Shown one piece after another: positions 1 through 64,000 of a DNA stretch of 64,000 nt. This DNA comes from an uncultured Prolixibacteraceae bacterium. GTDB lineage: Bacteria; Bacteroidota; Bacteroidia; Bacteroidales; FEN-979. The position numbers and the translations under genes were made by a program. A model generated the notes under the pieces. It was not told where the DNA came from. It saw nothing but the letters and a program-made list of their open reading frames with translations, and ran no database searches. The stretch's first letter is position 1; each line of letters begins with the position of its first letter. The DNA lies in contig CAYYPH010000019.1 in assembly GCA_964473485.1 (NCBI GenBank), positions 2,668 through 66,667 of the forward strand, in the 5' to 3' direction.

Positions 1-2
1 AC

Positions 3-977
3 CGGTGCCTCGCCACGATCTTTTCCGGGTTTGAAAAGGTCAGCGCCGGGCTTCCCCGGCCTGCCGACGCCATCAGCTTCGCCTTTCCGGGCCCGGCCGA
101 CTACGCCCTGGGGATCATCGGCGACCTCCCCAATTTCAGGGCCTTCAACGGCGGCGTTCCCCTGGGCCCCATGCTTGAAGAGCGTTTCGGGTTGCCGGTG
201 TTCATCAACAACGACGGGAACCTGTTCGCATACGGTGAAGCCCTGGCCGGTTTCCTTCCCGACCTGAACCGCCGGATCATCGAAAAAGGCGGCATCAAGC
301 AATTCCGCAACCTCGTCGGGCTCACCCTCGGCACAGGTTTCGGCTGCGGCATCGTGCTCAACAACATCCTGCTGGCCGGCGACAACTCGAACGACGCGGG
401 CATTCACAACACCTCCAACCTCTTCAACCCCGGCTGGAACGCCGAGGAGAGCGTCAGCACCCGTGCCATACAGCGGGTTTATTGCGAAGGTGCGATACTT
501 GATTCAACAACGCTGATGCCCAAAGACATTTACGATATCGCCAAAGGCGCCAAGGAAGGCAACCGCGAAGCAGCGCTCCGCTCCTTCAGGATTTTCGGTG
601 AAGCGCTGGGCAACTCGGTCGCCAACATGCTGACGCTGATCGACGGCATCGTGGTCATTGGCGGAGGACTGGCTGCGGCCTGGGACCTTTTTGCCCCCGC
701 CATGTTCAGGGAGATCGACAGGCAGTATGTGAATCCCGCCGGTGAAAAATTTTCAAGGGTCTCCGGGAAAGTATACAACCTGGAGGATGAACAGAACTTC
801 GGTGAATTTGCCCTCGGATCGGTCAGGTCGCTCCAACTCCCTTCATCCGGCAGGGTGATCGTTTACGATGAACTGCAGCGCAACGGGGTCGGGCTGTCGA
901 AACTCAGCGCCAGCCGGGCCATCGCCATAGGGGCAAACGCCTTTGCCGTTCAAAAACTGGGATCGGGAGGAAATTGA
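3..977 (+). CDS. ROK-family sugar kinase (glucokinase-like), 5' end cut by window edge
   Basis: Frame 3 is open from base 3. Translation ISFAFPGPADYALGIIGDLPNF...LPVFINNDGNLFAYGEA...GLTLGTGFGCGIV fits ROK kinases. Listed ORF 171..977 is only the part after an internal Met. Confidence 0.8.
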   Translation, partial: RCLATIFSGFEKVSAGLPRPADAISFAFPGPADYALGIIGDLPNFRAFNGGVPLGPMLEERFGLPVFINNDGNLFAYGEALAGFLPDLNRRIIEKGGIKQFRNLVGLTLGTGFGCGIVLNNILLAGDNSNDAGIHNTSNLFNPGWNAEESVSTRAIQRVYCEGAILDSTTLMPKDIYDIAKGAKEGNREAALRSFRIFGEALGNSVANMLTLIDGIVVIGGGLAAAWDLFAPAMFREIDRQYVNPAGEKFSRVSGKVYNLEDEQNFGEFALGSVRSLQLPSSGRVIVYDELQRNGVGLSKLSASRAIAIGANAFAVQKLGSGGN

Positions 978-1056
978 AAATTGAAAACGGAAAATTGAAA
1001 ACGGAATTTTGAATTTTGACATTTGACATTTGAATTTTGAATTTTGAATTTTGAAC
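972..1056. repeat. Mosaic tandem array: (GAAAATTGAAAACG)x2 then (TTTGAAT/TTTGACA)x7
   Basis: Read directly. It begins at the ROK stop codon (AAATTGA). It shares ATTGAAAATTGAAAACGGAAAA with 54931.. and TTTTGAATTTTGACATTTG with 35710.. and 60379... Confidence 0.9.
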
Positions 1057-1072
1057 TAATCCCCCAACGACC

Positions 1073-2200
1073 ATGACCGGAAAAATCCTTTTCACCTTCC
1101 TCCTGCTGCTGGCTGGCCTGTTTACAGATCCTGCCCTGGCCCAGGAGCCATCCCCTTCATCCAAAGTTCCTGAAGCGCCTTACGACCGAAAATTCATGAA
1201 GATGTTCGCACGCGACTGCTGCGGGGTGACCGGGGCCGACGGCGAATACTCCGTCCTCCTGCCCGACGGTCGCACGGTTTGGATCTTCGGCGATTCCTTC
1301 CTCGGGACTGTCAATCCCGACCGGTCGAGAGAAAAGAGAAAACCCTGGTTCATCCGTAACAGCATGGCCGTGCAGGAAGCCGACACCCTGCGTTCTCTGT
1401 ACCAGTTGATCGACGGGTGGGAATCCTCCCTGGTAATCCCTCCCAACGCCCCCAAAGGGAAGCAGTTCTCGGAGGATTCACTCTGGTACTGGCCTGGCGA
1501 CGGCTTTATCGAGGACGGCAAGCTAAAGGTCTTCATGACAGGATTTTACCAGGCCAAACCGGGCGACTGGGGATTTGCCTGGACCAGCGCCAACATCGCC
1601 ACATTTTCGCTACCGGAGATCAAACTCGAACGGATCGACCATTTCAATTACCCCGGTCAACTTGAAATCCACTGGGGGCATGCGGTGTGCGACGGTGACG
1701 AAAAACACACCTACATTTACGGCGCTGAAGATAAGAGCAAGAACCTTTACGTGGCCCGGGCCCCCAAGGGAAACATCCTCGCCCCCTGGGAATTCTTTGA
1801 CGGCCGTGAATGGGTCAAGGATTCAAAACTGTCAAAACCCATGTTAGCCATCCAGGGATCGGAACAATTCAGTGTCTTTAAATTGAACGACAAATATGTC
1901 CTGGTGGTCCAGGAAGGCGGCTTCATGACCGGTGAGGTGGTTTCCTACATCTCCGATTTGCCGTGGACCGGGTGGAAGAACCGCAAAATCCTCTGCCATA
2001 CACGCCTGCCGGATGATGTGGCATCCACGGCCAACCTTTTTGCCTATAACAGCCTGGCACACCCCCAGTTCATCGAAAACGGACAGCTGCTGATCTCTTC
2101 CTGCATCAACAGTTTTGTGGTCGAGGATGTCTTCAGGGATGCCAGCAAGTACCGGCCGGTTTTCCTGAGAGTGCCGGTCAGCAGGATTTTTACGGAATAA
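1073..2200 (+). CDS. Secreted DUF4185-like protein (putative glycoside hydrolase fold), no T9SS tail
   Basis: Signal peptide MTGKILFTFLLLLAGLFTDPALAQ. Motifs DGRTVWIFGDSFLG and YRPVFLRVPV are shared with the paralog at 3687..5102. The family name is recalled from motif only. Confidence 0.55.
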   Translation: MTGKILFTFLLLLAGLFTDPALAQEPSPSSKVPEAPYDRKFMKMFARDCCGVTGADGEYSVLLPDGRTVWIFGDSFLGTVNPDRSREKRKPWFIRNSMAVQEADTLRSLYQLIDGWESSLVIPPNAPKGKQFSEDSLWYWPGDGFIEDGKLKVFMTGFYQAKPGDWGFAWTSANIATFSLPEIKLERIDHFNYPGQLEIHWGHAVCDGDEKHTYIYGAEDKSKNLYVARAPKGNILAPWEFFDGREWVKDSKLSKPMLAIQGSEQFSVFKLNDKYVLVVQEGGFMTGEVVSYISDLPWTGWKNRKILCHTRLPDDVASTANLFAYNSLAHPQFIENGQLLISSCINSFVVEDVFRDASKYRPVFLRVPVSRIFTE

Positions 2201-2279
2201 CTATGTTATCAGAAATGTCAGGGATTGACGCCTCAGTTGAACCCGCCCGGTTCTCCATCGTCAAACACAACCTTTGGAA

Positions 2280-2768
2280 ATGATAATACCACTTCACATC
2301 AGCCTTCGAGGAGTTACCATTGTTTCCATAATAATTTTAGGATTGGGCATATTTGTAATTGTTAATAACTCGAGGGAAAAATCAGATTACAACAAGTCTG
2401 CAGGGACAATCGAGTATTTTGATCGAGAATTTCAGAATCTACCGACAAGGCACAAGGGAGACTTCAGATACCTGAAAATCGACAGTTACTCCTATATATT
2501 TGAAATATACAAGCCTAATAGCGAACATACAGACAAATCAATTGACGATTTAAAGGTTGGAGACTATATTGAAATTTACTATTATGAGACAGCAGATACA
2601 AAAAGTAGTGGTCTCAATCGGTTCATCCAATTCATTGACTGCAAGGGACAACCTTATTTCATCAGAAGTGGTTTTCAAAAGCAACTTGGTTTTGCGCTCA
2701 TAGGACTGTCCTTATTGATAATCCTGTTGGCTTACATACTCTGGAAAAAAGGCAAGTTGCGTTTCTAG
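2280..2768 (+). CDS. Small membrane protein with N- and C-terminal TM helices (DUF3592-like topology), orphan
   Basis: ORF track 2274..2768 begins at TTG; the first ATG is 2280. Hydrophobic segments VTIVSIIILGLGIFVIV and FALIGLSLLIILLAYILW. The gene sits in a markedly AT-rich islet. Confidence 0.5.
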   Translation: MIIPLHISLRGVTIVSIIILGLGIFVIVNNSREKSDYNKSAGTIEYFDREFQNLPTRHKGDFRYLKIDSYSYIFEIYKPNSEHTDKSIDDLKVGDYIEIYYYETADTKSSGLNRFIQFIDCKGQPYFIRSGFQKQLGFALIGLSLLIILLAYILWKKGKLRF

Positions 2769-2824
2769 AACAATAGTCTGTTCTTACTGAAGATTGAATA
2801 TTGACACCTTACGAAAATTATCCT

Positions 2825-3631
2825 ATGCCACGTTTTATTTACATTCTTGCGCTGCTGGTCACCATCAGCTCAAGTCCCAGGGCCCAGCAACAGCACGTCC
2901 TGAAGTCGACCCACCTTGCAGTCGCCGACACGGTGTGGGTTTTCACTCCGTCCGATTACGGCAAGGACCCGGCACAACGGTTTCCGCTGGTTTACCTGCT
3001 GCACGGCTGGATGGGATCCTATCACCAGTGGAACGACATCACCTCCTGCCAGTCGTTGGCCGACCAGTACGGGTTTATCCTTGCCTGTCCCGACGGGCTG
3101 ACCGACTCCTGGTATATCAACAGCCCGGCGATCCATGAAAGCCAGTATGCCGATTTCTTCTTTTTCGACCTGGTTCCCTTCATGGCAAAGAACTACCGCA
3201 CCGATCCGGACAATGTCTTCATCACCGGGCTGAGCATGGGAGGCCACGGCGCCCTCTACCTCTTTGCCCGGGAACCCGGCCTCTTCAGGAGTGCGGGAAG
3301 CCTCAGCGGGGTGACCGACCTTGGCTTCTGCTGGAACGAATACGGGATCAGCCGGCAGCTGGGGATCCGTGACAGGGAATCCGGAAGCCAGCTTTTGAAA
3401 ACTTTCTCGGTGACGGGGAACCTGGATAAAATTGCCGGATCGGGAAAGAAGATCTTTTTCTCCTGCGGCAGCTCCGACCGTTTTTATGAACTCAACAACC
3501 GGTTCAAACGCCTGTGCGACGAGCACAGGATCGATGCGACCTACCTCATCAGCCCGGGTGGCCACGATTATCCCTACTGGAGATCAGCCATCGGGGCTCA
3601 CCTCGACTTTTTCACGAAGATGGTCAAATAG
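2825..3631 (+). CDS. Putative esterase (esterase D / PF00756-like alpha/beta hydrolase)
   Basis: Signal peptide MPRFIYILALLVTISSSPRAQQ starts from the ATG at 2825. Has LLHGWMGSYHQW and the nucleophile elbow GLSMGGHGA. The longer antisense ORF 2870..3565 has no recognisable motifs. Confidence 0.75.
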   Translation: MPRFIYILALLVTISSSPRAQQQHVLKSTHLAVADTVWVFTPSDYGKDPAQRFPLVYLLHGWMGSYHQWNDITSCQSLADQYGFILACPDGLTDSWYINSPAIHESQYADFFFFDLVPFMAKNYRTDPDNVFITGLSMGGHGALYLFAREPGLFRSAGSLSGVTDLGFCWNEYGISRQLGIRDRESGSQLLKTFSVTGNLDKIAGSGKKIFFSCGSSDRFYELNNRFKRLCDEHRIDATYLISPGGHDYPYWRSAIGAHLDFFTKMVK

Positions 3632-3686
3632 CCAGGTCCATCCCGGATGATCCGGTCATAAAAACAGCATGCCGGGAGCCTGGTGA

Positions 3687-5102
3687 CTATTCGACCACCA
3701 GTTTGATCGCCTTGCTGCAGCCGGAATCACCGGTGAATTCAAGAAAATAGATGCCGCTCTGGAGTGGGGCGGTCAGATGCAGCGCACCATTCGCCGGCGG
3801 AAGGTCAAGCGCCCTGGCATCGAGGGTCCTTCCGGAAACATCCGTGATCCTGAGCTTACCCGTCCAGGCCCTTTCCGCATTCAACTCCACCCTGAAGGTA
3901 TCGCCCCGGCCAACCGGCTGCGGGACCATCCTTACATCCATGCAACCGCCGACAGGCTGGCTCTGTGACGGACCACCCGAGGTGATCAGCCCCACGGGGA
4001 CGCGGATGAACTTGGGCCGGTACGTGTCGGCATCGAGCCGGTCGGTCCAGATATCCTTGCATTGCGAAGGACAAACGTGAGGCGCCAGGGTATCCACCCG
4101 GTCGTTCACGTTATAGCAGACGAGAAGTTCATCGTTCTCAATATTCCAGGGATGAGCCTGGGCGTTGTAGGTGAGCAGGTATTCCCCGTTGAATTTGCTC
4201 TCCTCGGTGTAAAGCAGGGTTTTCCCGGTAAAGGGGCCCCACGGATGATCGCCGGAATAGGAATAGATCTCACGGCCAAGACCGCACTCCAGGTAGCCGT
4301 TCTCCTGGGTGACCAGGTAATACCTGCTGTTGCGCTTGAAAACACTGAAACCCGGCGATACCGGGTCGTTGCAGATCTTTTGGGCCTGTACCGGATTGGC
4401 CGACCACCCGGTGCCGGTATAAAATTCCCAGGGCAGGAACGGGTTGGAGAGGTCGCACCGGGCCAGCACCGGTTCCCATACGATCCAGTTCAGCTTGTTC
4501 CCGTAGATATAAAGCCGGTTCTCAGCGCTGTCGACCAGCACGGCCCGTCCCATGAAATGGTCGGTCCCCACCTGGATCACTTGCTGCATCGGCACCTGGT
4601 GCAGTTCAGGATAGGTAAGCCGGGCGATATAGCAACCCTCGTAATCGAGGTTTGAGCTTTTGTAGCGTTCCTGGAAAATGTAAACCGTGTCGTTGTAAAC
4701 ATAGCCGTGCCCGGGCCAGAAAATGGAGGTATCGTTCGGCCGCAGTTTGAAGGTGGTCCGGTTGACCCCGGTCTGGGTGGTGTCGAGGATGGTCCTGAAT
4801 ACGGCAGGGTTAACGGAATCCTGCACCATGAAACAGTTACGCACCTGGAACAGGCAGGGCAGGGTGTTGTTCGTGGTGTTCACGTTTACCGTGTAACTGT
4901 CGCCGAAAAGCCAAATCACCCGGCCGTCGGGCAGCGGCACCGAGATGGTTGCATCGCCGGCGGTCCATCCGCCGCTGTTGAGCCTGAAATAGCCGGTGTA
5001 CACGCTGTCGAACCGCGCTTCGCCCATGGGTTGTGCAAAACAGTTCAATGAGATCACCAGCAGGATGGTCAGTAATACGGGTAGCTTTTTCTGCATTTTC
5101 AT
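3687..5102 (-). CDS. DUF4185-like secreted protein with T9SS C-terminal sorting domain
   Basis: The start is trimmed to MKMQKKLPVLLTILLVISLNCFAQP (signal peptide). DGRVIWLFGDSYTV and YRPKFIRVPV are paralogous to 1073..2200. The C-terminus ...LQSGIYFLEFTGDSGCSKAIKLVVE is Por-tail-like. Confidence 0.6.
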   Translation of the reverse strand: MKMQKKLPVLLTILLVISLNCFAQPMGEARFDSVYTGYFRLNSGGWTAGDATISVPLPDGRVIWLFGDSYTVNVNTTNNTLPCLFQVRNCFMVQDSVNPAVFRTILDTTQTGVNRTTFKLRPNDTSIFWPGHGYVYNDTVYIFQERYKSSNLDYEGCYIARLTYPELHQVPMQQVIQVGTDHFMGRAVLVDSAENRLYIYGNKLNWIVWEPVLARCDLSNPFLPWEFYTGTGWSANPVQAQKICNDPVSPGFSVFKRNSRYYLVTQENGYLECGLGREIYSYSGDHPWGPFTGKTLLYTEESKFNGEYLLTYNAQAHPWNIENDELLVCYNVNDRVDTLAPHVCPSQCKDIWTDRLDADTYRPKFIRVPVGLITSGGPSQSQPVGGCMDVRMVPQPVGRGDTFRVELNAERAWTGKLRITDVSGRTLDARALDLPPANGALHLTAPLQSGIYFLEFTGDSGCSKAIKLVVE

Positions 5103-5143
5103 ACGTTGAGAAACAGGGGTTAAATGTACAAGTTCCATTGATT

Positions 5144-6304
5144 CTATTTGATAATCTTCCCTTCCCACAGTTCGGAAAGAAATTTCCGGTAAGGTATGAT
5201 CCGGATATGCTCATGGATTCTTTCCGTTCTTTCATTGCATACAACAATTGTTTTTGAGTTCGGAAACTCCTTTGCAAAAACTGAAAGGGGATAAAGATCC
5301 TTATTTTCCAAACGACTTGTTCCTTTGACCTCTATGGCAAGCTCTCCGTTTCCCAGTATAAAATCCACCTCAAGTCCCGATTTGGTTCTCCAGAAATTGA
5401 TATCATAATACAATTCCTGATAGGAGCTGTAAGCCATCAATTCCATCAATATAAAGTGCTCAAAAGCCTTTCCGAATAATTCACCCTTTTCTTCTGTAAG
5501 GTGCCTTTTTGTGATTGCGCCGGCAACCCCCACATCAAACAAATAAAATTTAGGTGACTTACTGATGACCTGCCTGTTTTGCCTTTTTTTAAAGGGTTCT
5601 ATCATCTTACCCATCAGTGTGTCAACAAGTATCTGATAATACTCCCTTACGGTCTTGGAGTCGACCCCGCAATCACGCGCAATATTTGAATAATTCACCA
5701 GTTCCCCGTGGGAATATCCCATGGCATCAAAAAATCTTGAAAATGCCGGGATGTTACGGATAATCCCCTCGGCAAAGACCTCTTCCTTCAGGTAATCCTG
5801 AGTGTACGCCCGCAACGAACGCGAATGGTTTTCATCGAGATAGTGGCTGGGTATCAATCCGCGGTTCAAAATTGTTAACAGGTCATAATCCTTCATTTCA
5901 GGAGTGGATAACGGGAACATTTCAAAGCGCCACGCACGTCCGCCCAAAAGGTTTGCACCTCCTCTTTTCAATTTCCTGGCGCTCGATCCGCATAAAATGA
6001 ACCTGATTCCCTTGTTTTCAATCAACCAGTGAACCTCATCCATGATCTGTGGAATTTTCTGAACTTCATCCAGTATGACCGGCTGAGACAACGATGTTTG
6101 ATCTTTGGCAAGCAGTTGCTCCCTTAGCAGGGAAGGTTTCTTGGAAAATTCCAAAAAAAGATCTGTTTCCAGAAAATCATAAATGATGCTACCCGGAAAC
6201 CTGGATCTCAAATAGGTAGTCTTCCCCGTTTTTCTTGGTCCCCATAAAAACGCAGACTGCTTTTCAGGCAACTCAAGGTTTAATAATCGTTTCAAAATTT
6301 GCAT
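5144..6304 (-). CDS. AAA-family ATPase with DUF4143 (AAA_14/DUF4143 type)
   Basis: Walker A GPRKTGKTT, Walker B-like VILDEVQ, and a C-terminal DUF4143-like region (YLFDVGVAG). The gene is AT-rich relative to its neighbours. Confidence 0.8.
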   Translation of the reverse strand: MQILKRLLNLELPEKQSAFLWGPRKTGKTTYLRSRFPGSIIYDFLETDLFLEFSKKPSLLREQLLAKDQTSLSQPVILDEVQKIPQIMDEVHWLIENKGIRFILCGSSARKLKRGGANLLGGRAWRFEMFPLSTPEMKDYDLLTILNRGLIPSHYLDENHSRSLRAYTQDYLKEEVFAEGIIRNIPAFSRFFDAMGYSHGELVNYSNIARDCGVDSKTVREYYQILVDTLMGKMIEPFKKRQNRQVISKSPKFYLFDVGVAGAITKRHLTEEKGELFGKAFEHFILMELMAYSSYQELYYDINFWRTKSGLEVDFILGNGELAIEVKGTSRLENKDLYPLSVFAKEFPNSKTIVVCNERTERIHEHIRIIPYRKFLSELWEGKIIK

Positions 6305-6477
6305 AACGCCCCAAATTAGTTTAACTTTTTCGGAATCATACGCAAAAATAGCAAAATTCTATTTGTTTTTTCCTGAACAAGAAACTTATTATCAACTGAC
6401 ATGGATAAGCATTATGACAAAGAGGTCTATGGTCTCTACAGTCCATGACATCTTGCGCTGACCGGAAGCATCTGCCT

Positions 6478-6530
6478 GTAAAATACGACGAAATGCGTAT
6501 TGACCGGCCAGTTAGAGGGTAATACCTTTG
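6478..6530 (+). promoter_or_regulatory. Box A operator-promoter, copy 1 (upstream of beta-helix/HK1)
   Basis: GTAAAATACGACGAAATGCGTATTGAC contains the dyad AATACG-N8-CGTATT. It is followed after 18 nt by TACCTTTG (TAnnTTTG -7 box) at 6523, with the ATG at 6556. Confidence 0.55.
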
Positions 6531-6555
6531 GTACAGAAATTAAATCACCTGATCC

Positions 6556-9417
6556 ATGAAAACCATTCTGATGGTTGCCGTTATTGGCCTGTTGGCCGCA
6601 GCAACACAGGCTCAGATCATCCACATTCCCGATGATTATCCCACCATCCAGCAAGGGATCGATGCTACAAATAATGGGGATACCGTTCTTGTATCACCCG
6701 GAACCTATGTTGAAGGCATCTCTTTTAACGGGAAGAATATTACCGTTGCCTCTCTGGTCCTGACTACCCAGGATACCTCATACATTTCCAGGACCATCAT
6801 CGACGGCAACCAGTATGGCTTTGTTGTTGCATTCTGGCAGGAGGAAGATATTACGGCAATCCTTTGCGGATTCACCATTAAAAATGGAAATGGCGGGATT
6901 TATTGTGACCATTCCAGCCCTACCCTGTGCAACCTGATCATCAGGGAAAATTCGACTCCTGTGGGTGGTTGGGGACCTTCGCCGGGTGGTGCAGGTATAA
7001 GTTGCATCAATGCAAATCCAGTGATTAAAGATGTCATCATTACAAATAATACGTGTTCGGTTTTCGGAGGTGGGATGTCCTGCAGGCAAAACTCCTATCC
7101 TTTTCTGTCAAACATAACCATCAAGCATAACACATCTCATTCACAGGGGGGAGGGATCTTTTGCAGTGGATCCGCCCCTGTTTTTGATACCCTGAACCGT
7201 TGCAATATTTTTAATAATAGCGCATTGGAAGGGAATGACCTCTATACCGACACGTTGCTGGCTGTTACTGTAGATACCTTTAGCGTTGGGAATCCCACCG
7301 ACTTCCATGCTGCCCCTATTGCCGACTTTTCGTTCAAAATCCTGCACGGAAGGTCGGTTCAGGTAAATGCCGACCTCTATGTATCGCCCGGAGGGGATGA
7401 CAATAACAGCGGCCTTACTGCTGCAGATCCACTTAAGTCGGTTCAGTATGCCTTTTCAATCATCCGGGCCGATAGCCTGAACCGGAACACGGTCCGCCTG
7501 CTCGAAGGAATATATACTCCTTTTTCCTGTCCCGGTCTTTTTCCTCTGGACGTTCCGGATTATATTGATTTGAAAGGTGTCTCCAGAACAGCAGTCATCC
7601 TTGATGCCAAAGACGCTTCAAGGGTTCTCCAGGTAATGGACAATACATCCAATCATATTTCAGGCATGACCATTACCGGAGGATATATTTTGGGTTGCGG
7701 CGGGGGTGGGATCCTCTGCGATCAATCAAAACCCGTTTTCGAAGATTTGATTATAACCGGGAATACGGCCCAGGCAGGAGGCATCGGGATGAATATTTGC
7801 GGTATAGGTGGAGGAGGGATTCTTTGCCTTGACTCCGATCCTATTTTCAAGGATGTGATCGTTACCGGGAATTATTCTTTCATGGAAGTTGATGGATCCA
7901 CCGGTTTATTTGGAGGCCATGGAGGAGGATTGTATTTTAAAAATTCAACCCCCTTATTGCAAAATGTAACAGTAACTGCCAATGGAGCCTCATATCATGG
8001 CGGGGGCATCAGTTTCATGGGATCAGAACCACGGTTCGACTCCATCAATCGTTGTAACATATACGGCAACGTGGCATCAGGTCATCCTGGTCAGTTTGGC
8101 GGCAGCGACCTCTATGCCGATACCTTCATTGAACTTGTTGTAGATACTTTTACAGTAAGCGTTCCCAATGCGTTTCATGCACTCCCGCTAAGCAACTTCT
8201 CCTTCGACATTATCCATGGGTTACATCAGCAAATCAGCGCCAACCTCTATATTTCACCCTGGGGAGATAACCGGAACAGCGGATTGACACCGGGTGAACC
8301 CCTCAGGAACATCCAATGCGCGTTCTCTTTCATGCAATCCGACAGTCTGAATCCGCGTACGATCCATCTGCTTGAAGGCACTTACAGCAGGATGAACAGC
8401 GGGGAATTTTACCCGCTCAGGCTCCCCGGATATACCAGTATCGAAGGGATCTCTCAACAATCGGTCATCCTGGATGCCGACAGTACAAAATATGAGGCCA
8501 TTCAACTTATAAACAGTCCGGGTGTTCGTATTACAGGGATAACAATTAATGGTGGGTCGCATCATATCGGAAGCTCCACGGGTATAACCTCTTACAATGC
8601 AAATCCTTCCATCCGGGATGTCATTTTTTCAAACAATACCCTTGGAATAAACTGCTTATTTTCAGATCTGGCCCTTGAAAACGTGATCATTTCCAGCGAT
8701 GATGCTTCAAACGGGGGAAGTGGTATTTATTGTGGCTATTTTCCTTCCTCAGATAAAATCAGCCTGAAAAATGTTACAATGGTCAATGCAAGGCCTACCA
8801 GCGGTTATGCCATTTCCGGTGCGGGAGCAAATACCATGATCGTGAATTCCATTCTCAGGAATCACATTCCCTATGAAATCATTGGAGGCACTCCTGTTGT
8901 CAATTATTCGAATGTAGAGGGAGGGTGGCCGGGAGAAGGCAATATAGATGCCGACCCTCTTTTTGATACAACTGGCATCTATCCATTGGCATTAAGAAAC
9001 GGGTCTCCCTGCATCAATGCCGGCACGCCTGATACAACAGGTTATAATTTCCCGCTTACTGACCTTGCAGGAAATCCAAGAATATGGGGAGGAAGAATTG
9101 ATATGGGGGCGTATGAGTGGAATAATGTGGGGAGTGCAGAAATTCGATTTCCGAATTATGAATTACAAGTAAAGAATTTTCCGAACCCAACAAGTCAATC
9201 AACCTCTATCTCTTATAACCTCAAAGAATCAGGGAATGTGACAATCCGGGTGTTCGACAGCTACGGACAGTTCGTTGAAAAACCTTTGAGCGCTCATCAG
9301 GCAAAGGGCGAGCAGCAAGTGCCCTGGGATGCCGGGAACCTGCCGGCAGGGATATATTTCTATCGGATACAGGCCGGGAGGGAAGTGGGAGGAGGAAAGA
9401 TACTGTTAGTGAAATGA
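6556..9417 (+). CDS. Secreted right-handed beta-helix repeat protein with T9SS C-terminal sorting domain
   Basis: Signal peptide MKTILMVAVIGLLAAATQAQ and repeated N-x-G-G-G-I beta-helix turns. Has the DADPLF...GSPCINAG...GNPR...DMGAYE module and the tail FPNPTSQSTSISY...LPAGIYFYRIQ...KILLVK. Confidence 0.75.
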   Translation: MKTILMVAVIGLLAAATQAQIIHIPDDYPTIQQGIDATNNGDTVLVSPGTYVEGISFNGKNITVASLVLTTQDTSYISRTIIDGNQYGFVVAFWQEEDITAILCGFTIKNGNGGIYCDHSSPTLCNLIIRENSTPVGGWGPSPGGAGISCINANPVIKDVIITNNTCSVFGGGMSCRQNSYPFLSNITIKHNTSHSQGGGIFCSGSAPVFDTLNRCNIFNNSALEGNDLYTDTLLAVTVDTFSVGNPTDFHAAPIADFSFKILHGRSVQVNADLYVSPGGDDNNSGLTAADPLKSVQYAFSIIRADSLNRNTVRLLEGIYTPFSCPGLFPLDVPDYIDLKGVSRTAVILDAKDASRVLQVMDNTSNHISGMTITGGYILGCGGGGILCDQSKPVFEDLIITGNTAQAGGIGMNICGIGGGGILCLDSDPIFKDVIVTGNYSFMEVDGSTGLFGGHGGGLYFKNSTPLLQNVTVTANGASYHGGGISFMGSEPRFDSINRCNIYGNVASGHPGQFGGSDLYADTFIELVVDTFTVSVPNAFHALPLSNFSFDIIHGLHQQISANLYISPWGDNRNSGLTPGEPLRNIQCAFSFMQSDSLNPRTIHLLEGTYSRMNSGEFYPLRLPGYTSIEGISQQSVILDADSTKYEAIQLINSPGVRITGITINGGSHHIGSSTGITSYNANPSIRDVIFSNNTLGINCLFSDLALENVIISSDDASNGGSGIYCGYFPSSDKISLKNVTMVNARPTSGYAISGAGANTMIVNSILRNHIPYEIIGGTPVVNYSNVEGGWPGEGNIDADPLFDTTGIYPLALRNGSPCINAGTPDTTGYNFPLTDLAGNPRIWGGRIDMGAYEWNNVGSAEIRFPNYELQVKNFPNPTSQSTSISYNLKESGNVTIRVFDSYGQFVEKPLSAHQAKGEQQVPWDAGNLPAGIYFYRIQAGREVGGGKILLVK

Positions 9418-9504
9418 GTTCCCAGTTTCATCAAGAAATTTTCTGACAGAAGGGTGACCGCCTCTAAAATCGACCTATCTTTATATCGCTATTCCCTTCT
9501 TTTC

Positions 9505-11817
9505 ATGACCACTTTGAAGCAAGCCATCGCGAGGATCCCTTTTTGGGCTTACTTGGTTGTACTTGTATCAATGTTTGTGAACACCGTGTACTTTGTATTT
9601 ACATACGCGGCAATCGTTGTTTATTCAGAATCTCCCGTCACTCCGGTGTTTTCCTGGGCGGTGTACCTTACAACCATTCTGTTTGGTACCGGCAGTCTCT
9701 ATCTTCTATACAAAAAGCCTGGTGATCGCCCGGTCAGGATTTTCTTTTTCTACGTACAGTTTTTTGTAATTATGATCAATGCAGGAAACCTTTTTGTGCT
9801 GAATCCTTTGATCAATATTGTGAATATTGTCTTCCATACAACCTGTTTTATTGGTTCAGTTCTAATCAGTTTCCATCTCGTATTTCCGAAAACGGTAAAA
9901 TATTACAACACATTAAGGAGCGTTTCATGGATCATCTATGTATTTACCACAATAGTTGTTAGTTGTTATTCAGCAAGTTATATTTACTCTGTTTATAATG
10001 AATTAACGCCTGACTCCTTTTTTTTCGTTGCTGAACGAATCGCTTTATGGTGGCTCACATTAACTTATATAGGTGCCTTGGCAATTGCTGTTTACCAGTA
10101 TGCTACTTTGAAAGACACACTCTTAAAAAACCAGGTGTTCATTGTCTGTATAGGATCTCTTTTCGGATTAATCACACCAATGTGCCTGGCTTTGTTCTAT
10201 GATTTTATCCTTCCTTTAACTTTTAAAAATCCCAATCCAATTGTTATTTCCCAAGGTATTTGCAGTTTAATCACCATCTGCTGCATCCTCACCGCCATCT
10301 TCCGTTACCGCATCTGGGATATCGAGGTCGTCATCCGGAAAGCCTTGCTGTACCTGGGAGCCACCGCCATCATCATCTTGTCGTACCTCTTCCTGGTCTG
10401 GCTCATTGATCAGTTCACGGCCGGAGCCACCGATCTGATCCGCTTTGCCGCCCTGGGCATTTCCGTAATCCTCTTCCTCGTTCTCCGCGACCGCATCCAG
10501 CGGCTGATCGACCGGATCTTTCACCGCGAGACCTACGACTCTGCCACGGTAGTATCCGATTTTGAAGCAAAACTGGCGGGGATTTACAGGTTTGATGAGT
10601 TGAAACAGAAAATTGTCCAGAGTCTTGATGAGATCTTCCATTTTAAATCCTTTGTTTTTAACCTGAAGAAAAACAACCAGATCTATGAACCCGCTTATGC
10701 TTTAGGGATCGATGATACGGACATTCCAGCAGAATATGAGATCTCCGCCGAAATTGAAGACAGACTCAGGAAATCAAAGGTCTTTTCCCCTCAAGAGTTG
10801 AATGTGACGTCCCCTGTGCTTGAAACGATCAAAGGAGACCTCATTGTTCCGATGGTATCCGAAGGTCAACCGGAAGGGTTTTTTATCTGCGGACAGAAAA
10901 AGTCGGAGCGGATCTATTCCCGGCAGGACATCAACGTGCTCTCATTGCTTGCGAGAAGAGTGGTTGCCATGCTTCATACCGCCAGCCTTTACCAGAAAGA
11001 TCTTGACCGCCAACTGATGCTTGAACGTGAACGCGCCCGCATCGCCCAGGACATGCACGACGACATCGGCGCGGGACTGACAAAAATCGCCATGATCAGC
11101 GAAGCGCCTGTTCAAGTTCCCGGTCAGCAGTCACTTACTGCAAACTTACTCTCAGATCGCTTGAAGAAGATTGCAACATCTTCCCGCGACATGATCTCCC
11201 GCCTGAACGTGATCGTCTGGGCGCTGAATCCCCGGTATGACAATCTTGAAAGCCTGGTCAGCTATCTTCGGAGATATTTCGGGGAATACCTTGAAAACTT
11301 CGGAATTCAATTCAGCACCGGATTTCTGGAAGAGGTACCCGAACGTGCCATCACACCCGACACCCGGCGTAACATCTTCTATATCATTCAGGAGGCCATT
11401 CACAATGCGGTCAAGCACAGCGGCTGCACAGAGATCGGCCTTGACATTGCATTCTACTCCGGGTCGCCGCACAATTCCACGGGCTTTAAACTTCAATCCC
11501 CCCTTGAAACCAATGACTGCACTTCCCTGCCACGCCATAATACCAATGACCTCATGCCACCACTGCATCACACGACCGGTGACTCCCTCACACTACAACC
11601 TCCTCGCCCTGAAGGAGAGGGGAAGAAGGAAAAGAGGCGCTATACCTTAACCTTCATCATCATCGACAACGGTAAGGGATTTGACCAGGTCAAAACCGGT
11701 TCCGGCGGAAACGGTCTGCTGAACATGAAAAAGCGGGCGGAGGAACTGTCGGGGACTTGCGAAGTTCAAAGTTCACCGGGGAAAGGGACCAAAATTACAG
11801 TACGGGTAAACATTTAA
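9505..11817 (+). CDS. Sensor histidine kinase HK1: multi-pass membrane, GAF-like, HisKA_3, HATPase_c (no PDZ)
   Basis: The start is trimmed to MTTLKQAIARIPFWAYL by analogy with the paralog N-termini. H-box ERERARIAQDMHDDIGAGL, N-box EAIHNAVKHS, G-box DNGKGFD...GNGLLNMKKR. Has a long insertion between the N and G1 boxes. Confidence 0.85.
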   Translation: MTTLKQAIARIPFWAYLVVLVSMFVNTVYFVFTYAAIVVYSESPVTPVFSWAVYLTTILFGTGSLYLLYKKPGDRPVRIFFFYVQFFVIMINAGNLFVLNPLINIVNIVFHTTCFIGSVLISFHLVFPKTVKYYNTLRSVSWIIYVFTTIVVSCYSASYIYSVYNELTPDSFFFVAERIALWWLTLTYIGALAIAVYQYATLKDTLLKNQVFIVCIGSLFGLITPMCLALFYDFILPLTFKNPNPIVISQGICSLITICCILTAIFRYRIWDIEVVIRKALLYLGATAIIILSYLFLVWLIDQFTAGATDLIRFAALGISVILFLVLRDRIQRLIDRIFHRETYDSATVVSDFEAKLAGIYRFDELKQKIVQSLDEIFHFKSFVFNLKKNNQIYEPAYALGIDDTDIPAEYEISAEIEDRLRKSKVFSPQELNVTSPVLETIKGDLIVPMVSEGQPEGFFICGQKKSERIYSRQDINVLSLLARRVVAMLHTASLYQKDLDRQLMLERERARIAQDMHDDIGAGLTKIAMISEAPVQVPGQQSLTANLLSDRLKKIATSSRDMISRLNVIVWALNPRYDNLESLVSYLRRYFGEYLENFGIQFSTGFLEEVPERAITPDTRRNIFYIIQEAIHNAVKHSGCTEIGLDIAFYSGSPHNSTGFKLQSPLETNDCTSLPRHNTNDLMPPLHHTTGDSLTLQPPRPEGEGKKEKRRYTLTFIIIDNGKGFDQVKTGSGGNGLLNMKKRAEELSGTCEVQSSPGKGTKITVRVNI

Positions 11818-11904
11818 TTTTTTTCGACTGTGTTCGAAATCAACTGTGATCGAAATGTTACCGTTAACTCCAAAGGGTTTGGCTTTGCCTGGTTGCCTCT
11901 TATT

Positions 11905-11957
11905 GTGAAATACGACGAAATGCGTATTGACGGAGACCTGCTTTCTTATTACTTTTG
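11905..11957 (+). promoter_or_regulatory. Box A operator-promoter, copy 2 (upstream of RR1)
   Basis: GTGAAATACGACGAAATGCGTATTGAC matches copy 1 at 26 of 27 nt. It is followed after 18 nt by TACTTTTG at 11950. The RR1 ATG is at 11962, so the mRNA is leaderless or uses the ATG at 11992. Confidence 0.55.
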
Positions 11958-11961
11958 AATC

Positions 11962-12603
11962 ATGCCAGGATCATCAGGTAAAATCAAAATCATGATCGTC
12001 GAAGACGACCGGGAGATGCGGGAAGGGCTGGAACTGATCGTCCGCTCAAATCCGGCCCTGGAATGCATTGGATCCTGTTCCTCGGGAGAGGAGGCGGTCG
12101 AAACCATTCCGGATCATGTACCCGACATTGTTCTGATGGACATTCACCTTCCCGGGCTCTCGGGAATTGATTGCGTAAAGCAGTTAAAACCACTCATGCC
12201 GTTCACACAGTTCATGATGTGCACGGTATACGAAGATAATGAAAACGTCTTTGATTCACTCTGCGCGGGAGCTACCGGCTACCTGTTGAAAAACAGCCCT
12301 CCGTCAAAAATAACGGAGGCCATCGTCGACCTCTACCAGGGCGGTTCTCCCATGTCTTCAGTCATCGCGCGGAAAGTGATCCAGACCTTTATTCCCGCCC
12401 CTGAAAAGAGCAGCGAAATTGAAAAACTGACCGTTCGGGAGCGGGAACTGCTCGACCTGCTTTCGAAAGGATATCGTTACAAAGAGATCGCCGACAGGCT
12501 TGGCATCAGCTTTGAGACCGTCCGCACACACATCCACAACATTTACGAGAAACTGCATGTACAGTCGAGGACCGAGGCGCTGAACAAGATCTATCCCAGA
12601 TAA
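11962..12603 (+). CDS. NarL/FixJ (LuxR-type HTH) response regulator RR1
   Basis: Receiver IMIVEDDREMREGL...[12 protein letters not shown] and HTH LTVRERELLDLLSKGYRYKEIADRLGISFETVRTHIHNIYEKL. The start could instead be the ATG at 11992 if the adjacent -7 box is the promoter. Confidence 0.9.
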   Translation: MPGSSGKIKIMIVEDDREMREGLELIVRSNPALECIGSCSSGEEAVETIPDHVPDIVLMDIHLPGLSGIDCVKQLKPLMPFTQFMMCTVYEDNENVFDSLCAGATGYLLKNSPPSKITEAIVDLYQGGSPMSSVIARKVIQTFIPAPEKSSEIEKLTVRERELLDLLSKGYRYKEIADRLGISFETVRTHIHNIYEKLHVQSRTEALNKIYPR

Positions 12604-12613
12604 AAACCATCCC

Positions 12614-12667
12614 CTACTGCCTACTGCAAACTGCCTACTGCAAACTACCAACTGCAAACTGCCAACT
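12614..12667. repeat. Heptamer array WACTGCM x ~7 (CTACTGCCTACTGCAAACTGCC...)
   Basis: Read directly. Lies between the RR1 stop and the HK2 start. Confidence 0.9.
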
Positions 12668-12706
12668 TCTTCATATCTTTACTCAACCTTTTTTCATACC
12701 CTCTCC

Positions 12707-15079
12707 ATGGGCAACCTGAGGCATTCGCTCCGCCGGATTCCCTATTGGGCCTACCTGCTCGTGCTGGCAGTTATCGGCATAAACACCGCCTGGCTGATTT
12801 ACCGGGGCAGGATACCGCTAGGAGGAGCGACCCTGAAGATGGAACAGGGATATTACATCCACGATTTTGTAAATCCACGGGGTTCAGTATACGAAGCGGG
12901 AATACGCCCCGGAGACACACTTGTTTCGATGGATGCTGTTGCCATTGAAAAATGGCAATATAACCTGAAGACAGGAGATACCGTGATTGCAGGGATTCTA
13001 AGGAATGGCAAAGAAACTGCAATGCCCGTGATCATAGATTCCATCCACTCATATGCCCCCTGGTTTTTCTGGTCCGTCTACATCATTGTGATACTTGTCA
13101 CCATCGGGAGCCTCTGGTTGCTGTATAAAAAACCAAATGATAAATCGGCAGTGTTATTTTTTATCGTTATTCAAATGTTCATGATTGTGATAAATGCAAT
13201 CAGTTATCAGGATAATGCTCCTTTGGGAATGATTGCCGTGTTTGCGTTTCATTTTAGCAGTTGCTTTATAGGTACGGCGCTGATCCATTTTCACCTGCTT
13301 TTCCCAAAACCTGCAACGTTTTTCAACCAGGGTAAAAGATGGCTTATTTTATTCTATATACTGAGCTTCATACTACTGACCGCTTATTTTACGTCCTATT
13401 ACTTTCTTCACTATCCTGGGTTTATGACCGGAAAATACTATGGGCTATTTGACAGGATCGTTGTGTCGTGGATGACGCTGACTTTCTTATTGGCGTTAGT
13501 TGTTGCCGTATTTCAATTCCGGACAATAAAAGACACCCTTTCGCGTAACCAGTTACGTCTCGTAATAACAGGTTCAGCGTTCGGCTTTATAGGCCCCGCG
13601 GCTTTTTCACTGTTTTATAAAAGTGTCGGCGATATTTCAGCGAAGTATCCCCTGATGGTGCCTGTTTCCCAGGGAACTGCGACCATGATCCTGATCTGCT
13701 GCATCCTGGTCGCCATCTTCCGTTACCGGATCTGGGATATTGAAATCTTTATCCGCAGGGCAATGCTTTACCTGGGAGCGACAATGGTCATCATGTTGTC
13801 GTATTTGTTGCTTCTTTACCTTGTCGATCTGTTTACGCTCCGTGAATCAAGTCTCACCCGATTTGTGATGCTGGCGCTTTCGGTCATCATTTTCCTGGCG
13901 GTCAGGGATTGGCTCCAGCGTATGTTAGAAAGAGTGTTTTTCAGGGAAAAGTATGATCCGACCACCGTTGTTTCCCGATTTGAAGAGAAGCTTGCCGGCA
14001 TATACAGGGCCGATGAGCTTAAATCAGGCATCGTAATGAGAATGGATGAGATATTTCATTTTTCGCACATCGCATTTCTCTTGAAAAAAAATGAACTTGT
14101 TTATGAAACGGTATTTTCGGCAGGACTTGATCATCAGAGAGTGAAAGGCGAATTTATGGTCACCCGGGAGCTGGAGAACAGGCTTCAGAAGCAGAAAGTA
14201 TTTACTCCGGGCGAAATGGAACAAATGCCTGTTTTCATTGAAGAAACCCATGCTGAACTGGTGGTTCCGGTGCTGAAAGATGAACACCCTTTCGGGTTTT
14301 TTCTTTGCGGACCAAAGAAATCGGAGAAACCCTATTCCATGCAGGACATCCGGCTCCTTTCGCTGATCGCCAGGCGGGTCAACGCATTGTTCCATACGGC
14401 GGCACTCTATCAGAAAGACCTCGACCGTCAGCTCATGCTCGAACGCGAACGAGCAAGGATTTCGCAGGACATGCACGACGATATCGGGGCCAGCCTTACC
14501 CGGATCTCTATGATGAGCGATCTGGTCAATAACAGGACCGATGTCGGGGATGGTGCCAGGCAATGGTTGGCGAAGATCAGCAACGCATCACGGGGATTGA
14601 TGGAAGAGATGAACCAGATCATCTGGGCACTGAATCCAAGGAACGATAACCTCGAAGGACTCGTAACATACATTCGTCGTTTCGCATTCGAATACCTGGA
14701 ACCTACAACGGTGGACTGTGTTTTCGATCTCCCGGCAGAGATGCCGCACCTGGCCCTGAGCGTGGAGGTACGCAGGAATGTTTACCTTGTATCCCGCGAA
14801 GCCGTTCACAACGTTGTGAAGCATTCAGGAGCCACCAAGGTGGTGATTACGTTCACCCCCCAAACCCCTCTCTGTGAAGGAGAAAGATGGGGGGAGGAAA
14901 GGTCGTTTAAAATCTCCATTCACGACAACGGGAAAGGATTTGATCCCGGGAAGTTCGAATTTCAGGGGAATGGGCTGATCAATATGAAGAAGAGAATGCA
15001 TGAAATAGGTGGAGCATTGGTGATTCACTCCATCATTGGCAGGGGAACGGAAATCGAACTGGAAGTGCCTGTGAGATAA
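12707..15079 (+). CDS. Sensor histidine kinase HK2: TM1, PDZ, ~9 TM, GAF-like, HisKA_3, HATPase_c
   Basis: PDZ-like GIRPGDTLVSMDAVAIEKW...GDTVIAGILRNGKE lies between TM1 and TM2. H-box ERERARISQDMHDDIGASL, EAVHNVVKHS, DNGKGFD...GNGLINMKKR. Confidence 0.85.
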   Translation: MGNLRHSLRRIPYWAYLLVLAVIGINTAWLIYRGRIPLGGATLKMEQGYYIHDFVNPRGSVYEAGIRPGDTLVSMDAVAIEKWQYNLKTGDTVIAGILRNGKETAMPVIIDSIHSYAPWFFWSVYIIVILVTIGSLWLLYKKPNDKSAVLFFIVIQMFMIVINAISYQDNAPLGMIAVFAFHFSSCFIGTALIHFHLLFPKPATFFNQGKRWLILFYILSFILLTAYFTSYYFLHYPGFMTGKYYGLFDRIVVSWMTLTFLLALVVAVFQFRTIKDTLSRNQLRLVITGSAFGFIGPAAFSLFYKSVGDISAKYPLMVPVSQGTATMILICCILVAIFRYRIWDIEIFIRRAMLYLGATMVIMLSYLLLLYLVDLFTLRESSLTRFVMLALSVIIFLAVRDWLQRMLERVFFREKYDPTTVVSRFEEKLAGIYRADELKSGIVMRMDEIFHFSHIAFLLKKNELVYETVFSAGLDHQRVKGEFMVTRELENRLQKQKVFTPGEMEQMPVFIEETHAELVVPVLKDEHPFGFFLCGPKKSEKPYSMQDIRLLSLIARRVNALFHTAALYQKDLDRQLMLERERARISQDMHDDIGASLTRISMMSDLVNNRTDVGDGARQWLAKISNASRGLMEEMNQIIWALNPRNDNLEGLVTYIRRFAFEYLEPTTVDCVFDLPAEMPHLALSVEVRRNVYLVSREAVHNVVKHSGATKVVITFTPQTPLCEGERWGEERSFKISIHDNGKGFDPGKFEFQGNGLINMKKRMHEIGGALVIHSIIGRGTEIELEVPVR

Positions 15080-15143
15080 CACTGCACCGCATTTCATGTG
15101 AATGGGCAGCCAGGCTCCCGGTAACCATTTCAGCACAATGTGA

Positions 15144-15190
15144 TAACACGAAAAGGGGATACCTTTTAGCAATTCTTCGTTGTACTTTAG
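15144..15190 (+). promoter_or_regulatory. Box C operator-promoter, copy 1 (upstream of RR2)
   Basis: TAACACGAAAAGGGGATACC, then TACTTTAG at 15183, 39 nt from the hexamer. The -7 box deviates at position 7. GATACCTTTT inside the box is an alternative -7. Confidence 0.4.
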
Positions 15191-15207
15191 CCGCTCATTA
15201 TCCATCG

Positions 15208-15861
15208 ATGTCAGAAACATTCAAATTACCCGGTAATCCCATCCGGATTGCGGTGGTGGAAGACGATAAAATGGTCAGGGAAGTGCTGGAGATTCTTCTC
15301 AGCGGTTCTCCCGGGTTTACGTGTGCCGCAGCCTATGAAGACGGTGAATCCGCTCTCGCCGGCCTCCCGGAAGTGAGTCCCAACGTTGTATTAATGGACA
15401 TCCACCTGCCGGGCATCAGCGGTATCGAATGCATAACAAGGCTTAAAGCGATGAATCTGTCAATGTTGTTCATCATGCTGACCATCTTTGAAGATTCCGA
15501 TGCCGTGTTTCATTCGCTGGCTGCAGGTGCATCCGGGTACCTGGTTAAACAAACCCCGCCGGCAAAATTGCTTGAAGCCATCCAGGATGTTTACCTTGGC
15601 GGTTCGCCCATGTCGCGGGAAATTGCCCGAAAAGTAGTTCAATCCTTCCAACACCCGGTTACAGCAGCCGATCCTGATATCAACCTGACCAAACGGGAAG
15701 ACGAAATCCTGTTATACCTTGTAAAAGGGATGCTGTACAAGGAGATAGCCGCTTTATTGTCCATCAGCGTGGAAACCGTCCGAACACACCTCCGTCATAT
15801 CTACGAAAAACTCCAGGTACGTACACGCAGCGAGGCCATCGTAAAGTATCTTACAAAATAA
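15208..15861 (+). CDS. NarL/FixJ (LuxR-type HTH) response regulator RR2
   Basis: [14 protein letters not shown]...[12 protein letters not shown]; [46 protein letters not shown]. Confidence 0.9.
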
Positions 15862-16036
15862 GTTTTAAGTTTTCAGTTCACAGTTTCCAGTTTAACCAAC
15901 TACCGACTGACATGCGGACTAGTGAGCAAGTGGACAAGCGGACAAGTTACCTTAACTGCAAACTGCCTAATGCCTACTGTCTATTGCCTACTGCCAATTG
16001 CCTATTGCCTATTGCCTATTGCCTTCTGCCTACTTG
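15862..16036. repeat. Mosaic array: (AGTTTTM)n, (GACAAGYG)n, (TGCCTAY)n
   Basis: Read directly. It starts at the RR2 stop codon (AAATAAGTTTTAAGTTTT) and ends with TGCCTATTGCCTATTGCCTATTGCCTTCTGCCTAC. Confidence 0.9.
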
Positions 16037-16084
16037 TAACACCAAATGGGGATTGACTTACTCGTTTCTGTAATCGTACATTTG
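16037..16084 (+). promoter_or_regulatory. Box C operator-promoter, copy 2 (upstream of Ycf48-like copy 1)
   Basis: TAACACCAAATGGGGATTGAC, then TACATTTG at 16077, 40 nt from the hexamer. Confidence 0.45.
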
Positions 16085-16177
16085 GAACAACAATGAGCAG
16101 GCGATAAGCACCAGGCAGTCAACGGTTAAATATTCTCGCCTAAACCCAACCTATAAATTATAGAAACGGAGGTTAAA

Positions 16178-18238
16178 ATGAAAAAAATCCATCTTGTAAT
16201 GTTAACCTTGATTATTGTAAACGGAACAATGGCCCAATGGACCTGGCAAAATCCTTTGCCAACAGGATACCGGCATAATTCCGTTTATTTCACCGATGTC
16301 AATACAGGGTATGCAGCAAGTTCATATGGGACCATTCTAAAGACAATTGACGGGGGCATAACCTGGAGCGCATTGTCAACTGGAACAACCCAGAAATTAA
16401 ATTCCATTTATTTCACGGATGCAAATACGGGCTATGCAGTTGGGGACAATGGAACAATCATAAAAACCTTAGATGGCGGTACAACGTGGACACTATTACC
16501 CAGCGGAAAGACTACTTATTTAACCTCAATTTACTTTCCCGATGCCAATACAGGGTATGTTGTGGGTGCATCCGATGGCAGTGGAATGGCAACCATTCTG
16601 AAAACTACCGATGGTGGCTCAAATTGGACTTCTTTTAATGGACCTGCCGGTTGGTTGTATTCGGTTTTTTTTCTCGATGCCAATACAGGCTATGCGGCAG
16701 GTAATAATGGGATCATCATTAAAACAATAAATGGTGGCGCAACATGGGGTGACATATCTTATGGAACGGGCAGCACGGTACATAATTCGATTTATTTCAC
16801 AGATACCTATACTGGTTATTCGGTAGGAACCGGCGGATTAGTTTTGAAAACCACCGATGGCGGTATAAACTGGACGCCACTATCAACCGGAGCGACCGGT
16901 GTTCTGTGTTCGATTTTCTTTAACAGTTCCAGCACCGGTTATATTGTCGGAGACGACGGAACCATTATAAAGACCATTGATGCCGGTACAACCTGGACGA
17001 CTTTGTCAAGCGGAACAACATATGATTTGTCTACGGTTCACTTTCCGGATGCCACAACCGGATACGCATTAGGCGCCCATGGAATCATAATAAAAACCAT
17101 AGATGGTGGCATGACCTGGTCTGAATTATCAAGCGGGTCATCGTATTTTTTTACATCTGTTTACTTTCCTGACAAAAATACGGGCTATGTGGCAGGTCGC
17201 GATGGAATCATTTTCAAAACCAATAACGGAGGTACACATTGGACTCCTTTATCAAGCGGAACGACCCAATGGTTGAATTCGGTTGCTTTTACCGATAGCC
17301 TGACCGGTTATGTAGTAGGTAATAATGGAACCATTTTAAAATCAATCGATGGCGGCATAAACTGGGTTCCTTTATCAAGCGGAACTACCAACTACATGAA
17401 TTCAGTCGACTTTCCCAATGCCAGCATCGGCTATGTTGTGGGATCCGGCGGAATCATTTTGAAAACCATTGATGGAGGCACAAATTGGAATACACTAACA
17501 AGCGGAACGACCGAATGGTTGAATTCAGTTTTTTTTATTGATGTCAATACAGGTTTTGCAGTGGGTAACATGGGAATCATCATTAAAACCATTAATGGAG
17601 GAACAACATGGAGTACTGTCTTTAGCGGCACACCGGGAGACTATTTAAATTCGGTTTACTTTCCCGATGCTAATACAGGTTATGCGGTCGGGAATGATCA
17701 TGTTGTTTTAAAAACCGTCGATGGAGGCACAAATTGGACTATTATTTACCTTGGTATGAACAGCGCTACATTTAACTCAGTTTACTTTACCGATGCTGAT
17801 AGTGGTTATATTGTTGGGGACGATGCCTTCCTCATGAAAACAACTGACGGAGGCATGACCTGGGAATGGCTGTATCTTGGAGCCAGTGAACTATATTCTA
17901 TTTTCTTTACTGATGCCAGCACTAGTTATATTGTTGGTTCTTTTGGTACTATAATGAAAACAACAAATGGAGGGGGCTACCCAGTATGGGTTAGTGAATA
18001 TTCTCATATACCATCCTCCTTGAAGATTTACCCGAATCCATCTTTCGATAAAATCACCATCGAAACATCTGCTGAAGGCCATCTATCGATTCAAAATCTA
18101 AGCTGCCAGGAACTTATTAACCAATACATAGCAAAAAAAGTCACTCAGATTGATATAACAACCTTACCTGCGGGGATTTATATAATACGGGTTACAAATA
18201 ATAAGTCAGTGCAGGTGGGGAAATTCATTAAACAATAA
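16178..18238 (+). CDS. Ycf48/BNR-like beta-propeller repeat protein (about 13-14 blades) with T9SS tail, copy 1
   Basis: Signal peptide, then a tandem ~45-aa unit ...GTIxKTxDGGxxWxxLxSGTTxxLNSIYFxDxNTGYxVG. Tail YPNPSFDKITIET...LPAGIYIIRV...GKFIKQ. AT-rich coding sequence. Confidence 0.75.
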   Translation: MKKIHLVMLTLIIVNGTMAQWTWQNPLPTGYRHNSVYFTDVNTGYAASSYGTILKTIDGGITWSALSTGTTQKLNSIYFTDANTGYAVGDNGTIIKTLDGGTTWTLLPSGKTTYLTSIYFPDANTGYVVGASDGSGMATILKTTDGGSNWTSFNGPAGWLYSVFFLDANTGYAAGNNGIIIKTINGGATWGDISYGTGSTVHNSIYFTDTYTGYSVGTGGLVLKTTDGGINWTPLSTGATGVLCSIFFNSSSTGYIVGDDGTIIKTIDAGTTWTTLSSGTTYDLSTVHFPDATTGYALGAHGIIIKTIDGGMTWSELSSGSSYFFTSVYFPDKNTGYVAGRDGIIFKTNNGGTHWTPLSSGTTQWLNSVAFTDSLTGYVVGNNGTILKSIDGGINWVPLSSGTTNYMNSVDFPNASIGYVVGSGGIILKTIDGGTNWNTLTSGTTEWLNSVFFIDVNTGFAVGNMGIIIKTINGGTTWSTVFSGTPGDYLNSVYFPDANTGYAVGNDHVVLKTVDGGTNWTIIYLGMNSATFNSVYFTDADSGYIVGDDAFLMKTTDGGMTWEWLYLGASELYSIFFTDASTSYIVGSFGTIMKTTNGGGYPVWVSEYSHIPSSLKIYPNPSFDKITIETSAEGHLSIQNLSCQELINQYIAKKVTQIDITTLPAGIYIIRVTNNKSVQVGKFIKQ

Positions 18239-18360
18239 TGCCCTGCCCCTTGAATATGAATTAATCAATGGGGGAGCATAAAGTAACCCATATACTGTCG
18301 ATAAACCTGTTCTTTTCCAATAAATAAACTATCTTTACCTGTCTGTTTTATGGCAGATCC

Positions 18361-20769
18361 ATGAAGAAAATACTGCCTGTTTTCCGCCGGATCACCTATT
18401 GGGCCTACCTCCTTGTGGCGCTCGTACTGGCGGCGAACACCATTAACCTGATTTATCAGTATAAAGCCGCTCGCAGCGGGGAACACTTCAGCCTGAACAA
18501 CGGTTTTTATATCATCGATTTTATCGGGGAGGATACGCCGGTTGGCCGGACAGAGATAAAAACGGGGGATACCATTGTTTCCTGCAACGGCATTTCGATT
18601 CCGGAATGGACATCGTTTTATCACGGCCAGGTGGCAGGCGATACGCTCATCTTCGGGATCCTAAGGAATAACGTGGAGATTGGGATCCCGGTGATCGAGG
18701 ATTCTTACTTTTCGGAAGGGGCCGGGTATATATGGGCCAGCTACCTTGTTTCAATCCTGGTCAGCATCGGGAGCCTGTATCTGCTGGTCAGGCGTCCGAA
18801 GGATAAGGAGGTCAAATTGTTTTTCATTTATCTGCTTTTAGTGGCGCTCATAAGCGCCCAGCCGAATTTTATACCTTTTCCGCTTCTTCTCCCTGTACTG
18901 GCCAAATCGTTATTCATCATGTTGGGTTCCTTGTATGGCGCCGTCCTGATCCACTTTCACCTTATCTTTCCGCGCCGGGCCTTGATCCTTCAGAAGTTCA
19001 GGCATCTTCCGGTGGTTTTTTACGGAACCGGTGTCGTTGGTTCGTTATTTTTCCTGGTCCGGTACATTCAATGGGTCTATTTTCCGTCCGGTGAAACAGA
19101 TGAACTTTTTTTGACGGCAATACGTATCTCGCTTTATTCCAATACCGCGTTTTTTACGATAGCGCTGGTCATTGCCATCTATCAGTATATCACAATAAAA
19201 AATACCCTTGCAAGGAATCAGCTTATGCTTCTGCTTACCGGATCTTTTTTCGTATTCCTGCCACTTTTCACGTTGGCATTTTTTTACAATTGGGTTACAA
19301 GCATCCCATGGCCTTTTACGGTTGACGTGGCTTCTGCTGCGGGTAACCTGATATTGGTCCTGTGTATCCTGATCGCCGTTTTCCGGTACCGGATCTGGAA
19401 CGTTGAAGTGGTGGTCAGGAAGGCACTGCTTTACCTGACAGCCACCGCAATGATCATCCTGGTCTATTTTTCATTGGTCTGGATCGTTGACCGTCTCCTG
19501 GTCCGTGAGAACAACCTTTCCCGTTTCCTGATACTGGCTGTTTCCGTTACGGCATTCCTGCTTCTCAGGGACCGGATGCAGCGGATGATCGACCGGATAT
19601 TTCACCGTGAAACCTATGATTCGGCCACCGTGGTTTCCGAGTTTGAATCTAAACTGGCGGGCATCTACCGGTTGGATGAACTTACCGCCAGGATCGTTCA
19701 ATCGCTTGACGAGATATTCCATTTCAGGAGCTTTGCCTTCAACCTGAGAAAAGAGGGGCTGGTCTACCGTACGGTCACTTTTCAGGGGACCGGGTATGTC
19801 CCCGACGGTCATGAATTCACCGTCACACGGGAGTTTGATGAAAAGCTGCGAAGATCCGGCGTATTTGCTCCTGCTGAACTCATTAACCCGCAAGAACTCC
19901 CAGGAATACGGGACGAGGAGCTGATCGTGCCGGTCACGAAGGATCATGACCCGCAGGGTTTCTTCCTGTGCGGCCCTAAAAAGTCGGAGCGAATCTATTC
20001 GCAGCAGGATATCCGGGTTCTGTCACTTCTTGCCCAAAGGGTGATCGCATTGCTTCACACCGCTTCGCTCTACCAGAAAGACCTGGACCGCCAGGTCATG
20101 CTGGAACGTGAACGCCATCGCATCTCGCAGGACATGCACGATGATGTCGGTGCAAGCCTTACCAGGATCTCGATTTTAAGCGAGCTGGCCAGGAACAGGC
20201 CGGATTTATCAGGTGAAACCCGTCAATGGCTGGGCCAGATCAGCGAGACCAGCAGGGAGGTGATGGAGGAGATGAGCCAGATCATCTGGGCGCTGAATCC
20301 GAAAAATGATACGTTGAACGGGCTGATCGCTTACATCCGGAGATTTGCCAACGAGTATTTCGAACCAACTTCCATCGCCTGCCGGTTCAACCTGCCTGAA
20401 TCCTTACCCGATTTTACGCTGACCGTCGAGGTCCGCCGAAACATCTACCTGGTCGTAAGGGAAGCCCTGCATAATGCGGTGAAGCATTCCGGGGCCGCTG
20501 AGGTGATGATTGAACTCACCCCCCAATACCTCGGAGCTTCATTGATCTCACCCCCCAACCCCATCTCCTTCAAGGAGAGGGGGAGTAAGGGAGAGAGGTC
20601 CTTCACCCTATCCATCCGCGACAACGGCAAAGGGTTCGATCCCTCCGCCCCGGAATTCCCCGGCAACGGGCTGGTCAACATGAAGAAGAGGATGGAGGAG
20701 ATCGACGGGAGGCTTGAGTTGAAGAGTGTACCAGGTGAAGGAACAATGGTAAAACTTGTGATTCCGTGA
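18361..20769 (+). CDS. Sensor histidine kinase HK3 (PDZ, multi-TM, GAF-like, HisKA_3, HATPase_c), no adjacent regulator
   Basis: PDZ-like IKTGDTIVSCNGISIPEW...GDTLIFGILRNNVE. H-box ERERHRISQDMHDDVGASL, EALHNAVKHS, DNGKGFD...GNGLVNMKKR. The next gene is a FISUMP protein, not a regulator. Confidence 0.85.
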   Translation: MKKILPVFRRITYWAYLLVALVLAANTINLIYQYKAARSGEHFSLNNGFYIIDFIGEDTPVGRTEIKTGDTIVSCNGISIPEWTSFYHGQVAGDTLIFGILRNNVEIGIPVIEDSYFSEGAGYIWASYLVSILVSIGSLYLLVRRPKDKEVKLFFIYLLLVALISAQPNFIPFPLLLPVLAKSLFIMLGSLYGAVLIHFHLIFPRRALILQKFRHLPVVFYGTGVVGSLFFLVRYIQWVYFPSGETDELFLTAIRISLYSNTAFFTIALVIAIYQYITIKNTLARNQLMLLLTGSFFVFLPLFTLAFFYNWVTSIPWPFTVDVASAAGNLILVLCILIAVFRYRIWNVEVVVRKALLYLTATAMIILVYFSLVWIVDRLLVRENNLSRFLILAVSVTAFLLLRDRMQRMIDRIFHRETYDSATVVSEFESKLAGIYRLDELTARIVQSLDEIFHFRSFAFNLRKEGLVYRTVTFQGTGYVPDGHEFTVTREFDEKLRRSGVFAPAELINPQELPGIRDEELIVPVTKDHDPQGFFLCGPKKSERIYSQQDIRVLSLLAQRVIALLHTASLYQKDLDRQVMLERERHRISQDMHDDVGASLTRISILSELARNRPDLSGETRQWLGQISETSREVMEEMSQIIWALNPKNDTLNGLIAYIRRFANEYFEPTSIACRFNLPESLPDFTLTVEVRRNIYLVVREALHNAVKHSGAAEVMIELTPQYLGASLISPPNPISFKERGSKGERSFTLSIRDNGKGFDPSAPEFPGNGLVNMKKRMEEIDGRLELKSVPGEGTMVKLVIP
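20547..20598 (+). repeat. In-frame G/C-rich palindromic element inside the HK3 ATPase domain
   Basis: CTCACCCCCCAACCCCATCTCCTTCAAGGAGAGGGGGAGTAAGGGAGAGAGG encodes ISPPNPISFKERGSKGER. Confidence 0.7.
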
Positions 20770-20796
20770 TATCTCCACCTTTCAGGTCATCCATGT

Positions 20797-20846
20797 AATT
20801 ACTACTTTTTGGTGATACCGCCTGCATTTTTCCCGGAATAACTTTG
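20797..20846 (+). promoter_or_regulatory. Box B operator-promoter, copy 1 (upstream of FISUMP gene)
   Basis: AATTACTACTTTTTGGTGATACC, then TAACTTTG at 20839, 39 nt from TACTAC. ATG at 20861. Confidence 0.55.
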
Positions 20847-20860
20847 ATGGAAAAAACGCC

Positions 20861-22198
20861 ATGAAAAAGACCGTTCTGTTTTCAGCGGTGATGATCCTGT
20901 TTATTCTTCATGTCCCAGGTCAGCGATCATCCCTTAATCTGACATTTACAGCCATCGACAGTGCTGCCTATACCGTTCTCGACCGTATTAAAGTAATGAA
21001 CCGGTCGGGCGGGGGCGATACCGTACTGAACTGGCCCGACACGGTTTTGTCGCTCATTCCGGTATCAATCAGAAATCTCACAAGAGAAAACGACCCGTTC
21101 AGGGTCTTTCAGAACTATCCGAATCCTGTCTTCGATCAGACAATTGTTTCCATTTACATCCCCGGCAAAGACCTTGTGGAGATAAAGATCATTGATCCGT
21201 CGGGCCGTGTTCTGTTAACGGATAAACGAGAACTTGATAAAGGGATCCACTCTTTCCGGTTTATTCCAGGAAGCGGATCCTTTTTTTTCTTCTCTGTCCG
21301 GTGGAGAGACCAACATGGGAGTATCAGGATGTTACGGACAACCGAAGGGTCTTCCGCAAAGACCTCGCTGCACTACCTGGGTCTAAAGGGTTCCAACCCT
21401 CGTTTCAAATCGGCTGCTGCAATTCAGCAATTTTGTTTCTACCCTGGCGATACTTTGCTTTGCATCGGATATGCCGGCGCTTTTGAGTCAGGGATCCTTC
21501 GTGCTCCGGCTACCTCCGAAACACTCACCTTCCGGTTTGCCTCAGGCATCCCCTGTCCGGGTATGCCCACGGTTATTTACGAAGGCCAGGTTTACAACAC
21601 CATCCAGGTGTTCAGCCAGTGCTGGCTGAAGGAGAACCTCAACGTAGGTGCCATGATCAGCGGTAACCAGAACCAGACCAACAACGGGATTATCGAAAAG
21701 TACTGTCACAACAACCAGCCCGACAGCTGCAGCAAATACGGCGGGTTGTACCAATGGGACGAAATGATGCAGTATGCTACGCAGCAGGGTTCACAGGGTA
21801 TCTGCCCCCCGGGCTGGCATATCCCGGCCGATGAGGAGTGGAAAGTGCTGGAAGGAGCCGTAGACAGCCAATACGGGATCGGTCACAGCGTTTGGAACAG
21901 CCAGGGCCTGCGAGGATCTGACGCCGGGAAAAACCTGAAGACCACAGTCGGCTGGAACAACAACGGCAACGGTACCGACCTTTTCGGATTTTCCGCGTTG
22001 CCGGCTGCTTACCGGCTTACCAATGGAACATTTGAGGTAACCGGGATCGAAGCGGTCTGGTGGAACTCCACTCCCTTCATTCCCGACTATGCGTGGTACC
22101 GTAATATCCACCATTTCTCGACGAAAGCCGGCCGTTTTGCCGACTCCTGGAGTTATAAGAATTACGGTTTCAGCGTGAGATGCCTGCGGAATGAATGA
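20861..22198 (+). CDS. Secreted FISUMP-domain (Fibrobacter succinogenes major paralogous domain) protein with an internal Por-tail-like domain
   Basis: Signal peptide MKKTVLFSAVMILFILHVPGQ. C-terminal half has YEGQVYNTIQVFSQCWLKENLNV...GGLYQWDEMM...CPPGWHIPADEEWKVLE...GFSALPAAYR...YGFSVRCL. Confidence 0.75.
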   Translation: MKKTVLFSAVMILFILHVPGQRSSLNLTFTAIDSAAYTVLDRIKVMNRSGGGDTVLNWPDTVLSLIPVSIRNLTRENDPFRVFQNYPNPVFDQTIVSIYIPGKDLVEIKIIDPSGRVLLTDKRELDKGIHSFRFIPGSGSFFFFSVRWRDQHGSIRMLRTTEGSSAKTSLHYLGLKGSNPRFKSAAAIQQFCFYPGDTLLCIGYAGAFESGILRAPATSETLTFRFASGIPCPGMPTVIYEGQVYNTIQVFSQCWLKENLNVGAMISGNQNQTNNGIIEKYCHNNQPDSCSKYGGLYQWDEMMQYATQQGSQGICPPGWHIPADEEWKVLEGAVDSQYGIGHSVWNSQGLRGSDAGKNLKTTVGWNNNGNGTDLFGFSALPAAYRLTNGTFEVTGIEAVWWNSTPFIPDYAWYRNIHHFSTKAGRFADSWSYKNYGFSVRCLRNE

Positions 22199-22207
22199 TT
22201 TCTGGTC

Positions 22208-22259
22208 AAATTACTACTTTTTGGTGATTGAATCCGGCAAGCGGTTGGTGATACCTTTG
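22208..22259 (+). promoter_or_regulatory. Box B operator-promoter, copy 2 (upstream of GH-like propeller/M28)
   Basis: AAATTACTACTTTTTGGTGATTGA, then TACCTTTG at 22252, 40 nt from TACTAC. ATG at 22280. Confidence 0.55.
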
Positions 22260-22279
22260 GTGGAAAAAAAGGAGGTCAT

Positions 22280-23602
22280 ATGAAAAACACATCTACAATT
22301 GTCACAACCTGTGCCTTACTCTGTATCATCATGGGATGGAACAGGGCCGGCGCACAGGATCCGCTTGAGTTCACCGGATCGATCTTCAATCCGGTCCTTG
22401 TACACGGTGGACCTGGTTCGTACGATGAAAACCTGCTCGTCGGATCCAATATTACCTGGTCAGACGGTATTTTCTACCTCTATTATGTGGGGATCGGAAT
22501 GAACGAGCAGGGTGTCTGTCTGGCCACCTCTGTTGATGGTTATATATTTGACAAATCAGAAGATAATCCGCTGCTTACCCCATCAGGCACGGGATTTGAT
22601 TCCCTGGGGGCAGGTAGCGGCCCTGTTGTAAAAGACGGGCAGACCTGGGTCATGTACTACAATGCACGTCAATATCCAGGATGGGGGCCCGGTGAATCTA
22701 CCGGCAGGGCGACCGCCCAGGATCTTACCGGTCCATGGCAGAGGTCGGCGGGGCCTGTGATCACAGTGGGAAGTCCCGGGGAATGGGATGCCGCATTGAT
22801 CAGCACCACTTCTGTTCTTCCCCTTGATACCGGAGGCTTCATCATGTATTACTATGCTTCTGATGACTTCAACAATGCGTGGCTGATGGGGATGGCGACC
22901 TCCCCTGACGGCATCACCTGGAACAAATACAATGACCCGAACACCACCGATCCCCCATATGCCGAAAGCGACCCCATCCTCCCGGCCGGTGCGGCGGGCG
23001 AATTTGATGAATGGGGGGTTGTGGGTTCAGGCGTTGTAAGAATGCACGGTTTTTATCATATGTATTATGCCGGATTGGGTCCGGGTCCCGGCGGATTTCG
23101 CACGGATGTCGGATATGCATACAGTACCGACGGTATCACCTGGGAGAAGTGGCCGGAGAATCCGGTCTATGTGCAGGAGAATGACCCTTACTTTGATCCC
23201 TCCACAATGATCTTCGAAAACAACGCGATCCTGGTCCATGGCGCCTACGTTTACATGTATTATGATTACGGGACAGTTGAGAACGCCATCGGGTTAGCCA
23301 CGGCGCCTAACATCTGGGAAGGCATCGGAGACAGAACGACGAATGACGGATTACGTATGACGAATTATCCCAACCCGGTCCGACAGTCAACCGTTTTCTG
23401 CTATTACCTTGATGAATACACCCATGTGAAACTCGAGGTTTTCGATGGTTACGGTAACAGGATTGCTATACCTGCGGATGAGAGCCAGACGGCCGGAGAA
23501 CAACGGATATTGTGGAATGCCCGCGATCTTCCAGCGGGAATATACAACTACAGGCTGACTGCTAAAGGAATACAGGAAACAGGGAAACTCATCAAACTCT
23601 AA
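22280..23602 (+). CDS. Five-bladed beta-propeller glycoside-hydrolase-like protein (GH43/GH130-type fold) with T9SS tail
   Basis: Signal peptide. Repeated W-x-MYY / DGxxW blade motifs (DGQTWVMYYNA, GGFIMYYYAS, SPDGITWNK, STDGITWEKW). Tail YPNPVRQSTVFCYYL...LPAGIYNYRL...GKLIKL. The exact GH family is not determinable by eye. Confidence 0.55.
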   Translation: MKNTSTIVTTCALLCIIMGWNRAGAQDPLEFTGSIFNPVLVHGGPGSYDENLLVGSNITWSDGIFYLYYVGIGMNEQGVCLATSVDGYIFDKSEDNPLLTPSGTGFDSLGAGSGPVVKDGQTWVMYYNARQYPGWGPGESTGRATAQDLTGPWQRSAGPVITVGSPGEWDAALISTTSVLPLDTGGFIMYYYASDDFNNAWLMGMATSPDGITWNKYNDPNTTDPPYAESDPILPAGAAGEFDEWGVVGSGVVRMHGFYHMYYAGLGPGPGGFRTDVGYAYSTDGITWEKWPENPVYVQENDPYFDPSTMIFENNAILVHGAYVYMYYDYGTVENAIGLATAPNIWEGIGDRTTNDGLRMTNYPNPVRQSTVFCYYLDEYTHVKLEVFDGYGNRIAIPADESQTAGEQRILWNARDLPAGIYNYRLTAKGIQETGKLIKL

Positions 23603-23634
23603 GTGTAGATACTTTGCCCAATTGCCTGAAACAC

Positions 23635-25785
23635 ATGAGATCAATCTTGTATATTATCCTTTTCTTTCCGTTACTGGCTGGTAAAGTTGAAGGCCAGAAT
23701 CCGGTGATTCAGGCTTGCCTGGCAGAGGTGAATGCCGACAGTATCAAGGCAACCATGCAGCGCCTGCAGGATTACGGAACACGTTACTTCATGGCAGGAA
23801 ACCGTAAGGAGATCGCCACCTGGATCATGAACAGGTTCATGGGTTACGGATACACGGCGGCGGCGCTGGATTCGGTACAGATGAAAAATTCCGATACTAC
23901 GCTCTGGCAATACAACGTGGTTTGTACTATTCCCGGCATTAGCGCGCCCGGTGAGATCACTGTCGTCGGAGGTCATTACGACTCTTTCAATACCATCGAC
24001 CCGATGGCCAGCGCCCCGGGAGCGGATGACAATGCTTCGGCCGTTGCGGCTACACTTGAAATGGCAAGGGTGATAAAGGTGACTGGTTACCAGCCCGTAT
24101 CCACCATCCGGTTCGTTCTCTTTGCAGCGGAAGAGTCCGGATTTGTAGGATCCTGGCATCAGGCCGGAAGGTCTGCCGATATGGGTGAAGACATACGGTT
24201 GATGTACAACATGGATATGATCGCCTTCGACACCGGTAACGTCAATACTGTTTTCCTGTTCAATTACAGGGGAGCTGAAAGTGCTTATAATCTGGCTTCC
24301 CGGGCTATTCAGCAATATACCGGACTCGATGTTCTTCCCGGACCCGCTGACCACCAGAACAGATCCGATTCCTATGTTTACCGGGAGAAAGGATACCAGG
24401 TAACCTGGGCGAGAGAAAAAGTATTCAACGTCCATTATCATTCATCTGAGGATATCGTGGCCAACTGCAACCTGTCCTATTGCGCGGAGGTGACCCGCGG
24501 AGTTCTTGCCGGTGTCCTGGAAATGCAGTACCGGCCCTTTCCACAGGGCATGGCTGCTGTCTCGTCTGAAAATGCCGTATCGGTTCACTGGAAACCCTGC
24601 CGCAACGGCAACCTGAAAGGCTTCAACATCTACCGGTCGGAAAACGACAGCAACGCTTTTCAGAGACTAAACACAACGATGGTCAGGGATACGTTTTTTG
24701 TGGATCATTCCGTTCATCTGTCAAGAGATTATTATTACTATGTAACGCTTGTTAACGATTCCATGCAGGAAAGCGTCCCTTCTCCAACGGTCAATGGGGC
24801 GCGGTTCAGATTCACCGACACACTTCTCGTGGTGGCCTGCCTGAAAGGTGAACAAAACACGCCCGATTCAATCCGGAACTTCTATGATTCCGTTCTCGAC
24901 AGCATCCCTCACCGGTGGTTCGAAATGAACAAAAGTTCGCACCTCACCCTGGCCACAATGTCACATTACCGGAATATGCTGTGGGTGATCAATTCCCTGG
25001 AATACGATAAGATTACCGTTCAGGTTGCACACGACCTTGAAGTCTTCTTCGCCAACCACGGAAACATGATGTTCGCTGGATTTTCATTTGCCCGGTTCAT
25101 GTTGGGCAACATTGGATTTCCGTCAAAGATCCCTGAAACTTCAATCCCTTTCCGATATTTCAGGGCCGACTCGGTCGATAAAAGGATCTACAGCTATATG
25201 TACCGGACTTACCCGGATGATGAGGACTATGATACCTTGTATGTGGACACCCTGAAGAGTTTCAAACCGGGTTTCCCCGGGGAACTTTACAATATTGAGG
25301 TCTGTACCCCTGCCTTCGGAGGAAATCCAATTTACCGGTTCGATTCGAAGTACGATCCAGGAACCACCCAGGGCGCCCAGCAGGGAAAGATTGTGGGAAT
25401 GGAATATATGGGCAATGACTTCCGTACGTTACTCCTTAGCTTCCCACTCTTTTACCTGGATACTTCCGATGCAAGGAGGCTGATGACCTACGTAGTAAGG
25501 AGCAGGTTTGCAAATCAAACGGGGGAACCAGAGGCCGGACGCCCGGCATGGTCATCCCTTCAAATCTATCCGAATCCCTCCCCTGATTTGATTACCATTG
25601 CCGGCAATGAAGTCAGTATCCGCGGAGAGTTGTCGGTGATCCATATGAGCGGCCGGTTGGCGCTCAGGCAGCCCATCGGCCCTGGCAGATCCACCCTGAA
25701 CATCGGTTCATTGCCGGCAGGTATCTATATCGTGAAGATCGTTTATGAAAATGGTTGTTTCGCAGGCAAATTCATCAAAAATTAG
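23635..25785 (+). CDS. M28-family metallopeptidase with extra domains and T9SS tail
   Basis: The start is trimmed to MRSILYIILFFPLLAGKVEGQ. Has GGHYDS, GADDNASAVAATLEMARV and FAAEESGFVGSW, then an FN3-like segment (VHWKPCRNGNLKGFNIYRS). Tail YPNPSPDLITIAG...LPAGIYIVKI...GKFIKN. Confidence 0.8.
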   Translation: MRSILYIILFFPLLAGKVEGQNPVIQACLAEVNADSIKATMQRLQDYGTRYFMAGNRKEIATWIMNRFMGYGYTAAALDSVQMKNSDTTLWQYNVVCTIPGISAPGEITVVGGHYDSFNTIDPMASAPGADDNASAVAATLEMARVIKVTGYQPVSTIRFVLFAAEESGFVGSWHQAGRSADMGEDIRLMYNMDMIAFDTGNVNTVFLFNYRGAESAYNLASRAIQQYTGLDVLPGPADHQNRSDSYVYREKGYQVTWAREKVFNVHYHSSEDIVANCNLSYCAEVTRGVLAGVLEMQYRPFPQGMAAVSSENAVSVHWKPCRNGNLKGFNIYRSENDSNAFQRLNTTMVRDTFFVDHSVHLSRDYYYYVTLVNDSMQESVPSPTVNGARFRFTDTLLVVACLKGEQNTPDSIRNFYDSVLDSIPHRWFEMNKSSHLTLATMSHYRNMLWVINSLEYDKITVQVAHDLEVFFANHGNMMFAGFSFARFMLGNIGFPSKIPETSIPFRYFRADSVDKRIYSYMYRTYPDDEDYDTLYVDTLKSFKPGFPGELYNIEVCTPAFGGNPIYRFDSKYDPGTTQGAQQGKIVGMEYMGNDFRTLLLSFPLFYLDTSDARRLMTYVVRSRFANQTGEPEAGRPAWSSLQIYPNPSPDLITIAGNEVSIRGELSVIHMSGRLALRQPIGPGRSTLNIGSLPAGIYIVKIVYENGCFAGKFIKN

Positions 25786-25803
25786 GCGGTAGAACTGTTC
25801 ACC

Positions 25804-25846
25804 GGCGAGGGGCAATTCAACAATTTGCCTCTCGCCACCTTTTTTC
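25804..25846 (+). terminator. Rho-independent terminator after the M28 peptidase gene
   Basis: GGCGAGGGGCAA / TTGCCTCTCGCC forms a 12-bp stem (one G-U) with an 8-nt loop, followed by ACCTTTTTTC. Confidence 0.7.
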
Positions 25847-25876
25847 ATACATTTACTACGGCCAACATCACCTTCC

Positions 25877-28276
25877 ATGTCGGTAATGTTCAGTTCTCTC
25901 CGCCTGATACCTTTCCGGGCATATCTGCTGGTATTCCTTGTCATTCTGGTCAATTCCATTTACTTCTGTTACAAAGGCAAATATCCGGACGACGGAATGA
26001 TCCTTCGATCAGAAAATGGCCGGTGGATCGCTGATCAATTCAGGCATGGCAGTCCTGCGTATAACGCGGGTGTCAGATCCGGTGACATCATACGTTCCAT
26101 TGGTGGAGGGTCGGTTGAAGCCTGGCTCAACAATAATTCAGGGCTGAAGGCCGGCGAAACAGTCATTTACCGGATTGAAAGAAACGGCCGTCCTCTCCAG
26201 ATAAGGGTTACAATGACTTCCTATTTTTCAGAGGCGGCCGGTTTTTTCTGGCTGATCCTTATTCTACCCACCATGTTCAGCATTGCATCGCTTTACCTGC
26301 TGTGGAAAAAACCGAAAGAAAAGGCCGCCTGGCTGTTTTTCATCTTTCTACAGTTGTTCGCGGTAAACACAAACGCATTATCCCTGCATTTTCCGGAATT
26401 TTTATCCATCCTGGCTTGCAATGTCTTTTTATTGTCCGGGACATTGCTTGGCCCTGTCCTGATCCATTTCCACCTGGTTTTCCCCAAACCTGCCAGCCTC
26501 CTCAGGCGCTTTACATGGCTCCCGCTCGTTTTCTACCTCGCGGGTATCCTGATTTTCATTCCCTATTCCATCATTCAATACCATTGGGCAATTTCTGATC
26601 TGCGCATCGGCACCATGTACGGTGATATGGACCGGATTGGTCTTACCTGGATGGCGCTGGCCTATACGATTGCTTTGCTTACAGCCATCTATCAGTTATT
26701 GACCAGCAGGGATACCTTGTCGCGGAATCAGCAACGAATGGTCATTATCGGTTCATTTTTTGGGTTTTTCACCCCGGTAGGATATGCCTTGTTCTATCAT
26801 TCGGTCAACCAACTGAACAATTATATCCTTTTCATCATGGTTCCCCATGGAACCGGGAGTCTGATCATGATCTGCTGCATCCTGGTGGCCATCTTTCGTT
26901 TCCACATCTGGGATATGGAGTTGATCATCCGCAAGGCCCTGCTCTACCTTGTTGCAACGGCATTCATCATCCTTTCTTATCTGCTGCTGATCTGGTTAGT
27001 GGATCTGATCGTCCTGAAGGAGTCGGATCTCAGCCGTTTTCTTGTTCTGGGCATTTCGGTGATCCTTTTCCTCGTACTGCGCGACCGGCTGCAGCGGTTT
27101 ACCGACCTGCTTTTTCACCGTGAAAGCTACGATTCAGCCACCGTCGTTTCCGGATTTGAAACCAGTCTCGCAGGGATATACCGCTTTGATGAACTGAAAG
27201 AAAAGATCGCACAAAGCATCGACGCGATCTTTCATTTCAAATCCTTTGCCTTTAATCTGAAGAAGAAAGGGCTGATCTATGACCCGGTATTTGTCCTCGG
27301 CGCCGGCAGTTCCGTCGAGGGGCAGGAATATGGGATAGACCGGGAGTTTGAAGACAGACTTCGGAAATCGAAGGTCTTTTCCCCGAAAGAAATAACCAAC
27401 AAACCTCAAATATTTGAAAAAATCAACGGCGAACTGGTCATTCCCATGGTGTCCGGCGGGCAACCGAACGGTTTCTTCATATGCGGGCAGAAGAGGTCGG
27501 AAAGGATCTACTCGAGACAGGACATCCAGTTGCTGCATCTGCTTGCACAGCGGGTGATTGCACTGCTGCATACGGCCGGTCTTTTTCAAAAAGACCTGGA
27601 CCGTCAGCTCATGCTTGAAAGGGAAAGGGCGAGGATCTCGCACGACATGCACGATGACGTAGGAGCCAGTCTTACCCGTATCTCCATCCTAAGCGAACTC
27701 GCAAAAAACAAGGCAGAAACAGACAAGGAGACCAGGCAATGGCTTGAACAGATCTCCTCCACGTCGCGCAGCGTCACCGAGGAGATGAGCCAGATCATCT
27801 GGGCGCTGAACCCGAAGAATGACACACTGGAAGGCCTGATCGCCTACATCCGGCGTTTCGTCGGCGAATACCTCGAACCGACCTCCGTTTCCTGCCGGTT
27901 CAACCTGCCTGATTGCCTGCCGGACCTGCCGCTGACCGTTGAAGTTCGCCGGAATATTTACCTGGTCGTCAGGGAGGCATTGCACAATGTGGTCAAGCAT
28001 TCAGAGGCGAGTGAGGTTGTCATAGGCCTCACCTCCGTTGGAGATTCTTTGACCTCACCCCCCAGCCCCCTCTCCTTCAAGGAGAGGGGGAGTAAGGGGG
28101 AGAAGTCATTTACTATCTCCATCTCCGACAACGGCAAAGGGTTCGATCCCTCCGCCCTGGAATTCCCAGGCAACGGGCTGGTCAACATGAAAAAGAGGAT
28201 GGAAGAAACCGGCGGGAGGCTTGACTTGAAGAGTGTACCAGGTGAAGGAACAATGGTAAAACTTGAGATTCCGTGA
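25877..28276 (+). CDS. Sensor histidine kinase HK4 (PDZ, multi-TM, GAF-like, HisKA_3, HATPase_c)
   Basis: PDZ-like GVRSGDIIRSIGGGSVEAW...GETVIYRIERNGRP. H-box ERERARISHDMHDDVGASL, EALHNVVKHS, DNGKGFD...GNGLVNMKKR. Confidence 0.85.
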   Translation: MSVMFSSLRLIPFRAYLLVFLVILVNSIYFCYKGKYPDDGMILRSENGRWIADQFRHGSPAYNAGVRSGDIIRSIGGGSVEAWLNNNSGLKAGETVIYRIERNGRPLQIRVTMTSYFSEAAGFFWLILILPTMFSIASLYLLWKKPKEKAAWLFFIFLQLFAVNTNALSLHFPEFLSILACNVFLLSGTLLGPVLIHFHLVFPKPASLLRRFTWLPLVFYLAGILIFIPYSIIQYHWAISDLRIGTMYGDMDRIGLTWMALAYTIALLTAIYQLLTSRDTLSRNQQRMVIIGSFFGFFTPVGYALFYHSVNQLNNYILFIMVPHGTGSLIMICCILVAIFRFHIWDMELIIRKALLYLVATAFIILSYLLLIWLVDLIVLKESDLSRFLVLGISVILFLVLRDRLQRFTDLLFHRESYDSATVVSGFETSLAGIYRFDELKEKIAQSIDAIFHFKSFAFNLKKKGLIYDPVFVLGAGSSVEGQEYGIDREFEDRLRKSKVFSPKEITNKPQIFEKINGELVIPMVSGGQPNGFFICGQKRSERIYSRQDIQLLHLLAQRVIALLHTAGLFQKDLDRQLMLERERARISHDMHDDVGASLTRISILSELAKNKAETDKETRQWLEQISSTSRSVTEEMSQIIWALNPKNDTLEGLIAYIRRFVGEYLEPTSVSCRFNLPDCLPDLPLTVEVRRNIYLVVREALHNVVKHSEASEVVIGLTSVGDSLTSPPSPLSFKERGSKGEKSFTISISDNGKGFDPSALEFPGNGLVNMKKRMEETGGRLDLKSVPGEGTMVKLEIP
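28054..28100 (+). repeat. In-frame G/C-rich palindromic element inside the HK4 ATPase domain
   Basis: A perfect 9-bp stem CCCCTCTCC-ttcaa-GGAGAGGGG (28067..28089) followed by GAGTAAG; encodes SPPSPLSFKERGSKGE. Confidence 0.75.
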
Positions 28277-28303
28277 TACACACCCTCTCAGGGTGCAGGT
28301 AAG

Positions 28304-28353
28304 AAATACTACTTTTTGGTGATACCTTTTCTCTTGCGATCATTGTAATTTAG
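28304..28353 (+). promoter_or_regulatory. Box B operator-promoter, copy 3 (upstream of RR3)
   Basis: AAATACTACTTTTTGGTGATACC, then TAATTTAG at 28346 (39 nt; an imperfect -7 box). ATG at 28371. Confidence 0.45.
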
Positions 28354-28370
28354 CTGTTAATTAATATCGG

Positions 28371-29024
28371 ATGAAATACACGGGAAATGAATATACAGAA
28401 CCTATCCGGATTGCCCTGGTAGAAGATGATAAAACCGTCAGGGAAGGATTGCAGATGCTCCTCAATGGCTCCCCCGGATTCACCTGCGTGGCTGCATACA
28501 ACAGCGGGGAAGATGCCCTTGCAGGGATTCCTGATATGCTGCCGGAAGTGACGCTTATGGACATCAACCTTCCCGGCATCAACGGTATCGAATGTATACT
28601 TAAGCTCAAGGAACAGCAATTACCCATTCTCTTCATCATGCTGACGGTTTTCGAAGACGCCGACGCCATCTTCCGGTCGCTTTCAGCAGGTGCATGCGGA
28701 TATTTACTCAAACATACCCCACCCGCAAAACTGCTGGAAGCCATCCAGGATGTCTACCGGGGCGGTTCTCCCATGTCGGGGGAGATCGCACGAAAGGTGG
28801 TTCAGTCATTTCAGCAGGTACCCGCAAAAAACCATGACCAGGCCAACCTGACGAAACGGGAAGAGGAGATCCTCAACCTCCTGTCGCAAGGATATTTTTA
28901 CAAAGAGATCGCCCATTCTCTTTCCATCAGCGTCGAAACCGTCCGCACCCACATTCGCAACATCTACGAAAAGCTACAGGTCAGGACCCGGACGGAGGCA
29001 ATTCTGAAGTACTTGGGAAAGTAG
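28371..29024 (+). CDS. NarL/FixJ (LuxR-type HTH) response regulator RR3
   Basis: IALVEDDKTVREGL...TLMDINLPGING; [46 protein letters not shown]. By eye about 70% identical to RR2. Confidence 0.9.
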   Translation: MKYTGNEYTEPIRIALVEDDKTVREGLQMLLNGSPGFTCVAAYNSGEDALAGIPDMLPEVTLMDINLPGINGIECILKLKEQQLPILFIMLTVFEDADAIFRSLSAGACGYLLKHTPPAKLLEAIQDVYRGGSPMSGEIARKVVQSFQQVPAKNHDQANLTKREEEILNLLSQGYFYKEIAHSLSISVETVRTHIRNIYEKLQVRTRTEAILKYLGK

Positions 29025-29064
29025 GCAGTAGGCAGTTTCAAGTTGGCAGTTGCCAGTTGGCAGT
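29021..29064. repeat. Heptamer array GTAGGCAG/AGTTGGCAG (reverse complement of the 12614 unit family)
   Basis: Read directly. The RR3 stop TAG is inside the first unit (AAGTAGGCAGTAGGCAG). Confidence 0.9.
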
Positions 29065-29096
29065 CGATCGTAAACGGGAGTCACCAGAAAAAATAT

Positions 29097-30449
29097 ATGG
29101 CCATGAAAACAAAATGTTCATTATTTGCGATTTTCCTTTTTGCCACCATTTTTACCATGGGGCAATGGACCACCACCTATTTTTCGCAGGCAGTCATTCG
29201 AACGGGTGGTGTGAAACTCGGCAACAAAGCTTGTTTCGCGGGGGGCTCGTCGGCCAACGCGGGAAACTGGTTTGATACCGACAATATCGAGATCTACGAC
29301 ATGGCAACCGGGACCTGGGAGATCGACCATCTGACCCAGGCACGAGCCTATGCCGTCGGGGTGACCTGCGGCGACAAGGCTTTTTTCGCCGGGGGGTTGA
29401 TGAGCTATCCTTTTCCTTCATCAAGAGTGGATATCATTACCACTGCAGGGATATGGGATTATTACGACCTCTCCATCCCCAGGTTTTCCCTTGCTGCGGT
29501 GGCCAACGACACCCTGGCATTGTTTGCAGGCGGTGTGGATATCAGCCTGAACCAGGTTTATGATGTGGTCGACATGTACCATGCGAACACAAATACCTGG
29601 ACGCTTTCAAACCTCTCGGTACCGCGGTGCGCAATGGGATTTGCGGCGGTCGGCGGCCGGGCCTTCTTTGCCGGGGGCATGAATGTCGACAACAGCATGG
29701 TTTACAACAGGGTCGACATCTACAATTTTTCCGACGGAACCTGGGACACGGCTTCCCTCTCGCAGGCAAGGGGCCATATCGGGACCACTGTGGTCGGCCA
29801 GAAGGTGATCTTTGCCGGGGGCAGCCTGGCAAACAGCGTGGTGAGCGACCGGGTCGACATCTTTGACCTGGGCACAGGCCAATGGAGCACTACGACCATG
29901 CCCGCGCCCAAGGCATTTTCCATCCATCAATCGGTTACCTTCGGCGATAAAGCCTGGTTCGTTGCAGGATCCGTCTTCAACAACGGCTGGGATACCGATT
30001 CGGATACCATCGACATCTTTGACCCGGCCGACAACACCTGGTCGGTTTTGATCATGCCGAGCCGGCTCAACGACCATACGGTGATTGTGATGGACACCTC
30101 GGTGCTGATCGGGGGCGGCTGGACATTCACAACCTACCCCTGGGGAAATCCACAGGACGAGATGTATATCTACAGTGATCCCTCCGTTGGCACCGGCCGC
30201 AACCATCCAAATAGCAAAGATATGGTGCTGTATCCCAATCCTGCCAGGGGAACGATTACGATCGAAACACGGAGGGTTCCGGCAGGAACAAGTCTAATCA
30301 TCTCCGGCATTCAGGGTCGCCCCCATATGGTTGTACCCATCACCCAGGGAAGAGCGACGGCCGACATCCGGGAGTTGCCGGCAGGCATCTATATTGTGCA
30401 GCTGACAACCGCAAACTCTTCATTGGTCGCAAAGTTTGTCAAGGAGTGA
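29097..30449 (+). CDS. Kelch-repeat (six-blade) protein with T9SS tail
   Basis: The start is trimmed to MAMKTKCSLFAIFLFATIFTMGQW. Six units of the form FFAGG...V(D)IY(D)...G(T)W. Tail YPNPARGTITIET...LPAGIYIVQL...AKFVKE. Confidence 0.75.
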   Translation: MAMKTKCSLFAIFLFATIFTMGQWTTTYFSQAVIRTGGVKLGNKACFAGGSSANAGNWFDTDNIEIYDMATGTWEIDHLTQARAYAVGVTCGDKAFFAGGLMSYPFPSSRVDIITTAGIWDYYDLSIPRFSLAAVANDTLALFAGGVDISLNQVYDVVDMYHANTNTWTLSNLSVPRCAMGFAAVGGRAFFAGGMNVDNSMVYNRVDIYNFSDGTWDTASLSQARGHIGTTVVGQKVIFAGGSLANSVVSDRVDIFDLGTGQWSTTTMPAPKAFSIHQSVTFGDKAWFVAGSVFNNGWDTDSDTIDIFDPADNTWSVLIMPSRLNDHTVIVMDTSVLIGGGWTFTTYPWGNPQDEMYIYSDPSVGTGRNHPNSKDMVLYPNPARGTITIETRRVPAGTSLIISGIQGRPHMVVPITQGRATADIRELPAGIYIVQLTTANSSLVAKFVKE

Positions 30450-30463
30450 CCGGCCATACCCAG

Positions 30464-30513
30464 AAATACTACTAATTGGTGATTGATTCCCCCTCGTCAC
30501 AAAAGTAACTTTG
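30464..30513 (+). promoter_or_regulatory. Box B operator-promoter, copy 4 (upstream of Ycf48-like copy 2)
   Basis: AAATACTACTAATTGGTGATTGA, then TAACTTTG at 30506, 39 nt from TACTAC. Confidence 0.5.
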
Positions 30514-30669
30514 TTCGTCGGTTATCAACTGCACTGCCCGGATACCTGATAAGACTGATCATCCACCGGACACCGCGCTGATCGATATTCCCCAATGGCG
30601 ACAGGACATCATTTGTCAAAATTTCATAAGACCATGAAAAATATTGGTTCGAAGAAACACAAACCGAAT

Positions 30670-32736
30670 ATGAAAAGAATTAACCTCCTGATGATGGCAC
30701 TCTGGCTGACCGGGGTGAATGCCATCGCCCAATGGCAAACGGTCAATCCGCTGCCGACCGGGCAAAGTTTATACGGCCAATGCTTTACGGATGAAAACAC
30801 CGGGTACCTGGTTGGTTACAACGGGGTTATCTTTAAAACTGTGGATGGTGGCGACAGTTGGAAAAGCAAGGAATCAGCAACCACCGAAGTGCTCTGCAGT
30901 GTCTCCTTCCCCGATGCACTCAACGGCTACGCAGCCGGCGAGCACGGAACCATCGTAAAAACGACCGATGGCGGGAATACCTGGGTTTCGCTTAACACGG
31001 GTTCATACGTCGATCTTTCATCCATATGTTTTACGGATGCAACTACCGGTTATGCAGCCGGGTTTGGAGGGACCATCCTGAAAACCACCGACGGGGGCGT
31101 CACCTGGCTGTCCAAACAGGCCGGGACCACGCGGTGGCTCCGTTCCGTTTGCTTTCCTACCGCGTCGACTGGCTATGCAGTGGGCGACAGCGGAACCATC
31201 CTCAAGACCGTCAACGGAGGAAACAGCTGGAATCTGCTCTCTTCCAACACCACGCATCGCCTGTATTCTGTTGACTTTGTGGATGAAATCCGGGGATTTG
31301 CAGTGGGGGGCACCGAGGCGGCCGCATTGCAGGGGGTCATCCTCCGGACCACGGATGGCGGGCAGTCGTGGGGAATCTATCCAACGTCATTCAACCAGGT
31401 ACTGACATCGGTCTCCTTTCCTTCTGCAAATACCGCTTATGCCGTCGGTTTCAACGGTAAAATGGTCAGAACCACCGATGCTGGAGTGACCTGGAATGCC
31501 GTTTCCACCGGGAATCCGAATCAGTTGAACTCAGTCTTATTCACCAGCGCATCAAACGGCAGGATTATTGGCAATGACGGTACCATAATCTATACAGCCA
31601 ACGGCGGAGATGCATGGACACGGCAAGGAGCTGTCACCGCAAAGGGACTCCGGGATCTCTGCTTCCCCACTCCATCGGTGGGGTATACCGCCGGCCTTTC
31701 GGGAACCATTCTTAAAACGACCGATGGCGGAAACAGCTGGAACCGCCTGGAGTCGGGCACTCCGGCCGACTTCTTTGCCATCGATTTCCCGGAACCGGGC
31801 GTTGGGTATGTTACAGGCTGGAGTGGCAGGATCTTAAAAACCACCGACGGAGGATTAACGTGGGTCTCATTGCCCGTTGGGCCTCAGCCGCCCCTGTTTT
31901 GCGTCCGTTTCCAGGATGTTAACACCGGTTATGCCGCCGGGATGAATGGAGTCATCCTGAAGACCACGAATGGAGGGACGAGCTGGACCCCACTGGCCAC
32001 CGGGGTCACGGAATGGATCTTCACCCTCTGTTTCCCTGATCCGGCCACCGGGTATGCCTTTACCTATGATGGATCGGTACTAAAGACGACCGATAGCGGC
32101 GTAACCTGGAGCAAGATCTACGCTTCCGAAGACCTGAGCCTGATCTCGGCAGATTTCACCGATACCGCCACCGGTTGTGCGGTGGGCACCAACGGTACCA
32201 TCCTCAGGACCACCGACGGAGGTGCGACCTGGACCAGCATACCATCGGGAACCAATTACAGGCTGATGGATGTGCAGTTCCTGGATGACGACCGGGGTTT
32301 TATCTCGGGTGATCACGGAATGATCTTAAAGACTGTGAACGGAGGACTATCCTGGTCAAGCCAGAACTCAGGAACCAGCTATGATCTTCCGGCTGTTTGT
32401 TTTTATGATGCCAACCACGGATGTGCCGTGGGTGACTTTGGCACGATCCTGACCGGGCTGGATTACGGGGTCGGCAATTACGAGAATGCGCAACAGGCCG
32501 GTCTTTTCATCTTCCCCAATCCTGCCACTGATTGGGTATCCATCGGAGCCCCGGATGCATCCGTTTCATTCCCGGCTGAAGTATCCATTTTCGGGATCGA
32601 CGGGAAGGAAGTGATCCGATGGGAAACCAGTAAAAGGACCGTTAAAACCGATGTCCGGACATTACCCCCCGGGCTTTATTTCGTTCGATACCGGGCTGAT
32701 GACAGGGCCTTTACGGGAAAATTCGTCAGGCCTTGA
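30670..32736 (+). CDS. Ycf48/BNR-like beta-propeller repeat protein with T9SS tail, copy 2
   Basis: The start is trimmed to MKRINLLMMALWLTGVNAIAQW (ATGs at 30595 and 30634 are also possible). Same GTIxKTTDGGxxW repeat as 16178..18238 but GC-rich. Tail FPNPATDWVSIG...LPPGLYFVRY...GKFVRP. Confidence 0.75.
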   Translation: MKRINLLMMALWLTGVNAIAQWQTVNPLPTGQSLYGQCFTDENTGYLVGYNGVIFKTVDGGDSWKSKESATTEVLCSVSFPDALNGYAAGEHGTIVKTTDGGNTWVSLNTGSYVDLSSICFTDATTGYAAGFGGTILKTTDGGVTWLSKQAGTTRWLRSVCFPTASTGYAVGDSGTILKTVNGGNSWNLLSSNTTHRLYSVDFVDEIRGFAVGGTEAAALQGVILRTTDGGQSWGIYPTSFNQVLTSVSFPSANTAYAVGFNGKMVRTTDAGVTWNAVSTGNPNQLNSVLFTSASNGRIIGNDGTIIYTANGGDAWTRQGAVTAKGLRDLCFPTPSVGYTAGLSGTILKTTDGGNSWNRLESGTPADFFAIDFPEPGVGYVTGWSGRILKTTDGGLTWVSLPVGPQPPLFCVRFQDVNTGYAAGMNGVILKTTNGGTSWTPLATGVTEWIFTLCFPDPATGYAFTYDGSVLKTTDSGVTWSKIYASEDLSLISADFTDTATGCAVGTNGTILRTTDGGATWTSIPSGTNYRLMDVQFLDDDRGFISGDHGMILKTVNGGLSWSSQNSGTSYDLPAVCFYDANHGCAVGDFGTILTGLDYGVGNYENAQQAGLFIFPNPATDWVSIGAPDASVSFPAEVSIFGIDGKEVIRWETSKRTVKTDVRTLPPGLYFVRYRADDRAFTGKFVRP

Positions 32737-32867
32737 ATCGGATCCGTGCCCGGCAGTTCAGGATGATTTTGAACACGGGAGAATTCCGGCATGTTGGAAC
32801 AAGCATCAGACCAAGCATCAACGACTGAATCAAAACAAGACAAAATGAAATAATAATTCCCCTTGCC

Positions 32868-34541
32868 ATGAAAAAGAACATCATCGCTATAATGCCCGGC
32901 CTCCTCGTGGTTCTTCTGTTGATGCCGGCATCCGCCCTAACGCAAGTCTTAAACAACGCCGCTGACAAGATTATCGTGAAATTCATTGAACCGATTGATC
33001 CGGTTATTTCCAGGAACAGTGACCAGGTCATCCGGTTTAACCTTCCGGAGGTAGATGAATTGAATACCCGGTATGGTTGTCAGGAAGCACGCAGGCTGCT
33101 CCAGGGGCCGAAGAGTATGAACCGGTCCCGAATCTGGTTACTGAGGTTCAGGGGCGCACCCGATATTGCCACATTAATCCGTGAATACCAGGCAACCGGC
33201 CATTTCCGTTATGTAGAACCTGACTGGACCGGCACGTTGGCCGGGACCCATTCACCGGATGATCCACCCAGCGACCTCTATTTTTACCGCCAATGGTCTT
33301 TGTTTAACGACGGGACCTTCCCATACATGCCCGCCAAAATCGGGGCGGATATCGACATGCTGCCGGCGTGGGAGATTGAAGAAGGCGACTCCGCCCTCAT
33401 AGCCGGCATCCTCGACACCGGGTGCAAACTGGATCATCCCGAGTTTTCAGGCAGGATCTGGACAAACGATGGCGAAATTCCGGGTAACGGGATCGATGAT
33501 GACAACAATGGTTTCATTGACGACGTGCATGGGTGGAACTTCGCCTATGGGAACAATGATCCTACCGACGACAACGGGCACGGGACCTGTGTTGCCGGTG
33601 TCCTGGGTGCGAATGGAAACAACGGGATGGGTTACGCCGGCGTGAACTGGCACTGCAAGCTGCTGAATATGAAAGTGCAGGACAATATGGGCTACGGCTA
33701 TTACTCCGCCTGGATCGATGCCATTCACTACTGCGTTGAAAACGGTGCCAGGGTGCTGAACATGTCGCTCGGCGGAACCCAGAACTCAAATGCGCTGCAC
33801 GATGCCATCGATTATGCCTTGTCGCACAACGTGGCCATCGTGGCGGCCATGGGGAACAACAACACGGTTTTGCCGTTGTATCCGGCCGCATACCCGGGTG
33901 TGATCGCAGCCGGGTCAACCGATCCCGACGACACCCGGTCCTTGCCATTTGTTGGTGGAGAGGCAGGCAGCAATTATGGTCAGCACATCTCGGTGGTCGC
34001 CCCCGGAAACTATATTTTCGGCCTCGATTACCTCCATGACTATGAATATTACTGGGCGTGGTCAGGTACCTCGTTTGCCACGCCGCATATTGCCGGGGTA
34101 GCCTCCCTCCTGTTCTCCCAGGATCCAGGCAGGACGCCCGCCGCGGTCAAGTCCATCATGGAAAATACCGCCGATGACCTGGTGGGCAATCCCTACGAAG
34201 ATACACCGGGCTGGGACCAGTATTATGGCTATGGACGGCTCAATGCCTTCCAGGCTTTATCGGGGGATAAATCGTTAAGGATGCATGCGTTGGCTGTGGA
34301 GCCGATACTCATCTTCCCAAACCCAACCAGCGGACCCGTGACCATCACACAAAGGACTTCTTCACCCGGATTGCCTTCCGAGATCATCATCACCGACATC
34401 CTGGGCAGGGAACATTCCCGAACACCTGCGTCTACCGCGTCAACGCACCTAAACCTGGGTTCTGAGCCCGCGGGGATCTACCAGGTGACCGTTACCGACG
34501 GTAAAAAGATCTGGAGGGGGAACGTGGCAGTGGTCAGGTAA
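32868..34541 (+). CDS. Subtilisin-like S8 serine peptidase with T9SS tail
   Basis: Catalytic triad contexts ILDTGCKLDHPEF, HGTCVAGVLGA, GTSFATPHIAGVASLL. Tail FPNPTSGPVTIT...EPAGIYQVTV. Confidence 0.9.
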   Translation: MKKNIIAIMPGLLVVLLLMPASALTQVLNNAADKIIVKFIEPIDPVISRNSDQVIRFNLPEVDELNTRYGCQEARRLLQGPKSMNRSRIWLLRFRGAPDIATLIREYQATGHFRYVEPDWTGTLAGTHSPDDPPSDLYFYRQWSLFNDGTFPYMPAKIGADIDMLPAWEIEEGDSALIAGILDTGCKLDHPEFSGRIWTNDGEIPGNGIDDDNNGFIDDVHGWNFAYGNNDPTDDNGHGTCVAGVLGANGNNGMGYAGVNWHCKLLNMKVQDNMGYGYYSAWIDAIHYCVENGARVLNMSLGGTQNSNALHDAIDYALSHNVAIVAAMGNNNTVLPLYPAAYPGVIAAGSTDPDDTRSLPFVGGEAGSNYGQHISVVAPGNYIFGLDYLHDYEYYWAWSGTSFATPHIAGVASLLFSQDPGRTPAAVKSIMENTADDLVGNPYEDTPGWDQYYGYGRLNAFQALSGDKSLRMHALAVEPILIFPNPTSGPVTITQRTSSPGLPSEIIITDILGREHSRTPASTASTHLNLGSEPAGIYQVTVTDGKKIWRGNVAVVR

Positions 34542-34734
34542 TGCCCGTCCAGCTTAGTCCGCTGGTCTGTATAGTCGGCGACGGGGAGGCAACAGGAGTG
34601 ACACCGGAGATCGTTGCAATACGATGGGCATACCCGATCCTGTCGTCCTCGTTGTTAACGGTCCCTGGAAACTGGCCACCCAAAAATCCGCGGTATTTCA
34701 AAAAAAATCGGACCTTTGTATAAAAGTTTCGATC

Positions 34735-35511
34735 ATGCCCGGCTTTCTCTTTCACGACATCATATTCGGCCCTGTGCGCAGCAGGCGCCTCGGCCTTTCA
34801 TTAGGCATCAACCTGCTGCCCACCCATACAAAACTTTGCTCCTTCAATTGCATCTATTGTGAATGCGGCTGGACCCCGGAACAGACAGGAGATCATCATC
34901 TGCCATCCAGGGAGGAGATCGCCTCATTCCTTGAAATGCGCCTTCGCGAACTGGCTGCTGAATCCTACTTTCCTGACGCGCTGACCTACGCCGGCAATGG
35001 CGAACCAACGCTCCATCCCGACTTTGAAGGGATCGTGGATGACACCATCGCACTGCGCGACCGCTACACCCCCGGGTCAAAAGTCTCCGTGCTTTCAAAT
35101 TCAAGCAGGATCCATAAAGAAGATGTATTCCGCGCCCTGCTTAAACTCGATAACAACATTTTAAAGCTGGATGCGGGCAGTCCCGAAATGTTCCGGTTGA
35201 TCAACCAGCCCGCTGCCTCGGTCGACTTTGAACAGATGATCGGCAACCTTTGCAGGTTCAACGGAAAACTGATCATTCAAAGCCTGTTCCTGAGGGGTAG
35301 CTACAACGGCCAAAAGGTCGACAATACCATGCCGGAAGAGGTAGACCTGTGGATCGGCCATCTGTTGAAGATACGCCCACAACTGGTTATGATCTACCCC
35401 ATCGCCCGCGAAACGCCGGCACACGACCTGGAAAAGATCCCGCTGGATGAGTTGAACCACATCGCCGCACAAGTCGAAGCCGCTGGGATCAGGGCACAGG
35501 TATATCCGTGA
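34735..35511 (+). CDS. Radical SAM protein
   Basis: The start is trimmed to the ATG at 34735 (MPGFLFHDIIFGPVRSRRLG). Has the CxxxCxxC cluster CSFNCIYC. The subfamily is not assignable by eye. Confidence 0.8.
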   Translation: MPGFLFHDIIFGPVRSRRLGLSLGINLLPTHTKLCSFNCIYCECGWTPEQTGDHHLPSREEIASFLEMRLRELAAESYFPDALTYAGNGEPTLHPDFEGIVDDTIALRDRYTPGSKVSVLSNSSRIHKEDVFRALLKLDNNILKLDAGSPEMFRLINQPAASVDFEQMIGNLCRFNGKLIIQSLFLRGSYNGQKVDNTMPEEVDLWIGHLLKIRPQLVMIYPIARETPAHDLEKIPLDELNHIAAQVEAAGIRAQVYP

Positions 35512-35747
35512 CGCGGGACGCGTGACTGGTGACGAAATCGTGACGCGTGACGCGTGACAGGGGATAAAATCGTGACGGGTGACGAAATCGTGACAGGTGA
35601 CGCGTGACTGGTGACGGGAAAAGGATTGACTGAATGATTGAATGATTGATTGATTGATTGATTGGCTGAATCTTTTCCCTATTGCCTATTGCCTAATGCC
35701 TATTACCTGATTTTGAATTTTGACATTTGAACTTTGAATTTTGACTT
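35507..35747. repeat. 240-bp mosaic array: (GTGACGC/GTGACGG)n, (GATTGAAT/GATT)n, (TGCCTAT)n, (TTTGAAT/TTTGACA)n
   Basis: Read directly. The radical SAM stop TGA is part of the first GTGACGC unit. The array ends 3 nt before the ATG of 35751. Confidence 0.95.
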
Positions 35748-35750
35748 CCC

Positions 35751-36155
35751 ATGGACGGTCTCTATTACCCGGCAAAAATCTGGCTGGCCTTTGGTGAGGC
35801 GGTGAACGGAAATACCGAAATCACCGGCTGGCTGCTGAAAAACAGCTACCCTGAAGTGGCAGCCCTGGCGCATGCCATCAGGGGAAGCGAGGAGGCCACC
35901 ACGTGGCTGTTTGCCAATAAATTCTTCCATCTTGCAGCACTCGATGCCGCCATCGATGAGAACATGCAGGCCTATGAATGGCTAAACCGGCACAACCATC
36001 CATTCCTGATCGTATTTGCCGATGCCTGCCGGGGAAAAGAAGCAGCCATCCGCTGGTTCCTGCAGAATAACCTGGAGACTTTTGTCGTCATCGCGAAAAG
36101 AATCAAGTACCTGCGCGACAACACGACATTCGATTATCACAAGAAGCATTTCTAG
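35751..36155 (+). CDS. Hypothetical protein (134 aa) with an internal A-x-x-WL repeat
   Basis: An ATG-initiated ORF directly after a tandem-repeat array. Repeated segments EITGWLLKNSYPEVAALAHAIRGSEEATTWL and QAYEWL...GKEAAIRWFL. No recognisable family. Confidence 0.5.
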   Translation: MDGLYYPAKIWLAFGEAVNGNTEITGWLLKNSYPEVAALAHAIRGSEEATTWLFANKFFHLAALDAAIDENMQAYEWLNRHNHPFLIVFADACRGKEAAIRWFLQNNLETFVVIAKRIKYLRDNTTFDYHKKHF

Positions 36156-36245
36156 TGAATTCAGCACAGCTCAAAGGGCGCTGATAACCTGACCCTGCTG
36201 TTCCTGACTGCTGAACACAATGGCGAGGTCGCCATCAATGCCTGA

Positions 36246-38918
36246 TTAACCGCACTTGGAATACCCGCAGCTCTTGCACACCAGGCATCCTTCCTGGTAA
36301 ACCAGGCCGTTCTGGTCGTTGCACTTGGGACAGGCATGTTCGGCTGCCTTCGTGCCATCGGGGATGAACTTCTTTAGCGCCCGCTCCACGCCGTTCTTCC
36401 AGGTGTTGATCGAGTCAACCTCGAAATGGAGCTTCGAAATGATGTTGACAACAAAGGGGAGCGGCATCCCGTGACGCAGAATTCCTGAGATCAGCTTGGC
36501 ATAATTCCAGTACTCCTTGTTGAATGACCGCGACAAACCTTCGATGGTAATCTTGTAACCCTGGCGGTCCTGGAACTGGAAATCGTAGCGCGACGAAACG
36601 CCGTCGGGCCGCGACTTCACGATCCACCCTTTCTGCACCCACGAAGGAATCCAGAAATCTTCGGCCACCCCGGTGAATATTTCGTATGGTCTACCGTTGA
36701 GAATACCCACCACGGCCACCCATTTTTCATGGTCATTCTGGAATCGCACGATGTCGGCTTCCAGACGGTCGGGCCTGTGCGGGGCACGGGTTTCGCGGAA
36801 TTCGTCGGCATCTTCCTTCTTCTTCTCCTTCTTATCATTGTTCACGAGTACCCCCGCCCTGGAGCCATCGCGGTAAACGGTCATCCCTTTGCATCCAACT
36901 TTCCAGGCGGTTTCATAAATGGTGCCGATAAGCTCCTCCTTAGTGTCGTTGGGAACATTCACCGTAACACTGATCGAATGGTCGACCCATTTCTGGACCG
37001 CCCCTTGCATCTTCACCTTGGCAACCCAGTCGACATCGTTGGCGGTCGCTTTGAAGAAGGGCGACTTGCGGATGATGTTCTTCAGGTCCTTCTCATCCAT
37101 CCGCGACACTTCGTCAACATCGTAACCGTTAACAGTCAGCCAGGTTACGAATTTATGATGAAAGACGTTATACTCCTCCCAGGTATCTCCGACCTCGTCC
37201 TTGAAAGTGATCCTCACATTCTTGTCGTTGGGATTCACTTTCCTGCGCCGTTTGTACGAAACCGCGAAGACCGGCTCAAGCCCCGAGGTGGTCTGGGTAA
37301 GGATGCTCACCGATCCGGTGGGAGCAATGGTTAACATGGCCACATTCCTGCGGCCGTATTTCGCCATATCCTCATACACATCGGGCGCCGCCTCTTTCAT
37401 CCGCATGATGAAGGGATTGTTCTTCTCTCTTTCAGTGGTATAAAGAGGAAAAGGTCCCCTTTCTCGGGCCATAGTAACTGACGAACGGTAGGCTTCGATG
37501 GTCAGTATCTTGTGAACCTCCACCGAGAAATCGGTGGCTTCATCCGATCCGTAACGGGTGCCCAGCGCAGCCAGCATGTCACCTTCGGCGGTGATGCCAA
37601 AACCGGTGCGCCTTCCCTGGATAGCCTTCTTCTTGATATTCAGCCACATATTGCGTTCGCGCGCCTTGATCTCTTCATTCTCGGGATCCGAATCGATCTT
37701 TGCCAGGATCCGGTCGATCTTTTCCAGCTCGAGGTCGATAATGTCGTCCATGATCCGCTGGGCCTTGTGAACATGCTTGATAAAGAGCGCCGAATCAAAA
37801 CTTGCCTCGGCGGTAAAGGGTCTGTCAACGTAATTGTAAAGGTTGATGGCCAGCAGGCGGCAACTGTCGTAGGTGCACAGTGGGATTTCACCGCAGGGAT
37901 TGGTGGAAACGGTGCGGAATCCCAGGTCGGCATAACAATCGGGGATCGACTCTCGGATGATGGTATCCCAGAAAAGGATGCCCGGCTCGGCCGATTTCCA
38001 GGCGTTATGTACGATCTTGCTCCATAGATCACGCGCCCTGATCGGCTTCTTAACGGCGGGATCATCCGAATCGATGGGATAATGCTGTACATACTCACCG
38101 TCATTGATCACCGCCTGCATGAATTCGTCGGTAATCTTCACCGAGATGTTGGCGCCGGTCACCTTGCCCGCCTCCAGTTTGGCATCAATGAAGTGTTCGG
38201 CATCGGGATGCACCACCGAAATGCTGAGCATCAGCGCTCCCCGTCGGCCCTCCTGGGCCACCTCCCGGGTCGAATTCGAATAACGCTCCATGAAGGGAAC
38301 AATGCCTGTCGAAGTGAGCGCCGAATTCTTTACCATGCTGTTCTTTGGCCTGATGTGCGAAAGGTCGTGACCAACCCCCCCACGGCGTTTCATCAACTGA
38401 ACCTGCTCCTCGTCGGTCTTCATGATGGCGCCGTACGAATCCGACGGGCCTTCATTGCCGATCACGAAACAGTTCGACAACGACCCGATCTGGAAATCAT
38501 TACCGATCCCGGCCATCGGACTACCCTGCGGCACAATGTACCGGAAATCGCGCATGAGTTCGAAGAGCTCTTCCTCGCTCATGGGATTGGGATACTTCTT
38601 CTCAATCCTCGCAATCTCCCGGGCAATCCTGCGATGCATGTCATCGGGGGTAAGCTCGAAAAACTGGCCGTCAGAATTTTTCAGGGCATATTTGTTGGCC
38701 CATACATTGGCAGCCAGGCTGTCACCCTTGAAATATTCGGTCGACTTTGCAATTACTTCATCATAGGTATATACCGGACGGTCTTTCTCCGTTGTGTTCA
38801 TCTCCTTCATTTCGTATTCTTCAATCGCAATTTTCGGCCGGATCCTTTTGGCAAGAACCGATTGATAATAATCGGTTTTCGAATCCGTTTCTGTGACTGT
38901 AACCGGATTTTTTTCCAT
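36246..38918 (-). CDS. nrdJ: Class II (adenosylcobalamin-dependent) ribonucleotide reductase
   Basis: About 890 aa with the active-site STNPCGEIPL, ALMLSISVVHPD and TIAPTGSVS. C-terminal Cys-rich tail CPKCNDQNGLVYQEGCLVCKSCGYSKCG. The start may be an internal Met (MKEMNTTEK). Confidence 0.9.
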   Translation of the reverse strand: MEKNPVTVTETDSKTDYYQSVLAKRIRPKIAIEEYEMKEMNTTEKDRPVYTYDEVIAKSTEYFKGDSLAANVWANKYALKNSDGQFFELTPDDMHRRIAREIARIEKKYPNPMSEEELFELMRDFRYIVPQGSPMAGIGNDFQIGSLSNCFVIGNEGPSDSYGAIMKTDEEQVQLMKRRGGVGHDLSHIRPKNSMVKNSALTSTGIVPFMERYSNSTREVAQEGRRGALMLSISVVHPDAEHFIDAKLEAGKVTGANISVKITDEFMQAVINDGEYVQHYPIDSDDPAVKKPIRARDLWSKIVHNAWKSAEPGILFWDTIIRESIPDCYADLGFRTVSTNPCGEIPLCTYDSCRLLAINLYNYVDRPFTAEASFDSALFIKHVHKAQRIMDDIIDLELEKIDRILAKIDSDPENEEIKARERNMWLNIKKKAIQGRRTGFGITAEGDMLAALGTRYGSDEATDFSVEVHKILTIEAYRSSVTMARERGPFPLYTTEREKNNPFIMRMKEAAPDVYEDMAKYGRRNVAMLTIAPTGSVSILTQTTSGLEPVFAVSYKRRRKVNPNDKNVRITFKDEVGDTWEEYNVFHHKFVTWLTVNGYDVDEVSRMDEKDLKNIIRKSPFFKATANDVDWVAKVKMQGAVQKWVDHSISVTVNVPNDTKEELIGTIYETAWKVGCKGMTVYRDGSRAGVLVNNDKKEKKKEDADEFRETRAPHRPDRLEADIVRFQNDHEKWVAVVGILNGRPYEIFTGVAEDFWIPSWVQKGWIVKSRPDGVSSRYDFQFQDRQGYKITIEGLSRSFNKEYWNYAKLISGILRHGMPLPFVVNIISKLHFEVDSINTWKNGVERALKKFIPDGTKAAEHACPKCNDQNGLVYQEGCLVCKSCGYSKCG

Positions 38919-39147
38919 GCAAGAACAGGGTTACGTGATTAATTGCTACTTTTATAAAATCTTGATTATGAATTCTTCCTGAAAAAAAAGCTGGAAGAAA
39001 TTTGGAAGAGCAATTTACAACGAAGTCTGGCGTAACCTCAATTTAGTTATTAACACGGCAAGTGTCTGTCCGGTTAATTTGCTGACTTAAAAAAACATAT
39101 ACCTTAATAATTCAGGGATCAGGCTTCAATGCTGGATTTTCAGTTAC

Positions 39148-39585
39148 CTATGACGGCCAGTGCAGTTTTTTTCCAAAACCGAGACGGTTGTCAGTGAATT
39201 TCAGAACCGAAGGAACGAGCAGCCAGAGATGCAGTTCAGGAGCCAGGCGGGCTATGGGAAACCTTTTATAATAAACTTTTGTATACCTCGACACCTGATC
39301 GGTCGAGACCTTTGAAAGGAGCCCCTGAAACTGAATCCCCCTAATCTTCCCGACCAGCCTTGTTTCAAGCGCAATCGCCCCTGCCACCAGGTTCTGCCCC
39401 CCTTCTTCCACATCCCGGATGTGACGGGTCTCAGGGCCTGAAGTGAATAAAAACCGGTTCTCATCCTGCAGGTAAACATAATAACAGGTGGCGCACCAGG
39501 GAACGTTATCCCTGCAAACGGCCAGGGTGAGAATATGGTGATCGAGAATGAACTCAACCATTCGCTGATCGGGTGATTCCATCAT
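39148..39585 (-). CDS. Pyridoxamine 5'-phosphate oxidase-like (YhbP/general stress 26-like) FMN-binding family protein
   Basis: 145 aa; HILTLAVCRDNVPWCATCYYV...FLFTSGPETRHI resembles the split-barrel PNPOx fold family. Its start overlaps the upstream stop (TAATG). Confidence 0.55.
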   Translation of the reverse strand: MMESPDQRMVEFILDHHILTLAVCRDNVPWCATCYYVYLQDENRFLFTSGPETRHIRDVEEGGQNLVAGAIALETRLVGKIRGIQFQGLLSKVSTDQVSRYTKVYYKRFPIARLAPELHLWLLVPSVLKFTDNRLGFGKKLHWPS

Positions 39586-42500
39586 TAAAAATCAAGACTT
39601 AAGGAAAAATAAAAAACCGGCTTCCTGATCCGCCCATCTTCCACTCCCCAGGCCAGGTCACCCCTGAGAAAATAACCGAACAGCCGGGTACGGGCGCCGA
39701 ACCCGAACCCCTCCACAATGGGATCCTTGATCATCTCCACCTTGATGAATAAAGGATTCCTGTAAATGTACCGGGTAAAAAGCTGGTTATCTTCCGACCA
39801 GGGCGAGGTGCCGGTCCACGCCGTGCCGACATCCCCGAAAGCCACGATCTGGAAATTGTTGATAAAGTCGCTCCTTATCGGTCGGTTGAAGAGATAACGA
39901 AATACCGGCCACCTTATCTCGGTATTGAAAACAAAGAAGCTGTTCCCGTTGCGGATATTCTGACTGAACCCGCGCATGTTGGTGGCAAGCGTCTGGAAGG
40001 CATAATTCTGGTCAAAGGCAACCGGAGTGTTGGCATCGAACGAGGGTATCAACCAGTTGTCGACACCGCCCAGGTAATACAGCAGTTTGTTGCTGCCCCA
40101 CGAAGTGCTGATGGCGAAACGGTTCGCCCATATCAGCATCCGGTGCAACCGCTGGTAGTTCCTGAAATCGGCACCCACCACGGTCACGTTGTTCCCACGG
40201 CTGTTCACCATCTGGTAATACTCCCCGAAGATCTTGTAACGGGTTCCCTTGAAGAGATTGACGCCGAGACTCCTGGTGTTATCGTAGGTCAGCTCTCCCT
40301 TTATGCTTCCCCATACATTGTGAATGTCAGGCTGTTCCAGATTCACCGGATCGGTCGAAAGATAAACGGCCCTATCGTACCTTACCGATGCCGTTCCTTT
40401 GATGTTCAAAACAGGGTTGAACGGGTAGGTGGCCACATAGTATAATTCATGTATCCGGTGCCGGATCAGCGAATAATAACCCGTCTCCTCCACCGATTTG
40501 CGGTGAAATACGATCTGGTGGTCGAGCCGTCTCTTGTAATTTCCATAACTGAACAGGTATTCGTTATTGATGAGGCTGATGTTTAACCGCACCCCGCCAC
40601 TGATCCTGTGATCCTCCATCAGGTCGGTGACCCCGATCATAAAGAGCGCATTCAGACCGGGATTCACGAATACCGGGGTAGCGCTTCCCGTGAATGGCTG
40701 GTAGGCAAAGTTCAGGTAGGTAAAATCGATCTGGGTGACCATCTGGTCGATATAATATTCCACATTGTAATTCAGCTGTTTGGCATTCCGGTATTTGTTG
40801 GCAGTATCCTTGGAAGCCTCACCTCCCTTGCGTGGTTGCGGGAAAAATATCTGGTACCGGTTAAGAAGTGTACGTCCGGTGCTGTCATCAGTCAGCTCCT
40901 CCAGGGTAAAGGTGCTGTCGCGGCCAACCCCGCTCGTATCAAGCTGTGCCATGATCTGGTTGACCACATCGCTCCGTCTTACAATATAAAAATGTCTTTT
41001 GCCCGATGTACGGAATGGTTCAGCCAGCTTAAGCGGTTGTTCTGGTACTGAATCCTGAATGATAATACCCGGTGCAGGAACAGCCGCAGGTTTCATTGGC
41101 CTCACCGGGGGGAGGTCAACCTTCTGAACATGTTTCGGCCTCACCAGGTCGTCGGTGAACATCCGGTAATTGCCACCGGTGAAAATAATCTCGCCCATCC
41201 GTCCGGCCTTGACCGAGACATCCTGCTCAAGGATATTCCGGTTGTAATTCGTCACAGGGAAGGTAGTGGTGAAATACCTGTAATGGGTCGTGGTGTCAAT
41301 ATAGGCAATGGTGCTGTCGTACCTCCCCAGGTAACGCGAAATAATGCCCGACTGATCGCTGAGGAAGGTGAAATAATTCTCTCCGTATGGCATGGGCTGG
41401 ATCTCATGCACCCCTGCAGTGGCGGTCAAACGCTGAAGAGTGGGTCGCCGGGCGGCGTAATGGTATATGAAGAGATCGTGGTCGTACCGCAATGAGTCGA
41501 TCCGGTAAGGTTCATTGAAACGGATGGTGTCGCCAGGGCGGTTGGAGGAAAAAATAATGTCAGCCGAATGATTGAAAAACCTGGGATTCAGATCATTGTA
41601 AATATCTTTGGTGATCTGTTCGTGAGATCCGGATGCGATGTTGTAAACAAATATGTCCGACTGCCCTTGCTGCACTGCCGACATTACCAGGCGGGTCCCG
41701 TCATCGGAATAGGAGATGTCGAGCACCTTCTGGAAATTGACGAGCAACTGGTACTCCTTCGACTTGTCTTCGAGGCTGTAAAATCCCAGCCACACGCCGC
41801 CCTTTCGTTCAATGATATAAGCCAGGGCCCTGCCCGACGGATGCCATGCCAGCAGGGGATAACTGTAATCGGGGCGGTCGGCCAGGCGGTATCCGCCCCT
41901 GTACACCCGCTTCTTTTTCCCGGTTTCGGCATCCTGTATGAATATTTTATAGATGCCCAGGTTGTGTACGGCATACGCTATCTTCTCACCCGCCGGATCG
42001 ATCTTCAGAGAGTGATAGACCCGGTCGGGCTTGTTTCGTTTATTCACCGGCGTACCCTGCCTTTGCATCCTCACCGAATCTTGGTAAGCATAATGCTGGC
42101 GGTAATAATTCATCCATTCCTGCAAAAGGTTTGCAAAACTGATACCCAGCACAGCCTGGAACCCCTTCTCCACATTCCTGCTCAGCCGCGCCATATATAC
42201 AATATTGGGGATGGTCTGGGCCCCGTAATTCTTTTCCACATAATTCCACAGGCTGTGACCGGCATTCGTGGCATCCATCCCGCTGAGGCTGTTGAATTTG
42301 TCGTACTTCCGGCTCACGATGGCGTCATGTACATAGTTCTCGATGTCGGCATCCCATTTCCGCGAGATAAAGGATATCAGTCCGTAAAGATACCAGTCGG
42401 GAACCGTGAACAAGGCGGTATTCTTGATCTGCGACCCGATACCGGTGCCGTAGATCATGTTGTTGAGGATCACCTGGGCAATTCCTGCTCTGATCTGCTG

Positions 42501-42944
42501 GTCGAAATGTTCGTAATTGCCGTCGAAAAATAGCAACACCCGTCCGCCGATGATCCTCGTCACTCCGCCGGTGTTATAATACTCCCAGTCGCCAAACAGG
42601 CCGATATTGCTCTGCTTCAGGTCCGACAACGAATTGAAGATGATGAACTGCACCTTCTCCTCAAGGTTCGATTGCAGCGACAATTCAATCTCCCGGATAT
42701 GCTTGTCGGCATATTCGGCCGTGTACAGGGCCAGTTCACGGCCATTCAGATAATAATAGGTGTCGAATTTGTCGAACCTGAAGTGAAGCCATAGAAAATT
42801 GTTGTACTGTACCCGGCTTTTCCCGAACGTGAGCTGCGAACCATTGTAAAACTGAGCAAATGAGGGGACATTGAAGAGCAGCATCAAAAAAAATCCTGCA
42901 ACTATCCATTTTCTGATATGCAGCAACCCCGTGCGGTTCGTCAT
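39585..42944 (-). CDS. Large outer-membrane protein: N-terminal domain, TolB-like PD40 propeller repeats and C-terminal Omp85-type beta-barrel
   Basis: Signal peptide ...LLFNVPSFAQ. PD40-like LAWHPSGRALAYIIERKGG, ISYSDDGTRLVMSAVQQGQSDIFVYN and NPRFFNHSADIIFSSNR. The C-terminal third has alternating beta pattern and ends ...FYFSLSLDF (terminal Phe). Confidence 0.55.
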   Translation of the reverse strand: MTNRTGLLHIRKWIVAGFFLMLLFNVPSFAQFYNGSQLTFGKSRVQYNNFLWLHFRFDKFDTYYYLNGRELALYTAEYADKHIREIELSLQSNLEEKVQFIIFNSLSDLKQSNIGLFGDWEYYNTGGVTRIIGGRVLLFFDGNYEHFDQQIRAGIAQVILNNMIYGTGIGSQIKNTALFTVPDWYLYGLISFISRKWDADIENYVHDAIVSRKYDKFNSLSGMDATNAGHSLWNYVEKNYGAQTIPNIVYMARLSRNVEKGFQAVLGISFANLLQEWMNYYRQHYAYQDSVRMQRQGTPVNKRNKPDRVYHSLKIDPAGEKIAYAVHNLGIYKIFIQDAETGKKKRVYRGGYRLADRPDYSYPLLAWHPSGRALAYIIERKGGVWLGFYSLEDKSKEYQLLVNFQKVLDISYSDDGTRLVMSAVQQGQSDIFVYNIASGSHEQITKDIYNDLNPRFFNHSADIIFSSNRPGDTIRFNEPYRIDSLRYDHDLFIYHYAARRPTLQRLTATAGVHEIQPMPYGENYFTFLSDQSGIISRYLGRYDSTIAYIDTTTHYRYFTTTFPVTNYNRNILEQDVSVKAGRMGEIIFTGGNYRMFTDDLVRPKHVQKVDLPPVRPMKPAAVPAPGIIIQDSVPEQPLKLAEPFRTSGKRHFYIVRRSDVVNQIMAQLDTSGVGRDSTFTLEELTDDSTGRTLLNRYQIFFPQPRKGGEASKDTANKYRNAKQLNYNVEYYIDQMVTQIDFTYLNFAYQPFTGSATPVFVNPGLNALFMIGVTDLMEDHRISGGVRLNISLINNEYLFSYGNYKRRLDHQIVFHRKSVEETGYYSLIRHRIHELYYVATYPFNPVLNIKGTASVRYDRAVYLSTDPVNLEQPDIHNVWGSIKGELTYDNTRSLGVNLFKGTRYKIFGEYYQMVNSRGNNVTVVGADFRNYQRLHRMLIWANRFAISTSWGSNKLLYYLGGVDNWLIPSFDANTPVAFDQNYAFQTLATNMRGFSQNIRNGNSFFVFNTEIRWPVFRYLFNRPIRSDFINNFQIVAFGDVGTAWTGTSPWSEDNQLFTRYIYRNPLFIKVEMIKDPIVEGFGFGARTRLFGYFLRGDLAWGVEDGRIRKPVFYFSLSLDF

Positions 42945-43102
42945 GGTTCGTTTAGAAAAGCTGGAAAAAATGACGCCGTAAAAGTAAAGAAAATAAGGGT
43001 ACGGTAGAAATATCTATTTTTGCAGGGCCGTGTCAGGTGGGTCAGTTAGCCAGGAATAGGCTGCCGGCTCCTGAACCGGTGCACGCTCAGAAATACCCGC
43101 CT

Positions 43103-43741
43103 ATGATAAGCATTAAAAGATTCACCTTCAACACCTTCATGGTCAACACCTATCTTTTGTGGGATGAAACCAAACAGTGCATTGTGATCGATGCAGCTTG
43201 TTACGACCCGGGAGAACAGGCCGAACTGGCCGCTTTCATCCGCAACGAGGGATTGATCCTGAAAAGGAACCTCAACACGCACTGCCACATCGACCACGTG
43301 CTTGGTAACGGATTTATCCACCATGAATTTGGCATCGCTCCCGAATACCATGCCGGTTCCGTTCCCTTTTTCGAGACTGCCCTTGAGATAGGGTACTCCT
43401 TTGGTTTCCGCATCGACTCAATCCCATCACCCGCCCGGTTCCTGGCCGACGGGGAAACGGTTTCATGGGGGAATTCAACGCTCACGGTGCTGTACACCCC
43501 CGGTCACGCCGAAGGAAGTGTCTGTTTTTACAGTGCCGGCGATGGATTCGTCATTACAGGCGATGTCCTTTTCAAAGATACCATTGGCAGGACTGACCTG
43601 CCGTCGGGCGACTTCGACCAGCTGATGAACAGTATCAGGACCAGGCTCTTCACCCTGCCCCCCGAAACCATTGTTTATCCGGGTCACGGTCCCGAAACGA
43701 CCATCGGTTACGAGATGGCCAACAACCCCTTCATCCGGTGA
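43103..43741 (+). CDS. MBL-fold metallo-hydrolase (glyoxalase II-like)
   Basis: The start is trimmed to MISIKRFTFNTF. HxHxDH motif NTHCHIDHVLG; also TPGHAEGS and GDVLF. Confidence 0.85.
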   Translation: MISIKRFTFNTFMVNTYLLWDETKQCIVIDAACYDPGEQAELAAFIRNEGLILKRNLNTHCHIDHVLGNGFIHHEFGIAPEYHAGSVPFFETALEIGYSFGFRIDSIPSPARFLADGETVSWGNSTLTVLYTPGHAEGSVCFYSAGDGFVITGDVLFKDTIGRTDLPSGDFDQLMNSIRTRLFTLPPETIVYPGHGPETTIGYEMANNPFIR

Positions 43742-44751
43742 AACCTGCCGTCAGAAAAGTCCTCATCATCCGCCTGAGTTCCATTGGCGATATTGTTCTC
43801 ACCACACCGGTGGTACGGTGCATCCGGAAGCAATTCCCCTCTGCCGAGATTCACTACCTTACCAAAAGCCGGTATGCCATGCTTATCGAAGCCAATCCTT
43901 ACATCGACAGGATCTGGCGGTTTAATGATAATCTCGGTGAACTGATCGCGCTGCTGAAAAAAGAAAAGTTCAGTTTCATCGTCGACCTGCACCGGAACCT
44001 CCGGTCGCACTACCTGCGGTTAATGATCGCGGCACCGGGGGCAACCTTTCCCAAACTGAATCTTCTGAAATGGCTGATCGTTAACCTGAAGATCAACCGG
44101 CTGCCGGAGGTACACATCGTCGACCGTTACTTCAGGGCCTGCGCTCCCCTCAGAGTAAAAAACGACGGCCAGGGGCTCGATTACTTTATCCCGGCGGGCA
44201 GCGAAGTAAAACCTGAAGAACTGCCTCCCGCTCACCGCGAAGGCTTTGTTGCTGTGGTTACAGGAGGAAAACATGGTACCAAGATCTTTCCGGCCGGCAA
44301 GATCATTGAAGTGTGCCGGGAACTTAAACGCCCCGTTGTCATCCTCGGCGGACCCGAAGACCGCCACCGTGGCGAGGAGGTTGCAGCTTCCCTTGGACCC
44401 ATGATCTTCAACGCATGCGGCAAATTCGACCTGAACCAGTCTGCATCATTGATCCGGCAATCACTCGCAGTGCTCACGAACGACACCGGACTGATGCACA
44501 TAGCAGCCGCCTTCCGTAAACCCATCGTGTCGGTATGGGGAAATACCATACCGGCGTTCGGAATGTACCCGTATATGCCCGGAAAATCCGCCGGTTCTTA
44601 CCTTGCCGAAGTCAGCGGCCTTGGCTGCCGGCCATGCAGCAAACTGGGATATGAACGGTGTCCCAGGCAACACTTTCGCTGCATGAATGATATCGGCAGC
44701 CATGAAATCGCCATTACGCTTCAACGGATGATAAACAAGCAAACAGGCTGA
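43738..44751 (+). CDS. Glycosyltransferase family 9 (LPS heptosyltransferase-like)
   Basis: KVLIIRLSSIGDIVLTTPVVRCIRKQFP...NDTGLMHIAAAFRKPIVSVWG. The GTG start overlaps the upstream stop (GTGA). Confidence 0.8.
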   Translation: MKPAVRKVLIIRLSSIGDIVLTTPVVRCIRKQFPSAEIHYLTKSRYAMLIEANPYIDRIWRFNDNLGELIALLKKEKFSFIVDLHRNLRSHYLRLMIAAPGATFPKLNLLKWLIVNLKINRLPEVHIVDRYFRACAPLRVKNDGQGLDYFIPAGSEVKPEELPPAHREGFVAVVTGGKHGTKIFPAGKIIEVCRELKRPVVILGGPEDRHRGEEVAASLGPMIFNACGKFDLNQSASLIRQSLAVLTNDTGLMHIAAAFRKPIVSVWGNTIPAFGMYPYMPGKSAGSYLAEVSGLGCRPCSKLGYERCPRQHFRCMNDIGSHEIAITLQRMINKQTG

Positions 44752-45530
44752 TGACATTCACCGATACCCATAACCACTGTTATGCCGGGGAGTTCGACGC
44801 CGACCGTCCGGCAATGATCCGGCGGGCCATTGATGCTGGCGTGTCATACATGTTCCTGCCGGCCATCGATTCGGGGCATACCGACAGGCTACTCGAAATG
44901 GCAGGAAATTATCCGCAACATTGTTTTCCGATGATGGGGCTGCATCCGACCTCGGTCAGGGAGAATTACCCTGAAGAGCTGGCTCACGTGGAAGAAATGC
45001 TTGCAAAACCAGGTGTTATTTTTTACGCCATCGGCGAGATCGGCATTGATCTTTACTGGGACCGGACCTTTGAACAACAGCAGGTGGAGGTCTTCAGGCG
45101 ACAGCTCAAACTTGCGGTTGAATACGACCTTCCGGTGGTCATCCACACCCGGAATTCGATGGATATCGCCCTGCAGATCGTCAGCGAGTGGCCGGGAAAT
45201 CCGCTCCGGGGTATTTTTCATTGCTTCAGCGGCAATGCGGTTCAGGCAGCACAGGCCATCAGGCTGGGGTTTAAGCTGGGCATCGGGGGGGTTATCACCT
45301 ACAGGAATTCCGGGCTCCAGAAGGTGGTCGAACACACCCCGGTCGAACATCTTGTCCTCGAAACCGATGCACCGTGGCTTCCCCCGGTTCCCCACCGGGG
45401 CGAAAGGAACGAACCTTCCTATATCCCGCTCATAGCTCAGAAGATCGCGGAAATTAAAAACCTATCTCTGGAGACGGTCGCAGAGATCACAACAAATAAT
45501 GCTGTTGACCTTTTCAGGATCGACCGGTAA
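44751..45530 (+). CDS. tatD: TatD-family metal-dependent hydrolase/DNase
   Basis: DTHNHCY, GEIGIDLYW, VVIHTRNS, HCFSG, LETDAPWL. The start overlaps the upstream stop (ATGA). Confidence 0.9.
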   Translation: MTFTDTHNHCYAGEFDADRPAMIRRAIDAGVSYMFLPAIDSGHTDRLLEMAGNYPQHCFPMMGLHPTSVRENYPEELAHVEEMLAKPGVIFYAIGEIGIDLYWDRTFEQQQVEVFRRQLKLAVEYDLPVVIHTRNSMDIALQIVSEWPGNPLRGIFHCFSGNAVQAAQAIRLGFKLGIGGVITYRNSGLQKVVEHTPVEHLVLETDAPWLPPVPHRGERNEPSYIPLIAQKIAEIKNLSLETVAEITTNNAVDLFRIDR

Positions 45531-45534
45531 CTTT

Positions 45535-46200
45535 CTATAAAAGGTCCGGAATCCTTGCGATCACACCCTCGTGGTCATTGACGGGCGAATTGACCAGCTT
45601 CGATATGGGCCAGGCCTCCATCAGTTCTGCGGGAAATGGTTGCAGCAGTCCGGTCAGGTTGTCGTCAGGACCGGCCTGTATCCAGCGCGATTCCTCGCTG
45701 CGTGGCAGAATTACAGGCATGCGGTCGTGAATGGCAGCCATCAGTCTGTTGGGAACGGTGGTGAGGATGGTGAAAGAATGTACAGGTATACCCCCGGGGT
45801 CGTTCCACGTATCCCACAACCCGGCAAATGCAAACGGATCGCCGCTTTTCAGCCGGATGTTATAAGGGGTCTTTTCACTGTTGCGCTTCCACTCATAAAA
45901 GCCGGTTGCCGGCACAAGGCATCTCCTGCTCCTGAAGGAATTACGAAATGAGGGTTTTTCGGTCACGGTCTCCGCCCTGGCATTGATCATCTTGTTACCG
46001 ATGGCAGCCTCTTTGGCCCAGGCGGGTATCAGCCCCCACCGGAAGAACTGAAGCGTTTCCGGTTCCCGGTTTGTGATCACCGCCAGATTCTGGGTCGGCG
46101 CACAGTTGTATCGCGCTTTGTATATGGCAGTTCTTACCCTGATCCCGAACCGCTCCTGGATCAGGGCATCCTCCATCACAAATGAAAAACGTCCGCACAT
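45535..46200 (-). CDS. SOS response-associated peptidase (SRAP/YedK family)
   Basis: N-terminal MCGRFS with catalytic Cys2; also APTQ, RWGLIPAW, NARAET, FYEW. Confidence 0.9.
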   Translation of the reverse strand: MCGRFSFVMEDALIQERFGIRVRTAIYKARYNCAPTQNLAVITNREPETLQFFRWGLIPAWAKEAAIGNKMINARAETVTEKPSFRNSFRSRRCLVPATGFYEWKRNSEKTPYNIRLKSGDPFAFAGLWDTWNDPGGIPVHSFTILTTVPNRLMAAIHDRMPVILPRSEESRWIQAGPDDNLTGLLQPFPAELMEAWPISKLVNSPVNDHEGVIARIPDLL

Positions 46201-46296
46201 AGATAAAAAATTTATGGTAAAGATACGTGTACTGATTTTTTTTTACTCTTTTGTTGAATTTACTGTTTTTTGTTATATTTTTGAGAAAAAAATTCA

Positions 46297-46590
46297 ATGT
46301 CACCGGTCAAGCATCTAAATATTACCCTAACAGGCAAAGTACAGCAGGTCGGGTTCCGCTTCACTGCGATGGAGGTCGCCCACCGGCATGATATCAGGGG
46401 AATCGTTATGAACTCCGGCAGTAACATGGTCTACATTGAGGCAGAGGGCAAACCGGACGACCTTGATATGTTCCTTAAATGGTGTGCCCGGGGACCGCTC
46501 GGTGCAAGGGTCGACAAGGTGGAGGTGGCGGAAGCCGGGCTGAAGGATTATACCCGTTTTGATATAATGAGCCGGTCTGCTGCGCTCTAA
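46297..46590 (+). CDS. acyP: Acylphosphatase
   Basis: 97 aa; ITLTGKVQQVGFRFTAMEVA...GIVMNSGSNMVYIEAEG...FLKWCARGP. Confidence 0.85.
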   Translation: MSPVKHLNITLTGKVQQVGFRFTAMEVAHRHDIRGIVMNSGSNMVYIEAEGKPDDLDMFLKWCARGPLGARVDKVEVAEAGLKDYTRFDIMSRSAAL

Positions 46591-46595
46591 GTTGT

Positions 46596-47282
46596 TCATG
46601 GCTCTGTGCAGCCTGCAACAATGATTACGATTTCACCTTTCACGGTCTTGCTCCTAAAGTGTGTTAACAGTTCCTCTATTGTTCCGCGCACAGTCTCTTC
46701 ATGGATCTTGGAAATTTCCCTGCACACACAGGCTGCTCTTTCGGTACCGAAATATTCCGACATTTGTTCCAAAGTTCTGGTCAGCCGGTGCGGTGACTCG
46801 TAAAAAACCATCGTCCTCGGTTCATTCTGCAGCGAGAGCAACCTGGAGTGCCGGCCCTTCTTGTGGGGCAGGAATCCTTCGAAAATGAACCGTTCGCACG
46901 GGAGTCCTGAATCGACCAGCGCCGGTACGAAGGCGGTGGGTCCGGGCAGACATTCCACTGCTATTTCCGACCTGATGCATTCCCTCACCAGTAGGAATCC
47001 CGGATCGCTGATAGCCGGGGTTCCGGCATCGGAGACCAGGGCACAGGTTTCACCTGCAAGGATCCGGTCAACCACCCACCGCAGGGTTTTGTGCTCATTG
47101 AACTGGTGATGGGCCCAAAGCTTTTTTTCAATGTTATAGTGCCTGAGCAGGTTGCCGGTTGTCCGGGTGTCCTCGGCAAGAATAAAATCTGCCTCTTTCA
47201 ACAACCGCAAGGCCCTGAAAGTTATGTCTTCAAGGTTACCCACCGGGGTGGGGACAACATATAGTTTCCCTGTGGCACTCAT
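46596..47282 (-). CDS. rsmI: 16S rRNA (cytidine1402-2'-O)-methyltransferase
   Basis: LYVVPTPVGNLEDITFRALRLLKEADFILAEDTRTT...SDAGTPAISDPG...YESPHR. Its start overlaps the stop of the upstream regulator gene. Confidence 0.9.
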   Translation of the reverse strand: MSATGKLYVVPTPVGNLEDITFRALRLLKEADFILAEDTRTTGNLLRHYNIEKKLWAHHQFNEHKTLRWVVDRILAGETCALVSDAGTPAISDPGFLLVRECIRSEIAVECLPGPTAFVPALVDSGLPCERFIFEGFLPHKKGRHSRLLSLQNEPRTMVFYESPHRLTRTLEQMSEYFGTERAACVCREISKIHEETVRGTIEELLTHFRSKTVKGEIVIIVAGCTEP

Positions 47283-47980
47283 GTATTCATCACCAGTTTG
47301 AACCCGATACCGTGAACATTGATCAGCTCCACCCTCGGATCGTGCTTAAGATATTTCCTGAGTTTGACTATATATACATCCATGCTCCGGGCATTGAAAT
47401 AACTATCGTCATTCCATATCTCCTTCAGCGCAGTCTTCCGGTCGAGCACCTCGTTGGGCCGCTGGCAAAGCAGTTTCAGCAGGCTGGCCTCCTTCGACGT
47501 GAGCTTCTGTTCCTTGTTACGGTAAGTGAGCGTCTGCCGGTTGTAGTCGAAGACATACCCCCCAAGCGAGAACACATTCTCCGACCCTCCCTGCTTTTCC
47601 CTGCCATCAGTCCTCCTGAGAATGGCCTGCATCCGCATCAGCAACTCCTCCATACTGAAAGGCTTGGTTAGATAATCATCGGCCCCGGCCTCAAAGCCCT
47701 TCAGCTTGTCTTCCTGCATCGACCGGGCTGTCAGAAAAAGCACCGGCACTTTCTTATCCAACGCACGGATCTCGCTTGCTGCCTCAAAACCATCCTTCAC
47801 CGGCATCATAATATCCAGTATGCAAAAATCAAACTCTTTCATCTGGAACATGTCGACAGCCTCCTGCCCGTTGACAGCCATGGTGGTATTGTATCCTTTG
47901 GCCTCCAGGTAATTCTTCAGGATGTTGCCCAGGTTACGGTCATCCTCGGCAAGCAGCACCCTCACCTGTTCTTTCTCCAT
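47279..47980 (-). CDS. OmpR/PhoB-type response regulator (RprY-like)
   Basis: VLLAEDDRNLGNIL...ILDIMMPVKDGFE...LTAR. Winged-helix C-terminus LTSKEASLLKLL...VHGIGFKL. Confidence 0.9.
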   Translation of the reverse strand: MEKEQVRVLLAEDDRNLGNILKNYLEAKGYNTTMAVNGQEAVDMFQMKEFDFCILDIMMPVKDGFEAASEIRALDKKVPVLFLTARSMQEDKLKGFEAGADDYLTKPFSMEELLMRMQAILRRTDGREKQGGSENVFSLGGYVFDYNRQTLTYRNKEQKLTSKEASLLKLLCQRPNEVLDRKTALKEIWNDDSYFNARSMDVYIVKLRKYLKHDPRVELINVHGIGFKLVMNT

Positions 47981-48004
47981 ACATCATAAATTAGCAACAA
48001 GTTT

Positions 48005-49288
48005 TTACTCCGTGAGTATAAAAGGCAGGAACACCCTGAACCGTGAACCCTTGCCGACCTCGCTCTCCAGCGTGATCCTGCCCTTATGTTGATTGACAAT
48101 CGCCTTCACATAACTGAGCCCCAGTCCGAAGCCCCTCACCTCGTGTATGTTCCCGGTCGGCACCCGATACAGTTTGTCAAAGATCTTCTTCTGTTCATGT
48201 TTGCCGATTCCGATCCCGTTGTCTTCGATGGTCATGACGATCCCGTTGCTTACGTTATCGGTCACAATCCTGATGAGGGGTTTCTTCGGGGTATATTTAT
48301 TGGCATTGTCAAGCAGGTTATAAACCAGGTTGGTGATGTGCACACGGTCGCCTTCAATGGTGGTCATCCGGGCATTCAGATCGGTAACGATCACACCATC
48401 CTTGATCTCCACCTGTATCCGGATATTTTTAGCCACATCCCTGATGATTTCATGAAGATCAATGGTCTGTACATTCATTTTCAGATGACCCTTGTCGATA
48501 ACCGCGGTTTGCAGGATCTTTTCCGACATCACGGCCAGACGCCTGTTCTCCTCCCTGATCATCTCCAGGTAACTATCGACCATCCCCTCCGTCCTCCGCA
48601 GATCCTTGTCGGTAAGTGCCTCGCACGCGAGACTGATGGTAGAGATCGGCGTTTTGAACTCATGGGTCATGTTGTTGATGAAATCGTTCTTCATCTCCGC
48701 GAAGCGTCGCTGCCTGAATACCGTGGCAATGGTGTAGGTGAACGAATACACGATGACAATGATGAGAATTATGGAAATCAACAGCATACCCCAGATCTCG
48801 GTGAGCAGGAACTGCTTCTCGTACGGAAAAAAGATCAACAGGTACTCCGGGCTTGAGTAAATATCGGCCTGGAAAAGTATAAAAGCATTTCCCTTTTCGA
48901 TCAGCTCCTTCCTGTGATTGGGCGATTGTTCGATGATAAATTGCTGGTTCTCGGGTTTGTATACACAGAACACGAAACGGGTGTCTACCCCCCTGATATT
49001 CAATTCAAGCCTGATCATCGAATCAAGCTCTTCGCCTTTCAGGAAACTGTCTATCGGAAGATGCCGGGTAATCAGGATGTTCTGACCCTGGTTCATCAGC
49101 ATCGATTTGGTCTTCTCAAGCCTCTCGACCTTGGCTACCACGCGGGCCATGGCCTCGTTGACACTCCGCCTGAAGTTGGCCTCCTTGATCGACGAAGCGC
49201 TCTGTATCCAGTATATCTGAATGACCATAAGCCCGATAAGGGCAATGGTCATGGCCACGATGGTAATAAGTATGATCCTGCGGTTCAT
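48005..49288 (-). CDS. Sensor histidine kinase (HisKA/HATPase_c, RprX-like)
   Basis: Two TM segments. H-box NNMTHEFKTPISTI, N-box LLDNANKYT, DNGIGI, GFGLGLSYV. Confidence 0.85.
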   Translation of the reverse strand: MNRRIILITIVAMTIALIGLMVIQIYWIQSASSIKEANFRRSVNEAMARVVAKVERLEKTKSMLMNQGQNILITRHLPIDSFLKGEELDSMIRLELNIRGVDTRFVFCVYKPENQQFIIEQSPNHRKELIEKGNAFILFQADIYSSPEYLLIFFPYEKQFLLTEIWGMLLISIILIIVIVYSFTYTIATVFRQRRFAEMKNDFINNMTHEFKTPISTISLACEALTDKDLRRTEGMVDSYLEMIREENRRLAVMSEKILQTAVIDKGHLKMNVQTIDLHEIIRDVAKNIRIQVEIKDGVIVTDLNARMTTIEGDRVHITNLVYNLLDNANKYTPKKPLIRIVTDNVSNGIVMTIEDNGIGIGKHEQKKIFDKLYRVPTGNIHEVRGFGLGLSYVKAIVNQHKGRITLESEVGKGSRFRVFLPFILTE

Positions 49289-49546
49289 CGTGACAAAAAT
49301 ACCGAAAATGCAGGTACCTGTTTAACAATTTTTAACGTATATTAATAAACCTTAACATTTTCCGCGATTATATCGCGCTATCTTTGCAATGCAAGTTTTC
49401 AAACCCGCTTCTTATATACGGGCCAGACGGATTTTAACCTGCAAAGGTTATCTATCGATTTCTGAAAATGTGTCGCCTGCGGCGGCACATTTTTTTTTGC
49501 AGGCAATGCCAATTCTGGTAACTTCGTAATCGAAAAAAATAAAGCC

Positions 49547-50890
49547 ATGATACAACTGAAGATTGATACCAGTAAAACAAGTCCGTTTGTTGGTGAAAAA
49601 TGCCTGCCCCGCTTCCAGGAAGAAATCAGCAAATGCCATCATGCCTTGGTGGCTGGCAATGGAAAAGGCAATGATTTTCTCGGGTGGAGAGACCTTCCGG
49701 TCATGATCGGCGGGGACCTGCTCCAAAGAATCATCAGCGATGCAGAAAAAATCAGGAAACAAGCCGAAATATTTGTTGTGATCGGCATCGGTGGCTCATA
49801 CCTGGGAGCCCGCGCCGTGATCGACGCCCTGTCGGATCCGTTTGAACATGTGCACCATGCGAACACAGGTCCGCTGATCGTTTATGCGGGCGAAAATTTG
49901 AGCGAGGATTATCATGCACGACTGATGACCCTGCTCGATAAAAAAGATTATGCCGTCGCCGTCATTTCCAAGTCAGGCACCACCACCGAACCTGCCGTGG
50001 CCTTCAGGCTCATCCGCAACCACATCGAATCAAAATACGGTAAAGAGGGGGCCCGCCAAAGAATCTACGCCGTTACCGATGCCCGCCGGGGAGCGCTGAA
50101 GACCCTTGCCGATACCGAGGGTTATTCCACCTACGTGATCCCCGATGATGTCGGTGGCAGGTATTCTGTTCTTACCCCGGTCGGACTGCTGCCGATCGCC
50201 GTGGCAGGCTTCGACATCCGGTCGCTGATCGAAGGCGCGCGCGCCATGCGCGAAGTCGCCATGTCAACGGACGACTGTGAGAAAAATCCCTGTACCCTCT
50301 ATGCAGCCGTAAGGAATATCCTTTACCGCAACGGCAAATTCGTCGAGATCATGGTCTCATACGAACCCGGGATGCTCTATTTCATCGAATGGTGGAAACA
50401 GCTTTACGGCGAAAGTGAAGGCAAAGAAAAGATGGGGATCTTTCCTGCAGGTGTCACCTTTACCAGCGATCTTCATTCTATGGGACAGTACATCCAGGAG
50501 GGTTCCCGCATTCTCTTCGAAACCGTTGTCTCGGTAAGCAATCCCAGGCATGAACTGACCATCCCGGTGGATCCTGAAAATCTCGACGGACTTAATTTCC
50601 TCTCTGGAAAACGGATGAGTGAAGTAAACCTGCAGGCTGAGCTCGGAACCTTGCTGGCCCATGTCGACGGCGGAGTTCCCAACATCCGGATATCCATCCC
50701 GGCCATCAATGAACGCAGCCTCGGCGAACTGATCTATTTTTACGAATTTTCCTGCGCAATAAGCGGATATGCCCTGGGGGTCAACCCGTTCGATCAGCCG
50801 GGTGTGGAAGCATACAAGAAAAATATGTTCGCCCTTCTCGGAAAACCTGGGTTCGAAAAAGAGACGGAAATTTTACGCGGAAGGCTTTGA
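49547..50890 (+). CDS. pgi: Glucose-6-phosphate isomerase
   Basis: GIGGSYLGARAV, ISKSGTTTEP, GGRYSVLT, ESEGK, NPFDQPGVE. Confidence 0.9.
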   Translation: MIQLKIDTSKTSPFVGEKCLPRFQEEISKCHHALVAGNGKGNDFLGWRDLPVMIGGDLLQRIISDAEKIRKQAEIFVVIGIGGSYLGARAVIDALSDPFEHVHHANTGPLIVYAGENLSEDYHARLMTLLDKKDYAVAVISKSGTTTEPAVAFRLIRNHIESKYGKEGARQRIYAVTDARRGALKTLADTEGYSTYVIPDDVGGRYSVLTPVGLLPIAVAGFDIRSLIEGARAMREVAMSTDDCEKNPCTLYAAVRNILYRNGKFVEIMVSYEPGMLYFIEWWKQLYGESEGKEKMGIFPAGVTFTSDLHSMGQYIQEGSRILFETVVSVSNPRHELTIPVDPENLDGLNFLSGKRMSEVNLQAELGTLLAHVDGGVPNIRISIPAINERSLGELIYFYEFSCAISGYALGVNPFDQPGVEAYKKNMFALLGKPGFEKETEILRGRL

Positions 50891-50891
50891 T

Positions 50892-51485
50892 CTAAGCAGG
50901 GATATCCCCCTCTGTCTTTTTTCCCAGGACCAGCTGTTCAATAACCACGGGGAAATGCCGGTACTCGAGCTGGTGTATCCTGCCGGCCAGCGTCTCAGCG
51001 GTGTCTCCCTGCAATACGGGGCAACGGGCCTGAAAAACAACGGATCCTTCGTCGTACCGTTCATTCACATGGTGGATGGTAATTCCTGATTCATGGTCGC
51101 CTGAATCAAGAACGGCCTGGTGAACTTTCATTCCGTACATCCCCTTTCCTCCGTATCTGGGAAGGAGTGCCGGATGGATATTGACGATACGCCCTGCGAA
51201 ATGATGCAGAATATTGGCAGGTACCAGCCAGAGAAACCCTGCCAGGATAATGTAGCTTACATTCTGCACCGTCAGCAGGTCAAGCACATAATCGGTATCG
51301 TATAACTCCTCACGCGAAAACACCACGTGGGGTATGTGAAGTTTTTGTGCCCTTTCGAGGACTAACGCGCCTGGATTGTTACTTAATATCAGGTCAACCC
51401 TGATCCGGGGATGATCCCTGAAATACTCGGCGATACGCTGTGCGTTGGTTCCGCTCCCGGAGGCGAAGATGGCAAGTCGGTGCAT
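50892..51485 (-). CDS. purN: Phosphoribosylglycinamide formyltransferase
   Basis: IFASGSGTNAQ...AGFLWLVP...NIHPALLPRYGGKGMYG...HESGITIH. Confidence 0.9.
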   Translation of the reverse strand: MHRLAIFASGSGTNAQRIAEYFRDHPRIRVDLILSNNPGALVLERAQKLHIPHVVFSREELYDTDYVLDLLTVQNVSYIILAGFLWLVPANILHHFAGRIVNIHPALLPRYGGKGMYGMKVHQAVLDSGDHESGITIHHVNERYDEGSVVFQARCPVLQGDTAETLAGRIHQLEYRHFPVVIEQLVLGKKTEGDIPA

Positions 51486-51668
51486 GATGGGCGTGTTGAT
51501 GATCTGTTATGGGCCTGGCAAGATACAAAAAGTAAATGACAGGCAGATAGTCATTTCTGAACATTGCTTACCCATACAAGCCGAACTGTTAAAAATTCTT
51601 AAATTTTATTGCTGAGATAAAATATATTCTTTTCTTTGCATTCCGTTTAACCAAAAAAGAAATTTAAC

Positions 51669-51905
51669 ATGTCTGACATTGCAGCAAAAGTAAAAGCTAT
51701 CATCGTTGATAAGCTTGGCGTTGACGAAAGTGAAGTTACCAACGAAGCCAGCTTCACCAATGATCTTGGTGCTGATTCTCTTGATACGGTCGAACTGATC
51801 ATGGAATTCGAAAAGGAATTCGACATTGCCATCCCCGACGATCAGGCCGAAAAAATCAGTACTGTTGGAGAAGCCATTGCTTACATCGAGAACAACACCA
51901 AATAA
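51669..51905 (+). CDS. acpP: Acyl carrier protein
   Basis: 78 aa with the phosphopantetheine site [16 protein letters not shown]. Confidence 0.95.
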
Positions 51906-51968
51906 GTACGCCTCATCAATGGTGAAGCCCTTATTGGAAGTTTTCACAAAAAATTTTTAGCTTAATTT

Positions 51969-51989
51969 AACCCCGCCCCCGGCGGGGTT
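51969..51989 (+). terminator. GC-rich hairpin between acpP and fabF (possible attenuator)
   Basis: AACCCCGCC-ccc-GGCGGGGTT forms a 9-bp stem, but no clear T-tract follows. Confidence 0.35.
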
Positions 51990-52022
51990 ATCCGTTAAAC
52001 GATGAACCTAAATCTATAGCAC

Positions 52023-53273
52023 GTGGAATTAAGGCGAGTTGTCATTACCGGTCTGGGGGCACTTACCCCGATTGGTAACTCACACCAGGAGTACTGGAAA
52101 AACCTGATAAGCGGGGCCAATGGCGCAGGACCCATCACCCGTTTCGATGCCTCACGTTTCAAATCACAGTTTGCCTGTGAGGTTAAAAACTTTAACCCCG
52201 AAAATTATTTCGACCGCAAAGAGGTCAGGAAATACGACCGTTGTTCGCATTTCGGGATTGTTTGTGCCGATGAAGCCGTTAAGGACGCAGGTTTCGATCC
52301 GGCTGCAATAAATTACGATAAAGTAGGCGTGATCTGGGCCTCCGGCATAGGAGGCCTGGAGACCTTCCTGACCGAAGTTGCAGCCTATGCAACAGGTGAT
52401 GGTACGCCCCGGTTCAACCCCTTCTTTATTCCCAAAATGATCTCCGACATCACGGCCGGACATATTTCAATGAAACATGGCTTCAGGGGGCCCAATTTTG
52501 CCACGGTTTCCGCATGTGCCTCCTCCGCCAATGCCCTCGTTGACGCCTTCAACTATATCCGGCTTGGAAAAGCCGTTGCCATGGTTGCAGGCGGTTCCGA
52601 AGCTGCCATTACTCCGGTGGGCGTCGGCGGATTCAACGCCATGCACGCAATCTCCACCCGGAACGATGATCCTGCCACCGGGTCAAGGCCTTTCGACAAA
52701 GACCGAGACGGTTTTGTGATGGGCGAAGGAGCCGGTGCCCTGATCCTCGAAGATCTTGAACATGCCCTGGCAAGAGGCGCCAGGATCTACGGAGAATTCG
52801 TGGGAGGCGGCTTGTCAGCCGATGCCCACCATATGACCTCCCCTCACCCCGATGGACTCGGCGCCGTTCTTTCAATGCGTTCGGCCCTTGAAGACGCCGG
52901 GATCCCCCTGGAGATGATCGACCATATCAACACCCACGGCACTTCCACCCCTGCTGGCGATATCGCCGAACCCAAGGCCATTGTGACCCTCTTCGGCGAC
53001 CATGCCTACAAGATCAGTATCAACTCGACCAAATCAATGACCGGTCACCTGCTGGGAGCCGCCGGCGCCATCGAAGCCATCGCAACCCTTTATGCTGTGA
53101 TGAACGATGCTATTCCGCCTACCATAAACCACTTCACCGACGATCCCGACATCGCCCCGCTCGATTTCACTTTCAACCAGCCCCGTCAACGGGTGGTTAA
53201 CTACGCCCTGAGCAACACCTTCGGCTTCGGTGGTCATAACGCTTCACTCATTTTTACGAAATACAAGCCATAA
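52023..53273 (+). CDS. fabF: Beta-ketoacyl-ACP synthase II
   Basis: RRVVITGLG, active-site ACASS, HGTSTP, GHLLGAAG, FGFGGHNASL. GTG start. Confidence 0.95.
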   Translation: MELRRVVITGLGALTPIGNSHQEYWKNLISGANGAGPITRFDASRFKSQFACEVKNFNPENYFDRKEVRKYDRCSHFGIVCADEAVKDAGFDPAAINYDKVGVIWASGIGGLETFLTEVAAYATGDGTPRFNPFFIPKMISDITAGHISMKHGFRGPNFATVSACASSANALVDAFNYIRLGKAVAMVAGGSEAAITPVGVGGFNAMHAISTRNDDPATGSRPFDKDRDGFVMGEGAGALILEDLEHALARGARIYGEFVGGGLSADAHHMTSPHPDGLGAVLSMRSALEDAGIPLEMIDHINTHGTSTPAGDIAEPKAIVTLFGDHAYKISINSTKSMTGHLLGAAGAIEAIATLYAVMNDAIPPTINHFTDDPDIAPLDFTFNQPRQRVVNYALSNTFGFGGHNASLIFTKYKP

Positions 53274-53279
53274 AAAGCT

Positions 53280-54026
53280 TTGAGGATCAGACCAGCAAAA
53301 CCGGTCGTTTCTGAATACTTTTCCGATAAAACTCTCAGACAGGCCATAAAAAGTATTTTCGGGTACAAACCCGGAAATATCTTTTTGTACCACCAGGCCT
53401 TCCTGCACCGCTCAGCCAGCCAGGAATCTGGTAACGGCATCAGGATCAACAACGAACGTCTTGAATTCCTTGGCGACGCCATCCTCGATGCCGTTTCAGC
53501 CGACTACCTCTTCAAAACCTTCCCAACGCGCGACGAAGGATTCCTGACCGAGATGCGGTCGAAGATCGTCAGCCGCAACATGCTGAACAAACTCAGCCAG
53601 AAACTTGGCATCGATAAGCTGGTGCTGGTCGACAACGCCTCATCCGGAGCCTTCAAGTCGTTCAGAGGCGATGCCTTCGAAGCCCTCATCGGGGCGATGT
53701 ACCTCGACAAGGGGTATGAATTCACCCGCAAGGTCCTGCTTGAACGAATCATCCGCCAGTATTTCGACATGGATGACCTTGTAAACCAGGAGGTCAATTT
53801 TAAAAGCCGTATCATCGAATGGGCCCAGCGCGAAAAAAAACAGGTGCAGTTCATCGTGGCCGAAGAGGTGGGATCAGGGTACAAAAAACAGTATATCGTC
53901 GACCTGGTGGTCGACGGAACCACCATTGCCTCCGGCAGGGATTACTCCATCAAAGGAGCGGAACAAAACAGCAGTGAAAAAGCCTGGCAAAAAATAAATG
54001 GAGAAACCATTGACCTTAAAGGCTAA
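53280..54026 (+). CDS. rnc: Ribonuclease III
   Basis: Signature ERLEFLGDAIL and a C-terminal dsRBD-like region. The start is TTG per the ORF track and there is no upstream in-frame ATG. Confidence 0.9.
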   Translation: MRIRPAKPVVSEYFSDKTLRQAIKSIFGYKPGNIFLYHQAFLHRSASQESGNGIRINNERLEFLGDAILDAVSADYLFKTFPTRDEGFLTEMRSKIVSRNMLNKLSQKLGIDKLVLVDNASSGAFKSFRGDAFEALIGAMYLDKGYEFTRKVLLERIIRQYFDMDDLVNQEVNFKSRIIEWAQREKKQVQFIVAEEVGSGYKKQYIVDLVVDGTTIASGRDYSIKGAEQNSSEKAWQKINGETIDLKG

Positions 54027-54065
54027 AACGCTTATCTTTGTTAAAATGAACAAAGATTTTGCACC

Positions 54066-54536
54066 ATGCCCAGGAAGTTCATCCACTCCTCTTCACCCGA
54101 TTCCCCATCCTATACCATTTTGGGGATCTCCTGTCACCTGAAAGATTACCGGCTTTCGTTTATGCTCAACAGGCAGGCGGGTTTCGAACTCTCGAAGCTG
54201 GATGATTTCAATGGATTTTCGTTCTATTCCTGCCGGGATGACGATACATTCAACACCTATTTCCTTCTTGCAAACCGGAATACCGAGGGGGTGCTCCTGC
54301 CCGAACTCAAACAAACCGACTACATGCTGATTGTGGAAGGGCCATACAAGAAAACCCGGAAAGAGAAACTACTCGAGAATATCCGCGCAATCCAGAACAT
54401 TCTCACTGCCTTCGAAATCCGCTTCGAAACCATCCGTAACTGGGAGACTCTCCTTAACGACCTTGAACTGCATTATATAAAATTAAACAAAGAAGCAAAA
54501 ACCACATTTTCTCACCTTAAAAAACAGGAGGATTAA
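54066..54536 (+). CDS. Probable IPExxxVDY-family protein (Bacteroidota-specific small protein)
   Basis: 156 aa immediately after rnc and contains LPELKQTDY, matching the [IL]PExxx[VT]DY pattern. The family is recalled from memory only. Confidence 0.45.
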   Translation: MPRKFIHSSSPDSPSYTILGISCHLKDYRLSFMLNRQAGFELSKLDDFNGFSFYSCRDDDTFNTYFLLANRNTEGVLLPELKQTDYMLIVEGPYKKTRKEKLLENIRAIQNILTAFEIRFETIRNWETLLNDLELHYIKLNKEAKTTFSHLKKQED

Positions 54537-54538
54537 CC

Positions 54539-54889
54539 ATGCTCGAAGAATTGAAAAAATCAATCGACAAAGGTCTTGACTATGCATTCATGACCGGCGA
54601 AAAACTGGCCCAGGCCGCCAAAGACATGGCCAAGGAAAACAAGCTTACCAAGGAAGAAGCGAAAAAACTGCTGGACCACCTGAAGGCCAAATCGGATGAA
54701 ACCCGCAAAAACATTGAAAACGAACTCCAGGAAGCCATCAGGAACACCCTGAAAAAGATGAATGTCGCCACCCTCGAGGACCTGAAAAAAATGGAAGCCC
54801 GCATTAAAAAACTGGAAAGCGCCAAAAAACCACCCGCAAAGCCAAAAGCGAAACCGGCGGGAGCACCTGTGGCCAAGGTGAAGAAGTAG
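54539..54889 (+). CDS. Coiled-coil, Lys-rich small protein (phasin-like)
   Basis: 116 aa, predicted helical/charged (KEEAKKLLDHLKAKSDETRKNIENELQE), with tail AKKPPAKPKAKPAGAPVAKVKK. Its stop codon is the first base triplet of a tandem-repeat array. Confidence 0.5.
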   Translation: MLEELKKSIDKGLDYAFMTGEKLAQAAKDMAKENKLTKEEAKKLLDHLKAKSDETRKNIENELQEAIRNTLKKMNVATLEDLKKMEARIKKLESAKKPPAKPKAKPAGAPVAKVKK

Positions 54890-55090
54890 GAGAAGGGAGA
54901 AGGGAGAAGGGAGAAGGGAGAAGGGAGAATTGAAAATTGAAAACGGAAAACGAATTGACAATTGACAATTGACAATGGACAATTGAAAATGAATTGAAAA
55001 TTGAAAATTCACTCATTCACTCATTCACTCACTCTTTTATTTCACGCGTCACGCGTCACGATTTTTTCCCCGTCACGCGTCACGATTTTC
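54887..55090. repeat. Mosaic array, left arm of the inverted pair flanking the ubiB-like gene
   Basis: (GGAGAAG)x5, GAAAATTGAAAACGG, (ATTGACA)x4, GAAAATT, (TTCACTCA)x3, CTCTTTTATTTCAC, (GCGTCAC)n. Confidence 0.95.
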
Positions 55091-55128
55091 TCTTCGCCGT
55101 ATAGTTTTTTAACGTTTATCTGCCTGCC

Positions 55129-56778
55129 ATGAAAAAGTCCAGGATCGGTCTCGCGGTTCATGAAATCGGCCGTGCCCGCGAGATTGTCGGAATTGTTGTG
55201 AAATACGGCCTCAGCGAATGGGTGACCAGTTCCGGGTTCGGGAAGCTTTTTGTGTCGAAGAAGCGTTTGATGCGTCTTGAACAATACAACCAGTGGGAAC
55301 GCATCAGGATGGCCATCGAAGAGTTGGGGCCTACTTTCATCAAATTCGGCCAGATACTGGCCGACCGGCCCGATATTATCCCCGAGGGGTTACGTGAGGA
55401 GCTGAAAAAGTTGCAGGATGAGGCCCAGCCCATGGCCGATGAACTCGCCATTGCCGAAATCGAAAAGGAACTTGGCCGGCCGGTTAGTGAAGTATTCAGG
55501 GAATTCGACAAAAACCGCATCGCGTCGGCCTCAATCGCACAGACGTATAAGGCGGTGCTCCTCAACGGCGAAGCGGTTTGCGTCAAGATCCAGCGCCCGG
55601 GTATCGAGAAAAAGATCGAACTGGACCTGAACCTGATGAGCTTCTTTGCGAACAGGATGCAGCACAACAATCCCGAAATAGAAGCCATCAACCTGAAAGG
55701 CGTGGTCAGGGAATTCGGCAAAACCATCCGAAAAGAGATCGATTTCCACAATGAGGCGGCCAATGTGATCAGGTTTTTACACAACTTCGCGAACGATCCC
55801 GATATCCGCGTTCCAAAGGTGTATACCAATTACACCACCCGCAGAATCCTCATCGAAGAGTGGATCCAGGGCATCAAGGTTCGGGATCTTGAAAGCCTGC
55901 TACGGTCAGGGAACGATCCGAAAATACTTGCGAAAAAGGGAATGAGGCTGGTCTTCGAACAGATTTTCAACCACGGGTTCTTCCATGCCGATCCGCACCC
56001 GGGGAATATCTTCGTGCTGGAAAATAACGTGGTCTCATTTATCGACTTCGGTATGATGGGAACCCTTCGACCCGATCACCTGCGCTTTATCGGGAAATAT
56101 GTACTGGGATACCTCGACCGCGACGCCTACGCCATGAGTGAAGCGCTCGTCATGATGTCGGGCAAGCGCAATTTCCATGGCTTTAAAGACCTCGAATTCA
56201 GGATCGGCGACATGCTCGCCCAATATAAATTTCTCAGCATTGAGGAGATGGATTTCTCAAGGATCCTGAACGAATCGATCGACATTCTGGTGCATTACGG
56301 TTTACGAATCCCTTCGGATATTTACCTGTTGCTGAAGGCGCTGATGGCGATCGAACGGGTGGCCGTCATGCTCGATCCGCACATCGATTTTGCGCTTGAA
56401 ATGAGACCCTACGCCATCGACCTGATCGCCAAACAATTCAGTCCGAAGTTTATCGCCCGCGAAATTTTCGAATCCCTGAAAGAATACTATAAACTGATCC
56501 GCGAACTCCCCTCCGATCTTAATGAGATCATTTACGACATCAAGGATGGAAGGTTCAAGACCCAGATCGAAGTAAAGGGACTTGAACCCCTGATCAACCA
56601 TATCGACAGCGCCAGCAACCGCATGGCCGTCGCCGTTGTACTGGCCGCCCTGATCATCGGCGGCTCCATCATCTCACAATGGGATCAGACCAGGCTCGTC
56701 GGAGCGATTGTTTTCGGCCTGGCAGGAATCCTCGGTTTTTATCTGCTCATCACCCTTTTCAGAAGAAACAAGTTCTGA
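55129..56778 (+). CDS. ABC1/UbiB-family atypical kinase
   Basis: FIKFGQILADRPD, ASIAQTYKA, HADPHPGNIF, IDFGMMG, and two C-terminal TM helices. Confidence 0.85.
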   Translation: MKKSRIGLAVHEIGRAREIVGIVVKYGLSEWVTSSGFGKLFVSKKRLMRLEQYNQWERIRMAIEELGPTFIKFGQILADRPDIIPEGLREELKKLQDEAQPMADELAIAEIEKELGRPVSEVFREFDKNRIASASIAQTYKAVLLNGEAVCVKIQRPGIEKKIELDLNLMSFFANRMQHNNPEIEAINLKGVVREFGKTIRKEIDFHNEAANVIRFLHNFANDPDIRVPKVYTNYTTRRILIEEWIQGIKVRDLESLLRSGNDPKILAKKGMRLVFEQIFNHGFFHADPHPGNIFVLENNVVSFIDFGMMGTLRPDHLRFIGKYVLGYLDRDAYAMSEALVMMSGKRNFHGFKDLEFRIGDMLAQYKFLSIEEMDFSRILNESIDILVHYGLRIPSDIYLLLKALMAIERVAVMLDPHIDFALEMRPYAIDLIAKQFSPKFIAREIFESLKEYYKLIRELPSDLNEIIYDIKDGRFKTQIEVKGLEPLINHIDSASNRMAVAVVLAALIIGGSIISQWDQTRLVGAIVFGLAGILGFYLLITLFRRNKF

Positions 56779-56783
56779 AAAAC

Positions 56784-56916
56784 CGTGACAAAATCGTGAC
56801 GGGTGAAGCGTGACGCGTGACGGGTGAAATAAAAGAGTGAGTGAATGAGTGAATGAGTGAATTTTCCGTTTTCAATTTTCAATTGTCAATTGTCAATTGT
56901 CAATTGTCAATTGTTA
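56784..56916. repeat. Mosaic array, right arm (reverse complement of the left arm)
   Basis: (GTGACNN)n, GTGAAATAAAAGAG, (TGAGTGAA)x3, TTTTCCGTTTTCAATTTTC, (AATTGTC)x5. 56824..56865 is the exact reverse complement of 55004..55045. Confidence 0.95.
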
Positions 56917-56933
56917 ATTTTTCTTTCCCGGCG

Positions 56934-57974
56934 CTAAAGTGCTCCTGTAAACTGGCGGAGAAACCTTACGTCGTTCTCAAAGAACAGCCTCAGGTCGCGG
57001 ATCTGGTATTTCAGCATCGTGATGCGTTCGATGCCCATACCGAAGGCATAACCGGTGTACTTCCGGCTGTCGATCCCGCAATTCTCAAGCACATTGGGAT
57101 CAACCATACCGCATCCCAGGATCTCGACCCAGCCGGTGTTCTTGCAGATGTTGCACCCCTTGCCACCGCATATATTACAGCTCACATCCATCTCGCCCGA
57201 TGGCTCGGTGAAGGGGAAATAACTGGGCCGCAGCCGGATCTGCGTCTGCTCCCCGAACATCTCACGGGCAAAATGCAATAGGGTCTGCTTCAGGTCGGCA
57301 AACGACACTTCCCGGTCGATATAGAGCCCTTCCACCTGGTGAAAGATGCAGTGGGCCCGGGCCGAAATGGCCTCGTTGCGGAAAACGCGACCGGGAAAGA
57401 TCTTCCGGATCGGGGGTTGGCTCCTCTCCATGGTGCGTATCTGCACAGAAGATGTGTGTGTACGTAAAAGTATTTCAGGATCCGTGGAGATGAAAAAGGT
57501 GTCCTGCATGTCGCGCGCCGGGTGGTCGTGGGCAAAGTTGAGGGCCGTGAAATTATGCCAGTCGTCTTCGATCTCGGGACCCTCCTCCACAGTAAACCCG
57601 ATCCGCCCGAATATGTCGATGATCTCGTTGCGGACGATCGAAAGGGGATGACGGGATCCTGGCTGCATGTGATCGCTCGGCCTCGTCAGGTCGGCCATCC
57701 CTGAACCCTCTTCCGCTTTCCTTTCAAACTGTTGCTTCAGGCTGCCGATCTTCTCCTGTGCCTGGTTCTTAAGGTCATTCAGCAACAGGCCGATCTCGCG
57801 CTTCTGATCATTCGGCACCGACTTGAAATCATCGAACAGCGCCGGAATCACCCCCTTCTTGCTAAGATAACGTATCCGGAGTTGCTCCACCTCCTCTGCG
57901 TGCTGCGCAGTGAGGCGGCCGATCTCCTCCAGCAGGTCAAGAATCCTCGATTTCATTGATTTGAAATTGGCCAA
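56934..57974 (-). CDS. pheS: Phenylalanine--tRNA ligase alpha subunit
   Basis: HPARDMQDTFF, FRNE, FHQVEG, FPFTEPSGEMDV, GMGIERITML. The track start is TTG at 57974; the ATG at 57956 is an alternative. Confidence 0.95.
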   Translation of the reverse strand: MANFKSMKSRILDLLEEIGRLTAQHAEEVEQLRIRYLSKKGVIPALFDDFKSVPNDQKREIGLLLNDLKNQAQEKIGSLKQQFERKAEEGSGMADLTRPSDHMQPGSRHPLSIVRNEIIDIFGRIGFTVEEGPEIEDDWHNFTALNFAHDHPARDMQDTFFISTDPEILLRTHTSSVQIRTMERSQPPIRKIFPGRVFRNEAISARAHCIFHQVEGLYIDREVSFADLKQTLLHFAREMFGEQTQIRLRPSYFPFTEPSGEMDVSCNICGGKGCNICKNTGWVEILGCGMVDPNVLENCGIDSRKYTGYAFGMGIERITMLKYQIRDLRLFFENDVRFLRQFTGAL

Positions 57975-58078
57975 GCCACCTGCGCGCTATCGTGGGGAAC
58001 ACGCTACGCGATCAGGCGGACCGGCAGATAATAAATACGGTTGATTTTCACGGTTGAATGGCAACCTCCACTCAGGCT

Positions 58079-58729
58079 TTATTCAACGATCCTGATCGTC
58101 ATTTTGATATCCTTTGCCGGACGGTCGCCGGGACCCTTTTCACAGGCAGCGATCTTGTCGATCACATCGAGACCCTCGGTGATCTCGCCGTAAACGGTGT
58201 ATTGGTTATCCAGAAAAGGGGTTCCGCCGACCGTCTCATAGATCTTCTTCTGCTCCGGGGTGTAATTGCCGGTAAGCTGGGCGGCACTCATCTTTTTACC
58301 CTGGACAATGTAAAACTGCGATCCCGAGGAAGCCTTGGCCGGGTTTACCTGGTCGCCCTGGCGGGCTGCTGCAAGCGCACCTTTCTTGTGAATGAACTTC
58401 GTATTGAATTCGGCAGGAACCGTATATCCCGGACCTCCCACTCCCAATTGCTGACCGGGTTTCGCATTTTTCGAATCGGGGTCGCCGCCCTGGATCATGA
58501 AACCGCTGATAACGCGGTGAAACAGGAGGCCATCGTAAAAGCCTGATTTGGCAAGCTTCACAAAATTATCACGGTGCTTCGGGGTCTCGTTGTAAAGGAT
58601 CCCCGTCATGTCGCCATAATCGGTATGAATGACAAATTTTACCACTTTTTGTTCTGATTTGGTCTGTGACATCAAGGTAAGATTAAAAATGAAAACTGTT
58701 GCAAGTAAGGTTAATGCGATTCTTTTCAT
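58079..58729 (-). CDS. Cyclophilin-type peptidyl-prolyl cis-trans isomerase, secreted
   Basis: Signal peptide MKRIALTLLATVFIFNLTLMSQ. FHRVISGFMIQGGDP...GSQFYIV. Confidence 0.9.
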   Translation of the reverse strand: MKRIALTLLATVFIFNLTLMSQTKSEQKVVKFVIHTDYGDMTGILYNETPKHRDNFVKLAKSGFYDGLLFHRVISGFMIQGGDPDSKNAKPGQQLGVGGPGYTVPAEFNTKFIHKKGALAAARQGDQVNPAKASSGSQFYIVQGKKMSAAQLTGNYTPEQKKIYETVGGTPFLDNQYTVYGEITEGLDVIDKIAACEKGPGDRPAKDIKMTIRIVE

Positions 58730-59022
58730 GGTTAATGGTTTTGGTCGTGCAAAAGTACGGAATTTCTTTCACCCGGCAGGCTCGTTCACCGGGAATTCTC
58801 CAATTTTCGTCTGGCCTGAACGCCTTCCGGTCGACTTCCACTCAACAAATCCCTTCTCCTGCCATAATTTTGCCGCCCGAACGTCAAAATAGCACCTTAG
58901 CCCCATGTTTTGGCAGGTTTTGAAATGATCTGATTTAATTTATGCTATGGGTGAGTACCCGTACTGACAAGCTTCCTGATAACTGAAAGTTCATTTATTG
59001 AGGAATTAAAAAGTGAAAAAAG

Positions 59023-59589
59023 ATGAAAAACGCAATGTATGGAAATGACATGGACCGGATGCCCGACTGGGCATTCAAAACCATGGCCTTCTTGTTCCGG
59101 GTCACCGACCTGTTCAAATCACCGGCCGGGAAACTCAATCCCTTTAACATTCAAAAGGGCCAGACCGTGGTCGATTACGGTTCGGGAACCGGCAGGTACC
59201 TGGAACAGGCAGCGATGCTGGTCGGTCCGGGCGGAGTCGTGTACGCAGTTGACATTCAACCACTCGCAGTTGAAGCGGCAAAAAAAGTGGCCGTAAACTG
59301 CTCACTTCCCAACATCAGGCCGGTCCTCACCGACGGAAAATCTGTGAACATCCCGGATGGTTCTGCCGACATAATCTATGCCCTCGACATGTTCCACATG
59401 GTCAGTGACCACAAGGGATTCCTGGGCGAACTTAACAGGATCGCCAGACCTGGCGGCCTGTTGTTTCTTGAAGATGGTCACCAGCCGCGCGAAAGATCAA
59501 GAGAAAAAGTCGTAAATTCGGGCCAATGGGAAATCGTGGAAGAGACCAAGGGGTTTATGAAGTGCAGGAAAATCAAAATGAAAAGTTAA
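59023..59589 (+). CDS. Class I SAM-dependent methyltransferase
   Basis: Motif I VVDYGSGTGRY and DIIYALDMFH. The C-terminal codons (KIKMKS) already belong to an A-rich tandem array. Confidence 0.8.
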   Translation: MKNAMYGNDMDRMPDWAFKTMAFLFRVTDLFKSPAGKLNPFNIQKGQTVVDYGSGTGRYLEQAAMLVGPGGVVYAVDIQPLAVEAAKKVAVNCSLPNIRPVLTDGKSVNIPDGSADIIYALDMFHMVSDHKGFLGELNRIARPGGLLFLEDGHQPRERSREKVVNSGQWEIVEETKGFMKCRKIKMKS

Positions 59590-59640
59590 AAAGCAAAGTG
59601 AAAAGTCGAAAATCAAAATCAAAAATCAAAATACAAAACC
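59568..59640. repeat. A-rich degenerate tandem array (AAAATCA / GAAAAGT units)
   Basis: Read directly. It spans the last codons and the stop of the methyltransferase gene. Confidence 0.75.
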
Positions 59641-59641
59641 T

Positions 59642-60280
59642 ATGAAAATTTTGATTCTGGGGGCCACAGGGCGCACAGGCGGCAGGATCGCCACAATGGC
59701 TAACAACTCCGGCCATAAAGTAACAGCCATCGTCAGAAACCTTCAGAAAGCCACGCTGCCGTTTGTGGAGTATATGGAAGGTGCACCTGCCGACGGTGCC
59801 CTGCTCACCCGAACATTGACCGGCATCGACGCCGTGGTGGTTGCGCTGAATATCAACCGGGTATCCGATAATCCATGGGCAAAAGTAGCCTCCCCGCTCA
59901 CCCTGATCTCTGACACCGTCAGCGCGCTCATCCCGGCCATGGAACAGAACGGTGTGAAGCGGATCGTGACCATCAGCGCATCGGGGGTGGGAGATTCGTG
60001 GAGCGATATGCCGTTGGCCGGCAAACTCTTCATCCGGTATTCGAATATCTGGAAAGCCTACCTTGATCACGACCGCCAGGAGAAACTGCTTCGCTCGTCC
60101 GGCCTCGACTGGACCATCGCCCGTCCCGTCATGCTGAATGACAAACCTTCGGAAAACTACCGGACCGCAACAGGAAAAGCGCTTTCACCCTCCATCCCGC
60201 GCAATGCCGTGGCAAAATTCGTGGTCGACACACTGGAGCAGCGAACGCACATCAGGGAGATAGTGGCATTGTTTGAATGA
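59642..60280 (+). CDS. NAD(P)H-binding (atypical SDR / NmrA-like) protein
   Basis: N-terminal Rossmann motif MKILILGATGRTGGRI. The stop TGA is part of the first unit of a repeat array. Confidence 0.8.
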   Translation: MKILILGATGRTGGRIATMANNSGHKVTAIVRNLQKATLPFVEYMEGAPADGALLTRTLTGIDAVVVALNINRVSDNPWAKVASPLTLISDTVSALIPAMEQNGVKRIVTISASGVGDSWSDMPLAGKLFIRYSNIWKAYLDHDRQEKLLRSSGLDWTIARPVMLNDKPSENYRTATGKALSPSIPRNAVAKFVVDTLEQRTHIREIVALFE

Positions 60281-60416
60281 GTGATTGAGTGAATGAGTGA
60301 ATGAAAAATTGATTGAATGATTGATTGATTGATTGATCTATTTTTCCCTAATCGCTAATCCCTAATCCCCAATCCCTAATTTTGAATTTTGACATTTGCA
60401 TTTTGAATTTTGAATT
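60275..60416. repeat. Mosaic array: (GAGTGAAT)n, (GATTGAAT/GATT)n, (CCTAATC)n, (TTTGAAT/TTTGACA)n
   Basis: Read directly. It lies between the convergent SDR and tdk genes, and its module order parallels 35624..35747. Confidence 0.95.
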
Positions 60417-60420
60417 ATCT

Positions 60421-61005
60421 TCATCCCTCCTCTTCCCTCCTTTTTTCAGTGTAGCATCTGCGGCAAAGCGGTTCATAGGTGTCGGTGGCGCCGAGCATCA
60501 CCAGGTGGTCGTCGTGGATCTTGCGGTGGGTGTATTGGGCCAGGTCGCCGCAGTTCATGCAGATGGCGTGCACCTTGGTCACATCCTCGGCGATGGCGAT
60601 CAGCTCGGGCATGGGGCCGAAGGGTTTTCCGAGGTAGTCCATGTCAAGGCCCGCCACGATGACGCGGATTCCATTGGCGGCAAGGGTATTGCAAACTGCG
60701 GGCAATTCGCTGTCGAAAAACTGCGCCTCATCGATCCCCACCACGTTGACATCATTGGTAAGCAGCAGGATTTGGGAAGCCGACTGGACAGGCGTCGACA
60801 GGATCGCATTTTCATCATGCGACACCACGTTCAGCTCATCGTACCGCTTATCCACCTCCGGCTTGAAAATCTCCACCTTCTGGCGGGCTATCCTGGCACG
60901 TTTCAGCCGCCGTATCAGCTCCTCGGTCTTGCCCGAGAACATCGAACCGCAGATCACCTCGATCCATCCCAGGCGGTCTACCTGATTATTTTTCTCAATC
61001 TGCAT
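60421..61005 (-). CDS. tdk: Thymidine kinase
   Basis: P-loop [24 protein letters not shown], and zinc ribbon CMNCG...CRRCY. Confidence 0.95.
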
Positions 61006-61094
61006 CCGGCAGGGGTAAAAATTGTAATTTTATGGCTGTTTTGAGACAAAGATACAACTTTTAGCGGTTCTGTAGATCGAACGGGCAGGAATGG

Positions 61095-61160
61095 GGTGAA
61101 CAGGTGAGCAGGTGAACAGGTGAACAGGTAAGCAGGTGAACAGGTGAGCGGGTGAGCAGG
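61095..61160. repeat. Octamer array (CAGGTGAA/CAGGTGAG) x ~8
   Basis: Read directly. It lies in the divergent region between tdk and 61168. Confidence 0.9.
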
Positions 61161-61167
61161 GAAACGG

Positions 61168-62364
61168 ATGGACAGAATTTTGGTTAAAACTTCGAATCAG
61201 GCCACTGGCCGTGATATCCATATCAAAATGAACAAACTGATCATCAAGGAAGAGCTGAAATGGCTCATCGAGGCCATCAATGAACAGTTCGCGACCGTCC
61301 GCGAGTACGAGGACCGGATCCCGCAGATCGAATTTGACATCCTGATGGAAAATGTCAGGAAGTTCTATGACGATCTTCGTAAACTGCAGCGGATCAACGA
61401 TATGCACCTGTTGCCGGAACCCGGGGAAAGCCACGGTTCGCACAAGGTCTTTGCCGGTCCCGGGGGTTCCGTTGTAAAGGCTGAACCGCCTTCGCCGAAG
61501 CCCTTCGCGGGATCCGGGAACGTTCAGCCTTCCCGGTCATCCGTTCAGGGACCCCAGGCAGGCCAGGCCGGTTTTTCGCCCGAAAAAACCAACCCCGGTT
61601 CAGCCCACAACACCGTATCAACCTCCCGGCCCACAACCATTGCCGGCACGGAACGCCCGCATGGCCATGCCGGTGAAACCATGGCTGCACCGGGTGTCAG
61701 TGCATCCGCATTGCCCCCTGATTCACATTACTACCCGCAGCAAACGGATGACGCCAATTCGCCACCTGGCACGAAGGGGCACATTCATGCACTGAAGTAC
61801 GACAGGGAAGAGTGGAATGAGTCGCGGAAATTGCAAAAGGAAGGACCAGGCAGCGACATTCCGCCGCAGCCGGCATCCGGGAACCTGGTGCCGGAACCTG
61901 AAGCCGGAACCTTTTTAGCACCTGATAACCTGGAGACCGGAACGCCATCCGAACCATATCCATCTTTCAAAGTGACATTCGAGCCTCCGTCCCGTCAACC
62001 GAAAGAACAGCTGACTGCGCCGAAGAAACCGAAAAAACAGCCCGAAATTGACCTGTTTGCCGCTGCAGAGCCCGAATTCAGCATCAAACTGAAGGAGGCG
62101 CGCGAAAAGACGCTGCCGAAAGGCGGTTCCGCCCGGATCGACAACCTCAAAAGTGCCATCACCATCAACGACAAGTTCATGTTCATCAACGAACTGTTCG
62201 ACGGCAACCTGCGCGAGTACAACGAGACCATCGAGACGCTGAACGGCTTCAAGACCCTCGACCAGGCGGGCGATTACCTCGACCTGATGCGCCGTAAAAA
62301 CTTCTGGGACACCGGCTCGAACGCGTTTAAAAAACTCCAGGAGCTGGTGGAGAAAAAGTTCTGA
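61168..62364 (+). CDS. Hypothetical protein with helical ends and a long Pro/Ser/Gly-rich low-complexity linker
   Basis: 398-aa ORF. N-terminal LIIKEELKWLIEAINEQF, a central ~230 aa that are P/S/G/A rich, and a conserved-looking C-terminus ITINDKFMFINELFDGNLREYNETIETLN. The start is uncertain (the Met at MNKLII is also possible). Confidence 0.5.
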   Translation: MDRILVKTSNQATGRDIHIKMNKLIIKEELKWLIEAINEQFATVREYEDRIPQIEFDILMENVRKFYDDLRKLQRINDMHLLPEPGESHGSHKVFAGPGGSVVKAEPPSPKPFAGSGNVQPSRSSVQGPQAGQAGFSPEKTNPGSAHNTVSTSRPTTIAGTERPHGHAGETMAAPGVSASALPPDSHYYPQQTDDANSPPGTKGHIHALKYDREEWNESRKLQKEGPGSDIPPQPASGNLVPEPEAGTFLAPDNLETGTPSEPYPSFKVTFEPPSRQPKEQLTAPKKPKKQPEIDLFAAAEPEFSIKLKEAREKTLPKGGSARIDNLKSAITINDKFMFINELFDGNLREYNETIETLNGFKTLDQAGDYLDLMRRKNFWDTGSNAFKKLQELVEKKF

Positions 62365-62374
62365 AGCGGGAATG

Positions 62375-62412
62375 GCCCCCTCCCAACCTCCCCCAATCGG
62401 GGGAGGAGTAAG
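62375..62412. repeat. G/C-rich hairpin element L (probable terminator of 61168..62364)
   Basis: CCTCCCCC-aatc-GGGGGAGG (62387..62406) followed by AGTAAG. Confidence 0.7.
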
Positions 62413-62469
62413 CGCTCTGAAATGAAATGGTTTAAGACAGGTTATATTGACATACAAGAATCTTTGAAT

Positions 62470-62514
62470 CCCATCTCCCTTCCCCCGACTTGGGGGAAGG
62501 GCCGGGGATGGGGG
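62470..62514. repeat. G/C-rich hairpin element R, inverted copy of L (probable terminator of dusB)
   Basis: CCCTTCCCCC-gactt-GGGGGAAGGG (62477..62501), nested in CCCATC...GATGGG. Its reverse complement aligns with element L. Confidence 0.7.
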
Positions 62515-63501
62515 CTAATCAAGCTCTGAAAGTATGCTCTCCACCTCCTCCAGACTTCCGGCCGTCACCAGCCGCATCCGGTGTTTCCTGAAATCGGGAA
62601 CTCCCCTGAAATAGCCGCTGTACATCTTCCGGATCTCGAGCAGCGTGGCCCGTTCGCCTTTGTAGGGGATCGATGTGCCCAGGTGTTCGCGCAACACCGC
62701 GATGCGTTCGTGCAGACCGGGCGGATCAGCCGGGGGATTGCCGGCCAACGCATTTTTGATCTCACGGAATATCCATGGGTTGCCGGTGGCCGCGCGGCCG
62801 ACAAGGATGCCGTCGACGCCCCAGCGGTTCTTCATCTCCACGGCCTTCGCCCCCGAATCGATGTCGCCGTTGCCGAACACCGGGATCTTCATCCGGGGAT
62901 TGTCCTTCACCGCGCCGATCAGGGTCCAGTCGGCCACTCCGCCGTAAAGCTGGGCGCGGGTGCGTCCGTGAATGGCCAGGGCGCTTATACCAACATCCTG
63001 CAGATGTTCGGCAATGGTCACGATCTCTTTGTGCTCCTCATCCCACCCCAGGCGGGTTTTGGCAGTCACCGGCAGGCGGGTCGACCTGACCACCGCCTCC
63101 GCAATCCCGATCATCTTCGGGATGTCCTGCAAAAGGGCCGCCCCACCGCCCTTCATGACGATCTTGCGGACCGGGCATCCGAAGTTGAGGTCGATGTAAT
63201 CTGGATTGGCCTCCTGGGCCACTTCGGCCGCCTGCATCATGGTTTCGGCCGAACTCCCGAAGATCTGGATCCCCACCGGCCGTTCCTCCGGTTCGAACTG
63301 CAGCTTGATGCGGCTCTTCCAGGCGTCGCGGATCAGGCCGTCGGCCGAAATGAATTCAGTGACCACCACATCGGCGCCAAACCGCCTGCAGATGCGCCGG
63401 AAAGGCGAATCGGTGACATCCTCCATGGGCGCCAGGATCACGGGGAACTCCCCGGCTTCAACGTTTCCGATCCTTACCAAAATATCGTAATTTAGCCGCA
63501 A
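62515..63501 (-). CDS. dusB: tRNA-dihydrouridine synthase
   Basis: VILAPMEDVTD, DLNFGCP, HGRT. The track start is TTG only 15 nt from the divergent downstream ORF, so the true start may be internal. Confidence 0.9.
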   Translation of the reverse strand: MRLNYDILVRIGNVEAGEFPVILAPMEDVTDSPFRRICRRFGADVVVTEFISADGLIRDAWKSRIKLQFEPEERPVGIQIFGSSAETMMQAAEVAQEANPDYIDLNFGCPVRKIVMKGGGAALLQDIPKMIGIAEAVVRSTRLPVTAKTRLGWDEEHKEIVTIAEHLQDVGISALAIHGRTRAQLYGGVADWTLIGAVKDNPRMKIPVFGNGDIDSGAKAVEMKNRWGVDGILVGRAATGNPWIFREIKNALAGNPPADPPGLHERIAVLREHLGTSIPYKGERATLLEIRKMYSGYFRGVPDFRKHRMRLVTAGSLEEVESILSELD

Positions 63502-63516
63502 AAATAGCCAATTTCC

Positions 63517-64000
63517 GTGTACCTTCCCAAACCGCCGCTGCTCGACAGCCTGACCCCCTTTGCCCGGATTCTCTTTGCCATTTTGCTGATCATCAGCTGT
63601 TTTTCCATTTCCTTTCTGGCAGGGCTCCTACTGGTCCAACCGCTCTTCGGATTTTCGGTGAGCGACGTGATGCATTCCCTTGCCAATTATGACGATCCTG
63701 CAACCCTACGGGTGCTCGAGTTTTTCCAGGTCCTCCAGACCATCGGACTGTTCATCCTTCCTCCCCTGCTGGCCTCGTACTGTTTCGGCGCCGGCATCCC
63801 CTCCTACCTGAAGCTCGGCAAACCCTCCAAACCGCTCGTTTACCTGCTCACGGTTTTCCTGCTTTTTGCCTCCCTCCCGGCGATCAACTGGCTGATCGAC
63901 CTCAACGAAGCCATCCGACTGCCCGGTTTCCTGGGCGGCGTGGAAGCCTGGATGAAACAGACGGAGGAAGAGGCTGCGCGGCTTACCGAAGCATTCATGC
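63517..64000 (+). CDS. Partial membrane protein, possibly CPBP-family intramembrane protease (3' end beyond window)
   Basis: An open frame from GTG 63517 to the window end, absent from the ORF track because it has no stop. Translation VYLPKPPLLDSLTPFARILFAILLIISCFSISFLAGLLLV...LQTIGLFILPPLLASY...LLTVFLLFASLPAINWL is multi-TM. The family guess is weak. Confidence 0.4.
   Translation, partial: MYLPKPPLLDSLTPFARILFAILLIISCFSISFLAGLLLVQPLFGFSVSDVMHSLANYDDPATLRVLEFFQVLQTIGLFILPPLLASYCFGAGIPSYLKLGKPSKPLVYLLTVFLLFASLPAINWLIDLNEAIRLPGFLGGVEAWMKQTEEEAARLTEAFM

Follow-up and report, generated by a model that had tools for sequence, protein, structure and literature searches.

Genes of the locus and their products

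Between 6.5 and 34.5 kb of the window, by which we mean the whole 64-kb stretch of DNA analysed here, 15 ORFs on the plus strand encode four paralogous histidine kinases (HK1 to HK4), three NarL/LuxR-type regulators (RR1 to RR3), seven T9SS-tagged proteins and one FISUMP protein. The original prediction had given this gene order on one strand over 28 kb, and the plus-strand ORF coordinates (6556-34541) bear it out; gene order and domain content can both be read directly from the sequence. The features are as follows.

6556..9417, +, beta-helix protein (DUF1565, choice-of-anchor Q) with a T9SS type A C-terminal domain; predicted secreted
9454..11817, +, HK1: multi-pass membrane, GAF-like, HisKA_3, HATPase_c; PDZ domain deleted in frame
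11962..12603, +, RR1: NarL/LuxR-type; recognition helix THIHN; clade pairs with TAC[A/G/C]AC boxes
12707..15079, +, HK2: TM1, PDZ, multi-TM, GAF-like, HisKA_3, HATPase_c
15208..15861, +, RR2: NarL/LuxR-type; recognition helix THLRH; clade pairs with TAACAC boxes
16178..18238, +, first Ycf48-like/BNR beta-propeller (PSII_BNR) with a T9SS C-terminal domain
18361..20769, +, HK3: HK2-like architecture with PDZ; without an adjacent regulator
20861..22198, +, FISUMP-domain protein: putative signal peptide; weak internal sorting-like Ig domain, residues ~80-150
22280..23602, +, GH-like propeller: weak GH130/GH43-like match; T9SS C-terminal domain
23614..25785, +, M28 peptidase with a T9SS C-terminal domain
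25804..25836, +, intrinsic-terminator-like hairpin: 12-bp stem then T run; dG -25.9 kcal/mol, z -6.0
25877..28276, +, HK4: TM1 13-33, PDZ 36-112, nine TM helices 116-413, GAF-like 420-545, HisKA_3 547-644 and HATPase_c 651-798
28371..29024, +, RR3: NarL/LuxR-type; recognition helix THIRN; clade pairs with TACTAC boxes
29043..30449, +, Kelch propeller with a T9SS C-terminal domain; true start codon probably near 29097
30595..32736, +, second Ycf48/sortilin-like BNR propeller (PSII_BNR) with a T9SS C-terminal domain
32868..34541, +, S8 subtilase with a T9SS C-terminal domain

The HK1 start codon lies 36 nt past the stop codon of the beta-helix cargo gene, the M28 gene begins 11 nt past the GH-like propeller gene, and the hairpin at 25804..25836 is predicted to end the GH-like/M28 unit. 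Two cargo genes, the beta-helix gene and perhaps the first Ycf48-like one, lie directly 5' of a kinase gene. Scans for generic sigma-70 promoters and for terminators returned counts close to chance and are uninformative for promoters of the Bacteroidetes type. Pfam searches of the 6.5-34.5 kb span found no TonB-dependent receptor or SusD domain and no sigma-factor gene; with a SusC/SusD pair, transporter domains and biosynthesis domains all absent, the span is neither a polysaccharide utilisation locus nor a biosynthetic cluster, as had been proposed. Heptamer tandem repeats 3' of the regulator genes were considered as a part of the system and dropped, being common genome-wide (9 of 29 regions downstream of regulators vs 38 of 279 other intergenic regions).

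HisKA_3 and HATPase_c domains are present in all four kinases (Pfam), which share 44-55% pairwise identity and have conserved catalytic residues, the DxGxG and GNG motifs included; in a set of 88 sequences, H592, N704, D751/G753/G755 and G765/G767 never vary, and N766 is kept in at least 90%. The shared multi-pass, GAF-like, HisKA_3 and HATPase_c architecture that had been described for the four proteins is correct as far as it goes, but it overlooked that HK2, HK3 and HK4, though not HK1, have a periplasmic PDZ domain in the stretch that separates TM1 from TM2. This domain is matched by Pfam and NCBIfam models, agrees with an AlphaFold model and is annotated on many homologues. In a PDB profile search with the sensor region, query residues 41-121 matched PDZ domains, those of DegP, DegQ and RseP (E 1e-8 to 1e-3), and nothing else was hit, so that the TM and GAF parts have no relative of solved structure; a fold search of the whole model against the PDB returned only kinase cores and GAF-containing phytochromes, with nothing on the membrane domain. 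The architecture had also been called unusual, which does not hold, since the PDZ/multi-TM/GAF sensor module has ~14,900 cluster representatives with various output domains in many phyla and its topology is that of ComP (PMC9620489). In phyla without T9SS, such as the Blastocatellia, the same sensor is found joined to output domains of the GGDEF, SpoIIE and cyclase types, and it is therefore not specific to T9SS.

All three regulators carry Response_reg and GerE domains (Pfam) together with the receiver Asp and the EDD and LMDI motifs, in line with their predicted NarL/LuxR type, and are 50-70% identical to one another. A Por-type sorting domain had been predicted at the C-termini of seven cargo proteins, and each of them is recovered: six pass the Pfam cut-off for Por_Secre_tail (27 bits), and the seventh (22280-23602), at 24.5 bits in Pfam, passes the NCBIfam model TIGR04183 (27.3 vs a cut-off of 23). 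The internal sorting domain proposed for the FISUMP protein is present at residues 86-133 but weak (22.0 bits vs a cut-off of 23). A ninth cargo gene suggested upstream does exist as an ORF (3687-5168), although it lies on the minus strand, scores 22.6 bits vs the same cut-off and has no promoter box. Our own CTD model found eight CTD ORFs in the 64-kb window, all at 3.7-34.5 kb and none at 34.5-64 kb. Hydrophobic N-termini are visible in all cargo sequences, and two of the cargo proteins are paralogous to each other. Their C-termini are generic type A endings, in which we saw none of the module-specific residues expected for private PDZ-cargo recognition.

A 20-bp box at fixed distance from the -7 element

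Upstream of many of these genes lies a 20-bp box, TAMNACNWWWWGSKKATWSM, which ends 19-20 nt 5' of the Bacteroidetes -7 element TAnnTTTG. It occurs eight times in the window, against 0.08 occurrences expected, and all eight are intergenic, on the plus strand, and precede the three regulator genes and five cargo units.

6484..6503, +, class A box TACGACGAAATGCGTATTGA, with -7 box TACCTTTG 19 nt downstream; before the beta-helix cargo gene
11911..11930, +, class A box; upstream of RR1, a candidate self-regulation site
15144..15163, +, class B box TAACACGAAAAGGGGATACC; upstream of RR2
16037..16056, +, class B box; upstream of the first Ycf48/BNR cargo gene
20800..20819, +, class C box TACTACTTTTTGGTGATACC; upstream of the FISUMP gene
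22212..22231, +, class C box; upstream of the GH-like propeller/M28 unit
28307..28326, +, class C box; upstream of RR3
30467..30486, +, class C box; upstream of the second Ycf48/sortilin-like cargo gene

The box at 6484..6503 is predicted to drive the beta-helix cargo gene, and probably HK1 as well. The M28, Kelch and S8 genes have no box of their own, which for the Kelch gene points to probable co-transcription with RR3, and for the S8 gene to either read-through from the previous gene or separate regulation.

The eight sites of the window served to define the box in the first place, which makes the count in the window alone circular; independent support comes from other loci. We built a matrix from the box and compared 31 non-redundant family loci, containing 33 family kinases and 29 regulators, with 54 control loci, among them loci with sorting-domain genes. 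At a threshold of at least 18 bits the matrix gave 65 plus-strand matches and one minus-strand match, all in family loci, and none in the 54 control loci; the exact box pattern is likewise confined to family loci and on the plus strand every time. The gene 3' of the plus-strand matches is a regulator in 27 cases and a sorting-domain cargo gene in another 27, and a kinase in only two. A -7 box follows 62 of the 65 sites, at a distance of 19 nt (43 sites), 20 nt (18) or 18 nt (1), and the box is conserved among loci while the flanking sequence diverges. In a box-first search, 48 metagenome stretches were found to bear the box, 21 of them with a regulator directly upstream and 12 with a recognisable sorting-domain gene downstream (a frameshifted one in two more).

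Box and regulator vary together. Three variants of the left hexamer, TACGAC, TAACAC and TACTAC, match three regulator clades, whose members are 71-82% identical to RR1, RR2 or RR3 and split cleanly by box class, and the window holds one of each. The box before the regulator and the box before the cargo have the same left hexamer in 16 of 19 modules, a number reached in none of 20,000 permutations (mean 5.2). With no more than three ancient clades behind it, the agreement of box class with regulator clade amounts to about three independent events. The original prediction spoke of three private modules, and a shared box whose variants track the regulator clade fits that description. Like the fixed spacing, the match between class and clade is directly visible in the sequences.

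The protein that recognises the box might instead be an alternative sigma factor, a global regulator or the like, while the two-component systems control something else. The box occupies a position overlapping that of the -33 promoter element, clear two-fold symmetry is seen in class A alone, and the TACTAC box is also found with TPR-type HisKA_3 kinases and targets without sorting domains, all of which would suit this explanation. These TPR-kinase loci, however, again have a regulator of the same family (~207-210 aa) directly upstream of the box. Box class furthermore tracks the clade of the adjacent regulator, both boxes of one module share their hexamer, the -7 box is of the housekeeping-sigma type, and no sigma-factor gene was detected in those modules whose neighbours were scanned with Pfam. 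We consider recognition by another factor to be very unlikely.

Conservation of the module in other Bacteroidota

In the comparison set, a regulator lies at most three genes downstream of 30 of the 33 family kinases. A same-strand sorting-domain gene occupies the +1 position of 20 of the 29 regulators (69%), and one is present within +3 in 24 of 29, compared with a background rate of 8 in 143 (5.6%) for genes more than five positions away; Pfam confirmed Por_Secre_tail in 48 of 49 sorting-domain neighbours. The order kinase, regulator, T9SS cargo recurs in Bacteroidales, Lentimicrobiaceae, Prolixibacteraceae, Draconibacterium, Cyclobacteriaceae and Saprospiraceae MAGs. Among the complete genomes with the family are JBGGIW010000003.1, CAVVMO010000001.1 and CAVPBC010000002.1. 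A search for this synteny in related Bacteroidota had been suggested as a check, and the linkage is conserved, so that the genes are not the scattered, unlinked set the original prediction had allowed for.

These results bear on whether the clustering is a chance or local-duplication by-product that has set unrelated two-component and T9SS cargo genes side by side. T9SS cargo genes are numerous in such genomes, and the kinases, the regulators and two of the cargo proteins in the window are paralogues, as this reading would expect. It is already contradicted by the conserved linkage, kept in ~30 other species-level genomes or contigs at the +1 rate given above, and by the box evidence, a shared cis element being conserved where its flanks are not. 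The three module types moreover are ancient orthologous groups rather than recent copies, and we regard a chance origin as extremely improbable.

The idea of a dedicated island stands in that the regulatory modules are tied to cargo, but the conserved unit is the single module and not the 28-kb island, in which three ancient types of module are clustered. No cargo class is tied to one module type, the cargo families having been reassorted between all three, and 26 of 29 box-driven genes in other genomes are homologous to the window's cargo classes. The target families that recur are beta-helices, propellers of the Ycf48/BNR, Kelch and GH130-like kinds, and peptidases of the S8 and M28 families. 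Orthologous relationships are less clear-cut for the kinases than for the regulators, above all in the case of HK3 and its uncertain partner: the four kinases of relatives that most resemble HK3 and have a downstream regulator are followed by an RR3-type one in two loci (L008, L009) and by an RR1-type one in two others (L018, L021).

A literature search for T9SS-linked HisKA_3 or PDZ kinase systems found no description of one, in keeping with the original prediction, which knew of no described system with such a layout. Judging from these comparisons, the regulon family is real, conserved and recurrent in many uncultured Bacteroidota, and apparently undescribed. To our knowledge, little is known about the regulation of individual T9SS cargo genes, PorXY-SigP controlling machinery genes and not cargo. 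The present module of kinase, regulator, 20-bp box and cargo is now sequence-defined and conserved, it comes with a predicted specificity code in which three box hexamers correspond to three recognition-helix variants, and the box lets regulons be predicted from sequence in uncultured Lentimicrobiaceae and other Bacteroidales.

The proposed circuit, its signal and known systems

We propose that the span comprises three separate two-component modules and one extra kinase, drawn from a conserved Bacteroidota family, and that the modules activate the adjacent cargo genes; we put the probability of this at about 0.72. Each kinase, with its TM1, periplasmic PDZ, about nine TM helices, GAF-like, HisKA_3 and HATPase_c domains, would sense a signal outside the cytoplasm or in the membrane and phosphorylate its own NarL/LuxR-type regulator, which would bind the 20-bp box ending 19-20 nt 5' of the sigmaA-type -7 element and activate the adjacent cargo genes as well as its own gene, in positive feedback. 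That the regulators bind the box, that they activate and do not repress, and that kinases and regulators pair in this way is inferred here from sequence comparison. Specificity would lie in the left hexamer, with TACGAC read by RR1, TAACAC by RR2 and TACTAC by RR3. Within the window, the predicted RR1 regulon would comprise the beta-helix cargo gene with HK1, and RR1 itself; that of RR2 would comprise RR2 itself and the first Ycf48-like cargo gene; and that of RR3 would comprise the FISUMP gene, the GH-like propeller with M28, RR3 with Kelch, the second Ycf48-like cargo gene and perhaps S8.

The distance of 19-20 nt to the -7 element places the box at about -51 to -32, where class II activators of the LuxR type have their sites. 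In LuxR-type class II activation, a 20-bp lux box centred near -42.5 overlaps the -35 region. The boxes described here resemble it in length, in their fixed promoter distance and predicted centre near -42, and in standing upstream of the regulator's own gene as well as target genes. They differ in that dyad symmetry is weak and the promoter is of the Bacteroidetes TAnnTTTG type, and the regulators are phosphorylation-dependent receiver-GerE proteins and not acyl-homoserine-lactone binders.

As to the signal, our best guess, at somewhat less than even odds, is that the PDZ domain reads a peptide, or the exposed C-terminus of a protein, in the periplasm. PDZ domains in general bind C-terminal strands, as DegS does with the C-termini of outer-membrane proteins, and those of DegS, RseP and DegP read exposed C-termini or unfolded proteins. 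The kinase PDZ is of the same sequence type, but forms part of a histidine kinase, where it separates TM1 from TM2, and is not joined to a protease. The kinases could monitor secretion traffic instead of the environment, with the sorting domains of cargo still in the periplasm as PDZ ligands and each module linking T9SS capacity and cargo synthesis in a feedback loop. This suggestion concerns the signal alone and is compatible with the proposed circuit. The DegP/RseP type of the PDZ and the tight linkage of cargo genes to kinases, two of them (one only possibly) directly upstream of a kinase gene, are consistent with it, as is a precedent in Porphyromonas gingivalis, where the sorting domain of PorA binds the kinase PorY in the periplasm and the last beta-strand matters (PMC12152298). 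Several observations argue against it, namely that the cargo C-termini are generic type A endings lacking a module-specific pattern, so that three separate kinases would redundantly read the same motif, that the same sensor occurs with GGDEF, SpoIIE and cyclase outputs in phyla without T9SS, and that HK1 has no PDZ and must work without one, if at all. We judge the secretion-traffic signal unlikely. A more specific form, in which the PDZ would bind the C-terminal strand of sorting domains lingering in the periplasm, generalising PorA-PorY and making each module a secretion-coupled feedback circuit, is somewhat less probable again; if true, the synthesis of a fixed set of surface propellers, beta-helices and proteases would be tuned to the capacity of the secretion machine, with the three box/regulator pairs acting as independent channels.

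Beyond this question of signal, the regulators of the proposed modules have a GerE output and adjoin their kinases, whereas PorX carries an enzymatic output domain instead of GerE and porX and porY are not adjacent. PorY is also without the PDZ/multi-TM/GAF sensor. The predicted targets in the window are the cargo genes themselves, and the span has no sigma-factor gene; PorXY-SigP of P. gingivalis controls secretion-machinery genes via an ECF sigma factor (PMC12152298, PMC7712824). The likeness consists in a two-component system tied to T9SS and, on the PorXY side, in a sorting-domain protein, PorA, that signals to a kinase in the periplasm (PMC12152298).

A further possibility is that the kinases, like ComP, serve as receptors of a pheromone, a peptide or lipopeptide that is secreted, which would make the modules quorum-sensing circuits that induce secreted proteins at high density. 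Positive feedback through a regulator gene with its own box is typical of such circuits. The kinase core of ComP is HisKA_3-class, and its partner ComA is NarL/LuxR-type and controls secreted products. In a published AlphaFold model, Bacillus ComP shows TM1 and a PDZ-like extracellular loop, with a total of ten TM segments, followed by domains that the paper labels HisKA and HATPase_c (PMC9620489), a layout shared with our kinase model from TM1 and the PDZ-like domain through about nine further TM segments and a cytoplasmic linker to the kinase core. This is a likeness of topology; the NCBIfam matches of the kinases are of the PrsK, NarX and LiaS types, with none to ComP among them. Neither a comQ/comX-like isoprenyl transferase gene nor a small pheromone gene was found beside the modules of the window or in six related loci, and the host differs as a Gram-negative Bacteroidota with T9SS cargo targets and three parallel modules. 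We consider a pheromone receptor quite unlikely.

The proposed circuit has a further parallel in PrsK/PrsR, where PrsK belongs to an NtrC-family two-component system PrsR is a sigma-54 enhancer-binding protein, and the PEP-CTERM box contains a sigma-54 site (Haft et al. 2006, PMC1569441). In both systems a multi-pass GAF kinase and a regulator are linked to genes with a C-terminal sorting signal (PMC1569441; TIGR02916), and a conserved DNA box precedes the sorting-signal genes. The window differs in its HisKA_3 transmitter, its NarL-type receiver-GerE regulator and its sigmaA -7 promoter (TAnnTTTG), in sorting by T9SS (Por_Secre_tail targets) rather than exosortase, and in having no PrsT-like TPR lipoprotein. 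The TM and GAF region of HK2 matches the PrsK model TIGR02916 with E 3e-8 (residues 157-560, model positions 39-455 of 679). Scores of the kinases against this model are 20-37 bits, the best being HK2 with 37 bits at full length and 32.6 bits for the sensor region, all far below the equivalog cut-off of 300. The large, uncharacterised PDZ/multi-TM/GAF sensor module appears to be common to PrsK-like and ComP-like kinases.

Gene content of the island and its conservation in relatives

The original prediction named fifteen genes on one strand between 6.5 and 34.5 kb, and we recovered fifteen plus-strand ORFs there in exactly that order:

6556-9417 (+), beta-helix cargo
9454-11817 (+), kinase HK1
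11962-12603 (+), regulator RR1
12707-15079 (+), kinase HK2
15208-15861 (+), regulator RR2
16178-18238 (+), first Ycf48-like cargo
18361-20769 (+), orphan kinase HK3
20861-22198 (+), FISUMP protein
22280-23602 (+), GH-like propeller
23614-25785 (+), M28 peptidase
25877-28276 (+), kinase HK4
28371-29024 (+), regulator RR3
29043-30449 (+), Kelch cargo
30595-32736 (+), second Ycf48-like cargo
32868-34541 (+), S8 protease

Pfam searches identified HisKA_3 and HATPase_c in the four long membrane proteins and Response_reg and GerE in the three ~215-aa proteins. Among the cargo, the matches were to DUF1565 (a beta-helix protein), PSII_BNR (both Ycf48-like propellers), FISUMP, M28 (a peptidase), Kelch (a propeller) and S8 (a subtilase). 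Mutual identity is 44-55% among the kinases, 50-70% among the regulators and 39% between the two Ycf48-like proteins. The seven cargo expected to end in a T9SS sorting domain all do so, six scoring above the Pfam Por_Secre_tail cut-off and the seventh (22280-23602) above that of the NCBIfam version. Two further assignments held only in part: the internal sorting domain proposed for the FISUMP protein is a resemblance that scores just below threshold, and the proposed ninth cargo is encoded on the minus strand and likewise falls just short. The FISUMP resemblance lies in an N-terminal domain (residues about 80-150) with YPNP...G..F motifs that precedes the FISUMP domain, and in that position it probably does not direct secretion. 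With a home-built model made from window sequences, eight sorting-domain ORFs were detected in the 64 kb, all within 3.7-34.5 kb and none in the other 30 kb; the flanking genes are unremarkable and encode a ROK kinase, an esterase, a radical SAM protein and a ribonucleotide reductase.

Among the best 120 of 199 matches, relatives of HK4 are full-length, about 45-68% identical, from sources named Bacteroidales, Bacteroidetes or Lentimicrobium; many are annotated with PDZ, and a single contig often carries several. Kinase, regulator and Por_Secre_tail genes were consecutive in five neighbourhoods on long contigs. Scanning a single genome for each species yielded about 25 further loci with full-length relatives, in MAGs of Bacteroidales, Lentimicrobiaceae, Prolixibacteraceae, Draconibacterium, Cyclobacteriaceae and Saprospiraceae, and 54 loci sharing only the kinase core, which served as controls; ORFs in the fetched loci were called and then labelled with home-built models. 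A regulator lies no more than three genes downstream of 30 of the 33 full-length family kinases, and a same-strand sorting-domain gene follows the regulator directly in 20/29 cases (within three genes in 24/29), compared to a background of 8/143 more than five genes away. Pfam confirmed Por_Secre_tail in 48 of 49 of these neighbour proteins, which belong to recurring families: PSII_BNR (10), Kelch (9), Recep_L/LRR (8), sortilin-like (6), S8 (3), GH130-like (3), M28 (2) and Chlam_PMP beta-helix (2). The kinase/regulator/cargo linkage is therefore kept in relatives, rather than the genes being scattered and unconnected; chance clustering is excluded.

Some modules are interrupted. In one related locus (L003), four AAA_14/DUF4143 ATPase genes (8584-9930, 12361-13698, 14723-15985 and 20168-21328), three of them on the opposite strand, lie between kinase, regulator and cargo genes, which looks like repeated insertion into the intergenic gaps of the module; a gene of this type also lies at the island border in the window (5144-6304, minus strand). 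In a Lentimicrobium genome (L001, 12352-13259), an opposite-strand AbiEii/DUF6922 toxin-antitoxin-like pair splits kinase from regulator, and the box ahead of the regulator, a putative promoter element, is intact.

The nearest window paralogue of HK3 is HK4 (55%). In relatives, the kinases most like HK3 that have a downstream regulator precede RR3-type regulators in two loci (L008, L009) and RR1-type regulators in two others (L018, L021), so both types are candidate partners of HK3.

A putative promoter box and the matching regulator clades

We spotted a recurring sequence in the intergenic regions of the window, with the pattern TAMNACNWWWWGSKKATWSM. With up to one mismatch it has eight window matches against 0.08 expected, all intergenic and on the plus strand, a circular count in that the pattern was drawn from the same sites; the independent test comes from other loci. 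The exact pattern has 21 further matches in the fetched loci, in family loci only and in kinase orientation only. With a 26-nt matrix and a threshold of 18 bits, 66 matches were obtained, 65 on the plus strand and all in family loci; the 54 control loci, some carrying sorting-domain genes, gave none. The gene downstream of the 65 sites is a regulator in 27, sorting-domain cargo in 27, a kinase in two and another gene in seven (including the window FISUMP gene), with two sites at contig ends. The order in the canonical module is kinase, box, regulator, box, cargo.

Housekeeping promoters in Bacteroidetes have TAnnTTTG as their -7 element. The motif TAnnTT[TA][GA] follows the box in 62 of the 65 sites, at 19 nt in 43, 20 nt in 18 and 18 nt in one, and no conservation was found between or around the two elements. 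From this spacing, the box would lie at roughly -51 to -32, where LuxR-type class II activators bind.

Putative transcription units in the window (box position, class, genes probably driven)
6484, A: beta-helix cargo and, after a 36-nt gap, HK1
11911, A: RR1
15144, B: RR2
16037, B: first Ycf48-like cargo
20800, C: FISUMP gene
22212, C: GH-like propeller and M28 (11-nt gap), with a strong hairpin and T run at the end
28307, C: RR3 and Kelch cargo
30467, C: second Ycf48-like cargo, perhaps S8

No box lies immediately ahead of any of the four window kinase genes, HK1 being placed behind the box-driven beta-helix cargo. In some loci (e.g. L001 13302, L018 13306) the right half of the box is extended into a near-perfect palindrome, GGGGATTGCAATCCCC, at box positions 12-27 and with its centre near -32; overall the extension shows weak conservation, and it is mostly absent from window sites and at most partial at 22212.

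The variable part of the box is its left hexamer. Regulator-upstream and cargo-upstream boxes carry identical hexamers in 16 of the 19 modules having both sites, compared to a permutation mean of 5.2 (0/20,000 permutations reach 16). The regulators form three clades, with members 71-82% identical to RR1, RR2 or RR3, that are split cleanly by hexamer: recognition helix THIHN occurs with TAC[A/G/C]AC, TH(I/L)RH with TAACAC and THIRN with TACTAC. The window holds one regulator of each clade. This match amounts to only three ancient events, and is consistent with regulator-box recognition rather than proof of it. Binding of the box by a different factor is unlikely, since the hexamer tracks the regulator clade. 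The best-supported reading is that of three separate two-component channels, each of which would switch on the gene of its own regulator and the neighbouring T9SS cargo via a class-specific box.

The kinase sensor and its possible signals

The AlphaFold model of HK4 (mean pLDDT 81.9) comprises TM1 (residues 13-33), a beta-rich domain (36-112), nine helices (116-413), a GAF-like domain (420-545), dimerisation helices (547-644) and an ATPase domain (651-798). The common architecture originally proposed for the kinases holds in all four for HisKA_3 and HATPase_c, but it missed the PDZ domain that HK2, HK3 and HK4 carry in the periplasm, between TM1 and TM2. The sensor-region profile matched only PDZ domains in the PDB, those of DegP, DegQ and RseP (E 1e-8 to 1e-3); the TM and GAF part gives a weak match to the PrsK model (E 3e-8), and the membrane part of the TM1/PDZ/multi-TM/GAF front end (e.g. 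window 25877-27601; P0166-P0229) has no Pfam family match. Searched against 1.84 billion representatives, the profile of the sensor retrieved 14,886 proteins at E <= 0.001, of which 89 reached E <= 1e-30. Ten of the more distant members, at least one of them from Blastocatellia (a class of Acidobacteria), join the same front end to HisKA, HisKA_3, SpoIIE, GGDEF or adenylate/guanylate cyclase outputs. The front end is thus a widespread portable input module that is not T9SS-specific.

The PDZ domain points to a periplasmic peptide or an exposed C-terminus as the signal. The sorting domains themselves are a candidate ligand, with a precedent in PorA-PorY (PMC12152298), although cargo C-termini show no module-specific pattern and the sensor also occurs outside T9SS phyla. 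A published model of Bacillus ComP has the topology seen in the HK4 model, including a PDZ-like loop with proposed ComX peptide binding (PMC9620489); a ComP-like pheromone is possible, but no comQ/comX-like gene was found near the modules in the window or in six related loci.

In HK1 the PDZ domain has been cleanly lost in frame, so that TM1 leads directly into TM2, and the PDZ match is also absent in two relatives (L016 5030, L019 9881), where starts may be mis-called; kinases of this kind may be signal-blind. The ATPase domain contains Pro/Ser-rich inserts (such as SLTSPPSPLSFKERGSKG) that separate the N box from the DxGxG (G1) motif, at residues 723-741 in HK4, in the same place in HK3 and longer in HK1; most relatives lack them, and model confidence there is low.

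Range of the proposed regulon and nearest known systems

Searching metagenomes for the class C box with its -7 element returned only 48 stretches, 21 with a same-strand regulator directly upstream and 12 with a recognisable sorting-domain gene downstream; two loci outside the 12 carry a frameshifted one. About nine of the 48 pair the same regulator family with a TPR-HisKA_3 kinase type. Five such loci (L087, L092 8569-12960, L093, L113 1089-4623, L129 5495-8922) have an RR3-like regulator and the TACTAC box with its -7 element, and their downstream proteins (540 aa or ~245 aa) have no Pfam match and no sorting domain. These loci appear to be a sister regulon on the same operator; the pairing of regulator and box is thus a more general device of Bacteroidota, with the T9SS cargo tie belonging to the PDZ-kinase branch. 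Of 29 box-driven genes from other genomes, 26 are homologous to window cargo classes, and no cargo class is fixed to a module type.

The nearest concept is Haft's PrsK/PrsR, with a common box upstream of PEP-CTERM genes (PMC1569441); its sensor is related to that of the window kinases, whereas transmitter, regulator, sigma factor and sorting system differ. Our literature searches turned up no account of a HisKA_3 or PDZ kinase family linked to T9SS cargo, nor of the box. There is nothing conceptually unusual in a two-component system that adjoins its targets; the novelty lies in the conserved module, the defined operator code and the recurring cargo toolkit.

Lastly, 7-nt tandem arrays occur at window 12616-12667, 15859-16032, 29019-29064 and 35507-35744, and also after ORFs ending at 977, 55012, 56778, 59589 and 60280, with varying units (ACTGCCA, TGCCTAT, AGTTGGC, CGTGACG and others) and often starting 10-30 nt past the stop codon. 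They occupy 47 of 308 intergenic regions in related loci, and are therefore a feature of the whole lineage rather than a component of the island.

Follow-up and report, generated by a model that had tools for sequence, protein, structure and literature searches.

The window, as we call the whole 64-kb stretch of DNA analysed here, carries three to four modules in tandem, made up of genes for histidine kinases (HK1–HK4; HisKA_3 and HATPase domains), response regulators (RR1–RR3; REC and GerE domains) and secreted proteins (Table 1). All target products have a signal peptide and most have a T9SS sorting domain. The genes of the cluster are old paralogs, with amino acid identities of 51–69 % among the regulators and 48–56 % among the kinases. 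An earlier note on this sequence had described eight promoter boxes of three classes, each ahead of one regulator gene (A, RR1; C, RR2; B, RR3) and its neighbouring cargo gene(s), and we found the same assignment. Class A stands 5' of RR1 and of the beta-helix T9SS cargo gene, which HK1 follows; class C 5' of RR2 and the BNR cargo gene; and class B 5' of RR3, together with the Kelch gene, and of three more transcription units for secreted proteins.

Table 1. Genes, boxes and -7 elements of the cluster (positions in the window)
Feature	Position	Strand	Description
Box A1	6484..6504	+	TACGACGAAATGCGTAT+TGAC; 5' of beta-helix T9SS cargo gene and HK1
-7 box of promoter A1	6523..6530	+	TACCTTTG; 39 nt from box start
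Cargo A	6556..9417	+	953-aa DUF1565/beta-helix protein; signal peptide, T9SS C-terminal sorting domain
HK1	9454..11817	+	Multi-TM HisKA_3 histidine kinase without PDZ segment; 36 nt past cargo A
Box A2	11911..11931	+	TACGACGAAATGCGTAT+TGAC; putative autoregulatory site of RR1
-7 box of promoter A2	11950..11957	+	TACTTTTG
RR1	11962..12603	+	REC + GerE (NarL/FixJ family); recognition helix ETVRTHIHNIYEKL
HK2	12707..15079	+	TM1, periplasmic PDZ-like segment, ~8 TM helices, HisKA_3 kinase
Box C1	15144..15163	+	TAACACGAAAAGGGGAT+ACC; putative autoregulatory site of RR2
-7 box of promoter C1	15183..15190	+	TACTTTAG
RR2	15208..15861	+	REC + GerE; recognition helix of THLRH type
Box C2	16037..16057	+	TAACACCAAATGGGGAT+TGAC; putative target site 5' of BNR cargo gene
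-7 box of promoter C2	16077..16084	+	TACATTTG; 40 nt from box start
Cargo C	16178..18238	+	686-aa BNR/YCF48-like beta-propeller protein; T9SS sorting domain
HK3	18361..20769	+	PDZ/multi-TM HisKA_3 kinase
Box B1	20800..20819	+	TACTACTTTTTGGTGAT+ACC; 30 nt past HK3 stop, 5' of Fib_succ_major gene
-7 box of promoter B1	20839..20846	+	TAACTTTG
Fib_succ_major target	20861..22198	+	445-aa secreted protein
Box B2	22212..22232	+	TACTACTTTTTGGTGAT+TGAA; 5' of 440-aa T9SS cargo gene and M28 peptidase gene
-7 box of promoter B2	22252..22259	+	TACCTTTG; 40 nt from box start; overlapped by a second TTGGTGATACC copy (22245–22255)
Two T9SS cargo genes	22280..25785	+	Co-directional; 440-aa protein and M28 peptidase, 11 nt apart
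HK4	25877..28276	+	PDZ/multi-TM HisKA_3 kinase
Box B3	28307..28326	+	TACTACTTTTTGGTGAT+ACC; 30 nt past HK4 stop; putative autoregulatory site of RR3
-7 box of promoter B3	28346..28353	+	TAATTTAG
RR3	28371..29024	+	REC + GerE; recognition helix ETVRTHIRNIYEKL (family-typical)
Kelch-repeat T9SS cargo gene	29097..30449	+	Likely start is the MAMKTK ATG
Box B4	30467..30487	+	TACTACTAATTGGTGAT+TGAT; 5' of BNR/sortilin-like cargo gene
-7 box of promoter B4	30506..30513	+	TAACTTTG
BNR/sortilin-like T9SS cargo gene	30595..32736	+	713-aa protein
S8 peptidase cargo gene	32868–34541		Next after the BNR/sortilin-like gene; no box

HK1 is probably co-transcribed from A1. The ATG of RR1 lies 12 nt from the first T of the A2 -7 box, so its mRNA is probably leaderless, and neither a box nor a -7 element was seen between RR3 and the Kelch gene, which is therefore probably co-transcribed with RR3. 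Upstream of HK2 a TAtcTTTA box of its own is present but the bipartite box is missing; boxes were likewise absent upstream of HK3 and HK4, and a terminator-like hairpin (25804–25845) precedes HK4. The DHp and catalytic parts of HK3 and HK4 are 80–82 % identical and their sensor parts 47 %; judged by sequence, both kinases probably signal to RR3.

The coordinates and sequences previously given for the eight boxes were all correct, as were the distances from the first T of the hexamer to the first T of the -7 box (A, 39 and 39; C, 39 and 40; B, 39, 40, 39 and 39). All eight are intergenic, on the plus strand, and lie 39–40 nt 5' of a Bacteroidota -7 box TAnnTT[T/A]G. Six of the eight -7 boxes read exactly TAnnTTTG, and those of C1 and B3 read TAnnTTAG, a variant also kept 5' of regulator genes in the closest relatives (GTAAyTTAGC). 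The skeleton TAMNAC-N5-GNKNAT occurred 11 times in the window against 1.37 expected, a count reached in 0 of 100 shuffles, although this test is circular since the pattern was derived from the same sites; the three additional matches fall within coding sequence and appear to be due to chance. Within a class, identity was 15–17/17 in the 17-nt box (A1 and A2 are identical across 21 nt), 2–8/18 in the 18-nt spacer and 4–15/27 upstream, i.e. only the box and the -7 element have been conserved despite the age of the paralogs.

In a transcription start site map of Flavobacterium, the sigma-A -7 box spans positions -12 to -5 (PMC9723704), which would place the 17-nt boxes at about -51 to -35, in agreement with the start at about -51 estimated earlier; all positions relative to +1 are thus extrapolations that rely on the -7 consensus of a different genus. 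The TTGAC extension has its TTG at -35 to -33, where the Bacteroidota -33 element is located. The earlier note had listed TGAC and ACC as alternative endings of the box consensus. It was found that this difference follows promoter type: the TGAC type, with the -33 TTG, marks target-type promoters, and ACC, without TTG, marks the autoregulatory promoters of RR2/RR3-type genes.

We compared the window with 104 fetched loci (designated L; the offset count covered the window together with 1.3 Mb from related loci). NarL/FixJ-type relatives across Bacteroidota and Ignavibacteriota share a common module of kinase, box, regulator, box and secreted protein, and the same element recurs at the same distance in relatives from more than 80 genomes of several phyla, in keeping with the proposed divergence from one ancestral operator. 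When only the left hexamer was used as an anchor (intergenic, n = 577), the -7 motif was found at offsets of 38, 39 and 40 in 30, 53 and 16 cases, a peak of 99 over a background of about 2–3 per offset; this anchoring and the within-class identities provide the non-circular support. An upstream box 37–41 nt from a -7 box was present for 67 of 92 family regulator genes and a box immediately downstream for 45 of 92; under the criteria used, 20 of the 92, mostly from Verrucomicrobiota and other distant members, had no box. The 6-4-6 pattern gave 74 matches (5.6 in shuffled sequence) and the 6-6-6 pattern 104 (25.6 shuffled), about 85–90 % of them intergenic. Outside the window, 83 of 104 composite sites were no more than 150 nt away from one end of a regulator gene, and the footprint information of the family loci was confined to the box and the -7 element. 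The predicted ancestral box is a 16-bp palindrome, TACYAC-N4-GTRGTA, and palindromes such as TACTACTAAAGTAGTA (L023, L036, L054) lie at about -50 to -35.

Each class also recurs beside the orthologous regulator, 5' of both the regulator gene and the adjacent secreted-protein gene, which bears out the idea of three autoregulated mini-regulons. Class B was found in L001–L008, L085 and L087, and class C in L009 and L083, where the box before the RR2 ortholog matches C1 at 20/20 and 19/20 positions, respectively, and the equivalents of C2 are target boxes TAACAC...GGGGATTGC. Class A was found in L081–L084 and in 14 metagenome contigs, including boxes identical at 20/20 positions. An exact search of a metagenome collection with the class A 20-mer returned 18 sites, of which 14 were in module context, adjoining RR1-type genes, 5' of Kelch, BNR or T9SS cargo genes and with a -7 box at 38–40 nt; the 20-mer of A1 is likewise present in module context in L083. 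The out-of-context sites (about four) are roughly what chance predicts. The target gene type varies by genome (Kelch, BNR, beta-helix, LRR, lipoprotein), in most cases the kinase gene is located 5' of the regulator's operator, beyond its reach, and about half of the family regulator mRNAs appear to be leaderless.

The recognition helices had been called nearly identical, and their sequences were quoted correctly; functionally, however, they are not identical, as the one or two residue differences are diagnostic of the subfamilies (R/H and N/H; 116/120 and 117/120), which the helix types define and within which the variants are fixed. The class-specific bases lie not in the flanks, as had been proposed, but inside the half-sites, at heptamer positions 3, 4 and 7. 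In the window, TACGACG...CGTAT (A) goes with THIHN (RR1), TAACAC...GGGGAT (C) with THLRH (RR2) and TACTACT...GGTGAT (B) with THIRN (RR3). Across the family, TVRTHIRN was accompanied by TACTACT/TACCACT in 43/49 autoregulatory and 37/40 target boxes, TVRTHIHN by TACGACG/TACAACA (5/5), TVRTHIHH by TACCACA (4/4), T(V/I)RSHIRN by TAACATT (4/4) and TVRTH(L/I)RH by TAACAC (3/3 autoregulatory and 3/3 target boxes), counts that are phylogenetically non-independent, as the members of a variant class may all come from one clade. A THIRN-type regulator in L019 has a TAACAT box, and THIHH regulators have TACCAC before their own gene and, in L087, TACAAC at a target, so the code is not strictly one-to-one.

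NarL was the best structural and sequence relative of the regulators (best PDB match), followed structurally by VraR. In NarL, bases are contacted by K188, V189 and K192 (PMC10853779), which correspond in the alignment to R, T/S and R/H of the regulator family; two of the three variable helix positions coincide with base-contacting residues (V189, K192). Both share the REC and LuxR/GerE HTH architecture and a HisKA_3 partner kinase. The 7-2-7 sites of E. coli NarL are 16-bp palindromes, TACCCCTAAAGGGGTA (PMC4549865), and the family site TACTACTAAAGTAGTA is likewise a 16-bp inverted repeat with a TAC start and a GTA end. At yeaR, NarL activates from -43.5, just 5' of the -35 element (PMC10853779); NarL/NarP sites at ogt (-44.5), yeaR and napF resemble the cluster operators in their class II-like position, and both kinds of site abut the -35/-33 element with a centre near -43. 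The cluster regulators are nevertheless not NarL orthologs (127–141 bits, where the equivalog cut-off is 250). At heptamer position 5, all cluster classes have A and NarL has a pyrimidine, the promoter is of the Bacteroidota sigma-A type (-33/-7) and not -35/-10, the PDZ/multi-TM kinases are not NarX-like nitrate sensors, and the targets are adjacent secreted proteins instead of respiratory operons. In addition, the B and C boxes are asymmetric and not palindromic in the 7-2-7 register; the best reading of their right half is a half-site shifted by 2 bp (TACTAC-N6-GTGATA), with a spacer apparently 2 bp longer than in NarL sites, which makes the binding geometry uncertain.

On this comparative evidence the eight boxes are real and are very probably DNA-binding sites of the three neighbouring NarL-type response regulators. 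That they serve as operators of these paralogs for NarL-like activation throughout the module is the reading we favour, and we consider it probable. The phosphorylated regulator would bind as a dimer to a site of ~16–18 bp in which the promoter-distal half-site is strong (TACTAC-like) and the proximal one varies more. From about -51 to -35, abutting or overlapping the -33 element, the dimer would recruit RNA polymerase to the sigma-A -7 box at a fixed distance, by NarL-like class II activation, resulting in positive autoregulation of the regulator gene and induction of the neighbouring T9SS cargo genes. Regulators and operators would have co-diverged into three classes, and the circuits would thereby stay separate.

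A site that overlaps the -33 TTG position could equally repress: the adjacent regulators would occlude the -33 element, and their signal-dependent release would lift the repression of the regulator and cargo genes. In the target promoters the -33 TTG is still reasonable and the -7 box is good, so they might fire without an activator, and NarL itself represses through 7-2-7 sites at some promoters (frdA; PMC4549865). We nevertheless regard repression as unlikely, since the -7 spacing deviates by no more than 1 nt across phyla, a constancy that fits contact with RNA polymerase and is unneeded for occlusion, and since the -33 TTG is missing from the autoregulatory promoters of RR2/RR3-type genes (GATACC), as would be expected of activator-dependent promoters. 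Moreover, NarL sites in this position at yeaR, napF and ogt are activating, whereas the repressing frdA site is at -4/+6.

It is similarly doubtful that the classes are not insulated, with each of the eight boxes recognised by all three regulators via the shared TA..AC / G...AT core and the class bases drifting neutrally. The helices differ by only one or two residues, boxes of different classes have 9–12 of 17 positions in common, and the THIHH regulators are associated with two box types. Neutral drift is, however, difficult to reconcile with class bases that are kept across genomes next to randomised spacers (A, 20/20 in L083 and the 14 metagenome contigs; C, 20/20 in L009), with helix variants fixed per subfamily at NarL base-contact positions, and with the different helix/box classes found in every locus that has at least two family regulators (the window, L009, L083, L085, L087, L067 and L074 by helix; L094 by orthology only). 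Finally, the boxes might be passive relics of promoter-segment duplication or sites for an unrelated factor, e.g. an alternative sigma factor. B1 and B3 both start exactly 30 nt past the HK3 and HK4 stops, and the 3' ends of these genes are 86 % identical, so at least this pair does share descent by duplication or gene conversion. The boxes are, however, identical while flanks and spacers have fallen to random-level identity, the element is kept at the same place in >80 genomes of several phyla and co-varies with the recognition helix, and a -35/-10-type sigma factor promoter would not allow a distance of 39 nt to the -7 box. This last explanation is contradicted by the comparative data and we consider it highly improbable.

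LiaRS and VraSR are examples of NarL-family two-component modules with positive autoregulation whose targets are nearby genes for envelope or secreted proteins. Like the cluster, they form a compact local circuit with a HisKA_3-type kinase and an operator at the regulator's own promoter and at one or few adjacent genes. The cluster differs in operator sequence and phylum, in the usual place of the kinase gene 5' of the regulator's operator, in the apparently leaderless state of about half of the regulator mRNAs and in a target gene type that changes by genome. PorXY-SigP is, according to the literature, also a Bacteroidota two-component system linked to T9SS-secreted proteins, as is the cluster; PorX, however, is a REC-PglZ protein that acts via an ECF sigma factor on T9SS machinery genes, whereas the cluster regulators are REC-GerE DNA binders encoded beside cargo genes, and the likeness implies neither homology nor a shared operator.

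In the favoured reading the unit is a module of HisKA_3 membrane kinase, operator, regulator, operator and secreted-protein gene(s) that is widespread in Bacteroidota and related phyla. Circuits of this type are ordinary for bacteria; neither the regulator family nor its operator appears to have been described so far.

The eight boxes of the window and their eight distances to the -7 box (39 or 40 nt, measured between the first T of the hexamer and that of the -7 box) were found to be as the earlier note had described them: A1 and A2 of class A, C1 and C2 of class C, and B1 to B4 of class B. All are intergenic and lie on the + strand, which holds every gene from 6.4 to 34.5 kb. The -7 element reads exactly TAnnTTTG at six of the eight sites and TAnnTTAG at the other two; TAnnTTTG is the -7 consensus of Bacteroidota sigma-A promoters (PMC9723704), and the window promoters carry this box, which is typical of Bacteroidota. 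[quoted passage not shown] The gene order of the cluster and the positions of the features around it are collected in the table.

Features of the window in order of position (cargo, protein with a T9SS C-terminal sorting domain; HK, histidine kinase; RR, response regulator)
Feature	Position	Strand	Remark
Tandem array	971-1055		
AAA_14 + DUF4143 ATPase gene	5144-6304	-	flanks the cluster
A1		+	beta-helix T9SS cargo gene (953 aa); HK1 36 nt further; first in gene order
A2		+	RR1, then HK2
RR1 start region	11950-11992	+	-7 box to ATG of the public gene call
Tandem array	12616-12667		
Motif ACCTTTTTTCATAC	12686		seen again here, upstream of HK2
HK2	12707-15079	+	
C1		+	RR2
Tandem array	15964-16032		
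C2		+	BNR-propeller cargo gene, then HK3
HK3	18361-20769	+	
B1		+	Fib_succ_major protein gene
B2		+	440-aa cargo gene and M28 peptidase cargo gene, then HK4
Second copy of box right half	22245-22255		in the B2 promoter
Hairpin	25804-25845		between M28 peptidase gene and HK4
HK4	25877-28276	+	
B3		+	RR3 and Kelch cargo gene
Tandem array	29020-29064		
B4		+	BNR/sortilin-like cargo gene, then S8 peptidase cargo gene; last in gene order
Radical SAM protein gene	34624-35511		after S8 peptidase cargo gene (last T9SS cargo); no upstream box
Tandem array	35507-35744		
Tandem array	54889-55031		
Tandem array	56795-56921		
Tandem array	59569-59638		
Tandem array	60268-60416		
Tandem array	61095-61160		

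The three response regulators, RR1, RR2 and RR3 (box classes A, C and B), consist of a receiver domain and a GerE domain of the NarL/FixJ family (Pfam Response_reg, E 1e-22 to 1e-23; GerE, E 1e-16 to 1e-17). In the alignment to 1a04, 'LMDINLPG' of RR3 pairs with 'LLDLNMPG' of NarL, so that the phospho-acceptor Asp is kept in the receiver domain; in NarL this residue is D59, the phosphorylation site. The four kinases within the cluster, HK1-HK4, are HisKA_3 + HATPase_c proteins of 787-802 aa with about nine hydrophobic segments each, and the order kinase then regulator is also kept in relatives. HK2-HK4 have one TM helix, a short periplasmic PDZ-like segment (N-terminal, at about aa 40-115), about eight TM helices and a cytoplasmic HisKA_3 kinase; the PDZ-like segment is absent from HK1. 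The PDZ assignment is based on weak matches of HK4 to PDZ_6/PDZ_2 (Pfam) and DegP/RseP/Prc (NCBIfam) and on precomputed PDZ matches in orthologous kinases, one of them strong. HK1 and HK2 are also weakly similar to the TM region of PrsK, the kinase of the PEP-CTERM system. Neither for the regulators nor for the kinases did NCBIfam give an equivalog. HK1 is probably co-transcribed with the class A cargo gene. The HK2-HK4 genes have no box and only TAnnTTTA elements of their own, so sensor levels would be constitutive.

Several other features were noticed in the region. Short tandem arrays are found in many intergenic regions, usually just past stop codons or upstream of promoters, and have 4-12 copies with a period of 7 in most cases and of 4 or 8 in others. 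The unit differs per array (ACTGCCA, TGCCTAT, AGTTGGC, CGTGACG, AATTGAA, TCAATTG, GGTGAACA and others), the arrays are not part of the boxes, and related MAG loci have comparable ones, as in L009 ahead of the RR1 ortholog. The B2 transcription unit is parted from HK4 by a strong terminator-like hairpin (GGCGAGGGGCAA...TTGCCTCTCGCC and then T6), which is not in the + strand list of the consensus terminator scan; that scan (25 sites, 20.6 expected) was uninformative, as was a sigma-70 promoter scan (34 sites, 27.9 expected), whose model is wrong for Bacteroidota. Genes of the same type as the flanking ATPase gene stand between the modules in L085, and small AbiEii/DUF6922 and DUF7718 gene pairs occur in L083-L085. 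Such neighbours hint at a variable setting for the module arrays, one that is possibly mobile or rich in defence genes.

The skeleton TAMNAC-N5-GNKNAT occurs 11 times in the window as against 1.37 expected, the three extra matches sitting in coding DNA. This test is circular though significant, and it was replaced by an offset test anchored on the hexamer and by a comparison across genomes; a listing of all repeated 12-mers was too noisy and served only to bring out the likeness of the HK3 and HK4 3' ends and the second GGTGATACC copy in B2. The earlier note would have taken a random genome-wide occurrence of the skeleton as speaking against it. In the sequence at hand, that is, the window and the fetched loci, no such occurrence was seen: all eight window sites belong to the cluster, the remaining 40 kb being free of them, and outside the window 83 of 104 composite sites fall within 150 nt of a regulator-gene end.

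The likeness of boxes of one class might stem from recent duplication. Within a class, the 17-nt box is identical at 15-17 positions, whereas the 18 nt leading to the -7 element agree at only 2-8 of 18 and the upstream flank at 4-15 of 27, and the random-level identity of spacers and flanks led to the rejection of recent duplication as the source of box identity. Among the genes, which are old paralogs, amino acid identity is 51-69% between regulators and 48-56% between kinases. B1 and B3 are not independent, as each begins 30 nt past a kinase stop codon (HK3 and HK4, respectively); these 30 nt are about half identical and the box is kept at 20 of 20 positions. The DHp and catalytic parts of HK3 and HK4 are 80-82% identical and their sensor parts 47%, and the last 300 nt of the two genes agree at 86% at the DNA level, a likeness that extends to the identically placed B1 and B3. 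The mosaicism suggests gene conversion or a younger partial duplication, with the regulator gene after HK3 lost or replaced. It also suggests that two sensors, HK3 and HK4, may both feed RR3, which would explain why there are four kinases and three regulators.

RR3 and RR1 have thousands of homologs each, about 15,000 together, mostly in uncultured Bacteroidales. We compared 80 genomic loci with RR3 relatives, 7 contigs with RR1 orthologs and 17 metagenome stretches with the exact class A box. In the closest relatives (74-80% identity, L001-L008), the region upstream of the regulator gene reads TACTAC-N5-GG(G/T)GAT, about 18 non-conserved nucleotides and GTAAyTTAGC. In distant members (Flavobacterium, other Bacteroidota, Ignavibacteriota and one Acidobacteriota MAG) the box is the palindrome TAC(T/C)AC-N4-GT(A/G)GTA, for example TACTACTAAAGTAGTA in L023, L036 and L054. 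A second box lies directly 3' of the regulator gene in 45 of 92 cases, upstream of a secreted-protein gene, and its consensus, aaWTTACTACTwTTTGGTkATTG, is the window class B sequence. In Bacteroidales the targets are Kelch, BNR, beta-helix or LRR proteins with a T9SS tail, and in other Bacteroidota they form a conserved secreted protein family of about 560 aa. The Flavobacterium-type target, about 100 nt past the target box, is a conserved lipoprotein of about 246 aa with an N-terminus like MKTFKK...SCSKDD and a YxCxTC motif (L020, L027, L028, L032, L033, L035, L037, L039, L040, L043, L045, L049 and others). Pfam has no family for this lipoprotein or for the 560-aa target family. The canonical module is thus kinase, box, regulator, box and secreted protein, and the window holds three to four of them in tandem.

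Over 1.31 Mb the 6-4-6 pattern was found 74 times, compared with 5.6 in shuffled sequence, and the window-type 6-6-6 pattern 104 times, compared with 25.6; about 85-90% of the matches were in intergenic DNA, which makes up roughly 10% of the total. When only the left hexamer was used as an anchor (577 intergenic occurrences), the -7 motif followed at 38, 39 and 40 nt in 30, 53 and 16 cases, against a background of about 2-3 per offset. Only the box (about -4 to +20 from the hexamer start) and the -7 element carry information per position, which drops to near zero between the two. The rigid spacing from box to -7 element is genuine and holds across phyla.

Over 92 family regulators, the recognition helix was found to co-vary with the first box heptamer.

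Recognition helix and first box heptamer in the family (raw counts, kinship ignored; autoregulatory, upstream of the regulator gene; target, upstream of a secreted-protein gene)
Helix	Autoregulatory box	Target box
TVRTHIRN	TACTACT or TACCACT, 43/49	37/40
TVRTHIHN (RR1 type)	TACGACG or TACAACA, 5/5	TACAACA, 1/1
TVRTHIHH	TACCACA, 4/4	TACAACA, 1/1 (L087)
T(V/I)RSHIRN	TAACATT, 4/4	
TVRTH(L/I)RH (RR2 type)	TAACACG, 3/3	TAACAC, 3/3

The helix types mark subfamilies: THIH(N/H) was found in RR1-type proteins in 116 of 120 cases and THIRN in RR3-type proteins in 117 of 120. The class C box is identical at 20 of 20 positions ahead of the RR2 ortholog in L009, and in L083 TACGACGAAATGCGTATTGA, the window class A box, stands beside an RR1 ortholog of 80% identity, together with a second module of class C. 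In the metagenome collection the exact class A 20-mer was found 18 times. Fourteen of these sites belong to modules: they lie by RR1-type genes, ahead of an RR1 ortholog or Kelch/BNR/T9SS cargo, and a -7 box follows at 38-40 nt. The other four lack this context and are approximately the chance expectation for a 20-mer, given the size of the collection. In every locus with at least two family regulators the co-residents differ in class, by helix in the window, L009, L083, L085, L087, L067 and L074 and by orthology only in L094, with kinship ignored. The adjacent regulator is therefore likely to be the reader of its box, judging from these sequence associations.

The closest solved relative of the regulators is NarL. 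Identity with NarL/NarP, MctR or MadR was rejected, all scores being far below the equivalog cut-offs: 128, 127 and 141 bits for NarL (NF007935, cut-off 250) and 114-127 bits for NarP (NF007708, cut-off 343). The consensus of the NarL heptamer is TACYYMT. The left heptamers TACTACT, TACGACG and TAACACG/C do not fit it and differ from NarL in having A at position 5 in every class. NarL heptamers include TACCCCT and TAACCAA (PMC4549865, PMC10853779), and the protein binds 16-bp '7-2-7' palindromes, e.g. TACCCCTAAAGGGGTA (PMC4549865), with base contacts from Lys188, Val189 and Lys192 of helix alpha-9 (PMC10853779). These residues align with R, T/S and R/H here, so two of the three class-variable helix positions are NarL base-contact positions. 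It is possible, if rather doubtful, that the tandem modules are duplication-born and mutually insulated regulator-operator pairs in which single substitutions at NarL-contact-equivalent helix positions re-specify heptamer positions. The helix changes may be R to H (the K192 equivalent), N to H (the next residue) and T to S (the V189 equivalent), and the matching operator changes may be at heptamer positions 4 (Y to R), 7 (T to R) and 3 (C to A).

The box itself can be read in two layouts. Twenty-nine family sites score at least 10/12 as TACTAC-N4-GTAGTA, two inverted heptamers 2 bp apart in a 16-bp palindrome, and class A holds the outer TACG...CGTA symmetry in this 6-4-6 register. Classes B and C are asymmetric in the 7-2-7 register; TACTAC-N6-G(T/G)GATA, with the proximal half-site 2 bp further off, is their best fit. 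One symmetric reading for all classes was rejected, as class A is symmetric about 7.5 (ATACG-N8-CGTAT) and class B, if at all, about 8.5 (TACTAC-N6-GTGATA). The proximal half-site lies 21-23 nt from the -7 box in both the 6-4-6 and the 6-6-6 layout, and this constant distance suggests that it may be the part fixed relative to RNA polymerase. In the B2 promoter, a second copy of the box right half (TTGGTGATACC) overlaps the -7 box, and GATACCTTT of boxes C1 and B3 is itself -7-like; either may be a coincidence or a second, weaker binding site.

In Flavobacterium psychrophilum the sigma-A -7 box is at -12 to -5 (PMC9723704), so the window boxes would span about -51 to -35, and the centre of the family palindrome would fall at about -42.5 to -43.5. 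That box and -7 element are the -35/-10 pair of a sigma factor was rejected, since 39 nt is too far apart. We regarded as class II a site centred at about -41.5 to -44.5, by the -35/-33 element and at a fixed distance from the promoter element downstream of it; the fixed 38-40 nt to the -7 box and a site abutting or overlapping the -33 region fit this geometry. At yeaR, NarL has one site, with its centre at -43.5 immediately ahead of the -35 element, and activates from there by a non-canonical class II mechanism via alpha-CTD (PMC10853779). The window boxes resemble such a NarL-type activator site in a positively autoregulated two-component module. For comparison, the -33 element was taken as TTTG some 20 nt ahead of the -7 box. 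Five of the eight sites (A1, A2, C2, B2 and B4) have ATTG in this place, the G preceding the -7 T by 20-21 nt, and C1, B1 and B3 have ACC. The TTG of 'GATTG(A)' would thus occupy -35 to -33, the place of the -33 element, in the target promoters and the RR1 promoter, and RR2/RR3-type genes, in the window and relatives alike, have 'GATACC' instead at their autoregulatory promoters.

Repression at the boxes would be compatible with the sequence but is the less probable reading. Three features favour activation: the phasing is fixed, these autoregulatory promoters have a weak -33 element or none, and the boxes match the sites from which NarL activates. It seems fairly probable that the adjacent regulator would activate both its own gene, as positive autoregulation, and the adjacent cargo genes. 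The RR1 ATG stands where transcription is predicted to start, 12 nt away from the first T of its -7 box, and the same distance (12-13 nt) is seen in 28 of 56 family regulator genes; about half of the family regulator mRNAs, including that of RR1, appear to be leaderless. The public RR1 gene call (P0121, 203 aa) uses the next ATG, 11992.

The cluster is unrelated to PorXY-SigP, the described T9SS regulatory cascade: its regulators are REC + GerE proteins, whereas PorX has, according to the literature, a PglZ effector domain and works via an ECF sigma factor. In the paper library searched, neither the operator nor any T9SS cargo regulator of the NarL or PDZ-kinase type had a prior description, an absence that is no proof of novelty. 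The kind of circuit is well known and involves no new principle. Its value is practical, as a regulon readable from sequence in a very abundant, uncharacterised module and as a natural example of three-way regulator-operator co-divergence. Little is known about the regulation of individual T9SS cargo genes, and PorXY-SigP, the sole two-component input described, acts on the secretion machinery. For the present module, which has regulator homologs in the thousands and was examined at more than 100 loci, the operator, promoter geometry and targets are all predicted, so that the sequences of uncultured Bacteroidales, Flavobacteria and Ignavibacteria now allow regulons to be read. Speculatively, the periplasmic PDZ sensors of the kinases could monitor the C-termini of secreted or mis-sorted proteins. 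Three co-resident classes with matching helix substitutions constitute a natural experiment on how paralogous NarL-family regulators are kept from cross-talk on the DNA and on the pairing of helix residues with the bases they read. If the reading as insulated pairs is true, it would provide a readable recognition code for LuxR-type helix-turn-helix domains and a previously undescribed, very widespread control system for individual T9SS cargo genes in FCB-group bacteria.

What the first reader, a model, noticed from the sequence alone, without database searches (positions are those of the whole stretch)
6478..6530. Box A: a 27-nt element with a perfect dyad, duplicated in front of the beta-helix/HK1 operon and RR1
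GTRAAATACGACGAAATGCGTATTGAC occurs at 6478..6504 and 11905..11931 and is identical at 26 of 27 nt. It contains AATACG-N8-CGTATT. In both copies it lies exactly 18 nt upstream of a TAnnTTTG box (TACCTTTG, TACTTTTG).

In the RR1 copy the -7 box ends 5 nt before the annotated ATG. RR1 is therefore either leaderless or starts at the ATG at 11992 (MIVEDD...).
Basis: seen in the sequence. Interest (0 to 1): 0.6.

Follow-up and report, generated by a model that had tools for sequence, protein, structure and literature searches.

The report
Operator site of response regulator RR1
Box A is very probably the DNA-binding site of the neighbouring NarL/LuxR-type response regulator RR1, placed in front of RR1's own gene and one secreted-protein/kinase operon; this is an ordinary kind of bacterial switch, though the layout (site, promoter, start codon with no leader) recurs across the phylum Bacteroidota.

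Summary
The 27-nt Box A occurs at 6478-6504 and 11905-11931 (26/27 identical) and nowhere else in the 5.03-Mb genome. Its flanks are unrelated, and each copy lies 18 nt before a TAnnTTTG -7 box.

By the published Bacteroidota promoter rule, the predicted starts are 6535 and 11962. That puts the dyad centre at -43.5 in both promoters and the TTG of TATTGAC at -35 to -33.

Upstream regions of 47 RR1 homologues were aligned on the -7 box alone. Conservation appears only at -53 to -33 (nnnnnnAC-W4-GTnnnATTG) and at the -7 box. In 27 of the 47, the -7 box ends 3-7 nt before the ATG.

So Box A is a DosR/NarL-type 20-bp operator, most likely bound by RR1 to activate its own leaderless gene (start at 11962, not 11992) and the beta-helix/HK1 operon. 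The paralogues RR2 and RR3 have their own boxes in the same layout. An earlier report of this scan reached the same reading for RR3's box, on another part of this window.

The closest orthologues carry a different right arm. The match between box type and helix type cannot be separated from shared ancestry.

Verdict: real and functional, but a new member of a known kind.

The parts
6478..6504 (+). Box A copy 1 (27 nt). The dyad AATACG-N8-CGTATT is at 6482-6501, or AATACGAC-GAAA-TGCGTATT in 8-4-8 notation. Predicted centre is -43.5.
6500..6502 (+). TTG of TATTGAC, falling at -35 to -33. This is the -33 element of the Bacteroidota sigma-A promoter and overlaps the promoter-proximal arm of the box.
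   Evidence: -33/-7 rule from PMC6847099 and PMC7366714; G conserved at -33 in 29 of 47 homologues
6523..6530 (+). -7 box TACCTTTG of the beta-helix/HK1 promoter. The predicted transcription start is about 6535, giving a 21-nt leader.
   Evidence: TAHHTTTG enrichment in this genome; 4-5 nt from box to start
6556..9417 (+). Target gene 1: a 953-aa secreted beta-helix protein with a signal peptide and a T9SS C-terminal sorting domain.
9454..11817 (+). HK1, a membrane HisKA_3 histidine kinase. It starts 36 nt after the beta-helix gene and is probably co-transcribed with it (inferred).
11905..11931 (+). Box A copy 2 (27 nt), with the dyad at 11909-11928. Predicted centre is -43.5 relative to 11962.
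11950..11957 (+). -7 box TACTTTTG of the RR1 promoter, with 4 nt before the ATG.
11962..12603 (+). RR1, a 213-aa NarL/FixJ-family response regulator (receiver plus GerE helix-turn-helix). Its mRNA is predicted to be leaderless, starting at the A of ATG 11962.
12707..15079 (+). HK2, a HisKA_3 kinase 44% identical to HK1. It lies downstream of RR1 and is probably in the same transcript (inferred).

Best explanation
Box A is the operator of RR1, a NarL/FixJ-family (LuxR-type helix-turn-helix) response regulator. After phosphorylation by HK1 and/or HK2, an RR1 dimer binds the 20-bp site AATACGAC-GAAA-TGCGTATT. The site is centred at about -43.5 and its proximal arm overlaps the -33 TTG of a Bacteroidota sigma-A promoter. 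From there RR1 activates transcription in a class-II-like way, as NarL does at yeaR. The regulon has two promoters. One drives a T9SS-secreted beta-helix protein plus HK1. The other drives RR1 itself (plus HK2), giving positive feedback. The RR1 transcript starts at the A of its ATG (11962) and is leaderless.

Shown here: the sequence and its uniqueness, the fixed geometry, conservation of the layout in homologues, and the family assignment of RR1 and the kinases. Inferred: that RR1 is the binding protein, that binding activates, the exact start sites, and the operon structure.
For: 1. There are only two copies in 5.03 Mb, both in promoter position, with unrelated flanks and old paralogy of the kinases.
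2. RR1 has receiver and GerE domains. Its best solved relatives are DevR/DosR, VraR and NarL. The adjacent kinases are HisKA_3, the NarX-type partner class.
3. Aligned on the -7 box alone, 47 RR1 homologue promoters show information only at -53 to -33 (peaks AC at -47/-46, GT at -41/-40, A-T-.-G at -36 to -33) and at the -7 box, and none from -32 to -13.
4. This 8-4-8 layout with an AC-W4-GT core matches the DosR consensus TTSGGGACTWWAGTCCCSAA (PMC2275270).
5. In the same genome RR3's own box occurs at four promoters (RR3 plus three T9SS cargo genes). RR2 and a paralogue on contig C1 have their own boxes in the same 21-nt register.
6. In other genomes, AATACG-N8-CGTATT followed by 20-22 nt and TAnnTTTG gives 10 hits in 401 genomes of the order, against 0 for the reversed control. 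The hits lie before signal-peptide genes, and three of them sit directly after a HisKA_3 kinase plus LuxR-type regulator pair. L041 has a box-A-like TATACAAC-GAAA-TGCGTATT between the RR1 orthologue (77% identical) and a Kelch gene.
7. Geometry: the G of the -7 box sits at -5 and the start follows 4-5 nt later (PMC6847099), which centres the dyad at -43.5. That is the position of the NarL dimer in the yeaR activation complex (PMC10853779).
8. Leaderless start: this genome has a sharp spike of 27 genes with the -7 box exactly 4 nt before the ATG. 18 of 47 homologues have 3-5 nt.
Against: The closest orthologues (G008, G026, L041-L043) have an identical recognition helix but carry GGGKGATT instead of TGCGTATT as the right arm, so the perfect dyad is not conserved and the right arm may be read loosely. 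The regulators next to AATACG-N8-CGTATT sites in G037 and G277 belong to another subfamily (GTVRKHIENIY), so these arms do not map uniquely to the RR1-type helix. The association between helix class and box class rests on only 1-3 independent contrasts. A site that overlaps the -33 element could repress rather than activate.
Confidence: 0.7

Rival explanations
1. Box A is bound by RR1 but acts as a repressor site. Occupying the -33 region blocks sigma-A, giving negative autoregulation and repression of the beta-helix/HK1 operon.
For: The proximal arm overlaps the TTG at -35 to -33. NarL-family proteins are known to repress at some promoters (established knowledge).
Against: A centre at -43.5 is the activating position for NarL at yeaR. 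The fixed 21-nt register to the -7 box across 47 homologues fits a precise contact with RNA polymerase better than simple occlusion. Several related sites have no TTG after the box, for example G037, which suggests activator-dependent promoters.
Confidence: 0.13
2. Box A is the site of a different DNA-binding protein, such as another NarL-type paralogue (RR2, RR3, or the regulators on contigs C30 or C1) or an unrelated dimeric regulator. RR1 would be a target, not the binder.
For: Regulators of another subfamily sit beside the same AATACG/CGTATT arms in G037 and G277. The helix-box association is not independent of phylogeny.
Against: Each paralogue in this genome has its own distinct box at its own promoter. 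The box travels with the RR1-type gene in many families. The site layout matches the DosR-type box of RR1's own protein family.
Confidence: 0.1
3. Box A has no regulatory role. It would be a copied promoter fragment kept alike by gene conversion, a small repeat, or an RNA hairpin or terminator.
For: The two copies are more alike (26/27, including the spacer) than binding alone would require. The dyad can form a 6-bp hairpin.
Against: There are only two copies genome-wide. The hairpin is weak (z = -2.2 and -1.6) with no U-tract, and there is no Rfam match. It lies upstream of the predicted starts. The same positions are conserved in distant homologues.
Confidence: 0.04

Closest known systems
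DosR/DevR box of Mycobacterium tuberculosis (TTSGGGACTWWAGTCCCSAA)
   Same: It is a 20-bp palindrome laid out 8-4-8 with an AC-W4-GT centre. It is bound by a NarL/FixJ-family response regulator, and DevR is RR1's best solved relative (3c3w, E 9e-31). The regulator is autoregulated (from general knowledge of the DosR literature, not checked here).
   Different: The arm sequences differ (AATACGAC versus TTSGGGAC). Box A's right arm starts TG, not GT. The promoter context is a Bacteroidota -33/-7 promoter. The targets are T9SS cargo genes rather than hypoxia genes. The RR1 mRNA is leaderless.
E. coli NarX/NarL with 7-2-7 sites, e.g. the yeaR promoter
   Same: A HisKA_3 kinase is paired with a NarL-type regulator. 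An inverted repeat centred at -43.5 lies just upstream of, or overlapping, the -35 region, and a single dimer suffices for activation (PMC10853779). The A/T-rich centre of the site lies where the alpha-CTD contacts the minor groove in the NarL complex.
   Different: The site is 16 bp (7-2-7) against 20 bp (8-4-8). The sigma factor and promoter elements differ. Whether Bacteroidota RNA polymerase makes comparable alpha-CTD contacts is unknown.
Box B / RR3 operator in the same window (earlier finding e1-3620167)
   Same: It has the same architecture and the same 21-nt register to a -7 box. It sits at the regulator's own promoter and at neighbouring T9SS cargo promoters.
   Different: The arm sequence differs (AWTACTAC-TWWT-TGGTGAT). 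It has four copies rather than two. The RR3 mRNA has a leader of about 12 nt, whereas RR1's has none.
lux box / LuxR-type activators (20-bp palindrome at about -42.5)
   Same: A 20-bp dyad overlaps the -35 region and is bound by a GerE-type helix-turn-helix dimer (established knowledge).
   Different: LuxR is controlled by a ligand, not by phosphorylation, and it is not a two-component regulator.

Membership tests
Operator of a NarL/FixJ (LuxR-type HTH) two-component response regulator | A cognate regulator with receiver plus GerE/LuxR helix-turn-helix is encoded at the locus | tested here: met
   RR1 matches Response_reg at 1.7e-22 and GerE at 1.2e-16. Best solved relatives are DevR, VraR and NarL. 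It matches the NarL and MctR models below their equivalog cut-offs.
Operator of a NarL/FixJ (LuxR-type HTH) two-component response regulator | Partner kinase of the HisKA_3 (NarX-type) class | tested here: met
   HK1 and HK2 both match HisKA_3 and HATPase_c.
Operator of a NarL/FixJ (LuxR-type HTH) two-component response regulator | Inverted repeat of 16-20 bp with an A/T-rich centre | tested here: met
   The site is AATACG-N8-CGTATT, or AATACGAC-GAAA-TGCGTATT. The family consensus ..AC-W4-GT.. matches the DosR layout.
Operator of a NarL/FixJ (LuxR-type HTH) two-component response regulator | Conserved position in orthologous and paralogous promoters, with non-conserved flanks | tested here: met
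   In 47 homologue promoters anchored on the -7 box alone, information is confined to -53 to -33 and the -7 box.
Operator of a NarL/FixJ (LuxR-type HTH) two-component response regulator | Co-variation of the recognition helix with the site, independent of ancestry | tested here: inconclusive
   The association table is striking (RQ with TAAC in 15 of 16, RK with xCAC in 6 of 6, RT with C[AG]AC), but there are only 1-3 independent pairs (sign test p 0.5-1). The closest orthologues have the same helix but a different right arm.
Operator of a NarL/FixJ (LuxR-type HTH) two-component response regulator | Direct binding by the regulator and an effect on transcription | not testable with these tools
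   This needs gel-shift, footprint or DAP-seq assays and reporter fusions.
Bacteroidota sigma-A (-33/-7) promoter | A TAnnTTTG -7 box, used genome-wide by this organism | tested here: met
   The boxes are TACCTTTG and TACTTTTG. TAHHTTTG gives 882 hits against 160 control hits upstream of 3406 crude genes, peaking 11-40 nt before the ATG.
Bacteroidota sigma-A (-33/-7) promoter | A TTG or TTTG element near -33 | tested here: met
   The TTG of TATTGAC lies at -35 to -33 in both copies. G at -33 is found in 29 of 47 homologues.
Bacteroidota sigma-A (-33/-7) promoter | A mapped transcription start 4-5 nt after the box | not testable with these tools
The starts at 6535 and 11962 are predicted from the rule in PMC6847099.
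Leaderless mRNA | The start codon lies at the predicted transcription start | tested here: met
   4 nt separate the -7 box from ATG 11962. The genome shows a spike of 27 genes at exactly this distance. 18 of 47 homologues have 3-5 nt. The 5' end itself is not mapped.
Dispersed repeat (REP or MITE-like) | Many copies scattered in the genome without promoter bias | tested here: not met
   There are two copies, and the next best match has 8 mismatches. One-mismatch dyad hits equal the control.
Intrinsic terminator or structured RNA | A stable G+C-rich hairpin with a U-tract, or a match to a known RNA family | tested here: not met
   Folding energies are -10.6 and -6.9 kcal/mol (z -2.2 and -1.6) with no U-tract. 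There is no Rfam match at E up to 1.

The most novel reading that the evidence does not exclude
Box A is one instance of a phylum-wide portable cassette in Bacteroidota. The cassette is a DosR-type 8-4-8 operator, 21 nt of spacer, a -7 box, and often a start codon 3-5 nt later, so the regulator mRNA is leaderless. It travels with one family of NarL-type regulator genes. Operator arms and recognition helix have diversified together, giving insulated paralogous circuits (three side by side in this window), each controlling its own small set of T9SS-secreted proteins. The conserved leaderless start would then be a functional feature of these autoregulatory loops in a phylum where leaderless mRNAs are rare (3.7-5.5%).
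Probability: 0.45. Interest if true: 0.55.

Novelty: new member of a known kind. Interest (0 to 1): 0.38.

Why it matters
Very few regulator binding sites are known for environmental Bacteroidota, and little is known about how individual T9SS cargo genes are switched on. This finding gives a concrete, testable operator, a two-promoter regulon and a predicted leaderless start for an uncultured Bacteroidales bacterium. It also gives a simple rule (box, 21 nt, -7 box) that finds the sites of related regulators in many genomes. That rule could seed regulon prediction for this two-component family. It also offers a natural set of presumably non-cross-reacting operator/regulator pairs for genetic tools in Bacteroidota. 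The mechanism itself, an autoregulated NarL-type activator with a palindromic site near -43.5, is textbook.

Tried and rejected
- **Dispersed repeat:** rejected by whole-genome scans.
- **Recent segmental duplication:** rejected because the flanks do not align and HK1/HK2 are 44% identical.
- **RNA hairpin, terminator or known RNA family:** rejected.
- **Further RR1 targets through half-sites in register with a -7 box:** only the two known sites appeared, plus a chance hit before ruvB on contig C86.
- **Footprint within the genus:** only 2 of 39 congeneric genomes (G008, G026) carry an RR1 orthologue recognisable at DNA level. Their boxes share the left arm and the TTGAC or TTG end but not the right arm. 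A second copy of their box type was not found.
- **Formal co-evolution test of helix against box:** too few independent contrasts.
- **Literature searches** for a described Bacteroidota NarL-type operator, or for regulation of T9SS cargo by such systems: these returned only PorX/PorY/SigP and unrelated work.
- **Shared divergent DUF4143 ATPase gene here and in L091:** this is not synteny, since the two proteins are only 24% identical.

Full report
**1. Observation**

The two copies read GTAAAATACGACGAAATGCGTATTGAC (6478-6504) and GTGAAATACGACGAAATGCGTATTGAC (11905-11931). They are identical at 26 of 27 positions and both contain AATACG-N8-CGTATT. Each copy is followed after 18 nt by a TAnnTTTG box: TACCTTTG at 6523-6530 and TACTTTTG at 11950-11957. 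In the second copy only AATC separates that box from the ATG at 11962.

No shuffle of the window gave a match. In the organism's own 5.03-Mb assembly (100 contigs, 50% G+C) these are the only two copies. The next best 27-mer has 8 mismatches, and one-mismatch dyad matches equal the reversed-pattern control. Apart from the box and the -7 box, the two upstream regions do not align. The kinases on either side, HK1 and HK2, are only 44% identical. The identity is therefore not left over from a recent duplication.

**2. Context**

The window comes from an uncultured Bacteroidales bacterium, judging by the record titles of the closest relatives. From 6.5 to 33 kb it carries a row of modules. These are made of T9SS-secreted proteins (beta-helix, BNR/Ycf48-like, Kelch, M28 peptidase, Fib_succ_major), four HisKA_3 kinases and three NarL/LuxR-type regulators: RR1 at 11962-12603, RR2 at 15208-15861 and RR3 at 28371-29024.

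Box A precedes two units:
- the 953-aa beta-helix T9SS protein, followed 36 nt later by HK1;
- RR1, followed by HK2.

RR1's best solved relatives are DevR/DosR, VraR and NarL. It does not reach the cut-off of any NCBIfam equivalog.

**3. Promoter geometry**

This genome uses the Bacteroidota -7 box. TAHHTTTG occurs 882 times in the 150 nt upstream of 3406 crude gene calls, against 160 for a reversed control. The main peak is 11-40 nt before the ATG, with a separate sharp spike at exactly 4 nt (27 genes).

In Flavobacterium johnsoniae the box occupies -12 to -5 and the transcript starts 4-5 nt after it (PMC6847099). Applied here, the predicted starts are about 6535 (a 21-nt leader, typical for the phylum) and 11962, the A of the RR1 start codon. 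In both promoters the dyad centre then falls at -43.5, and the TTG of TATTGAC falls at -35 to -33, the place of the -33 element. These start sites are predictions.

**4. Comparative evidence**

*Same site in other genomes.* A search of 401 genomes of the order for AATACG-N8-CGTATT, 20-22 nt, then TAnnTTTG gave 10 hits in 7 genomes, against none for the reversed control.
- The hits outside this genome precede genes that open with a signal peptide.
- In G037, two sites with the same 21-nt register lie directly downstream of a TPR-HisKA_3 kinase plus LuxR-type regulator pair. One precedes a T9SS cargo gene and the other a row of unannotated genes.
- In G277, one site lies directly after a HisKA_3 kinase plus regulator pair.

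*RR1 homologues.* RR1 homologues were fetched from named genomes, and their upstream regions were aligned on the -7 box alone, without using the dyad.
- In 47 promoters from Bacteroidales, Chitinophagaceae, Sphingobacteriales and others, information content rises only at -53 to -33 and at the -7 box. The peaks are AC at -47/-46, GT at -41/-40 and A-T-.-G at -36 to -33. Positions -32 to -13 are uninformative.
- The family consensus is nnnnnnAC-W4-GTnnnATTG. This is the same 8-4-8 layout and AC-W4-GT centre as the DosR box TTSGGGACTWWAGTCCCSAA.
- The arms differ between clades: TATAAC/GTTATA in Chitinophagaceae, and AATACCAC/GTGTAATT, AATACGAC/GTCGTATT and others elsewhere. L091 holds a perfect palindrome, AATACGAC-TAAA-GTCGTATT.
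- L041 (the RR is 77% identical to RR1) has a box before the regulator gene and a second one, TATACAAC-GAAA-TGCGTATT, between the regulator and a Kelch-repeat gene.

*Paralogues in this genome.*
- RR3's box AWTACTAC-TWWT-TGGTGAT occurs four times: before RR3 and before three cargo genes. This independently reproduces earlier finding e1-3620167.
- RR2 has GATAACAC-GAAA-AGGGGATA in the same register.
- A paralogue on contig C1 has TCACCC-GAAC-GGGTGA, then 21 nt, then TAATTTGC.

Three regulators side by side thus each have their own operator class, at their own promoter and at neighbouring cargo promoters.

**5. The RR1 start**

Three lines of evidence favour the ATG at 11962, and so a leaderless mRNA, over the ATG at 11992.
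- The distance from the -7 box to the ATG is 3-7 nt in 27 of 47 homologues, 3-5 nt in 18, and exactly 4 nt in 11.
- Solved regulators and homologues align from RR1 residue 7-8 (IKIMIVEDD). No homologue has an N-terminus as short as MIVEDD.
- Leaderless mRNAs make up only 3.7-5.5% of transcripts in the two Bacteroidota with mapped starts. The recurrence in this gene family is therefore not a background property.

**6. Mechanism**

The best reading is that phosphorylated RR1 binds Box A as a dimer and activates both promoters. The position, -43.5, is that of the NarL dimer in the cryo-EM activation complex on yeaR. There the alpha-CTD sits in the minor groove at the centre of the site (PMC10853779). 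The centre of the boxes found here is always A/T-rich (GAAA, AAAA, TTTT, TAAA), which would fit such a contact. This last point is inference only.

The result would be positive feedback on RR1, HK1 and HK2, together with induction of one secreted beta-helix protein. No further credible targets exist in the assembly.

**7. Weak points**

- Nothing here shows binding, and nothing shows the sign of regulation.
- The closest orthologues (G008, G026, L041-L043) have the same recognition helix (ISFETVRTHIHNIYEKLHVQSRTEALNK) but the right arm GGGKGATT. The perfect 6-nt dyad is therefore specific to this genome's two sites, which may have been homogenised. RR1-type proteins seem to tolerate two kinds of right arm.
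- The regulators beside the AATACG/CGTATT sites of G037 and G277 belong to another subfamily.
- The table of helix class against arm class is striking. On a receiver-domain tree, however, it reduces to 1-3 independent contrasts, so it cannot be told apart from shared ancestry.
- Alternative readings are given as rivals. An RNA hairpin, a known RNA family and a dispersed repeat are excluded.

**8. Novelty**

Searches of the held literature found no description of this operator or of NarL-type control of T9SS cargo genes; they returned only PorX/PorY/SigP and unrelated systems. The kind of element is nevertheless well known.

I file it as a new member of a known kind, in line with the earlier report on Box B in this window. 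The part that goes beyond an ordinary regulon is the phylum-wide cassette of operator, 21 nt, -7 box and leaderless ATG, with clade-specific arms.

Noticed in passing
window 11827-11856: A 14-nt direct repeat, ACTGTGTTCGAAAT (11827-11840) and ACTGTGATCGAAAT (11843-11856), 13 of 14 identical with a 16-nt period. It lies between the HK1 stop codon and Box A copy 2. It could be a second regulator site or part of the local short-repeat family.
   Followed up: no
window 20798, 22210, 28305, 30465 (each about 22 nt): RR3's own box AWTACTACTWWTTGGTGAT occurs four times, each 19-21 nt before a TAnnTT(T/A)G box. The copies lie upstream of the Fib_succ_major gene, a T9SS cargo gene, RR3 itself and a BNR T9SS gene. 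This is the same as earlier finding e1-3620167.
   Followed up: partly
window 15142-15163 and about 16037-16059: RR2 is preceded by GATAACAC-GAAA-AGGGGATACC, then 20 nt, then TACTTTAG. A similar TGTAACAC-CAAA-TGGGGATTGAC lies before the BNR/Ycf48-like gene, about 22 nt upstream of TACATTTG. It resembles the box of RR1 orthologues in G008 and L042.
   Followed up: partly
G000 contig C1, about 443,820-443,890: A fifth NarL-type paralogue (38% identical to RR1) is preceded by the perfect dyad TCACCC-GAAC-GGGTGA, then 21 nt, then TAATTTGC, then 8 nt, then the ATG. This is the same cassette elsewhere in the genome.
   Followed up: no
whole genome G000: There is a distinct class of about 27 crude gene calls with TAHHTTTG exactly 4 nt before the ATG (11 more at 5 nt). 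This is a sharp spike, separate from the main 11-40 nt peak, and suggests a defined set of leaderless genes. The set includes ruvB on contig C86, at 5 nt.
   Followed up: partly
window about 11440-11580 (HK1 residues about 664-708): Relative to HK2, HK1 carries an insertion of about 45 residues inside the ATPase domain (FYSGSPHNSTGFKLQSPLETNDCTSLPRHNTNDLMPPLHHTT...), seen as a gap in the pairwise alignment.
   Followed up: no
L040 (G277:C9), upstream of the response-regulator gene: Inside the kinase-regulator operon of G277, the regulator gene is preceded by a single arm ATCGTATT, then 21 nt, then TAGCTTTG, then 5 nt, then the ATG. This looks like an internal, probably leaderless promoter with half an operator. 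It suggests the cassette also exists in a second NarL-type subfamily.
   Followed up: no
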